From: Promethearchaeota archaeon
Lineage (GTDB): Archaea; Asgardarchaeota; Lokiarchaeia; Sigyniarchaeales; SOKP01
Assembly: GCA_019058245.1 (NCBI GenBank)
Contig: JAHPZJ010000019.1
Coordinates: 34,371-98,370, forward strand
DNA: 64,000 nt
Direction: 5' to 3'
Shown in pieces: positions 1-64,000 of the stretch. The first letter of the stretch is position 1. Each line of letters opens with the position of its first letter. Made by a program: the position numbers and the translations under genes. Under the pieces are notes generated by a model. That model searched no databases. It saw only the letters and a program-made list of their open reading frames with translations, and had not been told where the DNA came from.

Positions 1-630
1 AAATTTACTTTCTCTGGAAAAGGGAGTAAAATGATGGGTAAGTTGGTTGTCCAGTCTATAAATGAAACAATAAATATTCCAGTTTCCTCAGAGATCGGAA
101 AAGATGTTTCTTCTGTAGAAACAGTCGGAACAGGATTGGTAAATCAACCACCGCCATCAATTCCAATAGAGATCAGGGAGCAAAATATGAAAATATTAAA
201 GGAAGCTTATGAAAACTATCTCGATGGTAAATATCCATTTGAAAAGATTAAATCAGAGGCAGATTTTGAAGAGGCTTATAATAACAAGAAGATTTTTGTT
301 ATTAAGAAGCATATTAAAAAGGATGCTGTTGTAGTTGGTCAAGAAGGGTTTTATTATATTCGCAAGGGAGAGGAATATTATTATCCATGGCCTGAAATTA
401 AGAATATAGCTTGGGGGAGATTACTTCATGGCAGAAAAAAGCGAATCGTTGTAAATGTTATGTTTTGGGATGACACATTTTTTAGATTTATTCCTGGAAA
501 ATACGATCAAAGTGAATTTCCAGTTGATTTAACCACCATCGGAATGAAAGGAATAAAAATATATGAAACACTCTTTAGAAAATATTGGAAACCAGACTTT
601 ACTTTTAAAGAATCATTTCCCAGGGGGTAA
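1..630 (+). CDS. Hypothetical protein, probably 5'-truncated by the window edge
   Basis: ORF 31..630 stays open back to base 1 (KFTFSGKGSK-MMGK...). A Pro-rich linker (QPPPSIP) precedes a beta-rich C-terminal domain. No family recognised. Confidence 0.6.
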   Translation, partial: KFTFSGKGSKMMGKLVVQSINETINIPVSSEIGKDVSSVETVGTGLVNQPPPSIPIEIREQNMKILKEAYENYLDGKYPFEKIKSEADFEEAYNNKKIFVIKKHIKKDAVVVGQEGFYYIRKGEEYYYPWPEIKNIAWGRLLHGRKKRIVVNVMFWDDTFFRFIPGKYDQSEFPVDLTTIGMKGIKIYETLFRKYWKPDFTFKESFPRG

Positions 631-733
631 GTTTATATCCCTTCCATTATATTTTAACACAAAAAAAAGATTTACCCCAATGTTTTAATATGAGATATTT
701 TTTATTTCGAATATTAAAATACTCCATTTAAAA

Positions 734-2272
734 ATGATGAAATGGAAAAAAATTTTATTCTTAGTAGCAAATTATAAGACAACTGGTTATGATTTTTATG
801 ATTCAGCCTTTCCTCCATTAGCATTTGAATATCTTGCATCATATATCGAAGATCTAGTAGATGTGAAAATACTTGACTCAAAAGCTGCAAAATTAAATTT
901 TTCACAAGTAAAGAAGGAAATTGAAAATTATCAACCTGATCTAGTAGGATTAACAGTACCAGTTACAAGTGCAATTGATAATGTTTTACAATATGCAAAA
1001 ATTGCTAAATTATATGGCTCAACGACGGTAATTGGTGGTTGGCATCCAACATTAGCAGTTGAACAAACTTTATCTTCGCCATGGATTGATATTTTAGTTA
1101 GAGGTGAAGGTGAATTTACCTTCCGTGAATTGATTGAAAAGGGATCTCCAGTAAATATACATGGTTTATCATATAAAGCGAATGGAAAATTAATACATAA
1201 TCCAGATAGACCCTTTTTAAGAAACTTGGATGAGCTAAAACTTCCATCTCGCCATTTGGTGAGAAATTATAGATACAAAATATTTAATATGAATTGTGAT
1301 GCGATTGAGACTTCTCGTGGGTGTCCACAAGCATGTAAATTTTGCAGTACTAATGTGGTATACAATCAAACGTGGAGATCCAGATCAGTTGAAAATATTA
1401 TGAAGGAATTAGAAATTATCTCAAAAAACAAAAAAATTAATGATATTTTTATTGTAGATGATAATTTTCTTGTTAATATGAAACGTATTGGAAGATTATG
1501 CCTTGAAATAATAAAAGGTAAGAGAGAGGGAATAATACGAAAAAATATATTTTTTTTCTTTCAAGGACGATTAGATTCAATGGCGAAACATCCAAAAATA
1601 GTGAAATTAATGGCTGAAGCAGGTTTTTGGCTTGTTCTTGTAGGTGTAGAAGCAACTGACGATAAAGGACTCAAAGCAGTAGCCAAGGGCTGTAATATGA
1701 ATCAAATTAAAAGAGGAATCAATGTTTTACATGATAATGAAATAACTATAATGGGAAATGTTATTATTGGAGCTAACCTAAACGACACTATTGAGGATGT
1801 TCTTAGAACAATTAAAAGAACAAGTGAATTAAGCTTAGATTTACCAAGTTTTACACTGTTAACACCTTTTCCAGCAACTAAATTTTATGATGAAATAAAA
1901 GAAAGTAATCTACTTTTGACAGAAAAATATAGTGAATTTAACTGGCTCAATCCTGTTATAAAAACTCCTAATCTTAGTCCTGAAATTTTAAAAAAATTAT
2001 TATATCTTGGATTTTATTCAATTGGTTATTATGCTGGAGATATGAGAAATAAGGTATATTTGTACAATAGAGCTTTTAAATCAAGAGGAATTTTTTATAT
2101 CATCAATCCTTTAAGAGCTTATCGTGCTGTAATTTCATATTTTAAATGGAAAAAAATTGTATTAAGAAATTTAGAAGGATTTAAAAAGAAGGTGATAAGA
2201 CAAATAAAAGGAGGAAATCGAAATAAGATAGCTGATATTAAAAAACAATTAGAAACATGGCGATCTAATTAA
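734..2272 (+). CDS. B12-binding domain radical SAM protein (class B methyltransferase / GDGT-modifying enzyme-like)
   Basis: N-terminal cobalamin-binding domain (PPLAFEYLAS, GGWHPT, VRGEGE); TSRGCPQACKFC CxxxCxxC motif; DDNF; TPFP. Confidence 0.9.
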   Translation: MMKWKKILFLVANYKTTGYDFYDSAFPPLAFEYLASYIEDLVDVKILDSKAAKLNFSQVKKEIENYQPDLVGLTVPVTSAIDNVLQYAKIAKLYGSTTVIGGWHPTLAVEQTLSSPWIDILVRGEGEFTFRELIEKGSPVNIHGLSYKANGKLIHNPDRPFLRNLDELKLPSRHLVRNYRYKIFNMNCDAIETSRGCPQACKFCSTNVVYNQTWRSRSVENIMKELEIISKNKKINDIFIVDDNFLVNMKRIGRLCLEIIKGKREGIIRKNIFFFFQGRLDSMAKHPKIVKLMAEAGFWLVLVGVEATDDKGLKAVAKGCNMNQIKRGINVLHDNEITIMGNVIIGANLNDTIEDVLRTIKRTSELSLDLPSFTLLTPFPATKFYDEIKESNLLLTEKYSEFNWLNPVIKTPNLSPEILKKLLYLGFYSIGYYAGDMRNKVYLYNRAFKSRGIFYIINPLRAYRAVISYFKWKKIVLRNLEGFKKKVIRQIKGGNRNKIADIKKQLETWRSN

Positions 2273-3742
2273 ATGGAACAGAAACTTTTAAAAAACCAGA
2301 ATTTATATTGGAAAAGAATTCTATTAATTAAGCCTAATTATAGGACTACTGGTTGGGATTATTACAATATGGAATTTCCTCCAATTAATTTAACGTATAT
2401 AGCTAGCTATTTAACTGATTTAAATGTTGAGATACAAATTCTTGATACAAAAGTGAAAAACTTAACATCTAGTCAGATTAGGAAAAAAATTGAAAAATTT
2501 AATCCAGATATAGTTGGTATTTCAGTCTTTGTATCTGCCGCATTAAAGAATTCGACTATTATTGCAAAGATTGTAAAAGAAGTAAATCCACATTGCACCG
2601 TAGTATTTGGTGGGAGGCACCCCACATTCGAGTCAGATTCAACTCTAAAAATTAATGAAGTTGATATAGTAGTAAGGGGTGAAGGAGAGTTAACTTTTAG
2701 AGAATTAATTATTAAGGGTAGCCCTTTTAATGTGAAAGGTATTTCATATAAATATAATGGGAAAATAATTCATAATCCTGATAGACCATTAATAAAAAAT
2801 TTTGAAAATATTAGATTTCCCGCTAGAGAGCTCACAAAAAATTATAAATATAAAATGTTTACAGTGAGATTAGAAACAGTGGAAACATCTAGAGGTTGTC
2901 CTTATACATGTAAATTTTGTACCACACATATTTTTAATAAAAACTTATGGAGGTCTCGTTCTGTTGAAAAAATCATAAATGAATTAAAAATTATCTCACA
3001 AAATAGAAAAATTACAGATATTTTTTTTGTAGATGATAATCTAACTGTGAATACCACAAGAATTGAAAATTTGTGCGATAAAATAATTGAAAGTAAGCAA
3101 AAAAAAGAAATTAATGATTTTAAATTTTTTGCACAGATAAGGGTCGATTCTATTATAAGGGCACCTCAAATGGTAAAAAAGATGGCAAAAGCAGGATTTT
3201 GGGTCGTTTTTATAGGAATTGAAAGTGTGAATGAAGAAACTCTTAAAGAAGTAAGAAAGGGTTTTGAATTTAAAAAAGTAATTGAAGCACTTAAAATCTT
3301 ACATGATAATAATATAATTGTAATGGGGAATTTAATAATTGGCATTGATTTAGAAGAAACAGAAGAAGAAGTTATTAAAGAAATTAAATTTATGAAAACT
3401 GTGGATGTAGATTTAGTGAGCTTTGTCTTATTAACTCCATTTCCTGGAAGTGATACTTTTAAAGAACTGGATGAGCAAAGATTAGTAATATCTAAAGATT
3501 GGTCTAAATATACAGTTTTTTATCCTGTTATTAAAACTCATCAATTAAGTCCAAAACAATTGTATGATCTCTTATATTTCTCTTTTAGAGAACTAAAATA
3601 TGTTAATAATTTGAAAGAAATTGGTTATCGTATAATTAAAACTAGAGGATTGTTATTTATTTTGAATCTTAGAAGATTTCTAATACTCATAAACTCTTTC
3701 TTAAAAATGAGAAGTTTATTCAAAGAATTCAAGAAAAGATAA
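2273..3742 (+). CDS. B12-binding domain radical SAM protein, tandem paralog
   Basis: PPINLTYIAS, GGRHPT, VRGEGE, TSRGCPYTCKFC, DDN, TPFPG. Colinear with the upstream protein; TAAATG junction. Confidence 0.9.
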   Translation: MEQKLLKNQNLYWKRILLIKPNYRTTGWDYYNMEFPPINLTYIASYLTDLNVEIQILDTKVKNLTSSQIRKKIEKFNPDIVGISVFVSAALKNSTIIAKIVKEVNPHCTVVFGGRHPTFESDSTLKINEVDIVVRGEGELTFRELIIKGSPFNVKGISYKYNGKIIHNPDRPLIKNFENIRFPARELTKNYKYKMFTVRLETVETSRGCPYTCKFCTTHIFNKNLWRSRSVEKIINELKIISQNRKITDIFFVDDNLTVNTTRIENLCDKIIESKQKKEINDFKFFAQIRVDSIIRAPQMVKKMAKAGFWVVFIGIESVNEETLKEVRKGFEFKKVIEALKILHDNNIIVMGNLIIGIDLEETEEEVIKEIKFMKTVDVDLVSFVLLTPFPGSDTFKELDEQRLVISKDWSKYTVFYPVIKTHQLSPKQLYDLLYFSFRELKYVNNLKEIGYRIIKTRGLLFILNLRRFLILINSFLKMRSLFKEFKKR

Positions 3743-3894
3743 AATCTCTTTTGATATTTGTCAATAATATTGAAAGCTTTTTTTTTACAAAATTTTTAAA
3801 AAATAAACCCTAATTCATAAGAAGAAAAAGTGTGGGATTTAAATCTCTTAGATAAGAATTATCATTACAAACCATTTTATTAGGTATAAGAATA

Positions 3895-5121
3895 ATGCAA
3901 TTAAAAAAAAAATCAGTTCTATTACTACTCATTTTAGGGATAGGCTTTTTTTCAGGATTTATAACAATTGCTAATGCTTGCAAAACCGATTACACTGAAC
4001 ATAATTATGCTGAATGGAGATTTTCTAACAATCAACCCTATTTATATGTAGAAGCAGACGATTACTATACTCTTGGATTCTTAGAAGGACAAAATTTAGC
4101 TTCTCAAATAGCTTGGATGAAACTTATGATAATACTTCAAGCTCAAGAACTAGGTCTTTCATATCATATTGCAATTTATTCCGCTTTAGATTATCTTGAA
4201 TCTATTCCTGAAGAATACTTACTTGAGTTGCAAGGAATGGCGGATGCTATTGATGTCGTATCAATTTCATTTATGGAGAACATTTATGAAATTTCAATTG
4301 ATTTTATGGATATCTTGGCTCAAAACTGTTTTTGGGATATTTATTATGGAAAAATTATTCCAATGCTAACAGGATATCCACAATCACCATTAATAATGGG
4401 AGGATGCACTGCTATTGGATCTCATACAAGTAGAAATACAGTATTCGGACAAACAATTGATCTTTCTCTATTAATGGTGCCAACAGCGTCATGGGTCTAT
4501 ACAAGAATCAACAACAAAAGAGTTTTTTCCTTTAGAATGGGTAGTATGCTAGCTATGGGGGGGATAAATAAATGGGGACTTTCTCTTTCTGTTAATCTAA
4601 TTGAAGTTTTTAATTATGGATGTCCAGGGATTCCTCTCTCAATCATTTATAGGAACACATTGGAAAACGCCAGAACTGTTAAGCAAGCAAAAAGTAAAAT
4701 TGTTTCTAATGACTATACGGTAGGATGGAATTATATTATAAGAACTCGAAAAACTATGGTAGCAATTGAAACGATTCCTAATTCTTATTCATTAGAGAGA
4801 GTTGTAAGAGGAAGCTACACTTTTGATGCAAACATCTATGAAAATCCCTTATTCAAAATGTCTATGATTTACCCCACAAAATACTTAGAACGGTATAATA
4901 GAGTTTCTGAATTATGTAATATTTATAGCCAAGATAGTAACTTAGATATTCAAGATTTGTTCAATATTTTCTCGGATACTCAAATTTCAAGAAGATTTAC
5001 TACTGGAGATCCTATGGAAGTAGGAACAGTCGGTTCTTTTTTCGTTGATCACAAAAATAGAGTTTACTTTTGTTTAGGAAATCCATTAGACTCTAGTTTT
5101 GGCAAAATAAAATCAATCTAA
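3895..5121 (+). CDS. Secreted C45-family Ntn-hydrolase (acyl-CoA:6-APA acyltransferase / acid ceramidase-like)
   Basis: Signal peptide (KKK + hydrophobic stretch + ANA); ELQGMAD; autoprocessing GG|CTA Cys nucleophile; GQTIDL; GINKWGLSLSVN. Confidence 0.75.
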   Translation: MQLKKKSVLLLLILGIGFFSGFITIANACKTDYTEHNYAEWRFSNNQPYLYVEADDYYTLGFLEGQNLASQIAWMKLMIILQAQELGLSYHIAIYSALDYLESIPEEYLLELQGMADAIDVVSISFMENIYEISIDFMDILAQNCFWDIYYGKIIPMLTGYPQSPLIMGGCTAIGSHTSRNTVFGQTIDLSLLMVPTASWVYTRINNKRVFSFRMGSMLAMGGINKWGLSLSVNLIEVFNYGCPGIPLSIIYRNTLENARTVKQAKSKIVSNDYTVGWNYIIRTRKTMVAIETIPNSYSLERVVRGSYTFDANIYENPLFKMSMIYPTKYLERYNRVSELCNIYSQDSNLDIQDLFNIFSDTQISRRFTTGDPMEVGTVGSFFVDHKNRVYFCLGNPLDSSFGKIKSI

Positions 5122-5217
5122 AAAAACAGAAATATTACATAAAAACCAATTAAAATCTTTTTTTTTATTTGATAATTATTTTTATCCATAGTTTTTATTC
5201 TTCTGGAAACTTAAAGT

Positions 5218-5763
5218 CTATGTCTTATTGATAATTTTTGTAAAATTGTAAGTCTTATCTATCTTTTCAATAAGTTTAAATAGACCTGTTTTTGCCACTT
5301 CTGCTTCAATATCGTTTATATGATGACAATCTATTGAGAAAATTGCATCTGGTTTTAAAACTCGGTGAAATTCCTTTAAAATTCTATAGGGATCATTTAA
5401 CATATGGAACATGTCAAAACATAAAATAACGTCAATAGAATTATCCGTTAATCCTGTTGAACAATCTGTTGTAATAGTTTCAATATTAGTTAAACCTTCT
5501 TTTAACGCTTTTTTCTGAACTTTTTTAGCAGATAATGGATGTATGTCTGCTGCATAGACTTTTCCAGAGACACCTACAGCTTTAGCTGCTGAAATTGTAT
5601 AACTTCCTGCTCCACAACCGTAATCTAGGACATAATATCCTTCCTTAATTTTAGCTTTATTAACCTTTTTCACGGGTTTAGAAACAATATCCCGTAAAGA
5701 AAATAGCATAGACATCATTTTAAAAGATATTGCTTTCATGGGTATGTCTCGCTCAGTTTTCAT
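5218..5763 (-). CDS. Class I SAM-dependent methyltransferase
   Basis: VLDYGCGAG motif I; VYAADI; EFHRVLKPD. Confidence 0.9.
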   Translation of the reverse strand: MKTERDIPMKAISFKMMSMLFSLRDIVSKPVKKVNKAKIKEGYYVLDYGCGAGSYTISAAKAVGVSGKVYAADIHPLSAKKVQKKALKEGLTNIETITTDCSTGLTDNSIDVILCFDMFHMLNDPYRILKEFHRVLKPDAIFSIDCHHINDIEAEVAKTGLFKLIEKIDKTYNFTKIINKT

Positions 5764-5772
5764 TAGCTTTAA

Positions 5773-6057
5773 TTACCTCATTGTTTGTTTCATTGCTCTA
5801 TAGCTAAACAATGAAGCTAAGATTTGGAAAATCAACATTAGAATAGGAACTGGGCTCTTACTAGCTTCCTCTATTGTAATAAATAATAAATCAATGATAC
5901 TAACTAGAGTTAAAGCAGAAGTTATTGAAATTGCAATTTTACCTCCCTTAAAGACTAATTTTTTCTGTTGAGTATACAAGGGAATAAGAATTAACGCTAT
6001 TATAGTACCAATAATATGCCGTGTACCTCCAAGAGTATTATTAGAAATTTTCTCCAT
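5773..6057 (-). CDS. Small 3-TM membrane protein
   Basis: Three hydrophobic segments. ATG at 6057 preferred over GTG at 6108 because the GTG lies inside the operator array. Confidence 0.55.
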   Translation of the reverse strand: MEKISNNTLGGTRHIIGTIIALILIPLYTQQKKLVFKGGKIAISITSALTLVSIIDLLFITIEEASKSPVPILMLIFQILASLFSYRAMKQTMR

Positions 6058-6079
6058 ATTTTTATTCACTATCAAATAA

Positions 6080-6131
6080 TATAAGTCTTTACTTATATAA
6101 GCAAACACTTATATATAAATATTTGCTTATT
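6080..6131. promoter_or_regulatory. Triple tandem palindromic operator TATAAG-N6-CTTATA (putative ArsR-family sites)
   Basis: TATAAGtctttaCTTATA 6080-6097; TATAAGcaaacaCTTATA 6096-6113; TATAAAtatttgCTTATT 6114-6131. Confidence 0.7.
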
Positions 6132-6198
6132 TCTAAATTTGTATCTATTATATTAAAATAACTAATACTTGGATTTCTATTAAATCTTAAGAGAATTA

Positions 6199-6558
6199 TC
6201 AGTTCTCTTTTTTTTGTTGGGGATTATTAGGACAATCGCTACATTTACCCTCAAAAGTGCATCTCATATAAGACATTTCTAACATAACGTTAAGACGTTT
6301 TTTAAACCTTTTGAATTTGGTTTTATTTACATAATAATAATTACAATTTTGTTCTTTTTGTGATTTTATAAGATTAAGCTCTTTAAGCAAGTTTATATGT
6401 TGAGTAATTGCTGGTTGTGATATCCCTATTTTTTCTGCTAAATCTATTACTTTAAGCTTATTCTCATCATTGAACATCAATAGACGTAGTAGCTTAAGTC
6501 TTGTAGGATCGCCAAGAGCTTTAAAGAATTGAGATAAATCTTCTACAACATCTGTCAT
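6199..6558 (-). CDS. ArsR/SmtB family transcriptional regulator with C-terminal Cys cluster
   Basis: FKALGDPTRLKLL; HTH ISQPAITQHINLLK; C-terminal CTFEGKCSDCP. Confidence 0.92.
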   Translation of the reverse strand: MTDVVEDLSQFFKALGDPTRLKLLRLLMFNDENKLKVIDLAEKIGISQPAITQHINLLKELNLIKSQKEQNCNYYYVNKTKFKRFKKRLNVMLEMSYMRCTFEGKCSDCPNNPQQKKEN

Positions 6559-6586
6559 GGTATTCTTGAGATAATTCTATAATTAT

Positions 6587-6604
6587 TATAAGTAATTACT
6601 TATA
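6587..6604. promoter_or_regulatory. Perfect 18-bp palindrome TATAAGTAATTACTTATA, putative ArsR autoregulatory operator
   Basis: Perfect inverted repeat about 29 bp upstream of the ArsR ATG; same consensus as the 6080-6131 array. Confidence 0.7.
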
Positions 6605-6700
6605 TAACAATCTATTGGTTTAAGGGAGGAAACTTAATGAATTTAGAGTTATAATTATAACCAAAATTTTTTATATCTTTTTAATAATGAAAGAAAAAAA

Positions 6701-7921
6701 TTAACCAATTAAATCCTTTTTCCTAACATCTGGTGCTTTAAATAGAATTAACCCCGTTATAAGCATTATACAAGCAGCTACTGCGAAAGGTGGCCATCCT
6801 ACTAAATTTATAAGAGATCCATCCCTCATAGCACTAACCATAGTAAGATCTACAACAAATCCCATTAATATTGGTCCAATTACAAAACCAATATCTCCAA
6901 TCGTTCTATACACACCCATATAAATCTCAAGCTTATCTCTCGGAGCAATATCCGTAACATAAGCCGCGATTGGACCTGATAATCCACTTATAGCTCCATA
7001 TATAAAAATAACTAATGAAATATAGAAAAAATTCCCTGTAAAAGCAATCCATAGGGTCACTGGTGCTGATAAAATAAGAGACATTAACAGCGGTGTACGT
7101 CGTCCTATTTTATCTGAAAGTAAACCTATAAAAACCATTGTAATAGCAGTTGCAATACCCGCAATAGTTAGTAGAATACCAATACTGGCCTCATTTAAAC
7201 CAAGATCATTTCCCGAAAAAAGAGGTACAAGAGTATTTCTTACTCCTGTTCGTATAAAGAATAGCGCGAAAATTGAGGGAAGAACTGGTATAAATCTTGA
7301 ATCTTTTAAACTAAACCATGCCTCCTGATAAAGTTCATTTATTCCGATATGCTTTTCATCATTGTTCTTATTGATATGAGGTAAAATGAGTGTAGGAATG
7401 ATCCCAATTGCAGATATTATGGCATAAGCTAAAAATGGGGCACGAATACCGTAAGAATCTGCTACAAAACCACCAAAACTCGGACCAAAAATAGCTCCCA
7501 ATAATAAAAATCCAGAATATATACTCATTAAAAATCCCCTTCTCTCTGGGCTGGTAACCAAGGCAATAAATATAGTTGAAGTTGTTACATATATTGCAGA
7601 ACCAAATCCTTCAATGATTCGTGCAAATAATAAGATCCAATAATTTTGGGCTAATCCTGCCATAATTGAGGAAGATGATACAAGAACCAATCCTATGAGC
7701 ATCAAGTACTTTTTATTATATATTTGAGCCAAGAACCCTACAGGCAAATCAATGAACATACGTGCTATACCGAATGCTGAAACAACAAGTCCAACAAGTG
7801 TATAATTCACATTAAAAGATTCAGCATAGTAAGGTAATATCGGAGAAATAATACTCAATCCTAATAACACTAGAAATGTGACAATCGAAAGATTTAATGT
7901 AGTTATAATATCTTTTTGTAT
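6701..7921 (-). CDS. MFS transporter (DHA1-like); probable ATA start at 7921
   Basis: About 12 TMs; LSDKIGRR motif A; ARIIEGFG. TM1 extends upstream of the called GTG (7870) to an ATA preceded by GGGGAG. Confidence 0.88.
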   Translation of the reverse strand: MQKDIITTLNLSIVTFLVLLGLSIISPILPYYAESFNVNYTLVGLVVSAFGIARMFIDLPVGFLAQIYNKKYLMLIGLVLVSSSSIMAGLAQNYWILLFARIIEGFGSAIYVTTSTIFIALVTSPERRGFLMSIYSGFLLLGAIFGPSFGGFVADSYGIRAPFLAYAIISAIGIIPTLILPHINKNNDEKHIGINELYQEAWFSLKDSRFIPVLPSIFALFFIRTGVRNTLVPLFSGNDLGLNEASIGILLTIAGIATAITMVFIGLLSDKIGRRTPLLMSLILSAPVTLWIAFTGNFFYISLVIFIYGAISGLSGPIAAYVTDIAPRDKLEIYMGVYRTIGDIGFVIGPILMGFVVDLTMVSAMRDGSLINLVGWPPFAVAACIMLITGLILFKAPDVRKKDLIG

Positions 7922-8001
7922 TAATATCTCCCCTTGAACTGAATATAATTAAAAAAAAAATTATAAATTAAAAAACTTTTTTTCAAGATTAGTTCGGAAA
8001 T

Positions 8002-9246
8002 TTATCCATAATGTTTTTCTTCCTCATGCTCAGCATCAATAGCATCTTTTTCTAAATCACGACCAAGCCATTTCTCATTTAAAATTTCCTTATAATATTC
8101 ATGTTGGATGATTAAATTCATAATTTCTGTTGTTCCTGTCCAAATCTCACCTATTCTAGCGTCTCTTAATAACCTTTCAATTGGATAAACTGTTGTATAG
8201 CCAATTCCTCCCATAATTTGCATGGAATTATTAATTACTTTCCAACACGATTTAGTTGAAAATTTTTTCGATTCAGATACTAATCTTCTTTGAAGAGCAG
8301 GTGGGGCTCCGGCGTCAATACTTCTGGCAGTGTTATAAACAAAGGATCGTGTTGCGTCTAGTAATGTAATGCTATCAGCTATCAGAAAATTCACACCTTG
8401 AAAGTTCCTTATCGTTTGCCCGAAAGCTTTTCTTTTTGTACTGTATTTTGTGGCAATTCTTAAACACGCCCTCGCAAGACCAATAAAGCCCGAAGCTGTA
8501 GTTAAACGTTCAGGAACCATCATTTGATAAAAAATCTTTCCACCAGCACCTTCTTCAATAATAACATTTTCTTCAGGAACTATAACATTATTAAATTTTA
8601 TTCTACCTGCACCACCACCTCTAGTTCCTAATATACCATATAGATATTCAACAGAAACATTTTCGGTTCTTTCTACTATAAATAAACTTAAATTATAATG
8701 TGGATTGGCTTTTGGATCCAAATTAGTTTTTGCATAAACCAGAAAGAAATCCGCCCCTTCTGCGCCTACAACAAAACGCTTTTCTCCATTTAAGATATAA
8801 TGATCACCTTCTTTCTCCGCTGTGGAAGTAGCTCCAAAGAAATCAGATCCTCCTCTTGGTTCAGTTAAAGCTTCAGCAGTGAATTTCTTCCCTTCACACA
8901 TAGGTTTAAGATATTTCTGTTTTTGTTCTTCAGTTCCAAACATGTTCAGAGCTTCTCCGCAAATACTAGGTAAAGAAAATAAACATGCAAGTGAACTCCC
9001 TAATACTCCAATTTCTTCTTGAGCTATAATTTCACTCTCCCAATTCAATCCTCTTCCTCCATATTCTTTAGGAAATCTTATTCCTATTAGATTTTGTTTT
9101 GCTAATGCATTTAACCATTCAGTAGGATATTGAATCTCATCTTTATCCATTTTTTTTAATAATGAGGGGGGAACTGTGTTTTTAACGAATGTTCGTACTT
9201 CATTTCTAAATTTTTTGTTTTTTTCACTTAGTAGATAATCATACAT
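8002..9246 (-). CDS. Acyl-CoA dehydrogenase
   Basis: [42 protein letters not shown]. Confidence 0.95.
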
Positions 9247-9510
9247 TTTTGATTCTCTCTTAATGATATTTTAATAGCGATAAAGTAATTAAGAGTTCAA
9301 TAAAAATAATAATTTGGATTATTATCATTTTTTTTTTTATTAATAGCTATTTTGAAGTTCCATTGTAGTTCAATAATTAAAACTATAAATAATCAAAATT
9401 ACTTATTTTGCACACTATATAGTAAATTTATCGATTTTTTTTTAGATATTATTCGAAAAATCATAAAATTATACTTTATAATCTTAAAAAATTAAATATA
9501 CAATTCACCA

Positions 9511-10779
9511 ATGTTCGCTAAAATTAAAAAAGGCTATAAGGAATATCCCAAAACATTTAAAGTGCTGACCTTCGCCACTTTCATTGACCAAATAGGGACT
9601 TTCTTATTATATCCTTTTTTTGCTCTGTATGTAACTGAACGTTTTGGTGTAGGAATGATAGAAGTAGGATACCTATATTCAATCTTTGCTTTGGGAAATA
9701 TATTTGGAAATATAATCGGAGGAGCCTTAGCTGATAAATATGGGCGTCGTGCAATGGTTTTAATTGGTTTAATTGTAAGTGGGATAGGAAGTATCTTAAT
9801 GGGATTAGCTAATAATTTAAACACTTTTTATATACTTGCAGCGTTTCTAGGTTTAATAGGCAATTTTGGAGGTCCCGCACGACAAGCAATGGTGCCAGAT
9901 TTACTTCCAAAAGAAAAACAAGCCGAAGGATTTGGAATCCTACGCGTTGCTTTTAATCTCTCAGCTGTGATTGGTCCTATATTGGGTGGATTTATGGCAA
10001 CCAGATCCTATATGTTATTATTTATTTCTGATGCAATAAGCAGTATTATTACTGCTATTATAGTGTTTATTGTCATTCCAGAAACTAAACCTCAAACTCA
10101 GGATGAAACTTCAAAAGAATCAGTCATGAAAACATTAATAGGATATAAAGATGTTGTAAAGGACTGGAAATTTATGATTTTCATTGCAGTATCAGCTATA
10201 ACAGTTTTAGTATATATGCAGATGAATGGTCCACTATCAGTTTTCTTAAGAGATGTTCATGGGTTTCCCCTAGAAAATTTTGCTTGGTTAGTGAGTATGA
10301 ATGCAATAATAGTTGTTGTTTTTCAATTCTGGATAACTAAAATGATTTCGAAATATGCTCCTATGAAAATGATGGCTTTTGGAACGATTTTTCTTATGAT
10401 TGGTTTTGGGATGTATGGGTTTGTCTCCGAACCATATATGTTTTTTGTTGCTATGGCTATTATCACAGTGGGTGAATGTATTGTATTCCCTCTTGGACAA
10501 AGTACAGCAGCAGCATTTGCTCCAGAAGATAAACGCGGAAGGTATATGGCTATGTTTGCTTTTCAGTGGATGATTCCAAATCTGTTTGGTGTTTTAGTTG
10601 CTGGATTAGTTATGGAATATATTGGACCAAACTGGTTATGGTATTTCGCTGCGCTTTTATCTCTTCTTTCAATAATTGGATTTTTATTACTTAATAGAAT
10701 TACTACAATACATATTCTTGAAGAAAAAGAGCCTATAAATGAAGAATTTACTGAAATGGCTGTTCCATCAATTGAATGA
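9511..10779 (+). CDS. MFS transporter
   Basis: GGALADKYGRR motif A; about 12 TMs; APEDKRGRY. Confidence 0.92.
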   Translation: MFAKIKKGYKEYPKTFKVLTFATFIDQIGTFLLYPFFALYVTERFGVGMIEVGYLYSIFALGNIFGNIIGGALADKYGRRAMVLIGLIVSGIGSILMGLANNLNTFYILAAFLGLIGNFGGPARQAMVPDLLPKEKQAEGFGILRVAFNLSAVIGPILGGFMATRSYMLLFISDAISSIITAIIVFIVIPETKPQTQDETSKESVMKTLIGYKDVVKDWKFMIFIAVSAITVLVYMQMNGPLSVFLRDVHGFPLENFAWLVSMNAIIVVVFQFWITKMISKYAPMKMMAFGTIFLMIGFGMYGFVSEPYMFFVAMAIITVGECIVFPLGQSTAAAFAPEDKRGRYMAMFAFQWMIPNLFGVLVAGLVMEYIGPNWLWYFAALLSLLSIIGFLLLNRITTIHILEEKEPINEEFTEMAVPSIE

Positions 10780-10853
10780 GAGATCTTTGATTTTTTGTTA
10801 TTAATTACTTAGCATTTATTAATATTCTAAAAATACAAATTTTTTATTTAAGA

Positions 10854-10875
10854 TCGTGAAACGCATCTTTCACGA
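10854..10875. repeat. Inverted repeat TCGTGAAA-N6-TTTCACGA (hairpin or operator)
   Basis: Perfect 8-bp arms in an otherwise AT-rich intergenic region. Confidence 0.5.
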
Positions 10876-11005
10876 AAAATTTTAAGGCAATTTTCTAATA
10901 TTTTGAATTATTCAAATGTTCGAAAAGTGCACCTTAATACTTTAAATATAAAGGAGATTCTAATTCTATAAATAATTTATTTAAATAAGATTTAAACATC
11001 AAATA

Positions 11006-11731
11006 ATGAATAGCAATATAATGAAATCCACTGTAATTAAAATTTACATATTACTTACTAGTTACTTCTTCGGTTTGTTAATATGGCCAAGCATTTCTTA
11101 CCATTTAAAGATATATGATCCTTTTGGTTGTATCTTTTTTAATTATCTATTATTATGTAGTATATTTTTTATTTTAGATCTTTATAGGATAAAGAATAAA
11201 AACCCCTTCAATTATATCATGAAATTTATTATTTTATTGGCATTTCTTATTGAAGGTATTGGGCTTCAAATTTCCTTACCAGAATTTAATTCAATGCTTT
11301 GTATGATACCATCGCTCTACGCTTATAATGGACTCAAGGTTGCTTTTGCGGCATCCGTTACTGGTGGATTATTCATATTTATTTATCTTATTTCTTCTCT
11401 TATATACCAGATAAAAAAATCTATAGAAAAACCTAAAAAATATCATGATATTCAAGAGAAGGATAGAAATCAGAAAGAAAGATTCATAATCCAAGATAAT
11501 TCCTTGTTTTATATCTCAATTAGTCTTTTATTTTTTCATATTTCATTCTTAATACCATCTATTTTTGAAAGTATAGGATGTAATGGAATTCCTGATAATT
11601 CAATACCACCAGTAGGCCTCTTTTGGATTTTTCCGGGAATATTTTCTATTATATATTTATTATTTCTTATGGTAAGAAGACTCAAAATTAGATTAGCTGA
11701 AAAAAGAGCTCTATTAATCTCTCATGATTAA
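11006..11731 (+). CDS. Hypothetical multi-pass membrane protein
   Basis: About 6 hydrophobic segments, several with Cys in loops; no family recognised. Confidence 0.6.
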   Translation: MNSNIMKSTVIKIYILLTSYFFGLLIWPSISYHLKIYDPFGCIFFNYLLLCSIFFILDLYRIKNKNPFNYIMKFIILLAFLIEGIGLQISLPEFNSMLCMIPSLYAYNGLKVAFAASVTGGLFIFIYLISSLIYQIKKSIEKPKKYHDIQEKDRNQKERFIIQDNSLFYISISLLFFHISFLIPSIFESIGCNGIPDNSIPPVGLFWIFPGIFSIIYLLFLMVRRLKIRLAEKRALLISHD

Positions 11732-12888
11732 TTCAGTTGATTTTCAATCTCAAATATTATTTTGAGATATTTATACTTAGAATTAAGTAATTTTAGAACT
11801 TTATCAACAAAAATTCTTAAATTCTCTGCTTGAATTTTCTTTTCATCTTTTTGTTCAAGTAAAAATTCATGAAGCATCTTTCTTGTCTCACTAGGACCAT
11901 TTTCCTTAAAAAATTTCATCCAGTGAATTGAAATATTACATATTTTTTTTATATTCTTATTTGAATACTCATTTATATCAAGGATTTTCTCATGATATTT
12001 ATTTATAGCATAACTAACCCTTTCTAAATAATCGGCAGTACCCAATGAATATCTACATAAACTGATTAGATTTGAGGTGATTCTAGAGCTCCTAGTATTA
12101 GTTGCAGCTTCAAAGGACTCCCATATTTCATTCATTTCTTTATTTTTTCTATTTGCTAAATCGGAATTATATAAGGCTACATTCATGATATCACTAAGAT
12201 CAACATCATGTCCCCTTTTTAGTTTTTTATTAAAAATTTCTTTCAATCCCGTTCCTTCAAGATAACTTCCTGCTCCAAAGTCAAGTAACTGATTTAAATT
12301 GTTTGCAGCACACAGCTCCTCATATCTTACCTCTCCCGTATCAGGATTAGTCCATTGAACTTGTTTCTCAAACTCACCAGTTTCTTTATTCTTAACCCAT
12401 CCACACTCTTTTAAAGCATGATCTAAAACACCAACTTCAAAACACCAAAAGTCTATATCATCTGTAAAGCGTTTTCTTCTCCAATCTCTTGAAGTATATT
12501 TTCCTAAATATAATTTTAAAGTACCTCGAACTATAGCTTTCTTTCCTTCTTTTAATGCTTTTTTAGCACTATCACAATATGGATTAAGTGAATCTTCGGA
12601 ACACGTGATAATATGATTTAAAACTTTCCTAGCTTCACCTGCAACGATATCACAAGGAATATTCCCATCCGAAGGATACATTCTAGATCCTCCATCTAAG
12701 TATTTTTTAAATAACTTTAATTCATCTTCAGGTATCTTATACCAAGGATTATTAAACATTAACTTACTGAACACATAGTGAGTGAAACCATTTTCATCTA
12801 ATCTTGTTTTTTCTGGTAAGGGTGAGACATCTCTTAGATTATCTCCTTTTTGCTGAGTATCAGCTTTAATATCCCAAATTGATGTCAT
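11728..12888 (-). CDS. Putative AbiEii/DUF1814-like nucleotidyltransferase
   Basis: RGTLKLYL...RKRFTDDIDF resembles the GGTAL...RFSxDLDF motif; EIFNKKLKRGHDVDLSDI resembles the C-terminal K...R..xDxxD motif. Confidence 0.55.
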   Translation of the reverse strand: MTSIWDIKADTQQKGDNLRDVSPLPEKTRLDENGFTHYVFSKLMFNNPWYKIPEDELKLFKKYLDGGSRMYPSDGNIPCDIVAGEARKVLNHIITCSEDSLNPYCDSAKKALKEGKKAIVRGTLKLYLGKYTSRDWRRKRFTDDIDFWCFEVGVLDHALKECGWVKNKETGEFEKQVQWTNPDTGEVRYEELCAANNLNQLLDFGAGSYLEGTGLKEIFNKKLKRGHDVDLSDIMNVALYNSDLANRKNKEMNEIWESFEAATNTRSSRITSNLISLCRYSLGTADYLERVSYAINKYHEKILDINEYSNKNIKKICNISIHWMKFFKENGPSETRKMLHEFLLEQKDEKKIQAENLRIFVDKVLKLLNSKYKYLKIIFEIENQLN

Positions 12889-12974
12889 ACGAGATATTAT
12901 ATTGAATGTTGCTTTTAAAAATTATTAATTTAAAATATAAAATTTATTTTAAATCTAAACCCTATTGATAATAT

Positions 12975-13658
12975 ATGAACAGTTTTTTTCGCATATTTAC
13001 TCTCACTCCTTGGGATTCGCTTAATTTAAAAACTCTAACTGAAGTAAAATTATATTCATTGAAAAACATATTTAAAACCTTTCCCGTAATTGAACCTGAG
13101 TTTTTCGATGATCTCCTTTCAAATCTGTACAAATTTGATCATTACTCCTTGATTGAAAGCATCAAACGAATTGTTGGTCCTGAGAATGAGGATTATGATA
13201 TAGAACCATGGAATTTTATATGGGGAATGGATAATGAAAGAAGAATCTTTCAATTTTTATTTCAAAGAGTTAAAAATGAAATTAAAGGATCTCAAGCAAC
13301 ATTAGTAGCATTAGCTCCTCCAGAATTAGGAACATTATTTGCTCAATATAAAAAAGAAGCACTCCATAGGACTTTATCTCTTCTAAATAATCCAAAAAAC
13401 ATGAAATTTTTGCTAGTTTTATCACCTAAAGGAAAATCTGTTGCCGAAAAGCAGCAATTGCTTCATATAAGTAAGAAAGAATTAGAAAAATTTAAATTTA
13501 AAGAAAAGCTCAAACAAATGCCAAATATTAAAGGAGAGTGGGTTGTAACTCGTTCCCCAAGGTGTTCCAACTGCGGAAAAGAATTTCCAGAGATAAAGGC
13601 TTTGAACGTGTGGTCTTTTAAATTTAAATGTCCATATTGCGGACATCAGAATAAATAA
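12975..13658 (+). CDS. Hypothetical protein with C-terminal zinc ribbon
   Basis: CSNC...CPYCG at the C-terminus. Confidence 0.7.
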   Translation: MNSFFRIFTLTPWDSLNLKTLTEVKLYSLKNIFKTFPVIEPEFFDDLLSNLYKFDHYSLIESIKRIVGPENEDYDIEPWNFIWGMDNERRIFQFLFQRVKNEIKGSQATLVALAPPELGTLFAQYKKEALHRTLSLLNNPKNMKFLLVLSPKGKSVAEKQQLLHISKKELEKFKFKEKLKQMPNIKGEWVVTRSPRCSNCGKEFPEIKALNVWSFKFKCPYCGHQNK

Positions 13659-13756
13659 AAATACTTATTTTTCAGATAAAAAATTAAAAATAATTTTTAT
13701 TGAATCGTACGATATATAATTTATTAAAAAAAAATATAATTGGAGCTAAATTAGAA

Positions 13757-15292
13757 ATGTTTGTAGCTGCTTTAGATTTAGGAACAACCGGATGTAGAAC
13801 TTTTATTTTTGATTTAGCAGGTACGATTATTGCTAGTGATTATCAAGAATGGCGGAGTTTTTATCCATCACCCTCATTTGTTGAACAAGATGCCAATGCG
13901 TGGTGGGAATCTATTAAAACAACAATTGAAAAGGCAATAAAAAAAAGTGGAATTGATAAAACTGAGATTGTAAGTCTTTCGGTAACAAATCAGAGGGAAA
14001 CAATTGTTCCTGTAGATAAAGATGGTAATCCGCTTCATAATGCTTTAGTATGGCAGGATAGAAGGACAGTAAATCAGGTGGAATATATTAAAGCTAAAAT
14101 TGGGATTGATAAGATTTATAAAACAACAGGATTAACAATTGATCCATATTTTTCAGCCACAAAAATACTTTGGTTTAAAGATAAGAAACCTGAAATCTAT
14201 CAAAAAACTCATAAATTCTTACTTGTCTCGGATTTCATTATTTATAAATTAACAGGGAAATTCTGTACAGATTACTCAAATGCCTCAAGAACAATGCTAT
14301 TTGATATTAATAACTTAAAATATTCTGAAGAAATTGCATCGGAAATGGAGATAGACTTAGATAAAATGCCAGACACATTTGAAAGCGGAGTTGATATTGG
14401 AGAAATTGTTACCGAAGAAACTTTATTTGATAAAAAAACATTAGTAGTAACTGGTGCAGGAGATCAACAATCAGCCGCTTTGGGAGTAGGAGTAGTATCT
14501 CCCGGTGAAATTAAATGCACAACTGGAACTGGTAGTTTTATTCTAGCTTATTTAAAACAACCCAAATTTGATCCCGAGAAACGTGTCTTATGTAGTTGTC
14601 ATGCAGTTCCTGGTGCATGGATTCAAGAAGCTAGTATTTTTACGACTGGAGCAGTACTTAGATGGTTTCGAGATGAATTAGGACTAGCAGAGTGTCAAGC
14701 TGCTCAAGAAGGCCAAGATCCTTATGAAATAATTTCCTCTGAGGCAGAAAATTCGTCAATTGGAGCAAATGGAATACTTCTCATACCCCATTTCGTTGGA
14801 GCTGGAGCTCCTCATTGGAATCCGTTTGCAAAAGGCTTAGTGTTTGGTTTATCTTTAGGCCATGAAAGAAAAGATCTATATAGGGCAGTACTCGAGGGTG
14901 TAGCCTATGAAATTAGAAAAAACATCGAAGTTTTTAAAAATCTAGGGATTGAACCAAAAGAATTAATGTTAACAGGGGGAGGATCTCGATCTGATTTTTG
15001 GAATCAGATTTATGCTGATGTACTCGGTATTACATGTGTTCGAAATATCATAGAAGAATCAACTTCATTAGGTGCTGCGATTTTAGCTGCATCGGGAGCT
15101 GGGCTTTTTCCAGATATTGCAAAAGCCGCTGAAAATTTATGTAAAGTCGATAAAAAGTGGCTTCCTAATGATAATCGACATAAACAATATGAGAAATTCT
15201 ATAATTTGTCTTATGAAATTTATAATATCTTGAATAGTAAAAGTATATACAAGAAATTCAATGATCTTACTTTACCTAAAGACTCTGAATAA
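13757..15292 (+). CDS. FGGY-family carbohydrate kinase (xylulokinase/glycerol kinase-like)
   Basis: ALDLGTTG, TNQRET, WQDRRT, SNASRT, GAGDQQ, TGGGSRS. ATG at 13757 preferred over TTG at 13700. Confidence 0.93.
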   Translation: MFVAALDLGTTGCRTFIFDLAGTIIASDYQEWRSFYPSPSFVEQDANAWWESIKTTIEKAIKKSGIDKTEIVSLSVTNQRETIVPVDKDGNPLHNALVWQDRRTVNQVEYIKAKIGIDKIYKTTGLTIDPYFSATKILWFKDKKPEIYQKTHKFLLVSDFIIYKLTGKFCTDYSNASRTMLFDINNLKYSEEIASEMEIDLDKMPDTFESGVDIGEIVTEETLFDKKTLVVTGAGDQQSAALGVGVVSPGEIKCTTGTGSFILAYLKQPKFDPEKRVLCSCHAVPGAWIQEASIFTTGAVLRWFRDELGLAECQAAQEGQDPYEIISSEAENSSIGANGILLIPHFVGAGAPHWNPFAKGLVFGLSLGHERKDLYRAVLEGVAYEIRKNIEVFKNLGIEPKELMLTGGGSRSDFWNQIYADVLGITCVRNIIEESTSLGAAILAASGAGLFPDIAKAAENLCKVDKKWLPNDNRHKQYEKFYNLSYEIYNILNSKSIYKKFNDLTLPKDSE

Positions 15293-15469
15293 AAATTAGA
15301 ATTTATATCATAATACTCAATTTTATATATTTTAAATGTTATTTTTTCTATAATCAAAATTACTCGGTATTATATAGAGCAAATTTCTTTTTATAATGCT
15401 GAAACCAGTTGAGTAGAAAAAGAAATAGTACAAATCGACACTATAAAAAAAAAATAAAATGTGAAAAAA

Positions 15470-16078
15470 ATGGAAAATAATTCTACAAGTATTGTAAAAG
15501 AGTATAGTAAAAACCAAAGAATAGTAGCTTTAGTATTTTATATCCTAATTGTTAGTGCGAGTTTAATTACTATTTTAGGAGTTATATGGACTCTAGCGGA
15601 CATATTTATCGGAACTACTGGTAAATTTGAGCAATTTATATCTCTAAACTTAGGATATCAAATAGCTATTATTGGTGGACTTTTGGCAGGATTATTTTTT
15701 ATATTAATTTTCTTTTTTGGGTTATTTAAAAGAACTTCGAAATCATTGATTAATTTTATTTATAAAAAAAGAGAGCTTGAGGAAAAATACAAAAATCGTA
15801 TTGATGTCAAAATTGCGGTAGCAGGATTATTAGTAAGTCTAATAGGTATCATAATTGGTTTAATATTTGCAATTATTCTTGAGATTTTGAGTTTTTCCAC
15901 TGGAGAATCTTCCAGCCTTCTAACTATTTTTGGTAGTACAGGACCTTGGGTTTTATTCATTGGTGCGGGAATATTTTTATGTATTGGGATTGCTCTTTTT
16001 ATGATTTACTTCTGGAAGAATGGAAAATTTACTATTTTGAGACTTATTGGAGCTATTGAGAAGGAAAGTAAAGATTGA
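15470..16078 (+). CDS. Hypothetical 4-TM membrane protein with internal two-fold repeat
   Basis: Two helical-hairpin halves with similar Gly/aromatic/basic pattern; ATG at 15470. Confidence 0.65.
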   Translation: MENNSTSIVKEYSKNQRIVALVFYILIVSASLITILGVIWTLADIFIGTTGKFEQFISLNLGYQIAIIGGLLAGLFFILIFFFGLFKRTSKSLINFIYKKRELEEKYKNRIDVKIAVAGLLVSLIGIIIGLIFAIILEILSFSTGESSSLLTIFGSTGPWVLFIGAGIFLCIGIALFMIYFWKNGKFTILRLIGAIEKESKD

Positions 16079-16224
16079 GTGCCAAAAAAAGCTAGATAAG
16101 AAAAATATCCATTAATTATAATTAAATCAGAAATTTTTTGCTCTTATATTTTTTTTATTTTATATTATCATCAAATTAATTTAATGTAAAAATTTACTCA
16201 ATTTATCTATGCCGATTTGATTTT

Positions 16225-17751
16225 ATGGCAATTAAAGTTGGAACTGTATTTAATTACTTACAATTACCTAATGTATCTAAATTTGCATTTGTTATTAATA
16301 AAAGACAAGATGGTACCCTTATACAAAAAGGATTATTTGTCTATACAAATTCGAGTGAAGGATTCTTAATTGGAACGATTGAAGAGATTGTCTTATTGAA
16401 TGAGTATTTTGCTGATGCTCTTACAATCAAAGCGTTTAACAATAATAATAATCCTAACATCCTTAAAGGTCTTTTTCCCAGTGATGATTTTGAATTTGCA
16501 ATTGCGATAGTGAAATGCCTAGGGCTGATAATATTTAAGGATAAAGACAATCAAGAAATTGTAAGAGTTCAACGAATGAGTTATCCTGCGAGTCCAGGAA
16601 AAGAAGTATATATGGTAGAGGAAGAAGTTCTTAATAAGTTCTTAGGATTCGATAGTAAAGCTGGTTTAAATTTAGGACGAGTGAAGGTAACAAATTCTGA
16701 AGCACTAGTCAATATGAATAGATTGCTAAATAAGCATTTTGCTATTCTTTCAATCTCAGGAGGTGGTAAGAGTTACCTTACATCAGTACTTATCGAAGAA
16801 TTACTGATAAGAAATAAGGATTTTGGAACACCTTCCATAATTTTATTTGATGTACATGGAGAATATTTGTATTTAAAAGATATTCCTAAGTTTAAAGACA
16901 GAGTGAAAATTCAAGATATCTCATACTTTCAAATAGGAGTACCTAAATTATCCGCCTATTCTTTCAAAAAATATCAAGAACAAATTTCATCAGTTCAATT
17001 AAGAGAACTCTCTAAATATATAAAAAAATTGAGGAAAGAAAAACAAAAGAAAAATCAATATTCTTTAACTGATATAATTAAAGTTGTTGAAGAAGAAACT
17101 GATGGAAACAAGAGTACAAAACAAGCATTAATAGGGTGGCTCTCAGAATTGGAACGATTGACTCTCTTTGGATCTCAGGAGAATCCTTCATTAGATAAAG
17201 TAGTGAATAATCAAGAAATCACTATTTTTAACTTTCAGAAAGAAGTGAGTATTAGAAAAAAGCAAATTATTGTTGATTATATTTGCAACCGTCTATTTAA
17301 TCTCCGAAGAAATGACAATATAGCCCCATTTTTGCTCGTTGTAGAAGAGGCTCATCAATTCTGCCCAGAGGCAGCCCATTCCAAAGCCATCTCCAAACCT
17401 ATTATAGAAATGCTTGCTCGAGAGGGAAGAAAATTTATGGCATGCTTATGTTTAATTAGTCAGAGACCAAAAAAGTTGAGTACAACTGCATTATCTCAAT
17501 GCAATTCAAAATTAGTATTAAGTATTAAAAATCCATATGATTTAAAACATCTAATGGATAGTTCAGAAGCGATAACTAAAGAATACGCTAATATAATTTC
17601 AAGCTTGGGCGTTGGAGAAATGTTGTTGATGGGAAATGCAGTAAATTATCCTGTGTTCATTGATGTGAGAAAGAGAAAATTTAAATTAAGGGATGAAGCG
17701 AAATCTTTAGCCCAATTCTGTTTAGATTGGCAAAAAAAAGAATTAATATAA
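16225..17751 (+). CDS. herA: HerA/FtsK-family ATPase (HerA helicase-like, N-terminal HAS barrel)
   Basis: KHFAILSISGGGKSY (Walker A), LFDVHGEY, VVEEAHQFCP (Walker B), AREGRKF, SQRP, SQCN, LGVGE. Confidence 0.88.
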   Translation: MAIKVGTVFNYLQLPNVSKFAFVINKRQDGTLIQKGLFVYTNSSEGFLIGTIEEIVLLNEYFADALTIKAFNNNNNPNILKGLFPSDDFEFAIAIVKCLGLIIFKDKDNQEIVRVQRMSYPASPGKEVYMVEEEVLNKFLGFDSKAGLNLGRVKVTNSEALVNMNRLLNKHFAILSISGGGKSYLTSVLIEELLIRNKDFGTPSIILFDVHGEYLYLKDIPKFKDRVKIQDISYFQIGVPKLSAYSFKKYQEQISSVQLRELSKYIKKLRKEKQKKNQYSLTDIIKVVEEETDGNKSTKQALIGWLSELERLTLFGSQENPSLDKVVNNQEITIFNFQKEVSIRKKQIIVDYICNRLFNLRRNDNIAPFLLVVEEAHQFCPEAAHSKAISKPIIEMLAREGRKFMACLCLISQRPKKLSTTALSQCNSKLVLSIKNPYDLKHLMDSSEAITKEYANIISSLGVGEMLLMGNAVNYPVFIDVRKRKFKLRDEAKSLAQFCLDWQKKELI

Positions 17752-18015
17752 ATCTGTAACTAAACCTTCTCTTAGAGCTTGATTATTTTTATTAAGAACA
17801 ATCATGTTCTTGTTTTTTGAAACACGAAATACATTAATTATTGCCATACTCTCCAACTTCATAAATAATTCTTCTAAAATTAATGAATTTACAAAAGGAA
17901 ATTCTTTTTTGAGAAGTTCCTCCAATCTTTTATCCAATATTTCTCCTTTATTTTTGATTAAAATATCGATTATAGAATTCATTACTGGTTTTTGATTCCA
18001 ACGATGAGATTCGAT
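17743..18015 (-). CDS. Small winged-helix protein downstream of Cdc48; probable ATC start at 18015
   Basis: Helix-helix-helix plus wing pattern (LFMKLESMAIINVFRV); frame open to an ATC 6 nt after AGGTGA. Confidence 0.6.
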   Translation of the reverse strand: MESHRWNQKPVMNSIIDILIKNKGEILDKRLEELLKKEFPFVNSLILEELFMKLESMAIINVFRVSKNKNMIVLNKNNQALREGLVTDLY

Positions 18016-18100
18016 TTTATGTCACCTATTATAATACATATAAAAATAGAATACAATAATGAAGAATATCTTTTTTCTAATTAATTTTTGCTATTTTATT

Positions 18101-20332
18101 TTATACAAATAATCTATCTTCTTTAGATTCTTCAATTCTTCGACTCTTAAGTTTATCACCAAATTCCTCATACCATTGGATTACTTCTTTAGTTAAAGTG
18201 GGATTCAATGATTTTCTTGCTTCATTAAAATGCTCTAATGATACTACTCTCGCCCTTATATTTTCTCTTAAAGCAATCATAGCCGCCTCTCGACACCAAG
18301 TTTCAATATCTGCCCCAGAAAAACCCTGAATTGTATCATTTAACTCTTCTAAATTTATGTTACTTGCCAAAGGCATTTCTTTTGTAAATATTTTTAAAAT
18401 TTCAAGTCTTCCTTTTTCTTCCGGTACAGGGACCAATAATATCCGATCAATTCTACCAGGTCTTATTAATGCGGGATCTAAGATATCGGGACGATTTGTT
18501 GCCGCGATTACAACAATATCTTTCATAATTTCTAAACCGTCTAACTCTGTTAAAAATTGAGATAACACTTTTTCTGTTACTCCGGAATCAGATGTATGTC
18601 TGCCTCTACTTGGAGCAATCGAATCAAATTCATCAAAAAAGATAATACAAGGAGATGCCATTTTTGCTTTGCGAAATACTTCTCTTATTGCTTTTTCAGA
18701 TTCACCGACCCATTTTGATAAGAGTTCTGGCCCTTTAATTGATATAAAATTTGCTTTACTTTCAGTTGCTACAGCTCTTGCTAATAGTGTTTTACCACAA
18801 CCAGGAGGACCATAAAGTAGAATTCCTTTTGGAGGAGTAATTCCCATACGACTAAAGATATTTGGATGTGATATTGGCCATTCAACTGCTTCTATTAACT
18901 TTTGTTTTAAGTCATCAAGTCCACCCACTCTTTCCCATGGAACATTAGGAACTTCCACAAAGACTTCTCTTATTCCAGAAGGTAAAACTTCTTTTAACGC
19001 TTCTTCAAAATCATCTTTGGTCACTTCAATTTGTTCCAATAATTCTGGGTCAATTATTTCTGATTCCAAGTCAATTTTAGGTAAATAACGTCGTAAAGCA
19101 GACATGGCAGCTTCTCGACACACGGCAGAAATATCAGCCCCTACAAAACCATGAGTTATTTGAGAAAATTCTTTCAATGATATTTTCTTATCAAGGGGCA
19201 TGTTTCGAGTATGAATCTGAAATATTTCTCTTCTGCCTTTTTCATTTGGTACTTTTATTTCTATTTCACGATCAAATCTTCCAGGACGTCTTAAAGCTTC
19301 ATCTAAGCTATTAGGTCTATTGGTTGCCCCAATTACAATTACTTTACCCCTCCCATGCAATCCATCCATTAATGCTAATAATTGAGCAACAACTCTCCGT
19401 TCAACTTCTCCAGTTACAGTTTCTCTTTTTGGGGCAATAGCATCAATCTCATCTATAAATATAATAGCAGGACTTTTTTCTTCTGCTTCAATGAAAATTT
19501 TTCTCAATTTTTTTTCTGATTCTCCATAAAACTTACTCATAATTTCTGGACCATTTATTGAAATGAAATGTGCTTCACTTTCATTTGCTACAGCTTTTGC
19601 TAATAGAGTCTTCCCACATCCAGGTGGACCTCTTAATAGAACTCCTTTTGGAGGGTCAATGCCTAAACGTTTAAATAGAGAAGGATGTCTAAGTGGTAAT
19701 TCTACCATTTCTCTTACTCTCTGAATCTCTTTATCTAATCCACCAACATCTTCATATGAGATGTATTTAATCCCTGTATCGACCTCCTCTGTGATCCTTT
19801 CGCTAATATTGAGTAAGGTGTCTGGTTTTATGATACAAACCCCACTAGGTCTTATATTTATTACTTTAAATGTTATTTCTCGACTAATGCCAATTGATAT
19901 GAAGATAAAATCATCAAGCGTTACTGGATAATTATTTAATTTTCTTTTTACAAAACTTTCAAATCTAGGATTATTTTTAATAGGAAAATTTGACGGCGCC
20001 AATACGATATTTTGAGCGACTACAGCATTCACTTTTCTTATTTCAATAGTATCATCGATTCTAGTTCCTGTATTTTTTTGCAGTCTAGAATCCACTCGTA
20101 CAATCCCTAATCCATTATCTTGTGGATAACTTGGCCATGCAATCCCAGCACTCTCTTTTTTACCATTGACTGCAATAACATCCCCAGTCTGAATTTTAAG
20201 CTTTTCCATTGTTTTAGGATCAATTCTAACAATATTACGCCCAATGTCTCTTTTTTTAGCCTTTTGTACTCTTAAATTCACACTAGGGCTATCATCATCC
20301 TTATCCTTCTCAGTATTACCTTTCGATGACAT
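18101..20332 (-). CDS. cdc48: CDC48/VAT (p97) AAA+ ATPase
   Basis: N domain ([10 protein letters not shown]); two AAA modules (GPPGCGKT twice; IDEID / FDEFD; RPGRFD / RPGRID). Confidence 0.97.
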
Positions 20333-20427
20333 AATAAATTGACTCTAATTTTATTATTTTAGTATACTATTAAGTAATCTTAATTTCGTAAAAATTTTTC
20401 CTTTTTTTTTTATAAGATATCATAACT

Positions 20428-21477
20428 TTATTTAATAAAATCATCCAAGGAGACTTGAACTTTAACATCATTTATTTTTCTAAGTCTATCTAATGCATTA
20501 TTAACTCTTTGTTTTGAAAAATTATGTTCTTCTATAAGTAATTCTTCCAATTTTTCAAACTCGACTTTCTTTGGTTTTGGAACCTTGTAATCTTTTTTTA
20601 CATCTGGTTGAAGAAAAATTTTTCTGATTTGAGCTATTATTTCTGAATCTATAAAGATCTCCTTTTCCCCAACTTTTATTTCGCTTTTTAATATATTTTC
20701 TATAGAATCATATTTTTTAATTAACTCTAATGCAGTTTTTTGACCAATGCCTTTAATACCTGGAAAAAAATCGGTTCCAATTAATATTCCCATATCGATC
20801 AATTGCTCCCGAGAAATTCCGAGATTACTCAAAAATTTAGCTAAAGAAACATATTCAATATCTAAAGTAACTGTTGTATCTTTTACCTTTTTACTTCGAC
20901 TTATAGCAAAATTTCGAATCAACCGTTCTCCGCCAAATAATAATGTATCATAATCTTGAGAAGCACAAGCCCAAGCATCACCATTCTCAACTAAATATGC
21001 TGATTGGGCTTCTCCTTCCGAACTAGCTTGAATAATAGGAATTCCCATATAATCTATCAATTTCTTGCTTTCCTCTATCATCCCTGTGTCAAGTTTAGAA
21101 GTTAACTGAGCATATTTTTTAGCTTCTTTAAAATCTTCAGCATCCTGGGCGGTAATCATTTTTTGTTTAGCTTCTTCTTTAATCCTTTTCCTCTCTCTTA
21201 CAGTTTCTAATTTCAGTTCGGAGGAAATTCCATCGAAGACATAAATGGGATTAATATTATTCTCTAAGAAATTAATTGATCTGTAAAAAAGACCAGAAAG
21301 ATGTGATGTAATATTTCCCTGATAATCCTTTAAAGGGGTTCCATCTCTCTGTCTTATTATTGCTAGAAATTGATAAATGGTGTTAAACGCATCGATTGCT
21401 ATTTTTTTTTTAAAGAGATTTTCAAATGTAATGACTCTTTTAACTTCATTTACCAATTCGTTTATCTTTACGCCCAT
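20428..21477 (-). CDS. fen: Flap endonuclease 1
   Basis: MGV start at 21477; IDAFNTIYQFL, TSHLSGLFYR, SEGEAQ, SQDYD, GTDF; C-terminal PIP box QVSLDDF. Confidence 0.97.
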   Translation of the reverse strand: MGVKINELVNEVKRVITFENLFKKKIAIDAFNTIYQFLAIIRQRDGTPLKDYQGNITSHLSGLFYRSINFLENNINPIYVFDGISSELKLETVRERKRIKEEAKQKMITAQDAEDFKEAKKYAQLTSKLDTGMIEESKKLIDYMGIPIIQASSEGEAQSAYLVENGDAWACASQDYDTLLFGGERLIRNFAISRSKKVKDTTVTLDIEYVSLAKFLSNLGISREQLIDMGILIGTDFFPGIKGIGQKTALELIKKYDSIENILKSEIKVGEKEIFIDSEIIAQIRKIFLQPDVKKDYKVPKPKKVEFEKLEELLIEEHNFSKQRVNNALDRLRKINDVKVQVSLDDFIK

Positions 21478-21556
21478 ATCTAATTTATTCCCTGTTTTCT
21501 TCTTCTTCAATAAATAATTATTTAACTACTTATATAATTTCCACAAATATATCATC

Positions 21557-22093
21557 CTATTTTTTTGGTCGTCTTTTTAATTTTGATCCACAAATTTCAC
21601 ATAATCGATTTAAATCTTCGACATTATGAATTTTCCCACATTGTGGGCAATAAACCTGCCAGGTTATCTTAGATTCAATCCCTTCTTTATATAAAGGTAA
21701 AAAAGGAACACTTAATTCAGAGCACACATTTTCAATAGAATAATCATTAGAAAACATGGTAACTTTTCTATTGAATTTTCGAGTTAATTCTAAAGTCAAC
21801 GCTATTAATTCTTTATCAGCTTTCGAAAGAGCCTTAAAATCTCCTGTTTTTTTTGATACAATAATTATCTTTTCTATATATTTATTTTCAGGATGTTTAA
21901 CCCTTAGCTTATTAGTTTCAATCGCAGCATTGATTTTATTTAATATATTTCTATTTTTTTCTCTATATCTATGATCTCTTATTTCATCAATTATAGAAGG
22001 TGTAGTATAAGCAATTCCTTTAAATAAACTAAAATCTATTCCAGTTAGAAAAATATTAGCGTCAAGAATATAAATATCATCTTTTTTTTTCAT
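21557..22093 (-). CDS. nob1: NOB1 endoribonuclease (PIN + Zn ribbon)
   Basis: ILDAN, TGD...LSKAD, SNDYSIENV, CPQC...CEICGS. Confidence 0.9.
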   Translation of the reverse strand: MKKKDDIYILDANIFLTGIDFSLFKGIAYTTPSIIDEIRDHRYREKNRNILNKINAAIETNKLRVKHPENKYIEKIIIVSKKTGDFKALSKADKELIALTLELTRKFNRKVTMFSNDYSIENVCSELSVPFLPLYKEGIESKITWQVYCPQCGKIHNVEDLNRLCEICGSKLKRRPKK

Positions 22094-22153
22094 ATCACTA
22101 TTCTTAGGTGATGTAATTTGGGAAAGGTTATTAAAAAATTAAATTTTGTAAAA

Positions 22154-23053
22154 TTACAATTCAGGAGAATCATCAATAGGTACTCTTCTTATTGTACTAA
22201 TAATTTTCTTTCTCAATCGAGTATAATAACTTCCTTCAAACCGAATAAATTTATTTTGAGATTTTGCTTTACATATTTTAATTTTAGTATTAGGAGCAAT
22301 TCTTTTAATGATTTGTTGACCATCTATAACAATTTTACCATCTAATCTGGGCCTCAAAATTCGAATCTCGATTTCAGATTCAAGAGGTACTATTATTGGT
22401 TTTAAACCCGATCCTGCATAACTGTTTAGTGGCGTGATTTGCATAGAATCCATAGTGGGATTTATAATCGCCCCACCTGCACTTAAATTATATGCTGTGG
22501 ATCCTGTAGGAGTAGATATAATTATTCCATCTAAATAACTACGATTTAAAAATATTCCATCAATTCTAATAGACATTTGCATAACTTTAGAGCTTTTTGA
22601 AGATACAATTAGTATTTCATTTAAAGCATTAGTTAACTTAATATCACCAGAATCCTTCACGATATAGGCTGCTATTTTTGAACATACTTCTATTGAATAT
22701 TCTCCGTTTAATACCCTAGATAAGTCTTTGAAGATTAATCTTCCAGTAGATTCATCCAAGAATCCGATAGAACCAACATTTACACCTAGAATTGGCGGAG
22801 GGTCTTGTTGAGATAAACTACTTGCCACTCTTAAAATTGAACCGTCTCCTCCAACAATTACTATGAATTTTATTTTCTCTGCCGTCATTTCTCCTAAATC
22901 CATACCATTATGAGGTAGAATCTTTGGAGCAATTCTAGTTTCAAGATATACTACTTCCCCTTTTTGAACTAAGTACTCAAATATCCTTCTCGTTAATTTA
23001 ATAGCTCTTTCTGAATCCAACCTACAAGCTAAAGCAATTGGTTTTTTCTCCAT
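22154..23053 (-). CDS. nadK: NAD(+) kinase
   Basis: VGGDGS, GFL, ALNE, DGIIISTPTGSTAYNLSAGG. Confidence 0.95.
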   Translation of the reverse strand: MEKKPIALACRLDSERAIKLTRRIFEYLVQKGEVVYLETRIAPKILPHNGMDLGEMTAEKIKFIVIVGGDGSILRVASSLSQQDPPPILGVNVGSIGFLDESTGRLIFKDLSRVLNGEYSIEVCSKIAAYIVKDSGDIKLTNALNEILIVSSKSSKVMQMSIRIDGIFLNRSYLDGIIISTPTGSTAYNLSAGGAIINPTMDSMQITPLNSYAGSGLKPIIVPLESEIEIRILRPRLDGKIVIDGQQIIKRIAPNTKIKICKAKSQNKFIRFEGSYYTRLRKKIISTIRRVPIDDSPEL

Positions 23054-23129
23054 AGCCCTTGAACATTCTTTTTAAGTACTTCAAAAAAAAAATTGGATAA
23101 TTTAATTTATGAAAAGATTTAAAACTAAA

Positions 23130-23558
23130 TTAATTACTGAAAACTCTATTTATAAGGGTTTTTCCTGCCATTTGCCAATATTCTACTTGAGTTGTTGAGA
23201 TCTTACTAGGCTCTTCTTGAAGCACCTTTAATTTTTTTTTAAGATCCTCATCCTGTGGCCAATCAACATCAAATGATTCATATGATTCCAAATCCATAAT
23301 ATTGATGGATGCATCCTCAATAAAATTAATTTGGGCATTTCCTTTTATAATTTCAGGAGTATCAACGACATGTCCCGATGGAATAGTAAGACTCCTTTTG
23401 TTGTTATCGAACATTCCAACACATACGACTCTTACTTTAGCGTGACCATGTTTCCCGCTTTTTGAACGCTCAGTACTCTTAATGATACATGGCTCTTCAT
23501 CAACCATAATGTATTGTCCTGCTTTTAACTTTTGAATCTCAGTTCTTCTTATTGAAAT
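23130..23558 (-). CDS. eif5a: Translation factor aIF5A (eIF5A); probable ATT start at 23558
   Basis: Hypusine motif SKSGKHGHAK. The conserved N-terminus SIRRTEIQKLKAGQYIMVD lies upstream of the called Met (23507), preceded by AGGTG and an in-frame stop. Confidence 0.95.
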   Translation of the reverse strand: MSIRRTEIQKLKAGQYIMVDEEPCIIKSTERSKSGKHGHAKVRVVCVGMFDNNKRSLTIPSGHVVDTPEIIKGNAQINFIEDASINIMDLESYESFDVDWPQDEDLKKKLKVLQEEPSKISTTQVEYWQMAGKTLINRVFSN

Positions 23559-24032
23559 GATTTTACACCTTTAATATGATATACTATTAATAAGCTTTAA
23601 TTTTCTATATTATTGTTTTATCATAAATTTTTCTATTGTTTATATCTATTAATAAGAAGAAGGTCTTATTATTATTAAAAGATCTTTAAAAACCTGCTAA
23701 ATAGTTCTTCTTTACGTTCAAAAAATAGGAAACTCAATGTTTAACGATGTCTATTCAGGCGGGTTTCAAAAATATTCTCTTCAATTATTAATTGCTTCAT
23801 ATCTTTAAAATTATCATTAACTTTCAGAACATTAGAAGGTCTTTTAGTTTGTTTTTAATTCTACTCAATCATTGACTTTTTTTTATAAAATAAATTTTAA
23901 CTTCTTAGAGTTAAGACTAAACTGCTTATCTTTTTTAAGATTTAAATTCACTATTGACAGAATAGTTTTTAAAAAATATTCAATTATAATTATAGATTTT
24001 TTAAAAAATATATAAAAATAGGTAAATGGTAT

Positions 24033-24938
24033 ATGGCAGATGATATTGAAATAAAAGATGAAAAGATTTTCGGAGGTTGGAGAGCACCTGAAAATCTAAT
24101 AAGAGAAGCAACTACGTCAATTCACGATGATAATGTAGCTAAAAGTGTTGGTATGCGTGGCGGAACGATACAAGGAACTTTACATTTAAGTATGTTTGCT
24201 CCATTGGCCCTAAAATTATTTGGTGAACGCTGGTTTGAGCAAGGAACTGTTAGTATGTATTACACATATGCAACAGTCGACAAGGAAGAAGTGAGAGCAA
24301 TTATTGAATTACCTCCAGGTACAAATGAAGAAATGTTGCCTATTTCAACTAAAGATGAGCAATTTAAAGCATGGGCAGAATTGAAAAATGGACAACAGAT
24401 AATGACTGGTACAATATCAATAGGCTCACCTAAGGAACCGTCATATTTACAAGCTATAGAATTAAAAAATAGTAAACCAGAGGAATTACGTATTTTAGCT
24501 GGATATAAAGTTGGGGAGGAATTACCTTCTAAAGAGATCTTACTCACACAAGAAGAAGCCAATAGTGGAGTAAAAAGAATTACAGACCAATTGGATTATT
24601 ATACAAATAAAGATAAAGCTCCTTGGAAAAGTACAATTTTTTATCCTACAGTATTGTTCGAAGTAATGGCATTGGGTTATGGGGAAACTAGTACTGAGGA
24701 ATTTAATGCAGTTCCATTCTATGGAGCAACTGAACTGAGGTATATAAATGGACCAGCATTTATTGGTGTTCCGTATATTGCTAAAGGGAAATATGTTTGT
24801 ATTGGTGTTTCTGCAAAAACAGAATACTTTTGGCTCGATTCTACATTAGAAGAAAAAGAAACAGGAAAACTAGTAGCTTCAATGCGCCACTTGAATCGTT
24901 TCATGAAAGCAGGATCACCACACTATAAAGATCAGTAG
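24033..24938 (+). CDS. MaoC-like double hotdog-fold (de)hydratase-like protein
   Basis: SIHDDNVAKSVGMRGGTIQG resembles the MaoC hydratase motif; length fits two hotdog domains. Confidence 0.6.
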   Translation: MADDIEIKDEKIFGGWRAPENLIREATTSIHDDNVAKSVGMRGGTIQGTLHLSMFAPLALKLFGERWFEQGTVSMYYTYATVDKEEVRAIIELPPGTNEEMLPISTKDEQFKAWAELKNGQQIMTGTISIGSPKEPSYLQAIELKNSKPEELRILAGYKVGEELPSKEILLTQEEANSGVKRITDQLDYYTNKDKAPWKSTIFYPTVLFEVMALGYGETSTEEFNAVPFYGATELRYINGPAFIGVPYIAKGKYVCIGVSAKTEYFWLDSTLEEKETGKLVASMRHLNRFMKAGSPHYKDQ

Positions 24939-25144
24939 TTATTCGTGAGGTTTCAAACTAATCTATTTTTTTATTCAACTTTTTGATATTTTAAGATAAA
25001 ATTCAAATTTGAGAGAGAAAAGTTAAAAAAAATTTGTGAAAAAAGTAACTTTTTGGTGTCTTTGCTTCACAGTCCAAAGAATTTAATCAAATGATGAAAG
25101 TTTTATTTAATTTCCAATTCAATTATCATAAAAGGTGAACTTTT

Positions 25145-26224
25145 TTGACGTTAAAAACTAATATTACCGAAATGTTTGGAATTAAGCACCCAATCGCAAA
25201 TGCTGCAATGGGTCCTTACAGAACAAACGAGATGGCTATAGCAGTCGCAGATGCGGGTGCTCTAGGGATGATTTCACACACAAACCAATCTATGGATGGT
25301 AGGGAAGAAACTGCATTAGCAGCAATGAAAAAAAATCTTGATTATGTTGTAGAACATACAGATGGGATTTTTGGGTTTAATATAAGGACTTCGAGATTAA
25401 CAACAGATTGTGACAAATTAATTTCAGAAACCGCAAAGCATATAATGGCGAATCCTAAATTAAAAGAACAATGTCTCTATGCCCTTACTAGTGCGGGTTC
25501 GGCAACAAGAATGGCCCAGAATCCAGATTTCAAGAAATTGAGGGAAATCTCACAGGTTAAGCACTTCCATGTTGCCCCTGCACTCTGGTTGGCAGAAAAA
25601 TGTGTGAACGCGGGATGTGACGGGCTTGTAGTAACTGGGTTTGAAGGTGGTGGACATCAATCATATGAAAAAGTTGGAGGATTAGTATTATTGCAGCAAG
25701 TACAACAAAAATACCCAGATATTCCAAAAATCGCATGTGGTGGATTTGCTACTGGTAATGGTCTTGCTGCAGCCCTAGCTATTGGGGCAGGGGGCATTTC
25801 CATGGGATCGAGATTTATTGCATCAATTGAGAGTGAATTCCATGAAAAATACAAGAATGTCGTTCCCCCTGCAAAAGCTCAAGATACTGTTGTGAGAACA
25901 GGTTCTTTGGGAACCATCAGACTCTGGAAGAACAAATTTGCAATGGCAAAAGGATTAGTAAAGAGTAAAGAAGAAAAAATGGCTGAAGAAAAAGCTAAGG
26001 AGGAACATAGAACTGAAATTTCAAAAGAAGAACTTATGGAAGAATTAAGAAAAGATACAATTGCCCAATATGCGGTTTATGAGGGTGATATGGATAATGG
26101 GTATATATTATTAGGGCAGAGTATAGGTATTGTAAACCAAATAGACAGTATTCCCGATATTATCGAAACTGTTGTTAAAGACGCAGAAAAAGCACTAAAA
26201 AAAGCTGTAACGTATGTAGAATAA
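25145..26224 (+). CDS. Nitronate monooxygenase / FabK-like FMN oxidoreductase
   Basis: IKHPIANAAMG, GFEGGGH, ACGGF, MGSRF, GQSIG; TTG start 6 nt after AGGTGA. Confidence 0.9.
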   Translation: MTLKTNITEMFGIKHPIANAAMGPYRTNEMAIAVADAGALGMISHTNQSMDGREETALAAMKKNLDYVVEHTDGIFGFNIRTSRLTTDCDKLISETAKHIMANPKLKEQCLYALTSAGSATRMAQNPDFKKLREISQVKHFHVAPALWLAEKCVNAGCDGLVVTGFEGGGHQSYEKVGGLVLLQQVQQKYPDIPKIACGGFATGNGLAAALAIGAGGISMGSRFIASIESEFHEKYKNVVPPAKAQDTVVRTGSLGTIRLWKNKFAMAKGLVKSKEEKMAEEKAKEEHRTEISKEELMEELRKDTIAQYAVYEGDMDNGYILLGQSIGIVNQIDSIPDIIETVVKDAEKALKKAVTYVE

Positions 26225-26315
26225 CTCTACTTTTTGTTATTAATCAAATCTTTTTTTTTATACATAATTTTGAATTCTATATTTTGATTGGGTTATTTCA
26301 ATAGAAATTTTAAGA

Positions 26316-26339
26316 AAATCAGAATCTGAATTTACTTTT
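26316..26339 (+). repeat. Imperfect direct repeat, copy 1 (AAATCAGAATCTGAATTTACTTTT)
   Basis: 22 of 24 positions identical to 31860-31883. Confidence 0.6.
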
Positions 26340-26681
26340 CCATCCAAATTTCACAGAAAATTGGGACAAAATTTAAAAAAGTACTAATCTTGTATCTCTT
26401 TTTATTATTTGATAATAGATCGTGGAGTATCTCTGAAGCCACACACTTCCAGCACTTTTTGAGAATCCACTAATGGCAATTACCACCGTTGACTTAAAAT
26501 CGAAAATTTTAGAAAGACTGAAAGAAAAATACGTTGAAAAATAAAAAACCCTTCACCAATAATAATATCTAACTTTTTAGTAAAATCTATGACTTAAAAA
26601 TTATTAATGAATTCTATTTATATTGTAAATTTTTATCTTATATTAGAAATTACTGTAAAAATTAAATTTGGGAAAGTATTC

Positions 26682-27122
26682 ATGAGCTTTAGAATTGAAA
26701 GTAAAGAACAATTTGTCGAATTATGGACTAATATTTACAATACCGAAGGTAAACCTGATTGGTCTCATATCCTCCCATATTATGACAATAAGATATATTT
26801 TCGCGATTCTATTCAAGAAATTCGAGGTATAAAAGAATTTAAAGCTATGACTGTACGATTAGTTAAGCGATCTAAAAATTTAAGAATGAAAATAGTCAAT
26901 ATTCTTTTTGAAGGGAATATCATTTTTTTTGAATGGGAGATGGGATTAAGTTTTAAGAAAACTCCTGATTCGAAGGTATTAGGGGCAAGTCGCCTGATAT
27001 TGAATGATAATGGAAAAATAATCTCCCAAAGGGATTATTACGATCTCTGGGGGGATATTTTCGATAATATTCCATTTTTAGGTAAAGGATATCGAAAGTT
27101 CATGAGGAAAATGTTCGGGTGA
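26682..27122 (+). CDS. SnoaL-like / NTF2-family protein
   Basis: YFRDS...IRG, EWEM, GKIISQRDYYD; ATG at 26682; GTGA overlap with the next gene. Confidence 0.85.
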   Translation: MSFRIESKEQFVELWTNIYNTEGKPDWSHILPYYDNKIYFRDSIQEIRGIKEFKAMTVRLVKRSKNLRMKIVNILFEGNIIFFEWEMGLSFKKTPDSKVLGASRLILNDNGKIISQRDYYDLWGDIFDNIPFLGKGYRKFMRKMFG

Positions 27123-28057
27123 ATCACTTGAATAAATATTTAACACAATACAGGATATCAAATATTAAGGCAATGCTTCGCAATAATAAGGCAGAGCCAT
27201 TGGAATGTCAAGATGATTTTAATGGACATTTAGTGGCTATAACTGGCGCCACATCTGGAATTGGATATGTAACTGCACGAGAATATGCTTCACACGGAGC
27301 TAATCTGTTAGTGATTAATCGAAATGAAGAAAAAACGCTTAATCTGTGTGAAGAAATTAATCGAGATTTTGGTGTAGAATGTGATTTCATGCTTGCGGAT
27401 TTTACGCACATTTCCGAGGTGAAGAAAGTTGGCGAAGAACTCGCAAATTCCGATTTGAATATTGATGTGTTCATTCATAACGCAGGTGTCTATTTAACCG
27501 AGAGAACGATCTCTGACGATAGTCTTGAGATGGTTTTTCAAGTGGATCATCTCGGTTCCTTTATTATAAATTACATTTTAAAGGATAAACTTAAAGCCCA
27601 GCAAAAATGCAGGATTATATTAGTAAATTCTGAGGGTCACCGTTTTGCTATTCTTGGTTTGAAATTAGATGATCTCAACTGGGAGAAGCGCCGCTATTCG
27701 GGACTCAAAAGCTATGGATCAGCAAAAACTGCCCAACTTCTGACAATGATCAAATTTAATGATTTCTTCCAAAATAGTGGCGTGACGATTAACGCAATGC
27801 ATCCTGGTAATGTAAAAACCACTATGGGAGAAAATAGTACTGGATTATTCCAGAGGGTTTTCATCGAACCCTCCTACAGATCGCCAATGATATCCGCTAA
27901 ATCCTTATATTATCTTGGAGTTTCGAAGGATATTGAGGGCGTGAGTGGTAAGTTTTTCAACCTCACTTACGAAGAGGAGCCCGCACCTCCTGTCTTGGAC
28001 CGAGAAGTCGCAAAAAAGATGTGGGATTTAAGTATAAAATTAGGCAGATTAGCATGA
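27119..28057 (+). CDS. Short-chain dehydrogenase/reductase (retinol dehydrogenase-like)
   Basis: TGATSGIG, HNAG, YGSAK (YxxxK), HPGNVKT. Confidence 0.93.
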   Translation: MNHLNKYLTQYRISNIKAMLRNNKAEPLECQDDFNGHLVAITGATSGIGYVTAREYASHGANLLVINRNEEKTLNLCEEINRDFGVECDFMLADFTHISEVKKVGEELANSDLNIDVFIHNAGVYLTERTISDDSLEMVFQVDHLGSFIINYILKDKLKAQQKCRIILVNSEGHRFAILGLKLDDLNWEKRRYSGLKSYGSAKTAQLLTMIKFNDFFQNSGVTINAMHPGNVKTTMGENSTGLFQRVFIEPSYRSPMISAKSLYYLGVSKDIEGVSGKFFNLTYEEEPAPPVLDREVAKKMWDLSIKLGRLA

Positions 28058-29655
28058 CGACTACAAGCCATGAAGTTATCATTGTAGGAGCAGGGATGGC
28101 AGGGTTAACCGCTGCAGCCTATTTATCAAGGGCAGGACATGATGTTCTTTTAATTGAAAAGAACGAGAATTGTGGTGGCCTACTAAATTCAATCCAAAAA
28201 GATGGTTTTGTTTTTGATACTGGTCCGAGGTCAATTGAAAACTCGGGAGCCGTGCGACCCTTGTTAAATGACCTTGGAATTTCACTTGAACTCCTTAAAA
28301 GTCCAGTTTCGATTGGAATTGAGAATGAAATTTTACACTACACGTCAAACGAAAGTATATATGAGTATCAGTCCCTATTAGAAAAGCTGTATCCCGATAA
28401 CAAAGAGGAGATTGCCGCAATTTTCTTGTTAATCGAAAAAATCTTGAAAGACATGGCCATTCTAAACGAGATTGATAATCCGATTTTCAGAGACATGAAA
28501 AACGATATAGGTTATCTTGTTAAGGAACTTCTTCCGTATCTTGGCAAGTTCCTTCTTGTTATTCGCCGGATAAATCGAAGGAAGGATCCGGTTGAAGACA
28601 CACTAAAAAAAATGACTTCAAACCAATCACTTATCAATATTATGACGCAACATTTCTTCAAGAGTACGCCTACTTTTTTTGCCCTAGGATATTTTCATAC
28701 TTACCTTGACTATTTTTATCCGAAGGGGGGTACGGGAAAAATTCCAGAAGGCGTCATGCAAAAAATCATTGACTGGGGAGGATCAATTTTATATGGTACA
28801 GAAATACACGAGATCATTCCTTCTGAAAACAAGTTAACTGATATCGATGGAAACACGTTTAACTATGAAAAACTTATTTGGTGTGCGGATTTGAAATCTT
28901 TATATCGATTTCTTAAATTCCATGATTTAGAGGAAAAAGTTTCTCACAAGATATCAATTCAAAAAGATAAATTACTATCGAATCGAGGCGGAGATTCAGT
29001 CTTTTCTTTATTCCTAGGGATAGATGAACCTCTCGACAAATTTCAATCGATTTCGAACGGTCATTTTTTTTATACTCCATTAAAAAAAGGTTTAGGCGAA
29101 TCAACTTGGACTAAATTAAGAACAATTATTAAGAATTTCGAAAAAACTCCCAAAGAAGCCATTATACATTGGTTGGACGGGTATTGTCAACTGAATACAT
29201 ATGAGATTTCCATTCCAGGGCTTAGAGATCCCACCTTAGCTCCAAAAGGAAAGACTGGATTAATTGTGAGCATTCTCTTTGAATATGATCTCATGAAAAA
29301 AGTCCAAGAGGGAGGATGGTATGAAGAATTCAAAAAAGAAGTCGAAAATCGTATTTTAGAGATTTTATCAAAATCCATATACCCTAAAATCAAGGATAAG
29401 ATTCTCTTTCGTTTCTCCTTAACACCCGTCAGCATTTCAAACAGAGTAGGAAGTTCTGAAGGAGCAATAACTGGTTGGACGTTTGAAAATCCCATCCCTG
29501 TGGTTCAAAATATTCTTAAAATGACTAAATCTGTAAAAACTCCTATTCCAAATATACTCCAAGCTGGTCAATGGGTATATAGTCCTTCTGGAATACCCAT
29601 TGCGATCCTTACAGGATTGGCAGCAGCTAAGAAGATAATGAAAAATAATAAATGA
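28054..29655 (+). CDS. Phytoene dehydrogenase/CrtI-RetSat-like FAD oxidoreductase
   Basis: VGAGMAGL, EKN..GG, FDTGP, YPKGG, DPTLAPKG, TP, GAITGW, AGQW...GIP; ATGA overlap, ATG at 28054. Confidence 0.88.
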   Translation: MTTTSHEVIIVGAGMAGLTAAAYLSRAGHDVLLIEKNENCGGLLNSIQKDGFVFDTGPRSIENSGAVRPLLNDLGISLELLKSPVSIGIENEILHYTSNESIYEYQSLLEKLYPDNKEEIAAIFLLIEKILKDMAILNEIDNPIFRDMKNDIGYLVKELLPYLGKFLLVIRRINRRKDPVEDTLKKMTSNQSLINIMTQHFFKSTPTFFALGYFHTYLDYFYPKGGTGKIPEGVMQKIIDWGGSILYGTEIHEIIPSENKLTDIDGNTFNYEKLIWCADLKSLYRFLKFHDLEEKVSHKISIQKDKLLSNRGGDSVFSLFLGIDEPLDKFQSISNGHFFYTPLKKGLGESTWTKLRTIIKNFEKTPKEAIIHWLDGYCQLNTYEISIPGLRDPTLAPKGKTGLIVSILFEYDLMKKVQEGGWYEEFKKEVENRILEILSKSIYPKIKDKILFRFSLTPVSISNRVGSSEGAITGWTFENPIPVVQNILKMTKSVKTPIPNILQAGQWVYSPSGIPIAILTGLAAAKKIMKNNK

Positions 29656-29687
29656 GGTTTTAACCCAAACTTATAGATAGAGTCTTC

Positions 29688-30692
29688 TTAGAAAATTAGC
29701 AACAATACAATTATACTGATAAGTACTAGGTAAGAAATTAAGACCATTCGATAAATAGGTTTTTTTATATCATCACCTGACATGGCTTTAAATCCTGTTC
29801 TGCTAAGGAAAGACTTTATTTGAAGATCTAAGTCCTTTTGATTTTTAACCGCATACTTTTGCAGATCCTGCTTAATAATGAAGTGCTGACTATAAGGAAA
29901 AATAATAGCGTTTACTGGCTTATTAGGATCAATAATATTACCAAGATACGTGTTTGCTTTGATTGAAACATGTTCTAAAGGTATGTTTATCGCTTCTTTC
30001 ACCATATCTATGTCAAAAATCAGGCTGAAAGGCTCTGAAAAATCACTTTTTATCTCACCACCATAATCGACATTAAGATTTCCTTCAATCCAGAGAGATT
30101 CATCCAATTCCCTTGAATCACCTTTTTCTAAGTCAACCGATACAATGAATTCTTTATTGTTGGTGCGATTCTTAATATCAACCAGTAACTTCCCAAAATA
30201 TGTGGTTGTATACAAGGCTGGATCACAAGTGTATCCACAAAATCCATTCTTTGGGTCATAGCTGTTAGTATTCGTTTCATAATCACAAATGATCCAAGAT
30301 AACAGCCCGGTTTCTTTGTTGCGAGCAATAATATAAAACTCGACTCTCATGCCTATAAATCCCGATGTTCGAGTGCTAAATACGCTTGCAATTGCCAAGG
30401 GAAACTTTGAATCGTTCTTAAAAAGTGAGGTTTCTGCTAGTTCATATCCATTGGGGAGCATCTCTTGTGCTGCTGAAGTATTTGTTATCTTAAAAGAGAT
30501 AAATAAACTATAGGGATCTACTATGAATCCCATATAAGGAACTTTTTTCTTGCCACTCTGTGCAAATTTATGTTGTGTTTTTTTAGGAAGAGATTTACTG
30601 AAACTGCTCAAAAAACTAATGGCAGTTACATCTTGAGGCTTTACAAGAGATTCTATCTTTTTTATAAAATTCCTTTTTTCTTCTTGGTTCAT
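29688..30692 (-). CDS. Hypothetical protein, acetoacetate-decarboxylase-like fold, C-terminal TM anchor (paralog 1)
   Basis: PYMGFIVDPYSLF, AQEMLPNGYEL, RVEFYIIA, GLLSWII; hydrophobic C-terminus. Confidence 0.55.
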   Translation of the reverse strand: MNQEEKRNFIKKIESLVKPQDVTAISFLSSFSKSLPKKTQHKFAQSGKKKVPYMGFIVDPYSLFISFKITNTSAAQEMLPNGYELAETSLFKNDSKFPLAIASVFSTRTSGFIGMRVEFYIIARNKETGLLSWIICDYETNTNSYDPKNGFCGYTCDPALYTTTYFGKLLVDIKNRTNNKEFIVSVDLEKGDSRELDESLWIEGNLNVDYGGEIKSDFSEPFSLIFDIDMVKEAINIPLEHVSIKANTYLGNIIDPNKPVNAIIFPYSQHFIIKQDLQKYAVKNQKDLDLQIKSFLSRTGFKAMSGDDIKKPIYRMVLISYLVLISIIVLLLIF

Positions 30693-30718
30693 TTACATAA
30701 TCCTTGTTTTTTTTTAAA

Positions 30719-31723
30719 TTATAGATTAATTATCAATAAAATAATTAGGGAAATAAAGATTATCATAAATAAAGAGATTCCCATTAATAACATTATCTTT
30801 ATACTTCTTGTTGAGAAGGTTTTCATTTCTTTCATATTTGCAATTTTATTATAATTCTCGATCATGTCATTGATATTTTTGATATAGGTACGACAGCCTG
30901 GACTGTCGGCAATATAATGCTGAGCGAAGGGGAAACACAACGCCTTGCATAGTTCCGGCTCGGCTAAATCTGGGAAAAGTGTATTAAACTCTATGTGAAT
31001 ATCCTCAATAGGAATTTCTAAAGCTTTTTCAACTTCAGCAGGATCAAATATTACGGCAAGTGTATCATCTTTATTATCTGAAAATTTTTTACCGTGACCA
31101 ATCGATGTATTTCCTATTACCCAAAGGGGTTGATCAAGGCTGCGGATTTTTCCATTGGTAATATTACCCGTTAAGATTATCTGTCGGTCAGTTGTGTCTT
31201 CTTTAAAATCCAGTAGTATTTCTCCCTTTGAGCTAGTCGTATATATAGCATTTTTACTATTTCTATCTGCAACTCCTACTGAAGGGAGAGCAATTATTGT
31301 ATTGCTCAGAATATCGATAAAAATCCAGGATATAAGACCGGTTTCTTTATCTTCCGCAACGAGATATACTTCTAGCCTAGAACCCCAAAAAGTACTTGCT
31401 CGAGTATTGAAAACTCCCATTCCTAAATAGTGATCTGGTTCTTCATCAGCAAAAATTCTGGTCTTTTTCAACTCATAGCGTTCTGATAATAATTTTTTTG
31501 CTTTTTCGATATTTTTAAGCTTAAAGAATAAAAACATACTATAAGGTTCAATTACAAAACCCATGTAGGGAGTCTTTTTTGAAGTCTTAATTAATAGCTT
31601 TTTAAAAAGGGAGCGAGGCAAAAGCCGTTTGAATGTTTGGAAGAAATACAAAAAGCTAACTTCCTTTGGATCAATTAAGCTTTCCACATTTCTGATAAAT
31701 TTTTCATCATCTATAATTTTCAT
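30719..31723 (-). CDS. Hypothetical protein, acetoacetate-decarboxylase-like fold, C-terminal TM anchor (paralog 2)
   Basis: PYMGFVIEPYSMF, RLEVYLVA, GLISWIF; same length (334 aa) as paralog 1 and colinear with it. Confidence 0.55.
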   Translation of the reverse strand: MKIIDDEKFIRNVESLIDPKEVSFLYFFQTFKRLLPRSLFKKLLIKTSKKTPYMGFVIEPYSMFLFFKLKNIEKAKKLLSERYELKKTRIFADEEPDHYLGMGVFNTRASTFWGSRLEVYLVAEDKETGLISWIFIDILSNTIIALPSVGVADRNSKNAIYTTSSKGEILLDFKEDTTDRQIILTGNITNGKIRSLDQPLWVIGNTSIGHGKKFSDNKDDTLAVIFDPAEVEKALEIPIEDIHIEFNTLFPDLAEPELCKALCFPFAQHYIADSPGCRTYIKNINDMIENYNKIANMKEMKTFSTRSIKIMLLMGISLFMIIFISLIILLIINL

Positions 31724-31859
31724 ATTTTATAAAACCTTCAAAAAAAAAAATAATTCCCTATATTAAAGTATTTATCAAATTTTATATTAATGATAATAAT
31801 TATTGATGGAGGAAGAAAAATATTATTTTAATAAACTCAATTTTTTCACTTAATTTGTG

Positions 31860-31883
31860 AAATCAGAAACAGAATTTACTTTT
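31860..31883 (+). repeat. Imperfect direct repeat, copy 2 (AAATCAGAAACAGAATTTACTTTT)
   Basis: 22 of 24 positions identical to 26316-26339. Confidence 0.6.
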
Positions 31884-31933
31884 TTAATCCTAATCCATTT
31901 GAGATTAAGAAAAAATTTGAAAAAATCGAAATT

Positions 31934-32497
31934 TTAGTATCTTGATCTTTCTCTACCTATTGTAGAATGACCACCATGCCCTGGATATATTTTAAACTCA
32001 TCCGAAATATTGTTATAATTTAAAATTTTTTTAATACTAGCTATTAAATTATCATAATTTGTAAGCTGCCATGGTATTCTACCACGCAATAGTGTATCTC
32101 CGGTAAAGATAAGCTTATTTTTATAATCTATCAACATTATATCACTGTTAGTGTGGCCTGGAGTTTCAATTACATGAAGAGACTCTATTCCAATTTCAAT
32201 CACATCATTTTCCTTAATAAAATGAATATTTTCAGCTTTTCTTATCCCAAAACTATTGATTAATAGCGGAATATTAAAATAATCCATGATATCAAACGCA
32301 CATTGAATATGGTCATGGTGTGGATGAGTACCTATTAAATAAACTGGTATATAGCCTTCTCTATTAATTACGCTTATAATATTATGTGAATCAATTCCAG
32401 GATCAATAATCCCAACTTCTTTTGTATTATCATCACCATAAAGATAACAATTAGTTCTAAATCTACCACTCACTATCAATCGGTTTAAAATAATCAT
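31934..32497 (-). CDS. MBL-fold metallo-hydrolase (glyoxalase II-like)
   Basis: TNCY, IIDPG, THPHHDH, TPGHT, FTGDTL, YPGHG. Confidence 0.92.
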   Translation of the reverse strand: MIILNRLIVSGRFRTNCYLYGDDNTKEVGIIDPGIDSHNIISVINREGYIPVYLIGTHPHHDHIQCAFDIMDYFNIPLLINSFGIRKAENIHFIKENDVIEIGIESLHVIETPGHTNSDIMLIDYKNKLIFTGDTLLRGRIPWQLTNYDNLIASIKKILNYNNISDEFKIYPGHGGHSTIGRERSRY

Positions 32498-32805
32498 TAA
32501 TCACTGATTTAATCGATATTTATAATTTAAAAAAACTCTACTCAATACAAATAGTTTTTTCGAAATTAAAAATTATTAAAAATTTTACTTATTTTCAACC
32601 ATGATATATTACCTTGATACTAAATTTAATATCTCATTTCTCCTAGTAGACAATTTCTAATACACCTTAGTTTATTCTTTCTCATCCAAAATTTTTTAAT
32701 TTTGAGATTTCTTTTAATGTATATTAGATTATAATTATTGAAAAAAAAATATTGATTTTAGAGAATTTATTCAAGTACACTAAAAAATTTTAAAACTGGG
32801 AAGTA

Positions 32806-34179
32806 ATGGTATTAGAGAAATTAGGTAGATCACTTGACACGGCAATAAGAAAGCTTAGAAGACTTCCATCAGTAGATAAAGCCGCGATTGATGGACTTAT
32901 TCAAGAATTGCAGAGATCCTTACTAAGTTCAGACGTAAAAGTGGAATTAGTGTTCGAGATGACAGAAAATATTCGAAAAGAAGCTATGAATACTAAACTC
33001 CAGAAGGCAAGACGTAGAGATTTTATTATTAAATTAGTACACGATGAGCTTATTAAACTATTAGGTGGGAAACCTGCTCCTATAAGAATAAAACCAGGGA
33101 AAAAGAATATTATTTTACTTGTTGGGATTCAAGGTTCAGGAAAAACTACTACAATTGCAAAGATAGCAAAATACTACAAAAGCAAAGGTTATAAGGTTGG
33201 AGCATTAACAACTGATACATGGCGACCTGGAGCTTATGAACAATTAGTGCAATTATCAGAACAAGTAGGTATAAAGTGTTATGGAAATCCTAATGAAAAA
33301 AATGCTATTAAAATTGCAATTCAAGAGACTAAAAAGGCAATAAATGAAGGGAATGATATTATTATTACAGATACTGCCGGGAGACATAAAGAAGAAAAAG
33401 AATTAATGAAAGAAATGGCTATTCTTGAACAAAAATTAAAACCAAATGAAATCATCTTAGTAATTGATGGCACACTTGGGCAACAGGCATATAATCAAGC
33501 AGAAGCATTTGCCCAGACAACTAAGGTAGGTTCTATTATTGTAACTAAATTAGACGGGACTGCTAAAGGAGGTGGTGCTTTATCGGCATGCTCTGCTGCG
33601 AACGTTGGTATACGTTTTATTGGTACTGGGGAAAAAATAGATGATTTTGAGGAATTTGAACCCTCTAAATTTGTAGGAACTCTACTTGGAATTCCTGATA
33701 TTGAATCATTAGTTCAAAAAGTACAAGAAGCTGAAGTTGATATTGAACCCGAAATGGTTAAAAGGATGATGCATGGTAAATTTACTTTAGATGATTTATA
33801 TCTCCAATTAAAGAGTATAAAAAAAGTAGGTAAATTTAAGCAGATATTAGCTATGATGGGTGGTGGGAACATTCCAGATGCATTGAAAGAAGATGCAGAA
33901 GCAAACCTCGCAAAGTGGGAGGTAGTTTTAAGTTCTATGACACAAGAAGAGAAAAATGAACCAAAAATTATAAAAAAAACCAGGAAAAGAAGAATAGCAA
34001 TTGGTTCAGGTGTTGAGTATTCAATTATAAATAAAATGCTTGATCAATATAATCAGATGAAGAAATTTATGAAAAGATTTCTTCAAATGCAAAAAAAGGG
34101 AAAGGGCATGCCGGGAATGCCAGGATTACCTGGTGGAAAAGCTGGAGCTGATTTTATGAAAAAATTAGGTAAATTTTAG
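32806..34179 (+). CDS. srp54: Signal recognition particle 54 kDa protein
   Basis: GIQGSGKTTT, DTWRPGA, DTAGRH, TKLDGTAKGGG; Met-rich M domain (SMT.EE, RIAIGSG). Confidence 0.97.
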   Translation: MVLEKLGRSLDTAIRKLRRLPSVDKAAIDGLIQELQRSLLSSDVKVELVFEMTENIRKEAMNTKLQKARRRDFIIKLVHDELIKLLGGKPAPIRIKPGKKNIILLVGIQGSGKTTTIAKIAKYYKSKGYKVGALTTDTWRPGAYEQLVQLSEQVGIKCYGNPNEKNAIKIAIQETKKAINEGNDIIITDTAGRHKEEKELMKEMAILEQKLKPNEIILVIDGTLGQQAYNQAEAFAQTTKVGSIIVTKLDGTAKGGGALSACSAANVGIRFIGTGEKIDDFEEFEPSKFVGTLLGIPDIESLVQKVQEAEVDIEPEMVKRMMHGKFTLDDLYLQLKSIKKVGKFKQILAMMGGGNIPDALKEDAEANLAKWEVVLSSMTQEEKNEPKIIKKTRKRRIAIGSGVEYSIINKMLDQYNQMKKFMKRFLQMQKKGKGMPGMPGLPGGKAGADFMKKLGKF

Positions 34180-34213
34180 AAAATTATCTTTACTAAAAAT
34201 ATATTTGATTAGA

Positions 34214-34867
34214 TTGGTAAACTTCTTAATTTTACAAGAAAAAATAATTGACTATAATAAAAAAACCATAGATAAAGGTCTTACACCTCAAAAAGTTTAT
34301 GAAATATGTTCTTGTCTTAGAGAAGCTTTCTGCTTATCTTATTCTATAAGAAAGAACAATTCTTTATATTTATATTTTCAAAAGGAACATGTTTTAATAA
34401 AGTTTGAAGGAAAAGAATTACGATATTTAGGTCCTGATGAGAGATCTCAAGCTTTGCTATTAGAGAAGGTTTTAAGGAAAGTAAAAAGTGAAAGTAATAC
34501 TAAAAATGATTCATGGTTAAAATCAACGCCTGGAATTTTTATTAAAAAATTTTTGAATGATTTTTCTTTTATGGCTTTTTATAAATCAATAGCAATCGGA
34601 ACCAGCTTTTTAATAATAAATAACACTCAAATTGAAGAAGATATAGTAGATGATTTAATTTTAAATAAACAGATTTTTGATATTAAAGACGATGATTTTT
34701 TCATCATTCCAACTTATACCATAACGCAAGAAATTTCTAATATTATTGAATTATTCAAAAAATCAAAAAATACAAAACTTTTATCTTTTTCAAAAATTAA
34801 AGATGTGGAAGATATAATTTTATATATTAATTTTAAAAAAGATCAACAAATAAGACTCGAAAAATAA
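34214..34867 (+). CDS. TrmY-like SPOUT protein (tRNA pseudouridine-54 N1-methyltransferase-like), C-terminal SAM knot degenerate
   Basis: AFCLSYSIR, LRYLGPDERS and STPGI are TrmY signatures; GDH and SLG motifs not seen. Confidence 0.7.
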   Translation: MVNFLILQEKIIDYNKKTIDKGLTPQKVYEICSCLREAFCLSYSIRKNNSLYLYFQKEHVLIKFEGKELRYLGPDERSQALLLEKVLRKVKSESNTKNDSWLKSTPGIFIKKFLNDFSFMAFYKSIAIGTSFLIINNTQIEEDIVDDLILNKQIFDIKDDDFFIIPTYTITQEISNIIELFKKSKNTKLLSFSKIKDVEDIILYINFKKDQQIRLEK

Positions 34868-34875
34868 AAGTAAGA

Positions 34876-36267
34876 ATGATCCTAAAGAACGCAAAAATTT
34901 ATTCTGATGGCTTTCTAAAAAAGGGAGCTTTGCTTCTCAATGAAGGGATTATAAGTAAAATTAAATTTAATGCTCAGGAAAACGATTTAAGAGAGTTAGC
35001 CAAAAAAAATCCCGATAAAAAAGAATTAGATTGTCAAAATAAATTAATATTACCAGGTATAATTGATATTCATTCTCATTTACGAGATATGGAACAGAGT
35101 GATAAAGAAACTTTTACAACAGGTACTCAAGCAGCTGCATTTGCGGGAATTACAACTGTTTTTAACATGCCAAATACAAAGCCTCCAGCAATATCTGCAA
35201 AACAAATAAGAAAGTGGTTGGAAAAAGCGGAAAGAAATATTTTTATTAATGTAGGTTTTATATCAGGGATTCCAAAAGGATTTAATTACGATGAAATTTT
35301 AAAAATTATTGAGTTAGGAGTAATAGGATTTAAAATATATCCGCTTAACTCTTTGAATGGGATTGACTGGACTGATTCATTAAATATTCAAAAACTTCTT
35401 AATATCTCTTATAAATTTCAAATTCCAATATTCATCCATCCTGATTGGCCACTCTCTGAAGGGAAAAGAGCAGATCTCTATCAAGAATTCATGCTCAAAA
35501 GATATCCTTTTTTAGAATATCATAATAAATTATTTCCGGTTTATACAGAAGCTAAGTATGTTAATTTTATTCTCGAAAATTATTATAAACTAATTACTGA
35601 TAATAATCTTGATCCTGAAAATTATCCAATTATTCATTTTTGCCATGTAAGCTGTAAAGAGAGTTATTTGCCAATACAAAGAGCTATACAAATGAATTCT
35701 AAATTGAAAATTACGTTTGAAATAACACCTCACCACTTACTTTTATCAAATGAACTTAAATTAAATAATCCATATATTGGTAAAGTCCTACCTCCTCTAC
35801 GAGATAAAGAAAATTCTTCATACTTATTTAATGAATTAAAGGAGGGCAAAGTAAATATTATAGCAACTGATCATGCTCCCCATACTAAAGAAGAAAAGCA
35901 AAATGAATTCGATGCGTTATCGGGATTTCCTGGTTTTGAAACGTATCCACTAGTGATTCTTGAGAAAGTATTTAAGTACCGGCTTTCAATTGAAAATTTC
36001 ATTAAAGCAGCGTCAGAAAATCCTGCTATAGTTTTTAAATTGAAAAATAAAGGATTTATTAAGGAAGGCTATGATGCTGATTTATTTATCGTTGATAAAG
36101 TTCCTGATTATAAAATAAATCCCCAGATTTTTAAAACTAAAGCCAAATTTTCTCCTTTTGAGGATTTTGTCACCTCTGTTAAAATTTGGAAAGTATTTTT
36201 AAGAGGTATTGAAATTAATAATGATGTTTCTGCTCCAAACGGAAACATTATTAGAAGAATTCTATAA
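34876..36267 (+). CDS. pyrC: Dihydroorotase (type I)
   Basis: PGIIDIHSHLR, MPNTKP, HFCHVS, EITPHHL, PPLR, ATDHAPH. Confidence 0.9.
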   Translation: MILKNAKIYSDGFLKKGALLLNEGIISKIKFNAQENDLRELAKKNPDKKELDCQNKLILPGIIDIHSHLRDMEQSDKETFTTGTQAAAFAGITTVFNMPNTKPPAISAKQIRKWLEKAERNIFINVGFISGIPKGFNYDEILKIIELGVIGFKIYPLNSLNGIDWTDSLNIQKLLNISYKFQIPIFIHPDWPLSEGKRADLYQEFMLKRYPFLEYHNKLFPVYTEAKYVNFILENYYKLITDNNLDPENYPIIHFCHVSCKESYLPIQRAIQMNSKLKITFEITPHHLLLSNELKLNNPYIGKVLPPLRDKENSSYLFNELKEGKVNIIATDHAPHTKEEKQNEFDALSGFPGFETYPLVILEKVFKYRLSIENFIKAASENPAIVFKLKNKGFIKEGYDADLFIVDKVPDYKINPQIFKTKAKFSPFEDFVTSVKIWKVFLRGIEINNDVSAPNGNIIRRIL

Positions 36268-36326
36268 AATATAAATGTATGAAGGGTATAATTATACATA
36301 AGTCATGTGATTTTTAAAGTATTAAA

Positions 36327-36959
36327 ATGTCTGATGAAGAAAAATTTAGCTTAGAAAAGGGGATAATTTTAGTCAGATTCGCTAGAGAGAATATCGAATT
36401 TTTTTTAAAAAATAATCGAAAGATTCCTGTTCCAGATCGTATTAAAGAAGAATTTGCAGATAACTATGGTGCTTTTGTCACATTAAATAAATATAATGTT
36501 AGTGGAAACCCATTGAGAGGGTGTATAGGTTATATTGAACCAACATATTCTTTATATGATGTTATACATAGAGTATCAATAAGCGCAGCTATTGAAGATC
36601 CACGATTTCTTTCAGTTACTATAGAAGAAATGGATAATATAGTTATTGAATTATCAATTTTAACACCCCCTAAACTTATAGAAGTTAATGATCCGAAAGA
36701 TTATATCAATAAAATAGTTATTGGAAGAGATGGTCTTATTGCAGAGCGAGGAATGCGACGGGGATTGCTTTTACCGCAAGTACCGATAGATCAGGGCAGA
36801 AATTGGGATGTTGAAACGTTTATTTCTCATACATGTTCAAAAGCGTGGTTAGATAGCAATGCTTGGAAAAAAAAAGATACAAAAATATACTCATTTCAAG
36901 CTATTCTATTCGAAGAGGAAAAACCACGGGGAGATGTGATTAGAAAGTATCTCATGTAA
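36327..36959 (+). CDS. AMMECR1-domain protein (TIGR00296 family)
   Basis: GAFVTL, LRGCIG, DPRF, ELSILT, GLLLPQV, KA.L. Confidence 0.93.
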   Translation: MSDEEKFSLEKGIILVRFARENIEFFLKNNRKIPVPDRIKEEFADNYGAFVTLNKYNVSGNPLRGCIGYIEPTYSLYDVIHRVSISAAIEDPRFLSVTIEEMDNIVIELSILTPPKLIEVNDPKDYINKIVIGRDGLIAERGMRRGLLLPQVPIDQGRNWDVETFISHTCSKAWLDSNAWKKKDTKIYSFQAILFEEEKPRGDVIRKYLM

Positions 36960-37069
36960 AAGAGATAGTACTTTTCATATTAGAATGTGAAAATAATTAG
37001 ATTGATTTATAAATATTAAAAAACCCAAGACACGTGATTTATTATTTTCTGCCCTTGGATTCAAAAAAA

Positions 37070-37804
37070 TTACATAATTTTATTCTTTAACGCATATAAT
37101 GCACTTCTGGTTGATTCTTTAGCTTGTTGCTCTGTGACCATACCGATTGTTACTGCACATATATTATGATTAGAAATATATTTATATGCTGTTTCTGGTT
37201 CAATCTTTCCTGCTGCTAATGTTTTCATCGCAATAAAATGAAAACTTTTATTCTTGTCAACTATTTCTTCCAATTCTTCAGCATTTCCCATTAACATTCC
37301 AATCGAATTAAATGGAATTAAAAAAGTTTTAACATTTAAAGAATTTTCTATACAATATTTCAATGTAGGAATTGGATCATGCGTTGCGACACCTGAAATT
37401 ATTCCATTACTAGTGATTTGGTCCAAAAGTTTTACCAAATCTCCTCCCCTAACGTCAGAAACCATCCCATGCACAAAAATTAATTTAGCGCCTATTTTTA
37501 CTAAAGTATCAATGCCTGAATTCTTATCTGGATAAGTAGAACCTGTTATAACATAATCACTATGCATTTCACTCATTGTTTTTGCTGCTTCAACAATCTT
37601 TCCAATTGGTATTACCTCAATACCTCTGGCCCCTTCAATATAACTGGCTTCTAATATCTCTAATATCGCTTTTGGATTGTTTAAAAATTTCCTTTGCCAT
37701 TCGATTGCTTTATATCCGAATTGACCTGCTCCTATAAATGGAGAAGTTCCTGTGGAAATAAGAGGGATATTTACATCATCAATTTTACAAAAAATGTTAA
37801 ACAC
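37070..37804 (-). CDS. Aldo/keto reductase-like TIM-barrel protein
   Basis: GTSPFIGAGQFG, GVATH.P, PFNSIG.LM, IAMKTLAAG, VTIGM. Confidence 0.65.
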   Translation of the reverse strand: MFNIFCKIDDVNIPLISTGTSPFIGAGQFGYKAIEWQRKFLNNPKAILEILEASYIEGARGIEVIPIGKIVEAAKTMSEMHSDYVITGSTYPDKNSGIDTLVKIGAKLIFVHGMVSDVRGGDLVKLLDQITSNGIISGVATHDPIPTLKYCIENSLNVKTFLIPFNSIGMLMGNAEELEEIVDKNKSFHFIAMKTLAAGKIEPETAYKYISNHNICAVTIGMVTEQQAKESTRSALYALKNKIM

Positions 37805-37989
37805 TTCTTTTAATTATAAAATAAATATAGTTCAGTTTGTTCTATATTTTTAATATGGGAATTATTGAATTTTAATTAAGTTCACATAAAATATAATCTT
37901 CAAAAATCATATTAAATCAAAAAAATTATTATTCTTAAAAAGCATTTGAAATTCACTTTTGATTTCTATTCAGTGAAGAGGAGATTAGA

Positions 37990-40068
37990 ATACAATCTAT
38001 AAATGGCATTATTTGTAATGCATTAGGATTTTATAATAAAAATTTAAAAATAATCGAAACATTAAATTCTCTTCTTTTTCGTCATATAATCACGAACCAA
38101 GCAAATTCTCTTATTCTTTTTGGAAATATAAATGAAAGTAATTCAATTTCTATAACAGAAAAAATAAAACTTATCGATTTGATTTTAAATATCACCCCGA
38201 ATAAAATCCCTATTATTATTGGTGTCTATGGTAATCATGCTGATGATGTTTTAGAACAAATAGAGTATTTAGGAAAGAAATTTGAAGTTCTAAATTTTAT
38301 GATTTCTCCACCCTTTTCTGAAAAAAAACCAAAAGAAATTATAGATTCTTACTTTGAAAATATTCTAAGTTCAATAAATGTTAAAAATCAGATTTATTTA
38401 ATTAATAATCCGCTCCAATTTGCTGGAAATGAAATCGAACCAGATTTATTAAAAAACTTAATGGAATATGAGAATTTGAAGGGATTAAATGATTCCTTTT
38501 ATAATATCAAAAACTGTAAATCGTACATTCAATATTTAAATAACCAATTTTCAGTTTTTTGTGGAATGGAGGAAAATGCTCAAAGTTTTTTGCAACTTGT
38601 TCCGGTTAATCAAAGAAAATTCTGTGGGATAGTCTCTAATATCAGTAATTTAGTCAATATGAGTTCAAAATTATATAATTATGCGTTAGAAGATAATATC
38701 TTAGATTTGTTGCAATTGCAAGAACAAATTAATGATATGCGAAAAATGATTTATGAAATTAAAACAGATACGGATGAAGAATTAATTGGATTAAAATACG
38801 CATTTCTATATTTATATAGAGACGTTATTTTAGAAACAGATAAAGATATAAAGTTAATTTCTGAAGAAATTCGTAATCAAATTAACCCAATTAGTAAGGA
38901 AAAAATCGAGGCTATCGTTAATTCCTTATTAAATAACAAACATATTTATCGATTATATCATGTTGGCAAAGGAGATTTTTATCAATTCGATGAAATCATA
39001 AAAACTTTTTCTAATTTTGAAGTTTTAGTTAAACAAGGTAAAGTGAAAAAAATCAAAGAACCTTATGTTTCTGATATCAATACCCTTAATAGAGTAAATT
39101 TTGAAAATAATCAATTAGTTTTTAGATTTCGCACCGGTCAATTAAAATCAGTTGAAAATTTAATCAAGGAAAAACTCTTATATCCTTTTTTAGATAAGAC
39201 TTTAAATCCTGATGATTTTGAGTTAAGAAATAAAGTGAAAGAAATCATCAATACAAAGACAGGTTCATATATCTTCAATAAAGATAAACCTCCAATAATT
39301 CCTGTTTGTAATTTACTTTACTATGATGAAACTCAAGAAATAATTCCCTATCTTTTCTCAGTAGAAGAGTATATTCGAGGAAAACCTTTATCTCAACTAA
39401 TCAATCAATATACTAGCGAAGGAAAAAATTTAAACACAACTAAATTTCTGAATTTATTCAGTACATTGGGAGAACATCTTGGAAACTTACATAAAATAAA
39501 ATTTGATACGTTTTATAATAAAATTATCAATATCGGAAAAACTAAAGATGTATCATACGGTGAATTATTTGAAACTGAATTAGAACAAAAAATACGTGAA
39601 GCTACAAAAAATCAATTAGATTTTTCTGATGAAATAAGGAAATATTATCAAGATAATAAGGTTTTAATTGAAGATGAAAATGAGTTTGTAATTTTACATA
39701 ATAATTTTCAAAGTGAAAACATTATTGTAAAAGAAGAATCAGGGATGATAAACATTAAAGGTTTTGTAGGTTTTGATTATTGGAATATTGGTAATAGAGC
39801 TCAAGAATTTATCAAAATTGATTATTGGCTCTCAAAATTTTTGAATTTCCCTTCATTTTATAATGCTTTTTATAATGCATATTCTAAATATCATAAAGTA
39901 AATAGTGATTTTAAGAAAAAAATAGAATTATTCAAATTAATCTGGTTATTAGATAAATATAATTTAGAATATGATTTAATAAAAAGGTCAGATCAGAAAG
40001 AACTTCTCAAAACGCTAAAATTATCATTAGAAAGCAATATAGATGAAATGAAAGTCATAATTCGATAA
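37990..40068 (+). CDS. DapA/DHDPS-like TIM barrel fused to an APH/choline-kinase-like domain, both apparently inactive; probable ATA start at 37990
   Basis: Upstream in-frame NGII...LILFGNINE is a DapA-type N-terminus; IIIGV, SPPF, NNP, KGLNDS. C-terminal half has EEYIRGKPL, LGNLH, LHNNFQSENIIV, GFVGFD. Confidence 0.7.
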   Translation: MQSINGIICNALGFYNKNLKIIETLNSLLFRHIITNQANSLILFGNINESNSISITEKIKLIDLILNITPNKIPIIIGVYGNHADDVLEQIEYLGKKFEVLNFMISPPFSEKKPKEIIDSYFENILSSINVKNQIYLINNPLQFAGNEIEPDLLKNLMEYENLKGLNDSFYNIKNCKSYIQYLNNQFSVFCGMEENAQSFLQLVPVNQRKFCGIVSNISNLVNMSSKLYNYALEDNILDLLQLQEQINDMRKMIYEIKTDTDEELIGLKYAFLYLYRDVILETDKDIKLISEEIRNQINPISKEKIEAIVNSLLNNKHIYRLYHVGKGDFYQFDEIIKTFSNFEVLVKQGKVKKIKEPYVSDINTLNRVNFENNQLVFRFRTGQLKSVENLIKEKLLYPFLDKTLNPDDFELRNKVKEIINTKTGSYIFNKDKPPIIPVCNLLYYDETQEIIPYLFSVEEYIRGKPLSQLINQYTSEGKNLNTTKFLNLFSTLGEHLGNLHKIKFDTFYNKIINIGKTKDVSYGELFETELEQKIREATKNQLDFSDEIRKYYQDNKVLIEDENEFVILHNNFQSENIIVKEESGMINIKGFVGFDYWNIGNRAQEFIKIDYWLSKFLNFPSFYNAFYNAYSKYHKVNSDFKKKIELFKLIWLLDKYNLEYDLIKRSDQKELLKTLKLSLESNIDEMKVIIR

Positions 40069-40132
40069 TGTAATAAATTCTTTTAAATAACTAATATATA
40101 AATTTTTAAAGGTAGAGTTATATCATTTTGGT

Positions 40133-40897
40133 ATGAGTTATTCACCATTCGAATTTCGAGTATTTCCCATCTTTATCTATTATATTTCTCTATCAATATT
40201 TGGAATTATAGTATCTATTAAAATGTATAACAAATGGAGAGAACGAAATGTACCACCTCCACTTTTTCTTACTCTGGTTTTTTCTTTCCTTACATCAGCC
40301 TTAATTATACTTTCAATAGGATTAGCTGAGGCTGTTATTACTGGTTTTTATAAAGAAATCTATAGGATATCCCTCCCATTAGCGTATAGTATGGTTGTTT
40401 TTGCAGACATTTTCTTATTTATTTTTGCTAGTTATATGATAAATAAGGGAAAAAGAGCTTTTCCTATAATAATAATTGTTGGGATAATACTGATTATTAT
40501 TCTCTTTCTTCCTTGGAATTGGTGGGGTGTTCCTCGAGAGGATTATGAAGGGAAACTTAATATAAGATTGTATTCTACTGGAGGGCTTGTAGTTTTTTCA
40601 TTTTTAATATATGGGTATATTGCTTTAATATCCCAAAAAGTAAAACGTAACGTCGATGATGAAATCATGCGTACTGGATTGAGATTATTGTTTTATTCAA
40701 TGATAAGTTTAATTTTTTTGTTTTTAATGCTAATTATGGATACATTGATGATTATATTTTTTAACCATCCTGGATATTCTGGATTCACTTATATTGCTTG
40801 GATTTTTGGTTTAATTTTTATTGTACTTTCTTATTTATCGTTAATTATGCCTGATTGGTTAGTTAAAAGAATTAAAAAAAAATATGGTTATAGCTAG
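40133..40897 (+). CDS. Stand-alone 7-TM membrane protein
   Basis: Seven hydrophobic segments; ends in SLIMPDWLVKR with no cytoplasmic output domain. Confidence 0.7.
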   Translation: MSYSPFEFRVFPIFIYYISLSIFGIIVSIKMYNKWRERNVPPPLFLTLVFSFLTSALIILSIGLAEAVITGFYKEIYRISLPLAYSMVVFADIFLFIFASYMINKGKRAFPIIIIVGIILIIILFLPWNWWGVPREDYEGKLNIRLYSTGGLVVFSFLIYGYIALISQKVKRNVDDEIMRTGLRLLFYSMISLIFLFLMLIMDTLMIIFFNHPGYSGFTYIAWIFGLIFIVLSYLSLIMPDWLVKRIKKKYGYS

Positions 40898-41083
40898 TAA
40901 AAATACTTTTTTTAATAATATAGAGAAAAAAATATAGGGAAATACAAAATTAAGTGGTTTTAAGATAAATAGTTGGATTTTATGTACTTCCCATAAATTT
41001 ATAGCATATTTTCTTCAGTAAATTTAAAATTCAATTTGAAAATAAACAGTTACTTCACTTCAAGAATTACTTTTCTTTTCCAA

Positions 41084-41470
41084 TTAAGGAAGTAATGCAA
41101 TAACTTCTATTTCAATATCAATATCCTTAAGGGGGGATAGTGCTTGAATAGTTACTCTTGCAGGTTCTTGACCTTCTAAAAAGTACTTTCGATAAATTTC
41201 ATTCATTTGATCAAATTCATTTATATCCTTCATATATACAACAACTTTTAGGATATCATTCATTGTTGCTCCAGAAGATTCTAGTAAGAACTTGATATTC
41301 TCCAAAGATTGCCTTGTCTGTTCAACAATATTACCACTAAGAATCTTATCTGTCTTTAGATCTATCGAAAGTTGACTTGTAAGAAATAATAAATTACCTG
41401 CTTTTACAACATGGTTAAATGGAGATTGAGTTTTTTTAATTCCATTGATTTTTACAATTTCTTTTTTCAT
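41084..41470 (-). CDS. ridA: RidA/YjgF family enamine deaminase
   Basis: PFNHVVKAGNLLF, QTRQSLENI, MNEIY, PARVT, IEIEVIA. Confidence 0.9.
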   Translation of the reverse strand: MKKEIVKINGIKKTQSPFNHVVKAGNLLFLTSQLSIDLKTDKILSGNIVEQTRQSLENIKFLLESSGATMNDILKVVVYMKDINEFDQMNEIYRKYFLEGQEPARVTIQALSPLKDIDIEIEVIALLP

Positions 41471-41608
41471 ATTTGAATCACTATAATTTATTCTAATTTC
41501 TCTATTAATACAGATAGGGACTTCAAATTTCTTTTGAAGATAAATTACTTATTAATAATCATTACTATCCAAAAATTTTTAAGTTTAAATTCAGATTCAA
41601 ATTCAGTC

Positions 41609-42532
41609 ATGTCGCATTATATTAGAGAACTAGAATTCGCAATTGATATAGTTGAAAAAGCATCAAGAATAACTGAATGGTTTAGAAGAAAAGGATTCGA
41701 ATCTTTTTTAAAATCTGACCAGTCTCCAGTAACTTTAGCAGATCTGGCTTCTCAAATTTATGTTATTTCGCAGTTAAAAGAATATTTTCCAGAGGATGGG
41801 ATAATAGCAGAAGAAGAGAATATTGAATTCGTAAATATTGAAGCTGAAACTCTGATTAATAAATGTTTCAATGAATTAAATTTAAAAAAATTAACAAATC
41901 TAAAAAATTTTGTAAGATTTCGAGGTAAACCTTCTGAACGTCAATGGACAATTGATCCTATTGATGGTACAATTGGATATCAAAAGGGATTGTCTTATGC
42001 TATAGGTCTTGGTTTTATGATAAAATCAATCCCAAAAGTGTGTGCTATTGCGATACCAAATTATAATAATTACCCATTAGCTATATTTGTTGCTGAAGAA
42101 GGTCAAGGATCTCGGGCTTTATATAATAACAAGAATTTTAATCCAATCAGAGTAAATCAAAATGAAAAAATAGATAATATTCGATTATGTCATTCATTAC
42201 ATTATGATCAACCTTGGGTTCTCAATTTTGCTAAAAAAATTGGGATAAAGAACTACATTCAAATTGACAGCATGGCAAAATTTTGCATGGTAGCCGATGG
42301 TACCGCCGATTTATATATTAAACCTCTAGATCCAGATAAATCTTTTAGTTGGGATTTTATGCCTGGAGATTTACTGGTGAGGGAAGCAGGTGGTAGTGTA
42401 ACAGACTTGAATGGTGAACGATTAAAATTTAACGAAAGAAAATGTTTATGGACAAAACCGGGAATTATTGCTTCAAATGGAATGCTTCAAAAGAAAATAC
42501 TGGAATTAATTAAAATAAATCCCTCTAATTAA
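41609..42532 (+). CDS. 3'(2'),5'-bisphosphate nucleotidase, HAL2/CysQ-type inositol monophosphatase family
   Basis: KSDQSPVTLAD, AEE, WTIDPIDGT, DSMAKF, SWD, EAGGSVTD; ATG at 41609. Confidence 0.88.
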   Translation: MSHYIRELEFAIDIVEKASRITEWFRRKGFESFLKSDQSPVTLADLASQIYVISQLKEYFPEDGIIAEEENIEFVNIEAETLINKCFNELNLKKLTNLKNFVRFRGKPSERQWTIDPIDGTIGYQKGLSYAIGLGFMIKSIPKVCAIAIPNYNNYPLAIFVAEEGQGSRALYNNKNFNPIRVNQNEKIDNIRLCHSLHYDQPWVLNFAKKIGIKNYIQIDSMAKFCMVADGTADLYIKPLDPDKSFSWDFMPGDLLVREAGGSVTDLNGERLKFNERKCLWTKPGIIASNGMLQKKILELIKINPSN

Positions 42533-42542
42533 TTATATTGAT

Positions 42543-43631
42543 TCATGTGTATGCAAAAGGTAATAAACTTATTTGTCTAACTTTTTGATTTTTTTCTAAA
42601 TTTGATAATTTGATCCCTACTAATCGTACTTTTCTTTTTTTATCAGAGAATTCTTTGAATAATTCCAAGATAATCTTTAAAACATATTTTTCATCTTGAA
42701 TATGAAACGGCAATGTTCTCGAACGAGTATAAGTTATAAAACCTTCAAATCTAATTTTTAAGGTAATTGTTTTATATGTAATATGATGCTTTAATATTGA
42801 TTTATGAATTCTTGTATTAATATCTTCAAACTTCGATAAAATTTCATTAAAGTCATCTGTATCTGAGAGAAATGTTCTTTCTGCGCTGATAGATTTCCTC
42901 TCTTCATAAAATTCTTTAACTTTACGATGGTCTAAACCATTTGCGACATTCCAAATCCATTTTCCATGTTTTCCAAATAATTTTATCATCGTGGGTAAAG
43001 GTGTTTTTATAATATCCCCGATTTTTCTAATTCCCTTTTTAACATAATATACTTTAGTTTTTTTACCAATACCCGGAATACGGGTAATATCCTTTTCTTT
43101 TAGAAAGTCAAATATTTTCTCGGGTTTTACAATTGTAATCCCATTAGGTTTATTTTCATCAGAAGCAATTTTAGCCAAGGATTTTGTTGGAGCAATACCA
43201 ATTGAAATTGTAATGCCAATCTTTTTAAAAACTTCTTTTTGGATGTTATTTGCAATTTCATAAGCCTTTTCAAAATTAAGAGTAATCTCTGTTAATTCTA
43301 AATATGCTTCATCTGTTCCAACTTTTTGAAAGTTAGAACTATATCTCTCTAATAGTTCCATTACCTCATTAGATACTTTATGATATTTATTACCATTGGG
43401 TTTTAAGTAAACCCCATGAGGACATTTTCTATATGCCAAGGATATAGGCATAGCAGAATGTAAACCATACTTTCTAGCTTCGTAATTACAGGTTGCTATA
43501 ACACCTCTTCCTTTACCTTCTTTTGGATCTGCTCCTATTATAACAGGTTTACCTTTCAACTGTGGATTATCTCTTATTTCCACTGCCGCAAAAAAGCAAT
43601 CAAGATCGCAGTGTAAAATAATACGACTCAT
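42543..43631 (-). CDS. dinB: Y-family DNA polymerase IV (DinB/Dpo4)
   Basis: HCDLDCFFAAVE, NYEARKYG, TDEAYL, AKIASDENKP, PGIG; C-terminal PIP-like QISLLPF. Confidence 0.95.
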   Translation of the reverse strand: MSRIILHCDLDCFFAAVEIRDNPQLKGKPVIIGADPKEGKGRGVIATCNYEARKYGLHSAMPISLAYRKCPHGVYLKPNGNKYHKVSNEVMELLERYSSNFQKVGTDEAYLELTEITLNFEKAYEIANNIQKEVFKKIGITISIGIAPTKSLAKIASDENKPNGITIVKPEKIFDFLKEKDITRIPGIGKKTKVYYVKKGIRKIGDIIKTPLPTMIKLFGKHGKWIWNVANGLDHRKVKEFYEERKSISAERTFLSDTDDFNEILSKFEDINTRIHKSILKHHITYKTITLKIRFEGFITYTRSRTLPFHIQDEKYVLKIILELFKEFSDKKRKVRLVGIKLSNLEKNQKVRQISLLPFAYT

Positions 43632-43868
43632 AATTTAAGGATATGAAGATAAAAAAAATAATAATCAAAATCAAATATATTATTTCAATGAAGACTATAG
43701 AGTAAAAGAGTTATGCTATATTAAAAAATGAAAGAGAATATGGAATTATTGAATTTTTTTTCTCTTAGCTTTTAAGCATTTAAAGCAAATTTTCTTAAAT
43801 AGAAATATTTATTATTTATTTTTATAATTAAACTAATAAGAATTAAATTTAATCTTAAATGATAGAGT

Positions 43869-46800
43869 ATGTCTGATATCGAACTTTTAGAGGAATATAA
43901 AGGTGTATTTACAGATTTAATAAAATCTGGAAAAAAATATACTTATTTAGTGGGGGCAGGTATTTCAATGGATCCCCCCTCAAGTATCCCATCTGCAAGG
44001 GAAATAGTGAGAGCTATGTTAGAATTATGTGCTCCTATGGAAGAAATTAATAATCTATTATCATTGAGAACACTTCGTTATGAAATGATGATTGAAAAGA
44101 TAAAAAATAACGTAGATAAAAATCTACATTTTTTAGATTATTTGGAACTAATTGACCAACCTAATTATATTCATTATTATTTAGCGAATGCTGTAGCAAA
44201 GAGGCAAGACTATGTTGTTACAACTAATTTTGATTTTATGATTGAAAGAGCTCTTCAAAATATTATCCCTCCTGAAAAACAGAAAGACATCCTTCCAGTT
44301 ATCACTAGGGACGATTTTGATACTAAATATAGACCACATGACCTTTATACCGAAGGAAAATTCCCAATCTACAAAATCCATGGTTCAAAGCGAGATATTA
44401 TTACGGCAAAAGATACTAAGGATTCTCTAATCACAACCATGGCCGCACTAGGTAAAGATAGAGAAGTGCAAGAGACCTTTGCTCTGGAAACTTATAAGAA
44501 ACAGGCTATTTATAATTTAATGAAAGATCAAACACTTATCGTGATGGGATATTCGGGATCTGACGATTTTGATATTGGTCCTACGTTAAAAACTATAACT
44601 TATCTTGATGAATTAATTTGGATAGAACATAGTCAGGATGAAAAAATATTAAAAATTAATAAAAATCTCTCAGGAAAAACATTAGATTCATTCTCTCATT
44701 CAGAAAAATTACTAATTGAGATTGCTACGCAAGCTGATTTCGATGTTTTTCTAATAAGAATTAATACAAGTAAGTTTGTAAAGGAAATTCTATGGCAGAA
44801 TTTATTAAGTGAAATTTCAATTCCAATTTTCGATAGTTTAAAAATAAAAGAAATTCCAGATTTTAAAAACTGGGTTCAGAAAGAGTTTAAAGACGTTAGC
44901 CTGTCAGAAGTAAAAAAATATATGATTTCTTGTAGTATCTATAATGAGTTAAGTCTAAGCAATGAGTGCTATTCAAATGCAGAAAAAGGGTTAAATTTAG
45001 CTAAATTAGCAAAGGATAATGATTCACAGACCTTTTTCCTAAATTATCTTGGCACTCATAATCTTAAAAAGGGAGCCCTTGAAGAAGCTGAGAATTATTT
45101 TAGAGAATCATTAAAATTATCGGAAGAATTAGAGAATCCATTGAAAAAAGCTATTGCATTGTCTAATCTTGGACATTTAATAATGAAAAAAAATGAACTA
45201 AGACTAAATTTCAATTCTAAAGAAGCTCGTGAGATAACGCTTGAAGCATTACAACTTTTTGATAAAGAAAAAGATAGCATAGGAAAACTGGCATGTCTTA
45301 ATAACCTTGCTGAGGTATATCTATGGGAAGGATCCTTTCTAGAAGCTATGCAAGATTTAATGAATGCTCTTACATTGGTAATGGATATAGGAAACTTAGA
45401 GATTAAAGCAACAATTTCGAATAACATTGGTTGGATTACAAGTAGAGTATTATTAGAAGATAGTCTAAAAGTTTCTATGGAAAAAATTAATGATGCATTA
45501 AATATTAGAGATCAAATTGGAGATAAAAGCGGATTGGCAAATTGCTTGCGAAATATTGGAGATTTGAATTTTAACTTTCATAATTACAATCAAGCACTTG
45601 AATATTACATAAAAGAATTAGAGTTAAGAAACTCATTAGGCGAAGTAAAAGAAAAAGTAGCAGCTCTTATATCAATTGGTTGGGTTTATTATAGAATGAG
45701 AAACCTTAATGAAGCTTCAAAGTCATTTCAAAAAGCATTAGAGATTAATAGGAAATTAAATGATAAACTCCATATTGCCTATAATGCTTCTGCATTAGGA
45801 TATATTTCATATTTACAAGGTGAGTTAAACACTTCTATTGATTTTTTTAGAGAATCTCAACAAATCTATTCGGATTTAAAAATTGAAGCAAAATTAAAAG
45901 AAATTCAATTGTATATAGATTTCCTAGAATTAAGAACTTCTGAAGTCCAAAAAGACACTTTAATTAACCTTTTACCCCCCGCTATTAAGGATCTCGAAGA
46001 TATAAGGGAACAACAAAAGGTTTTAGAAACAGATGTTTGTAAAAAAAGAGGTCCGATTGATATATTAAACCAATCTCTTTATCTTATTTATCATGGAATA
46101 CTGCATGCATTAAAAGATGACCTTCAAAAAGCTAAGGAAAAGATTGAGGGCGGGTTATATTCCGCGTATATTTCCGGAAACATGGAAGAGGTTTTTCCTT
46201 TATATAAAGGAATAATTGATTCTGGTCTATTAATAAGACCTTTAAATCTTGAACGAACGAGGTTTGATTATGTTTATCGGGATGATAATATAATATCCCC
46301 AGAAGAAGCTGAATGGCTCCATAGTAGTTATTCGAGGAAAAAATTAACTGTAGCCCATGATTTATTCGAAGAGGCTTACAATGATTCTCAACTCGGCAAT
46401 AATCAAATTGCAATAGAAAAATTTGAAAAAGCCAGAGAAATCTACGAAGAATTCGATGAAATTGAGTTTATAAACACCATTGATAATTATATCACTACCA
46501 TAAAAATGATATCAGGAGAATTTGATAATTCTGTTGAAAGTTTGGATCAACACCTATTTAAACAAGTGAAATCAACCATTGATATTGGTAATAAACAAGC
46601 TACTGAGGGAGACCTGGTAGGACTAAAGCATAACGTAAAAATTGCCTCTCAAATGAAAGATAGATTAGAAAATTTAAGACATAAAGATGATACATATAAT
46701 CAGCTTTATAATATGCTTGGAGATTTTATAAATAATAATGAAGCAAAAGTGGCTGATGTCAACGAGGAGGATATTTCATATAAGGGAACACATGAATTTA

Positions 46801-49364
46801 CTAAAGTTGCTGATGATCTAGTTAGACAAGAAGCTATAAGAAAAGATAAAGCTCGGGAGCTATTTGAATCAATCGGGATTGGTGATAATGAAGATGCTGG
46901 AATTGATCTAACTACTATGGGCACGATTATAGACGATAGAGAGAAATTTATTCATGAACATTCAGAAGAATGGTTGATAACACTGAATAAATTAATAGCT
47001 ATGGCAGATTTGGCTGGATCGATGGGAAAAATGAAAGATAAAGTTGAAACAATGATATTCATTGGTAAATATTTCCAAAGTGCAGATGAATTAGAAGCGG
47101 CCTTATCTAAATACCAAGAATGTCTAAAAAATGCTTTAACAATTGGGCATCAAGAATTTCAAGCAAAAAGCTTAATCCGTATGGGCGATGTACTGTTTAA
47201 TCAAGGAAAATATGAAGACTCTCTTGATAATTGTGAAAAATCATTAAGAATCTTTGAAGAACTTAAAAAAGAAGAAGAAAAAATCGAACCTCTTAATCTA
47301 ATTGGAAGGATATATGCTCAGAGAGGTGATTTAGAAAGGGCTTTCAAACGATTAAATGAGGCTATAGAAATCGATACTAATGAAAAGGAAATAATTGCTT
47401 ATAAGGCTGATTCTTATGGACGTTTAGGGGAATTACATAAACAACAAAATAATTTTCTCGAAGCTTATGATAATTTCTTTGAGGCATTATATATTTATGA
47501 AGAATTAGAAGGAAAAGAGCAAATGTTAGCACCTCTTCACTATAATCTGGGTCTTTTAGATAAAAGTATTAACGATGTGGAAAAAGCACTTACTAATTTT
47601 GAAGATGCATTGTCTATATATCAAGAAATTAACTTTCTTGATTATGTACCAAAGTTACAAGAAGAAATTAATATTTTAAAAGCAAGACTCTCTAATCCAG
47701 AAACCAAGGGAGAAGATAAAGCTAAACTTGCATTAAAATGCGCAAAATTATATTTATATGATGATGCTTTGGTAGCCTCTAATGAAGCAATCGAGATTTT
47801 TACTTCGATAGGAAAATTGCCAGAAAAAGCACAGATGCTTCAACTTTCGGGAGAACTTAATGATGCCTTAGGAGAGATTGAAGAGGCTAAATATCTCTTT
47901 AATGAAGCTCTAATAGCTTATAATGAAATTGGTAATCATGAAAAGATCGAACAAGTAAAAGACTTTTTAAATAAAATAAACGAAGCAATAGCAGATCCTG
48001 AATATATGATTCAATATCTTAATAAAAAGGTAGAATCTCTCCTTAATGACGGTAAAGAATCTGAAGCACTTTTAAAATATAGTTCTCTGCTGAATTTTTA
48101 TGATCAAATACAAGACGTAATCGGGAAGGCAACCTGCTTCCGAAACATAGCAGATATTCATTACAACAGACAAGAAGTAACTGAAGCTATGGATAATTAC
48201 CTGAAATGTATAGAAATATTTGAGAAGAATAATGAGAATTCGGAAATTGTACCTCCACTACAAAAAATGGGTTATATTTATGAGCAACAATTCGAATATG
48301 AAAAGGCTCTGGAGTATTTCCAAAAAACTCTGAATATTACCCAAACTACAGAAAATCAGTTTGGTATAGGAATAGCTTTAATAGATATAGCAAGGATATT
48401 ACAAACCCAAAAGAAGTTGGATAAAGCTTTAGATTTTTATAAGCAATCCTTGGAGATTTTCGAACAATTGGATAATAATAACAATATCGCTTATATTTTC
48501 AAAATGATAGGCTTAGTTTATGATGAACAAGGAAAGTTTGATAAAGCATTAGATGTATTGGAACAAGCACGCGCTTTATATGAAGAGTTAAATAATAAGG
48601 ATGCGCTTGGGGGAGTATATAATTCGTTGGCAAATATTTATGAAAGTTTGGGGAAGTTAGATGATGCTCTAAAATATTATAATAACGCCTTGGAAATCTC
48701 AGAAGAAGTCAATGACATTTCAGGAAAAGCAGCATACTTATTTAATATAGGCCTTATCTATAGTTCAAAAGAAGAATATACCATAGCATCAGAACATTAT
48801 GATGAAGCAATGGTCATTGCTGAAGAACTTAATCTCCCACAATATAAGGCACCATTCTTACTTGGGATGGGATTAATTGATAAAAAATTAGGGAACTTAG
48901 ATACTGCTCTGCAAAAATTCAATAAAAGTCTTGAAATTAACGAACGAATTGGATATTCCGAGGGAATTATAGAATCTTTAAATAATATTGGAAATATCTT
49001 TTTGAGAAAAGGAAACCTAAATTCTGCTGAAGAATCATTCACAAGAGCGTTTCAATTAGCTGAAAAAATAGATAGCATCAAGAAGAAAGCATATTGTCGT
49101 AGTGCTATGGGAGATCTATATCGTTATCAAAACGATATACATAAAGCGTTAGACATGTACAAAGATGCATTAGAAGTTTTCGAACAATTGGAAATTAAGG
49201 AAGAAATTGCGTATAACCTCAAAAAACTCGGAAAAACTTATTTCAAACTAGGTGATAAAACTAAGTATATAGAAGTTATGCAAAAAGCAAGTGATTTATA
49301 CGCAGAAATAGGATTAGAGAAAAAAGTAAAACATATCCAACAAGAGTTAAATTCTAATTCTTAA
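43869..49364 (+). CDS. SIR2-like (SIR2_2) NADase domain fused to two long TPR arrays, 1831 aa
   Basis: YLVGAGIS, VVTTNFD, YKIHGS and VMGYSGSDDFDI in aa ~25-240; ~40-aa TPR/SNAP-like repeats at aa ~350-690 and ~1050-1830. Confidence 0.9.
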   Translation: MSDIELLEEYKGVFTDLIKSGKKYTYLVGAGISMDPPSSIPSAREIVRAMLELCAPMEEINNLLSLRTLRYEMMIEKIKNNVDKNLHFLDYLELIDQPNYIHYYLANAVAKRQDYVVTTNFDFMIERALQNIIPPEKQKDILPVITRDDFDTKYRPHDLYTEGKFPIYKIHGSKRDIITAKDTKDSLITTMAALGKDREVQETFALETYKKQAIYNLMKDQTLIVMGYSGSDDFDIGPTLKTITYLDELIWIEHSQDEKILKINKNLSGKTLDSFSHSEKLLIEIATQADFDVFLIRINTSKFVKEILWQNLLSEISIPIFDSLKIKEIPDFKNWVQKEFKDVSLSEVKKYMISCSIYNELSLSNECYSNAEKGLNLAKLAKDNDSQTFFLNYLGTHNLKKGALEEAENYFRESLKLSEELENPLKKAIALSNLGHLIMKKNELRLNFNSKEAREITLEALQLFDKEKDSIGKLACLNNLAEVYLWEGSFLEAMQDLMNALTLVMDIGNLEIKATISNNIGWITSRVLLEDSLKVSMEKINDALNIRDQIGDKSGLANCLRNIGDLNFNFHNYNQALEYYIKELELRNSLGEVKEKVAALISIGWVYYRMRNLNEASKSFQKALEINRKLNDKLHIAYNASALGYISYLQGELNTSIDFFRESQQIYSDLKIEAKLKEIQLYIDFLELRTSEVQKDTLINLLPPAIKDLEDIREQQKVLETDVCKKRGPIDILNQSLYLIYHGILHALKDDLQKAKEKIEGGLYSAYISGNMEEVFPLYKGIIDSGLLIRPLNLERTRFDYVYRDDNIISPEEAEWLHSSYSRKKLTVAHDLFEEAYNDSQLGNNQIAIEKFEKAREIYEEFDEIEFINTIDNYITTIKMISGEFDNSVESLDQHLFKQVKSTIDIGNKQATEGDLVGLKHNVKIASQMKDRLENLRHKDDTYNQLYNMLGDFINNNEAKVADVNEEDISYKGTHEFTKVADDLVRQEAIRKDKARELFESIGIGDNEDAGIDLTTMGTIIDDREKFIHEHSEEWLITLNKLIAMADLAGSMGKMKDKVETMIFIGKYFQSADELEAALSKYQECLKNALTIGHQEFQAKSLIRMGDVLFNQGKYEDSLDNCEKSLRIFEELKKEEEKIEPLNLIGRIYAQRGDLERAFKRLNEAIEIDTNEKEIIAYKADSYGRLGELHKQQNNFLEAYDNFFEALYIYEELEGKEQMLAPLHYNLGLLDKSINDVEKALTNFEDALSIYQEINFLDYVPKLQEEINILKARLSNPETKGEDKAKLALKCAKLYLYDDALVASNEAIEIFTSIGKLPEKAQMLQLSGELNDALGEIEEAKYLFNEALIAYNEIGNHEKIEQVKDFLNKINEAIADPEYMIQYLNKKVESLLNDGKESEALLKYSSLLNFYDQIQDVIGKATCFRNIADIHYNRQEVTEAMDNYLKCIEIFEKNNENSEIVPPLQKMGYIYEQQFEYEKALEYFQKTLNITQTTENQFGIGIALIDIARILQTQKKLDKALDFYKQSLEIFEQLDNNNNIAYIFKMIGLVYDEQGKFDKALDVLEQARALYEELNNKDALGGVYNSLANIYESLGKLDDALKYYNNALEISEEVNDISGKAAYLFNIGLIYSSKEEYTIASEHYDEAMVIAEELNLPQYKAPFLLGMGLIDKKLGNLDTALQKFNKSLEINERIGYSEGIIESLNNIGNIFLRKGNLNSAEESFTRAFQLAEKIDSIKKKAYCRSAMGDLYRYQNDIHKALDMYKDALEVFEQLEIKEEIAYNLKKLGKTYFKLGDKTKYIEVMQKASDLYAEIGLEKKVKHIQQELNSNS

Positions 49365-49448
49365 TAGTCTCTTTTTTTACAGTTTAATTTCTGTAATTAT
49401 AGCAAGAAAATTCATAAAAAATTTAACAACACCTTTATTTTACTTCTT

Positions 49449-50135
49449 ATGGCAATAAACAAAGAAGATCAACTTCGAATAGACGTTGTTAGAGGAGCAA
49501 AAGCAGTTTTTACAAAAGGATTAGTAGAAGCTGGAGAAGGAAATGTGAGTGTGAGACATGGAAAGAAAGAAGAATTATTCATCACACCTTCATTTAATCA
49601 ATATGAAACACTTAAAAAAGATGAAATTGTTCATTTAAATTTTGAAGGAACCTCCATAAGTGCGGGGAAATTACCTTCAACGGAAGCAAAAATGCATATT
49701 GAGATCTATAAAACAAGACCGAAAGTACAATCAATAATTCACACACATTCACCTTTTGCTACCATGCTCTCAATCGTAAGAAAAAGTATCCCAGTTATAA
49801 TGGAAGAAATGTATATCTTTTTAGGTGGATCTGTCGATGTTTCGGAATTTGGAGAAGCTCATACTTTAGAAATTGGTGAAGCTGCATTAAAAGCTCTAGA
49901 TACAAAAAATGCAGCTCTATTAGCGAATCATGGGGTTATTGTTTGTGGAAAATCATTAGACCATGCAATTAAATTTGCCGAGTTAGTAGAGAAGCTTGCT
50001 AAGATGTATTGGGGGTCTTTACAAATTGGAACTCCCTATGTAATTTCTGAGAAACAACTTGAACCATTTGAAAAACTCTACGAAAGTATGTTTGCAAACT
50101 ATCCTCGACATTTGCGAAAAAGAATAGAAAAATAA
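49449..50135 (+). CDS. Class II aldolase/adducin family protein (L-fuculose-phosphate aldolase-like)
   Basis: GNVSVR, ITPS, PSTE..MH, HTHS, LANHG. Confidence 0.92.
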   Translation: MAINKEDQLRIDVVRGAKAVFTKGLVEAGEGNVSVRHGKKEELFITPSFNQYETLKKDEIVHLNFEGTSISAGKLPSTEAKMHIEIYKTRPKVQSIIHTHSPFATMLSIVRKSIPVIMEEMYIFLGGSVDVSEFGEAHTLEIGEAALKALDTKNAALLANHGVIVCGKSLDHAIKFAELVEKLAKMYWGSLQIGTPYVISEKQLEPFEKLYESMFANYPRHLRKRIEK

Positions 50136-50157
50136 CATTCCGGTAAAGTTGATATTT

Positions 50158-50988
50158 ATGCAATTAGGTATTAGTACGTTAGGTCATATTTCTGAAATGG
50201 GATTAAATGGTAAATATAAAAATCTTTTTGACCTACATCTTAAAGCTTCAGAAGAATGCCTTAATTTTGTAGAAAAATCTGGAATTAATGTAATAGAATT
50301 AATTATTGAATCTCCAGTTATAGCTAATCGTGAAAATAAACAAAAGTTTATTGACCTTGTAAATTCCTATTCTTTAGAAAAGCAGGTACATGGTCCTTTT
50401 ATCGACATGAATTTATGTTCTCTTAATAAATATATTTCTAAGGCTTCGATAGAATCTTACCTTGAAGCCATAAAATTATGTGATGATATCGACAGCAAAA
50501 TGATAACTATCCATCCTGGATCTGCGGATTTTGTAGTGCCTTCAATTAGAGAATTTAATAAAACAAAATTGAAATCTGCAATCCATCAATTATTTGGTAC
50601 TAAAACAAATGAGAATTTAATGATTTGTTTAGAAAATATGCCTCAAAATTACCATATCATGACCGATAACAAGAATATTGAAGAAGTCCTCAATATTATT
50701 GATCATAAAAATCTTTTCCTTACCTATGATACTAGTCATTTTTACACTTGTGATGGTGACGTGCAGCAGCTTTGGATGATATTTCAAAAAATAATAAAAA
50801 ATATTCATATTGTTGATAATAACTCTAAATTAATTGATACCCATCCGCCATTAGGAACAGGAAAGGTTGATTTTAAAAAAATCTTTGATATAATTTCAGA
50901 ATATAATTATAATGGATCGTTAATTCTTGAATTATCCAATGCAAAATCATTAAATCAAAGTATTAATTTTATTAACAAGTTTTTATAA
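50158..50988 (+). CDS. Sugar phosphate isomerase/epimerase (xylose isomerase-like TIM barrel)
   Basis: HGPF.D.NL.S, TIHPG, LENMP, DTSH, HIVDN, H.PLGTG, ILE. Confidence 0.88.
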   Translation: MQLGISTLGHISEMGLNGKYKNLFDLHLKASEECLNFVEKSGINVIELIIESPVIANRENKQKFIDLVNSYSLEKQVHGPFIDMNLCSLNKYISKASIESYLEAIKLCDDIDSKMITIHPGSADFVVPSIREFNKTKLKSAIHQLFGTKTNENLMICLENMPQNYHIMTDNKNIEEVLNIIDHKNLFLTYDTSHFYTCDGDVQQLWMIFQKIIKNIHIVDNNSKLIDTHPPLGTGKVDFKKIFDIISEYNYNGSLILELSNAKSLNQSINFINKFL

Positions 50989-51032
50989 ATACTTAATAAT
51001 TGTAAGAAAAATTACTATTTTATAGATTTAAG

Positions 51033-51425
51033 ATGCCAATAATATCCTTACAAATAAGTGATGATTTGTTAGAAAGATTTGAAAATGTACGAAATGTTAG
51101 TGGATTTAGTTCTAAAAGCGAAGCATTAAGAGATTCAATAGTCACCTTCATAGAAAGACATGAAAAATTTGAAAATCTTGAAGGATATAAGTTAATGACA
51201 GTTAATTTAGTTTATCCTTTTAAAGAAATTATTATTGATCAAATAACCGAATTATATTCCCAATACCATCAAATAATTAAAACAATTACAGATTGGCGTA
51301 TAGCAGAAAAAAAGATTGAATTGCTCTTGTTAGTAGGTGAATTTGGGATTATTAAAGATCTATATAAAGAATTAGCCAAAATAAAGGATGTTTTATGTTC
51401 AATTCGAGAAATTGTCATTGATTAA
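51033..51425 (+). CDS. CopG/NikR-like ribbon-helix-helix regulator with ACT-like domain
   Basis: IISLQISDDLLERFE...GFSSKSEALRDSI; His/Cys nickel ligands absent. Confidence 0.8.
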   Translation: MPIISLQISDDLLERFENVRNVSGFSSKSEALRDSIVTFIERHEKFENLEGYKLMTVNLVYPFKEIIIDQITELYSQYHQIIKTITDWRIAEKKIELLLLVGEFGIIKDLYKELAKIKDVLCSIREIVID

Positions 51426-51434
51426 AAATTGGCC

Positions 51435-52289
51435 TTAGTCAAAACGAAGTGAAAAATCAACGCTTTCTGAAGGAAATTGAGTCAATTTTCCTGTGCTTAT
51501 TACATCAGGTTCTGAAAGTAAATAATCTACAATGTTATCTTGAGTTATACCTCCAGAAATTTCAATTATTACTTTATCTCTCAGATTATTTTTTTTTAGT
51601 AAATTGATTACATCTTCTACTTGATCTGGTCCCATATTATCTAACATAATGATGTCTGCTCCATTTCTGGCAGCTGTCAGGACATCTTCGACTTTTTCTA
51701 TTTCTATTTCAATTTTTTTCGAAAAACTCTTCTTTTTTTTACATTCATCCAACAATTTCACTATGTCTCCACTGAAATATCTTAGATGAGTATCTTTTAA
51801 TAGAATCATATCATCCAATGAAAACCTGTGAACATCTGCTAATCCAATTTCAGCAGCTTTTTTATCAAAAATGCGAATTCCGGGAGTTGTTTTACGTGTA
51901 CAGGCAATTTTAACATTTTTTCCAGACTCTTTAATTAATTTAACATATTTTCTAGCAGTAGTTGTAATAGCACTCATATGTACAATTAAATTTAGTCCTG
52001 TTCTCTCCCCTAATAAAATATTTCTTGCATTACCTATTAATTCTACAACGATATCTCCATTATTAACCCCATCTCCATCTTTCTTTTTAAAAGAAGTGGA
52101 AACGTTTAAAATGTCATATAATATTTTCAATTCATTTAATCCAGAAACAAACCCTCTACTCTTAGCAAATATTTTAGCCGAAGCATTAGCATTCTCAGGA
52201 ATCACTTTAGAACTAATATCGATAAACCTACAATCTTCCTGTAAAAATTCCTTTATTTTTTGTTCAATTATAATTCTATTATAACTCAT
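51435..52289 (-). CDS. nadC: Nicotinate-nucleotide pyrophosphorylase (quinolinate phosphoribosyltransferase)
   Basis: ERTGLN, CTRKTTPG, HRFSLDDMILLKDTH, IEIE, IMLDN, EISGGI. Confidence 0.95.
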   Translation of the reverse strand: MSYNRIIIEQKIKEFLQEDCRFIDISSKVIPENANASAKIFAKSRGFVSGLNELKILYDILNVSTSFKKKDGDGVNNGDIVVELIGNARNILLGERTGLNLIVHMSAITTTARKYVKLIKESGKNVKIACTRKTTPGIRIFDKKAAEIGLADVHRFSLDDMILLKDTHLRYFSGDIVKLLDECKKKKSFSKKIEIEIEKVEDVLTAARNGADIIMLDNMGPDQVEDVINLLKKNNLRDKVIIEISGGITQDNIVDYLLSEPDVISTGKLTQFPSESVDFSLRFD

Positions 52290-52344
52290 CTTTCGCACAT
52301 TTTTCTATAGTATTATTATTATAGTATAAAAATTAATTAAAATT

Positions 52345-52983
52345 ATGGTAGGAAAAGAATTATTATTTATTAAAAACAATGAGATAGAACTGGAAGCTGA
52401 ATACTTTCATTCAAATGGAAGTATAAATCTTCCAGTAGTTTTAATTTGCCACCCACATCCCCAATATGGTGGAAATATGTATAATAATGTCGTATCAGGC
52501 GTGTTTAATTACATAATAAAACATGAAATTTCATGTCTAAGATTTAACTTTAGAGGTGTAGGAAAATCGACTGGACACCACTCTGGAGGATCAGGAGAAT
52601 TGGATGACGTAAAAGCTTGTATTGATTTTTTAGTAAATATGAAAAACCATGAAAGAATAATGATATGTGGATACTCTTATGGAGCCGCGATTGGATGCTC
52701 TGCAATTAATTATTCAGAAAAAATTATTGGATATGTTTCTATATCATTTCCTTGGGATATTATGGGTATTCAATATAAAGAATTATCTCAATCAAGTAAG
52801 CCAAAATTGTTCATTCAAGGTAATCAAGATAATGTAGCTGTTTATGAGAGATTTCAAGAAAACTTTGATTCTTATTTAGATCCAAAAACAAGTAAAATTA
52901 TAGATGGAGCAGATCACTTTTATATAGGTTATGAATCACAGATTTCTGAAGAGGTGTTAGCATTTTATAACAGTTTAATTTAA
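52345..52983 (+). CDS. Alpha/beta hydrolase
   Basis: CHPHPQYGGNM, RFNFRGVG, GYSYG nucleophile elbow, GADHF. Confidence 0.92.
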   Translation: MVGKELLFIKNNEIELEAEYFHSNGSINLPVVLICHPHPQYGGNMYNNVVSGVFNYIIKHEISCLRFNFRGVGKSTGHHSGGSGELDDVKACIDFLVNMKNHERIMICGYSYGAAIGCSAINYSEKIIGYVSISFPWDIMGIQYKELSQSSKPKLFIQGNQDNVAVYERFQENFDSYLDPKTSKIIDGADHFYIGYESQISEEVLAFYNSLI

Positions 52984-54017
52984 AAAAAGTTTAATAAAAC
53001 CTTGCCGAATTGATTACCACTATTTAAATATGTTTCTGCTTCTCCTGTTTGATTAAAAGGAAAAATTTTATCAATAATTGGATTTAGTTTTCTTTCAAAT
53101 ACTAATTTCATTACTTCTCGAAATTCTCCTTGGGTTCCCATGGATGTTCCTTTTATTTCTAGATGCTTCCAAAAAAGATTTGCTATATTTAGTTTTGTAA
53201 ATGGTCCTGTAGTAGCACCGCAAGTAATTAATTGACCACCAGGTCTTAATAAACGAATACTATTTTGGAAAGTTGCTTTTCCAATACTATCAATAACAAT
53301 ATCTATACCATGTCTCTCAGTTAATTCTTTGTAGACATATTTCGTATAATCTTTCATTTCATTGTAATTTAAAACATGATCCGCCCCTATATCTATTGCT
53401 TTTGCAATTTTTTCAGGTGTACTAGTTGTTGCTATAACTTTTGCTCCAAAATATTTGGCAATTTGAATTGCAGCTGTAGAAATACCTCCTCCAGCTCCAT
53501 GTATGAAAACATAATCTCCTTGCTTCACATTAGCTTGCGTCTTCAACATTCTATAAGCAGTCAAAAAAGTTAAAGGTGCTGCAGCTGCTTTATCTAAGGG
53601 AAACATTTTAGGTACTTTTAGAACATTAATTTCAGGTATTTTAAAATATTCTGCAAATGTTCCCCATCCGTGTTCTCCTATGATTGAAAAATTTTTACAA
53701 AATACTTGTCTTCCAGATAAGCAGAATTCGCATTTTCCACAAGATATTCCAGGATTTATAGTAACTTCCTCACCAACATCTATAGTAGTTACTTGAGATC
53801 CAACTTCCTTCACTATTCCACTCCCATCAGCTCCAATCACATGAGGTTTCTTTATGTTTAATCCTGGCCATCCATTAATTACAAATATATCTAAATGATT
53901 CAATGCTGCAAACCGAGTCTCTATTAATACTTCATTAGGACTTATACTCAAATCATCTACTTCACCAATAGAGATCTCATCTATTTTACCATGTTTAGAA
54001 AAATATGCTGCTTTCAT
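52980..54017 (-). CDS. Zinc-binding MDR dehydrogenase (quinone oxidoreductase-like)
   Basis: LNHLD, GADGSG, structural Zn site CGKCEFC...C, GAGGG, CGATTG, FGK. Confidence 0.92.
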   Translation of the reverse strand: MKAAYFSKHGKIDEISIGEVDDLSISPNEVLIETRFAALNHLDIFVINGWPGLNIKKPHVIGADGSGIVKEVGSQVTTIDVGEEVTINPGISCGKCEFCLSGRQVFCKNFSIIGEHGWGTFAEYFKIPEINVLKVPKMFPLDKAAAAPLTFLTAYRMLKTQANVKQGDYVFIHGAGGGISTAAIQIAKYFGAKVIATTSTPEKIAKAIDIGADHVLNYNEMKDYTKYVYKELTERHGIDIVIDSIGKATFQNSIRLLRPGGQLITCGATTGPFTKLNIANLFWKHLEIKGTSMGTQGEFREVMKLVFERKLNPIIDKIFPFNQTGEAETYLNSGNQFGKVLLNFF

Positions 54018-54117
54018 CTTAAGTACTACATTTTATTTATCCTTTTGAATCTGTTGTTTATATTTTAAAATGAAACTAGGATAAATTAACAAAAAATAAA
54101 GATTATAAGAAAAAAGA

Positions 54118-54516
54118 TTATAAACTTGAGAGTTTTTCTAAATCATCTTGAGAGTTTTCAACAGCCCAATCAAGGAGTTGATCAAAATATCTTTCTACAT
54201 CATCGGTTTCAGGTGATTTCGACAGAATAGCTAAAATAAATTGATTCTTATCATCAGGCATGATAATATTCCTCATCATGATAAAATCCTCTTTGTACTT
54301 TATCTTCATACTCATTATCTCAGAAAGATCTAGCTCCTCGGCTGCTTTATATGCAGAATCACTCAATAACGATCCCATAGCTGCTACAACACGTTCATCA
54401 ATCTTTTCTTCTTTTTGAGATGCTAAAACAAGTCCAGTTGAGGTAGCGAAAAGTGACGCTCGAAAATTTCCATTTTCATTAAGTTCTTTAAGTACTAGAT
54501 CAAGTCTACTTACCAA
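54118..54516 (-). CDS. Roadblock/LC7 domain protein
   Basis: Pattern L..L...G.F.ASL.AT.TGL.LAS......E..VAAM...L; about 130 aa. Confidence 0.8.
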   Translation of the reverse strand: MVSRLDLVLKELNENGNFRASLFATSTGLVLASQKEEKIDERVVAAMGSLLSDSAYKAAEELDLSEIMSMKIKYKEDFIMMRNIIMPDDKNQFILAILSKSPETDDVERYFDQLLDWAVENSQDDLEKLSSL

Positions 54517-54772
54517 ATCTTAACACTCTCAATTATGATTATTCAATGATAACTTAAATTAGACTATAGATTTTTTTTTTTAATATGTTCTTTATCTAAA
54601 ATGCTTACATAAAATTTCCTTGTAAGAATAATATGAGTAAATTAATATTTAAAATTATTCAAATGGAACTTTGAATCATATTTTCTAATTTTCGTTTAAA
54701 AATTTAATATTTTTTATAATGAGGTATTATTTAGAATCAAATTTAATTATCGGAGTGGTATATTCTAAATTA

Positions 54773-55288
54773 TTATTTAAGATTGATAATGAAAGTTGAT
54801 AAAATATCATTCTCATCAATAGTTAAAGTAATTACGCTTGGTCTAGCGATAGGTTTCATAAACCCAGGTCTTTCAAGAGGGGCTTTTGGTTTTGTGGGGG
54901 AACCAGGATTTAAAAGAAGAACGTTAAAAGCGGTACCTTTTATTAAAGGTTGATGAGTATGTCCAAAAATTAGAATTTGTAAACCATGTTGTTTTGTGAA
55001 CTCTTCAAGATTATCTGGTAAAATATGGATTACTCCAATATTATACCTTCCTATTGTAAACTTTGTGAAAATTTTTAATTCCTTAATATTATCCAGATTT
55101 CCTTGTACACATCTAGTTGCCGCTATACTTTGTAGTTCTTTTAGAAAAAATTCCTCACATACATCACCAGCATGAACAATTTCATCAACATCTTTAAAAA
55201 CTTTTCTAAGTTGATAGAATAAGGAAGAAATCTCATCTTTAGAGGAATCATTAGTAATATGCGTGTCAGATAATATCCCCAACTTCAT
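54773..55288 (-). CDS. Metallophosphoesterase, YfcE/Vps29/MJ0936 family
   Basis: GILSDTH, HAGD, GNLD, GHTH, NPGS. Confidence 0.92.
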   Translation of the reverse strand: MKLGILSDTHITNDSSKDEISSLFYQLRKVFKDVDEIVHAGDVCEEFFLKELQSIAATRCVQGNLDNIKELKIFTKFTIGRYNIGVIHILPDNLEEFTKQHGLQILIFGHTHQPLIKGTAFNVLLLNPGSPTKPKAPLERPGFMKPIARPSVITLTIDENDILSTFIINLK

Positions 55289-55302
55289 TAGAATAACACA
55301 CT

Positions 55303-56364
55303 CTATATTGCTATAATAAAACTCATTATAAAAATCAAGAAACTCACAATAATATCAAAAAATATCCGAAAACTCGTGTCACCTATCGTAATCTCGTCTT
55401 CCTCATCGCGTTTGAAATAGGATTTAAGCATACTCAAACCGATGGATACACTTTCTTTGATTTGGGAAAACTGCCAGATAAAAAATATACACCCTATCAA
55501 TAGTAATGGAATATAAAGATAAAGAGTTAACACTGAAAAATCTATTTCATTGTTAAAACACCAAATGGCATGAGCTGAGATTATGTTATTTAATGAATGG
55601 GCGATAATTACAGGGAAAATCCACTTTTTTCTTAATACAAATAAAGAAAGGATTATTCCAATAAAAAAAGCTTGTAAAAACCAAATTAATGGAAACCAAA
55701 TCGGATATAATCTACTTACAGGATCGAGGAAATAAGCAAAATGACGTAATCCAAAATAGAGAGATGATATCATTACAGCGGATATACTAAAAAAATGTTC
55801 ACTTCCCCTTTTAGTTATCAGGCCCCTAGTAATAGTCTCTTCTGACATTGCTACAGAAAATTGAATAATAATTACAGAAACTAAAAATATAATGTAAGAT
55901 GTTCCTGATGTTAAATAAACATCTGTATTCGGACGTGTATAAGATTGGTATTCAAGCATCTCTGGTATTAGTAAGTAACCAAAAAAATCAAATGGTAAAA
56001 AAATCAGAAAGAAAATTAATAATCCGTATAAAATTTGATACTTATAATTCTTTCTGGTCATTTTATATAATTTTAAGTGTCCCTTTGCAGGAGAAAGGCT
56101 ATCCTCTAAAATAACCTCTTTTTTTTGAGGAGGTTCAAATACTCTATTAGAGATTATTAAAATAAGTGGTACTCCAATAAATACAAAAATAGCTTTTAAA
56201 CTATAAATCAATATACCATAAAGTGGAGAATCTGATTTTACTACTAATGGAATTAAAAAAGTAGGTAATAAAAAAACTAAAATTAGAAGAAAGCCTAAAG
56301 CAACTTCTTGCAAGAAAAACCGCATTCTCTTAAAAGCAATTACTTTCTTACTATTTTGGTACAT
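55303..56364 (-). CDS. CPBP/Abi family intramembrane glutamic endopeptidase
   Basis: SEETITRG, FGLRH, AHSLNN; multiple TMs. Confidence 0.88.
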   Translation of the reverse strand: MYQNSKKVIAFKRMRFFLQEVALGFLLILVFLLPTFLIPLVVKSDSPLYGILIYSLKAIFVFIGVPLILIISNRVFEPPQKKEVILEDSLSPAKGHLKLYKMTRKNYKYQILYGLLIFFLIFLPFDFFGYLLIPEMLEYQSYTRPNTDVYLTSGTSYIIFLVSVIIIQFSVAMSEETITRGLITKRGSEHFFSISAVMISSLYFGLRHFAYFLDPVSRLYPIWFPLIWFLQAFFIGIILSLFVLRKKWIFPVIIAHSLNNIISAHAIWCFNNEIDFSVLTLYLYIPLLLIGCIFFIWQFSQIKESVSIGLSMLKSYFKRDEEDEITIGDTSFRIFFDIIVSFLIFIMSFIIAI

Positions 56365-56435
56365 TTATTATCACTTTTATAATTTGAATAAAAAATTATT
56401 GAATCAAAAAATTATAAATTTTGTTATTTACTAAT

Positions 56436-57389
56436 TTAAAGACTGAAATCTATCTCATCCTCGGTAGGAATACCACTTCTAGCCCCTAATTCTTGAATAC
56501 AACTTCCTGCAATGTAGTTCCCAATTTTTACATTGATTTTCAGATCTTCAAAATTAAAACTAAGATTTTTATTAAAACCGTATATAAATCCCGCGGAAAA
56601 TGCATCTCCTGCTCCAGTTGTATCAATTATTTTTTCTACTTTGATGGGTTCAATTAATTCAGCTCTTTTTGAATTTATCAGCCAAGCTCCTTTTTTTCCC
56701 GTAGTTATGATAATAATTCTAATCCCTAATTTGAATAGACTTGATACTTTTTCATTAATTAAATGTCTCTTTAATTTATTATCTACTACTTGAAAGAGAT
56801 AAAGAAATTCTCTTTCTGAAATAATCAATATATCGATATCACTTAATAATCCTTGTATCTTACTATAACCTTGTTCAATAACCAACATTCCCGGATTTAA
56901 GATTATTGGAATTTTATGTTCTTTTGCAATTTTAGCGGCTTTCACAAAAGGTGCCAAATTCTGTAAACTACTTAAAAATATTATTTTTGCTTTTAGAATT
57001 TCTTCAGAATTTATATCATTTGAAGAAAGCAAATTTGCTGCTCCGCTATATGCATAAATTCTTCGATCTCCACTTCTATCTATAGCAACATATGCCAGTC
57101 CTGTTGCTTGTTCTCGTGAGTACTTAATTAAAGTTGTATTAAGTGAAATTTCTTCGAAATCCTTAATGATCTTATTTCCAAATTCATCTTTATATCCTAT
57201 CTTTCCTATAAATGCTGTTTTTAATCCTATTAACTTGCAAGCATAAGCTGTATTTGCGGCAGCTCCACCAGACATTATCTGCAAATTTGGTACGAAAATC
57301 TCATCATCTTCTATTGGATGCCTTTCGATTTTAGCGACAATGTCAATAAGAGCGGCACCAATACATATTACATCAAAATCTTTTTCCAT
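56436..57389 (-). CDS. PfkB family carbohydrate/nucleoside kinase
   Basis: GGAAANTA, DTTGAGDAFSAG. Confidence 0.93.
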   Translation of the reverse strand: MEKDFDVICIGAALIDIVAKIERHPIEDDEIFVPNLQIMSGGAAANTAYACKLIGLKTAFIGKIGYKDEFGNKIIKDFEEISLNTTLIKYSREQATGLAYVAIDRSGDRRIYAYSGAANLLSSNDINSEEILKAKIIFLSSLQNLAPFVKAAKIAKEHKIPIILNPGMLVIEQGYSKIQGLLSDIDILIISEREFLYLFQVVDNKLKRHLINEKVSSLFKLGIRIIIITTGKKGAWLINSKRAELIEPIKVEKIIDTTGAGDAFSAGFIYGFNKNLSFNFEDLKINVKIGNYIAGSCIQELGARSGIPTEDEIDFSL

Positions 57390-57401
57390 TAAATAATCTC
57401 C

Positions 57402-58586
57402 TTAATCGTAAGTAAAAGAACCAACTTCTGATTTAAGCTCTAACACATTTTTACCCTTTATTGGAGACTGTTCGCAATATCCAATTATCTTTGAATCAAT
57501 ACGATAATTTTTGGCGATTTTTATAATTTCTAAGGAGATAGATTCATCACATAATATTTCCATCCTATGTCCCATATTAAAAACACTGTACATTTCCTTC
57601 CATTGAGTTTCAGATGATTTTTGAATCAATTTAAATATTTTTGGAATACTGAATAAATTATTCTTTACATATTTTATCCCTTTTCCAAATTTTAGGATTT
57701 TAGCTTGACCTCCCCCAGTATTATGAATGATGCCATGAATATCATTTCTATAATCTCTTAGGATATCATTTATAACTGGAGCATATGTTCTTGTTGGTGA
57801 TAATAATGCTTTTCCAATAGTTAAACCAAGCTCATCAATCATATCTGTTAATTTATATTTACCAAAAAAAACAAAATTCTCATCGAGATTTTGATCATAA
57901 CATTCTGGATATTTTTTATAATATTCATGTGAAAGTATGCCATGCCTTGCTAATGTTAATCCATTACTCCCAATTCCACTATTATACTCATCTTCATAGG
58001 ATGCTTTTCCAGAACTAGCTAGACCAATTAAAATATCTGTAGATTTAATATTACTGGCATCGATCACATCTTTTCTTTTCAATCTAGTAAATACAGATGC
58101 TAATATAGATATACTTTTAACTAAATCTCCAATATCTTCAGTTTCACCCCCACAAGTGAGTATTTTTAAGCCATATTTCGAAAATTTTTTGCTAAATGAC
58201 TCGTACTCATTAATAATAGTGGATAATATTTCACCAGAAATAATATTCGCATTTCTCATTATGGTATTAGATAAAAAGAGATCCCCTGTTGCTCCAACAC
58301 ATAATAGATCGTCTATATTCATCGCAATGGTATCATGAACAATCCCCTTAAATACACTTATATCTCCCGTTTCTTTATAGTACATATATGCTAAACTTGA
58401 TTTTGTTCCTGCCCCATCTTCATGAAACACCGAACAATAATCCTTATTTCCTGCTATATCTTCAACTATTTTACAAAATGCTCCTGGGAATAACCCTTTA
58501 TTTATAGATTTTATAGCTAAATGAACATCTTCCTTTTTAGAGGAGACACCTAATTTTTTGTATATATTATTATTATTTTCAGCCAT
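57402..58586 (-). CDS. purM: Phosphoribosylformylglycinamidine cyclo-ligase (AIR synthase), long Bacteroidota-like type
   Basis: GVSSKKEDVH, DGAGTK, MNIDD, GGET, SNGLT, PTRTY, TGGG, VFNMG. Confidence 0.92.
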   Translation of the reverse strand: MAENNNNIYKKLGVSSKKEDVHLAIKSINKGLFPGAFCKIVEDIAGNKDYCSVFHEDGAGTKSSLAYMYYKETGDISVFKGIVHDTIAMNIDDLLCVGATGDLFLSNTIMRNANIISGEILSTIINEYESFSKKFSKYGLKILTCGGETEDIGDLVKSISILASVFTRLKRKDVIDASNIKSTDILIGLASSGKASYEDEYNSGIGSNGLTLARHGILSHEYYKKYPECYDQNLDENFVFFGKYKLTDMIDELGLTIGKALLSPTRTYAPVINDILRDYRNDIHGIIHNTGGGQAKILKFGKGIKYVKNNLFSIPKIFKLIQKSSETQWKEMYSVFNMGHRMEILCDESISLEIIKIAKNYRIDSKIIGYCEQSPIKGKNVLELKSEVGSFTYD

Positions 58587-58597
58587 TGTATTAAAAT

Positions 58598-59956
58598 TCA
58601 GACTTTATATTTATTTTTTAGGAACTTTACTAAATTCTCTACTTGTTCAACAGCTTGACCAATATATTGATATGGATCAAAAATATCATCTAATTCTGCT
58701 TTAGTAAATTTTTCTTTAATTTGATTGTTTTTAATTAAAATATCTTTCAAGTATAAATCTTTAGTTCTAGCTTCTATTGAGGCTTTACGTAAGATTTCAT
58801 GCCCTTCTTGTCTTCCAATGCCCTTCTTTACTAGTTGAACCATAAATTTTTCACTAAGACATGCTCCTTTAGTGAGATTTAGATTTTCCTCAATTTTTTT
58901 TTCATTGAATTCAAGACCTATTAAATTTTCATTTAATTGTCTAATCATATAATCTAATAGTATGAAATTTTCAGCAAAAACTACTCTCTCAGAAGCAGAG
59001 TTTGTTAAGTCTCTTTCATCTTCCAAAACAATATTATCTAAAGCCACTAATACGTTAGATTTTAGAATTCTAGCTAAACTACATATCCGTTCTGATTTAT
59101 GAGGATTCCTTTTATGGGGCATTGTTGAGCTTCCCACTTGCTCTTTTTTAAAGGGTTCAAATATTTCCGCAATTTCATTTCTCTGAAGAATTCTATTTTC
59201 TCTAGCAATTTTAGCTAATGTTTGACCAATTATTGACGTTAAAAAGACAACTTCAGCATGTCTATCTCTCTGGATAATTTGATTTGCTATAAAAACAGGA
59301 TTTAAATCAAGTTTATTCATTACCCTTTTTTGAATTTCTATACCTTTTTCTTCAAAGCTGGCCATTGTCCCTACAGCACCAGACATTTTACCATAAGATA
59401 TTCGATTAATAATTTCAGAAATACGATCTAAATGTCTGCTTATTTCATAAGCCCATACTCCAAATCTCATTCCGTAAGTAGTAGGAATTGCATGTTGACC
59501 ATGTGTTCTTCCTATACATACTAAAATCTTTTTCTCCTCAGTAATTCTTATGAGATTTCTTAATAGATCTAATAAAGCTATTCTTATGTAAATTAAAGCT
59601 TCTTTAAGTTGTAAAGCAATCGCAGTATCTTCAATATCATAACTGGTTGCACCAAGATGAATATATTTACCAGCATCTCCTTCACATTGCTCTGCTAATG
59701 CTTTAACCATTGCCATTAAATCATGATGTATTTCTTTATCAATTTCCTTTACTCTCTCTAATTTTATATGAAATAAGTTTGCTTTTTTCTTTATTTCTTT
59801 AGCAGCATCATGAGGAATATTGTTTAATTCTGCATGAACTTGCGCCAAAACAGCCTCTACCTTTAACCAATTCTCCAATTTTTTTTCTTCTGTGAAAATT
59901 TTTGCGATTTCCGTTCGATACCTTGTTTCTATTGGATGTATAAATTTATGATCCAT
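58598..59956 (-). CDS. purB: Adenylosuccinate lyase
   Basis: HLGATS, GRTHGQHA, signature SSTMPHKRNP, ERD. Confidence 0.96.
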   Translation of the reverse strand: MDHKFIHPIETRYRTEIAKIFTEEKKLENWLKVEAVLAQVHAELNNIPHDAAKEIKKKANLFHIKLERVKEIDKEIHHDLMAMVKALAEQCEGDAGKYIHLGATSYDIEDTAIALQLKEALIYIRIALLDLLRNLIRITEEKKILVCIGRTHGQHAIPTTYGMRFGVWAYEISRHLDRISEIINRISYGKMSGAVGTMASFEEKGIEIQKRVMNKLDLNPVFIANQIIQRDRHAEVVFLTSIIGQTLAKIARENRILQRNEIAEIFEPFKKEQVGSSTMPHKRNPHKSERICSLARILKSNVLVALDNIVLEDERDLTNSASERVVFAENFILLDYMIRQLNENLIGLEFNEKKIEENLNLTKGACLSEKFMVQLVKKGIGRQEGHEILRKASIEARTKDLYLKDILIKNNQIKEKFTKAELDDIFDPYQYIGQAVEQVENLVKFLKNKYKV

Positions 59957-60114
59957 ATTTCTTCCCTTTTTTTATTTTATCCTAATTAAAATAATGATTC
60001 GTCCCAAAATATATCTTATTTTATTGAAGATATTAATCTTAAAATATTTCAATAAAAAAATCAGAAAATTTTAAAGCTGTGAGAGTTAAATTGTTTTGTT
60101 CAATTTAAAGCAAT

Positions 60115-60312
60115 ATGAATAATACTCAGAAATATTTTTTCTTTCGCTGTTATAATTGTGGAGAATGGTATTATTCGAAGAAAATTATTAAATCAAAAAA
60201 ATGTTGGAAATGCAACCATTCATTTTTATTCAAAAATTCAACTAAGTTTGCTCGAATCTGCTCACTTAAAGATGCTATCTTAATAGTCAAGAAATTAAAG
60301 ATTATAGATTAA
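60115..60312 (+). CDS. Small zinc-ribbon protein (DUF1922-like)
   Basis: YFFFRCYNCG...KKCWKCN. Confidence 0.65.
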   Translation: MNNTQKYFFFRCYNCGEWYYSKKIIKSKKCWKCNHSFLFKNSTKFARICSLKDAILIVKKLKIID

Positions 60313-60460
60313 AACTAACTTTTAATACTAATCATTCAAATTAAGAATATATTTAAAAAAGAAAGATATTTAAGCAATTCTTCTCTTTTTTTGATGATAA
60401 ATAGTTAATAGAAATACCCAAACTACTTGATAATTATATTCTAACCTTTAAACGGGAAAA

Positions 60461-61912
60461 ATGGAAATTTCAGACGAATTAAAAGCAATTGATGAATCCT
60501 TAGTTAAGCAGTTAAATCAGATAGCAAAAGAAAAAATTGAATATTGGGATATAAGAGCTGAAATAAATAAGGGAACAAGTATAGATTTTACTGATCAAAA
60601 AAGCAAAGCAATATCCTCTTTTGAAGTTATTGACTGTGGAATTCGAACTTTTAAAAATGGAGGTTGGGGATTTTCAGTTTTAAAGGATTTGAATAGAGAA
60701 TCTATTAAATTAGGATTTCAAAAAGCCATTAAATTAGCTTGCCTTTCAGAATCACTTAGCAAACTAAAATTTAAAATTAATCCAACTGATCCAATAATAG
60801 AGAAGTTTAAGAATAATCAAAAGAAGAAGTTGGAAGAGATCGATATAGAAGATAAAATCAATCTTGTTAAAGAACATGAAAAAATAGCTTCAGATTATTC
60901 TTCATATGTGAAAAATACTCATACAATTTATCTTGATGGGCATTCTCAATACTTATTTCTAAACTCTTTTGGGAGTAATGTTTTTCAGGATTTATCATTT
61001 CTACGTTTATTTTGTATGGTTTTTACACAAAAAAATGGTATAGTTGAGAATTCATTGAATTCTGTTGCTGGAATTGGTGGATATGAAATTGTTGAGACAG
61101 AAAAAGCTATAAATTTAAGTACAAAATCTGCTGAAGAGGCAGTGGCTTTATTAAATGCAAAATCTCCAATTGGCGGTAAATTTACCATTATTGCAGATTC
61201 TAAACTAACTGGAACTATAATTCATGAGGCTTTTGGACATGCATGTGAAGCCGATCACGTGTTAAATAATGAAAGTATATTAAAAGATATGATAGGTGAA
61301 ACTGTTGCATCAGAAGAAGTAAATATAATTGATGACCCAACTATGGGTCAAGGAAGTCAATTTAATTTACCATATGAGTTATTTGGTAGTTATTTTATAG
61401 ATGATGAGGGAATTCCTTCACAAAAAACTATAATTATTGAAAATGGAATTCTAAAAAATTATATTCATAGTTTAGAGACGTCGTCTAGAATGAATGTTTC
61501 TCCAAATGGTCATGGCAGAGCGTCTAGTAGTTCTGATAGACCACAAGTACGTATGGGATTTACTTTTTTAGAGCCAAAAGACTGGAATTTAGATGAAATA
61601 TTCGAAGATACAAAGAATGGAATTCTTTGTGAAGATTTTAAATATGGATATACTGATCCTACTACGGGAAATTTTCAATTTAAATGCAAATTTTCTTTTA
61701 GAATCCAGAATGGGGAAAAAAAGGAGATTATGAGGGATGTTTCTCTAAGTGGGATGATTCTCGAAGCATTAAATAAAATTTCCGCTATTGGAGATCAAAA
61801 ATCTTTTAATTACTCAGTTGGTATATGTGGAAAAGGCGGACAAGGTGTTAGAGTATGTGATGGAGCGCCTTATATACGACTCGAAGATGTAACAATCGGA
61901 GGGCAAGATTAA
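60461..61912 (+). CDS. tldD: TldD metalloprotease
   Basis: HEAFGHACEAD, DDEG, GHGR, CGKGGQ. Confidence 0.93.
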   Translation: MEISDELKAIDESLVKQLNQIAKEKIEYWDIRAEINKGTSIDFTDQKSKAISSFEVIDCGIRTFKNGGWGFSVLKDLNRESIKLGFQKAIKLACLSESLSKLKFKINPTDPIIEKFKNNQKKKLEEIDIEDKINLVKEHEKIASDYSSYVKNTHTIYLDGHSQYLFLNSFGSNVFQDLSFLRLFCMVFTQKNGIVENSLNSVAGIGGYEIVETEKAINLSTKSAEEAVALLNAKSPIGGKFTIIADSKLTGTIIHEAFGHACEADHVLNNESILKDMIGETVASEEVNIIDDPTMGQGSQFNLPYELFGSYFIDDEGIPSQKTIIIENGILKNYIHSLETSSRMNVSPNGHGRASSSSDRPQVRMGFTFLEPKDWNLDEIFEDTKNGILCEDFKYGYTDPTTGNFQFKCKFSFRIQNGEKKEIMRDVSLSGMILEALNKISAIGDQKSFNYSVGICGKGGQGVRVCDGAPYIRLEDVTIGGQD

Positions 61913-63286
61913 ATGGATAATTCTGACGTTTATACATTAGCTAAATTTTGTTTGAATCTAATTGAACATAAAAATTCAGAGATAAAATGTACAGATCTTT
62001 TCTTTGAGAAAAGTAAATATATTAATATTGAAATTGAAGAAAATTCAATTAAAAATAATGAAATCGGAGAAGATAATGGTGTTTCAATTAGAGTAATTAA
62101 TAAAAATGGCGCACTCGGGTTTGCTTATACAAATGTGCTAAATAGAAAGGCTATCGAAAAGATGTGTAATAATGCCATTAAAATGATGAAAGTTGGTACT
62201 CCTGATTCTGATTTTAGAGATTTACCAAGAGTATTTAATAATTATCCTGTTGTTAAGGATTTATTTGATAAAAATTTAAAATATTTGGAAATTGAAGAAT
62301 CTCTAAATTATGTTGATGCTTTAATTAAAATTTGTGCTGATGACGAAATGGCAATTTCCCAATCAGGGAATTTTGCTGCAGACTACTCAAAAACATATAT
62401 TTTTAATTCTAATGGATTAAATGCTCTAAAAAAAGATACCAGTTGTCTAATATCTTCGAACATTATTGTTAAGGATAAGTTAAGTAATGATACTTCTTCT
62501 GGATATGAAAGACAAGTTGAAAGAAGTCTTAAAAAGATTGATTCTACAAAAGTAGCAAATTTAGCTCTAGAAGATGCTAAGCGAAATCTTAATAGAAAAA
62601 AAATAAAAAGTATGAAAATACCACTACTCTTAACACCAAAAGGTACAATTAGTTTAATATTACGGCCAATCGCTGCTGCTGTGAATGCAGAAACTTTTCA
62701 ATATAAACGGGGATTCCTTGTAGGTAAAAGAGGCCAAATGATAGGTTCAAAATTTTTAAATATCGAAGATAATGGGCTCATTGATGGTGCTCCAGGATCT
62801 CAAATATTTGATGATGAGGGAGTGCCATGCAAGAACAAAAAAATCATAGAAATGGGAAAGTTTCTTAAATCAGGCTTATTATATAATAGTTATACAGCCG
62901 GGAAGGATGGAGTTGAAAGCTCGGGAAATGCTTCTAGAAGTTCATATTCTTCAATCCCTTCGATTGGAATAACTAATTTTATTATGAAATCAGGAAATAT
63001 ACCATATGAAGAAATAATAAAAGATATCAAGGAAGGTATTATGTTAGATTATACAGGAGATTCTGTAAATTTATCGACAGGTGATTTTAGTGGCTTAATA
63101 TTACGTGGAAATTTGATTAACAATGGAGAAATTAGTCATCCATTGAATGAAACAATGATTGGTATAAACGTAATGGATTTATTTAAAAAGATTGATGCCG
63201 TTTCAAAAGAACATAAGGTTTATGGAGCATTTCAAGCCCCCTATGTAAGAATAAGCTCTGCTAATATCATAGGGGGAGCAGATTAA
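61913..63286 (+). CDS. tldE: TldE/PmbA protein
   Basis: FDDEG, GNA.R, TGDFS; no HExxH; directly follows tldD. Confidence 0.9.
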   Translation: MDNSDVYTLAKFCLNLIEHKNSEIKCTDLFFEKSKYINIEIEENSIKNNEIGEDNGVSIRVINKNGALGFAYTNVLNRKAIEKMCNNAIKMMKVGTPDSDFRDLPRVFNNYPVVKDLFDKNLKYLEIEESLNYVDALIKICADDEMAISQSGNFAADYSKTYIFNSNGLNALKKDTSCLISSNIIVKDKLSNDTSSGYERQVERSLKKIDSTKVANLALEDAKRNLNRKKIKSMKIPLLLTPKGTISLILRPIAAAVNAETFQYKRGFLVGKRGQMIGSKFLNIEDNGLIDGAPGSQIFDDEGVPCKNKKIIEMGKFLKSGLLYNSYTAGKDGVESSGNASRSSYSSIPSIGITNFIMKSGNIPYEEIIKDIKEGIMLDYTGDSVNLSTGDFSGLILRGNLINNGEISHPLNETMIGINVMDLFKKIDAVSKEHKVYGAFQAPYVRISSANIIGGAD

Positions 63287-63792
63287 TTAATTATATTTAC
63301 CCATAGAAATAAATTATTATAAAATACTTCACTTTTATCTTTAATTTCCCATAATTCAATAATAATCCTTTGATTAGATCCTGCTTCTGAGAAAGAAATG
63401 TTATATTCCCCATAAAACCTTTCGACATTTGGTTCCAAAGTAAAATTTCCTATTGTAAGAAATAGAGATCCATTTGAGGGAAATGGGCCTACTAATGTAT
63501 TATTATTACCTTTCAGAATCTGGAATCTAAATGCAAATTCCCTATCTAAATAATTCCCAACAGATAAATAAAAAGTAATAGTTTCATTAATAGATGCTTC
63601 AGTAGTGAATTCTTCTGCTCTTTGATCTTCATTTAAAATACCAAATGTAACATATCCCGGTTCGGGTGTTAAAACATAATAGACAATAAATCCTGAGACA
63701 ATAATAATACCAAAGATAAGACTAATTTTAAGTAATTTCTCAAAAATTTTATTACTATCTGTGATATCTTTTTTTCCATTTTCTTTTTTCAT
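63283..63792 (-). CDS. DUF1616-like membrane-anchored Ig-like protein
   Basis: Single N-terminal TM; TFGILN, VGNYL, LFLWVNI. Confidence 0.6.
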   Translation of the reverse strand: MKKENGKKDITDSNKIFEKLLKISLIFGIIIVSGFIVYYVLTPEPGYVTFGILNEDQRAEEFTTEASINETITFYLSVGNYLDREFAFRFQILKGNNNTLVGPFPSNGSLFLTIGNFTLEPNVERFYGEYNISFSEAGSNQRIIIELWEIKDKSEVFYNNLFLWVNIIN

Positions 63793-63793
63793 T

Positions 63794-64000
63794 TCATTCA
63801 TTATCTTTAAACCAAGCAATAGTCTTTTTTAATCCTTCTTCTAGAGATGTTGATGGCTCCCAATTTAGAATTTCTTTTGCCTTTCTTAAATCAGCGCACC
63901 TGTATAAAGGATCATCAATAGGTAAAGGTTTAAAAACTATTTTTGAATTGGAATTAGTTAAATCTTTTATAACTTTCGCTAACTCTATGATAGTATATTC
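63794..64000 (-). CDS. C-terminal fragment of NAD-dependent epimerase/dehydratase (UDP-glucuronate decarboxylase-like); not in the ORF track
   Basis: Manual translation: EYTIIELAKVIK...FKPLPIDDPLYRCADLRKAKEILNWEPSTSLEEGLKKTIAWFKDNE*. Confidence 0.85.
   Translation of the reverse strand, partial: EYTIIELAKVIKDLTNSNSKIVFKPLPIDDPLYRCADLRKAKEILNWEPSTSLEEGLKKTIAWFKDNE

Follow-up and report, generated by a model that had tools for sequence, protein, structure and literature searches.

Do ATA, ATT and ATC serve as translation start codons in the Promethearchaeota archaeon studied here? The question was raised by four genes in a stretch of 64,000 nt (the window), in each of which the reading frame appears to open at one of these codons (ATN) behind a strong Shine-Dalgarno (SD) motif. 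The source is a metagenome-assembled genome (MAG) that is 76% complete and 29% GC. All three codons are formally allowed as starts in NCBI translation tables 11 and 4, and they are used by AT-rich genomes and organelles. Reviews of archaeal initiation name AUG, GUG and UUG only (PMC7531240), and literature searches on AUN starts in Asgard or other archaea found nothing relevant. The comparisons described below indicate that, in this genome and in the genus to which it belongs, ATA, ATT and ATC are very probably real start codons of mRNAs that have a leader with a strong SD. Re-reading of the sequence confirmed the four sites of the original prediction in coordinates, motifs and spacers, as well as its comparison case, the canonical TTG 25145, which lies 6 nt behind an AGGTGA 6-mer (25133..25138, plus strand, aligned distance 14). 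The window has about 55 ORFs, and beyond the four no further clear ATN-start case was seen among them.

The reading in use by gene callers is that the proteins begin at the first downstream ATG, GTG or TTG and that the stretch upstream is an untranslated leader. Profile matches and orthologues argue against it for the MFS transporter gene, which runs from ATA 7921 on the minus strand (6701..7921, stop included), 6 nt behind the SD-like GGGGAG (7928..7933). Its frame is bounded by an in-frame TAA 10 codons upstream of the ATA. Position 1 of the MFS_1 profile aligns to residue 20 of the stop-to-stop frame, and a start at the first canonical codon, GTG 7870, would remove half of the first transmembrane helix. 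The gene encoding a fusion of a DHDPS (DapA)-like domain with an APH-like kinase (37990..40068, plus strand) opens at ATA 37990, 6 nt behind the SD-like GAGGAG (37978..37983). Here the first canonical codon, TTG 38179, lies 63 codons inside the frame, and DHDPS profile position 4 corresponds to residue 15, so that a start at the TTG would cost the DHDPS barrel about 60 residues. Both SDs are of the GGAG type, at aligned distances of 10-13 (10 for the MFS gene, below the 12-17 usual in this genome), and fall outside the GGTGA-N6 geometry that dominates elsewhere.

The other two sites follow AGGTG motifs. The aIF5A gene (23130..23558, minus strand, 142 aa) begins at ATT 23558, 7 nt behind AGGTG (23566..23570, aligned distance 14), and a TAA stands immediately upstream of the ATT. 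Position 3 of the NF003076 profile matches residue 7 of this frame; initiation at the first ATG (23507), 17 codons further in, would delete 17 residues that are profile positions. The fourth gene encodes a small conserved protein of 90 aa, termed wH in the original prediction, from ATC 18015 (17743..18015, minus strand), 6 nt behind the 6-mer AGGTGA (18022..18027, aligned distance 14), whose TGA is itself the in-frame stop. A profile search with this protein gave no family match and an ATG follows just 11 codons after the ATC, which favors the downstream start; the case for this gene therefore rests on its orthologues. Most of 30 congeners carry GGTGA-N6-ATC/ATA/ATT at this site, and in one (G023) the homologous codon is ATG. 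The peptide ESHRWNQKP, encoded ahead of the downstream ATG of the present genome (G000), is conserved with synonymous changes among the congeners, and this ATG is not conserved. The claim that conservation extends beyond the first canonical codon, towards the 5' end, thus held by profile for the MFS, aIF5A and DHDPS proteins, and by orthologues, without a family match, for wH. Initiation at the downstream canonical codons is therefore considered highly improbable. At the level of DNA sequence, the expectation that standard callers shorten such proteins was borne out by the database record of the contig, in which the called products of aIF5A (125 aa) and wH (79 aa) are the shortened forms.

Each of the four sites is supported by orthologues from up to 40 congeneric species, and alignment of the codon at Met1 showed ATG or TTG at each site in some congeners. 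For the MFS gene the homologous codon is ATG in one congener (G041) and ATA in two (G005 and G045), both of which keep the upstream GGAG + ATATTA + ATA. Among 30 orthologues of the fusion gene, ATG was found in 12, TTG in 3, ATA in 12 and ATT in 3, and GAGGAG is kept in nearly all; on the gene tree, ATA was gained at least three times and is retained in a clade of 8 species. The aIF5A start is readable in 22 congeners, every one of which has TTG as the codon homologous to ATT 23558, and across 80 genomes of related species, 68 of which have a readable start at this gene, the counts are TTG 32, ATG 30, ATT 5 and GTG 1. As the original prediction held, the lineage appears relaxed in its selection of AUN, since the same four codons are homologous to canonical starts in some congeners and are ATN in others. 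The genome is a metagenome-assembled draft, and errors of assembly or sequencing that hide true ATG codons were considered. Many genomes that were assembled independently, closed ones included, carry the same ATA, ATT or ATC at the homologous position, the third base differs in three ways, and the genome-wide enrichment described next is linked to SD spacing, which sequencing error could not produce. The probability of this explanation is negligible.

The whole genome was then searched for orphan SDs, defined as strong motifs (5-mer or longer) at the 5' end of a gene without ATG, GTG or TTG in range. In a crude stop-to-stop ORF set, in which 1 of 20 checked matches was internal to a longer frame, 123 orphan SDs were found. 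At aligned distances 12-14 from these motifs, 113 in-frame codons were counted, 55 of them ATN, compared with a share of 12.5% at the remaining distances (odds ratio 7; p = 1.4e-18 by Fisher's test), a pattern far beyond chance. ATA, ATT and ATC were the three most enriched codons at this spacing, with ATA the highest. A downstream start would leave this peak at SD spacing without a reason. The ATN codons are mostly at one distance, with 40 of the 55 at aligned distance 14 (GGTGA + 6 nt), whereas ATG starts spread over 12-17, and their longest SD match is longer on average (5.75 nt versus 5.42 nt for ATG starts, p = 0.001). SDs with a match of just 4 bases showed no ATN enrichment genome-wide. 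Rather than being general, the relaxation is limited to strong SDs, 5 bases or longer and mostly (A)GGTGA, at a nearly fixed spacing.

About half of the start-like codons in the GGTGA-N6 context of this genome are ATN, with ATA 15, ATT 8 and ATC 4 (27) versus ATG 11, TTG 7 and GTG 3 (21). A tally of SD-N-codon over the whole genome without ORF context was dropped, as GGTGA within coding sequence swamps the signal. The genes predicted to start at ATN number at least about 50, that is, 2% or more of long ORFs, and include housekeeping genes. In 11 of 20 further putative ATN-start proteins the first canonical codon lies inside a Pfam domain, which would lose its N-terminus with initiation there; the ApbA and Usp domains, for example, begin at residues 3 and 1. 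Selenocysteine read-through was considered at C23:77172 and rejected, the bounding stop being TAA and the frame running further upstream.

In the commonest geometry an in-frame TGA lies 6 nt upstream of the ATN codon, within GGTGA, and ribosomes that end translation of an upstream gene at this TGA might restart at the nearby AUN. Termination-reinitiation of this kind was rejected as very unlikely, because the end of a same-strand ORF lies within 30 nt of only 19% of ATN starts versus 47% of canonical SD-led starts. In addition, AT-rich intergenic DNA precedes all four genes in the window, and the sequences upstream of ATN starts resemble promoters. At the level of sequence, leaderless initiation was likewise rejected, with an SD 6-7 nt before each site and TATA-like elements roughly 50-70 nt upstream.

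The same orphan-SD signal was observed in the congener G006 (15/30). In two genomes of the genus, GGTGA-N6 is followed by 31 ATN versus 24 canonical codons, whereas samples of 0.4-0.8 Mb from three genomes of three other families gave 3 versus 19 (p = 0.0008). The putative ATN-start habit is a trait of the genus, not peculiar to one MAG, and the samples from the three other families show it weakly or not at all. In 250 kb sampled from G030 (family f2, genus g5), 2 orphan SDs were found.

A search of this incomplete MAG recovered no gene for the initiator tRNA, 16S rRNA or aIF1, and the evidence on the initiation machinery comes from congeners. Their initiator tRNA has the anticodon CAU, A1:U72 and the anticodon stem-loop GGG-CUCAUAA-CCC, with an intron at 37/38, and their 16S 3' end is the canonical GGATCACCTCC, which is the same in family f2. 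An altered initiator tRNA or anti-SD was rejected, as anticodon, anticodon stem and 16S 3' end are all canonical at the DNA level. A different proposal is that the starts are real and are read by a second initiator-like tRNA (of the Ile type, for instance), by a C34 whose modification broadens decoding, like that of mitochondria, or once the mRNA has been edited. Owing to introns, ARAGORN and Rfam detect no more than about 20 tRNA genes in each genome, which leaves room for such a tRNA; the initiator tRNA itself was recovered only through similarity to copies from other families. ATA is also the most enriched codon, and the f5C34 of mitochondria reads AUA. Mitochondria initiate without an SD and with a modified initiator, and some also decode AUA as Met in elongation. 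Unlike theirs, the ATN starts here are strictly SD-dependent, and the use of all three ATN codons makes a change of ATA to Met insufficient on its own; A-to-I editing cannot account for all three either. Since the congeners possess a canonical initiator tRNA, and the AUN starts known from bacteria are served by the normal initiator (PMC13009471), alternative decoding is judged unlikely.

We favor initiation with the ordinary machinery. The motif (A)GGTGA(T) would pair with the canonical 16S 3' end (GGAUCACCUCC) and fix the small subunit, which would bring the codon that follows after 6 nt (sometimes 7 nt) into the P site. There the ordinary initiator Met-tRNA (CAU) may pair with A and U, with a mismatch tolerated at the third base, and the aIF1 check may let this mismatch through. 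AT-biased mutation in a genome of such low GC content would convert ATG to ATA, ATT or ATC where a strong SD buffers the loss. The original prediction had pointed to aIF1 and the initiator tRNA as places to look. In the congeners the tRNA anticodon is canonical, and the basic loop of aIF1 keeps the RKWG motif and showed no decisive genus-specific change. The aIF1 gene itself starts at ATT, with no canonical start before the zinc knuckle, in each of the 21 congeners whose start is readable. Elsewhere aIF1 starts at ATA in G030 and at ATG, TTG or GTG in other families.

The bacterial infC gene, encoding IF3, starts at AUU and is under translational autocontrol, and eukaryotic eIF1 is translated from an AUG in poor context. 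The genus shares with both the arrangement that the gene of a factor rejecting poor starts has a poor start of its own. The ATT start could couple the level of aIF1 to the efficiency of AUN initiation, like the AUU of bacterial IF3, and we infer that aIF1 may be under autocontrol here as well. As the AUU of bacterial infC coexists with very rare AUN elsewhere, an AUU-started factor alone cannot explain the wide use of these codons.

The closest parallels come from Staphylococcus aureus, in which infC, cvfC1, ccpN and citZ have AUA or AUU starts behind extended SDs (PMC13009471). In common with these, AUA and AUU are properly spaced here behind unusually strong, extended SDs, relatives keep the non-canonical codon, and the gene of a proofreading factor carries a non-canonical start (infC there, aIF1 here). 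The S. aureus cases are four per genome, all regulatory, each with about 10-30% of AUG efficiency (PMC13009471), whereas here at least about 50 genes are implicated, housekeeping genes included, and the host is not a bacterium but an archaeon with the eukaryote-type factors aIF1 and aIF2.

It is possible, and we propose it only tentatively, that start-codon stringency is naturally relaxed throughout the genus, with AUA, AUU and AUC nearly equal to AUG at GGTGA-N6, including in genes of ribosomal proteins, aIF5A and aIF1, and that its level is set by an AUU-translated aIF1. If true, this would be the first archaeal case of near-cognate initiation at genome scale. The lineage opens the questions of how SD anchoring is traded off against codon proofreading and of whether aIF1 is autoregulated as are IF3 and eIF1. 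Asgard proteomes are a source for the mining of eukaryote-like proteins, and miscalled starts therefore matter. If ATN starts account for 2% or more of genes, and for about half of the genes at GGTGA-N6, gene finders restricted to ATG, GTG and TTG would clip N-termini, signal anchors and P-loops or overlook small genes; aIF5A and the small protein wH exemplify this here.

The stretch has a GC content of 30% and lies on contig C19 of the 3.09-Mb host MAG (G000; 31 contigs, 76% complete). All four ATA, ATT or ATC (ATN) codons proposed as starts in the original prediction are present in the sequence with the stated Shine-Dalgarno (SD) motifs and spacers: ATA 7921 (− strand; GGGGAG, 6 nt) for the MFS transporter, ATC 18015 (− strand; AGGTGA, 6 nt) for the small wH protein, ATT 23558 (− strand; AGGTG, 7 nt) for aIF5A and ATA 37990 (+ strand; GAGGAG, 6 nt) for the DapA-like fusion. 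Each is preceded within a few codons by an in-frame stop, with no ATG, GTG or TTG between, and the 6-nt spacing at the canonical TTG 25145 (AGGTGA, 6 nt, TTG) was also confirmed. Profile searches showed that in three of the four genes the conserved protein begins 5′ of the first canonical start. MFS_1 position 1 falls on residue 20 of the open frame, with GTG 7870 at residue 27; the aIF5A model NF003076 matches from residue 7, with ATG 23507 at residue 22; and DHDPS position 4 falls on residue 15 of the fusion, with TTG 38179 at residue 73. The wH protein had no family match in these searches and its ATG is just 11 codons in, making it a weak case when taken alone. The fusion gene (37990–40068, + strand) encodes both a DHDPS (DapA)-like TIM barrel and an APH-type phosphotransferase domain, and this ~700-aa protein was present in 37/40 congeners searched. 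One further start on the + strand was ambiguous, with ATA 27089 following AGGT and GTG 27119, 10 codons later, following GAGG.

G000 belongs to a large Promethearchaeota (Lokiarchaeota) genus of MAGs, and the homologous codon was canonical in some relatives for each of the four genes. For aIF5A it was TTG behind AAGGTG in 22/22 congeners with a readable start. A wider set of 80 related species genomes included 68 in which the aIF5A start was readable (TTG 32, ATG 30, ATT 5 and GTG 1), and the five with ATT form a separate clade. The codon after the conserved GAGGAG-N6 of 30 fusion orthologues was ATG in 12, TTG in 3, ATA in 12 including G000, and ATT in 3; the gene tree required at least six start-codon changes and at least three independent origins of ATA, one ATA clade comprising eight species. 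Four MFS orthologues carried ATA (3) or ATG (1). For wH, GGTGA-N6-ATC/ATA/ATT was found in most of 30 congeners, and congener G023 has ATG at the identical codon. The peptide ESHRWNQKP, encoded 5′ of the ATG of G000, is kept among congeners with synonymous changes, and that downstream ATG is TTA, ATA, GTA, CTA or another codon in them. The comparison of orthologues therefore supports all four starts, the weak wH case included. The recorded products of the contig contain a truncated aIF5A (125 aa) and a truncated wH protein (79 aa); gene finders therefore shortened both, as had been predicted. Loki-type aIF5A copies were also seen in a contig titled "Candidatus Nanopelagicaceae bacterium" (L367, DATKTW010000120.1; 74% identical to that of G000) and in MAGs titled Thor-, Hermod-, Hod- and Odinarchaeota (L307, L308, L309 and L324; 83–89% identical), which are probably mis-binned or mislabelled records.

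Genome-wide statistics were based on 2501 stop-to-stop frames, each 120 codons or longer, that together cover 85% of G000. Motifs enriched 5′ of first ATGs spell GGAGGTGAT, with the start codon 12–17 from the first G of this consensus. The test set comprised 123 orphan 5-mer SDs, each located where a frame begins without a canonical start in range. An in-frame ATN was present at distance 12–14 in 55/113 (ATA 27, ATT 20, ATC 8) vs ~12% at other distances (odds ratio 7; Fisher P = 1.4 × 10−18), and 40 of the 55 were at distance exactly 14, equal to GGTGA plus 6 nt. The mean SD length was 5.75 nt for ATN starts and 5.42 nt for ATG starts (P = 0.001); none of the ATN starts used the GGAGG core, and no ATN enrichment was found behind SDs matching only 4 bases. 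In the exact GGTGA-N6 context, frame 5′ ends carried ATA 15, ATT 8 and ATC 4 vs ATG 11, TTG 7 and GTG 3. At least ~50 genes of G000, 2% of long ORFs, thus very probably have ATN starts, a lower bound because GGAG-type cases such as the MFS and fusion genes were left out of the count. ATA, ATT and ATC were the top three enriched codons at orphan SDs, with GTT and CTG marginal; GTT (6), CTG (3) and ACG (2) were slightly in excess at the start position (P about 0.015–0.13) and may be further near-cognate starts.

Homology was examined for 20 ATN-start proteins from which a canonical start would remove 32 residues or more. In 11 of them a Pfam domain starts 5′ of the first canonical start, 8 gave no decision and 1 was an internal match. 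The 11 include ThiF, ApbA (profile position 1 at residue 3), Usp (position 2 at residue 1), aldo/keto reductase, ribosomal L10e/uL16, an XPD-type helicase, DUF134, YdjM, metallo-beta-lactamase and DUF1295. The internal match, at C23:77172, belongs to a frame that is open without canonical starts for 100 more codons upstream. This molybdopterin oxidoreductase frame (C23:76875–79211, +) has no ATG, GTG or TTG in its first 140 codons and its Pfam match enters mid-profile at the SD-based hit, so its true start would lie further upstream and also be non-canonical. Three paralogous coiled-coil proteins (C28:260156–261046; C27, starts 52959 and 52075) begin ATT-SIDW(A/V)KAE after AAGGTGA, and the non-canonical start appears to have been retained across gene duplication.

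Termination–reinitiation was considered as the origin of these starts. A same-strand ORF stops no more than 30 nt upstream of 19% of ATN starts vs 47% of canonical strong-SD starts in G000; across the genome, most genes with ATN starts are the first or only cistron, preceded by AT-rich, promoter-like DNA. The low operon-internal share and the promoter-like upstream DNA argue against reinitiation.

Genes for initiator tRNA, 16S rRNA and aIF1 were sought in the 76%-complete assembly of G000 and not found, and the machinery was therefore read from congeners. Their initiator tRNA has A1:U72 and the anticodon arm GGG-CUCAUAA-CCC, split by a 37/38 intron; the 16S 3′ end is GGAUCACCUCC, the same in family f2; and aIF1, found in 22/24 congeners, has an intact basic-loop motif RKWG. 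The DNA-readable parts of the machinery are thus normal. The start of aIF1 itself is ATT, with no canonical start before the zinc knuckle, in 21/21 congeners where it could be read. The homologous codon is ATG, TTG or GTG in other families and ATA in genome G030. The initiator tRNA intron of the genus is ~30 nt (L166, G023:C1:903348–903455; L167 and L168), and the family f2 copy (G032, L161) carries an insert in the D-arm region instead. Most tRNAs in these genomes were missed by ARAGORN and Rfam.

Similar starts were also observed in the closed congener G006 (CP070831.1), where ATN made up 15/30 codons at distance 12–17 vs a 13% background in a 400-kb sample. Outside the genus, ATN made up 4/19 at distance 12–14, with zero ATA, in G032 (family f2, genus g2; 31% GC; 800 kb), 2/9 in G038 and 2/24 in G033 (53% GC). 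Behind GGTGA-N6, two genus genomes gave 31 ATN vs 24 canonical codons and the three others 3 vs 19 (Fisher P = 0.0008). These counts indicate that the ATN habit is a genus trait, on a thin sample of three genomes outside it; ATT starts are scattered elsewhere in the order. The predicted relaxation of AUN selection is thus supported genus-wide by the sequences, but not as an unconditional trait, since it depends on SD strength and spacing.

From these sequence facts we infer the decoding and regulatory steps of a possible mechanism. With its spacing fixed, a strong SD duplex would keep AUN in the P site, where normal Met-tRNAi would tolerate the third-base mismatch; the aIF1 check would be tuned to let AUN pass, perhaps via feedback from its own AUU start, and AT-biased mutation would supply the ATG-to-ATN changes.

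Archaeal initiation reviews give only AUG, GUG and UUG, and one states that the cultured Lokiarchaeon does not make widespread use of SDs (PMC7531240). Ribosome profiling of Haloferax volcanii found ~30% of putative alternative start sites to be near-cognate, and these were set aside by the authors (PMC7261190). A literature search for AUN starts in Asgard archaea found no paper. The closest described case is Staphylococcus aureus, where AUA and AUU starts at infC, cvfC1, ccpN and citZ behind extended SDs reach ~10–30% of AUG (PMC13009471). Events of this kind are already known, and what is new is the scale, the host and the set of genes affected.
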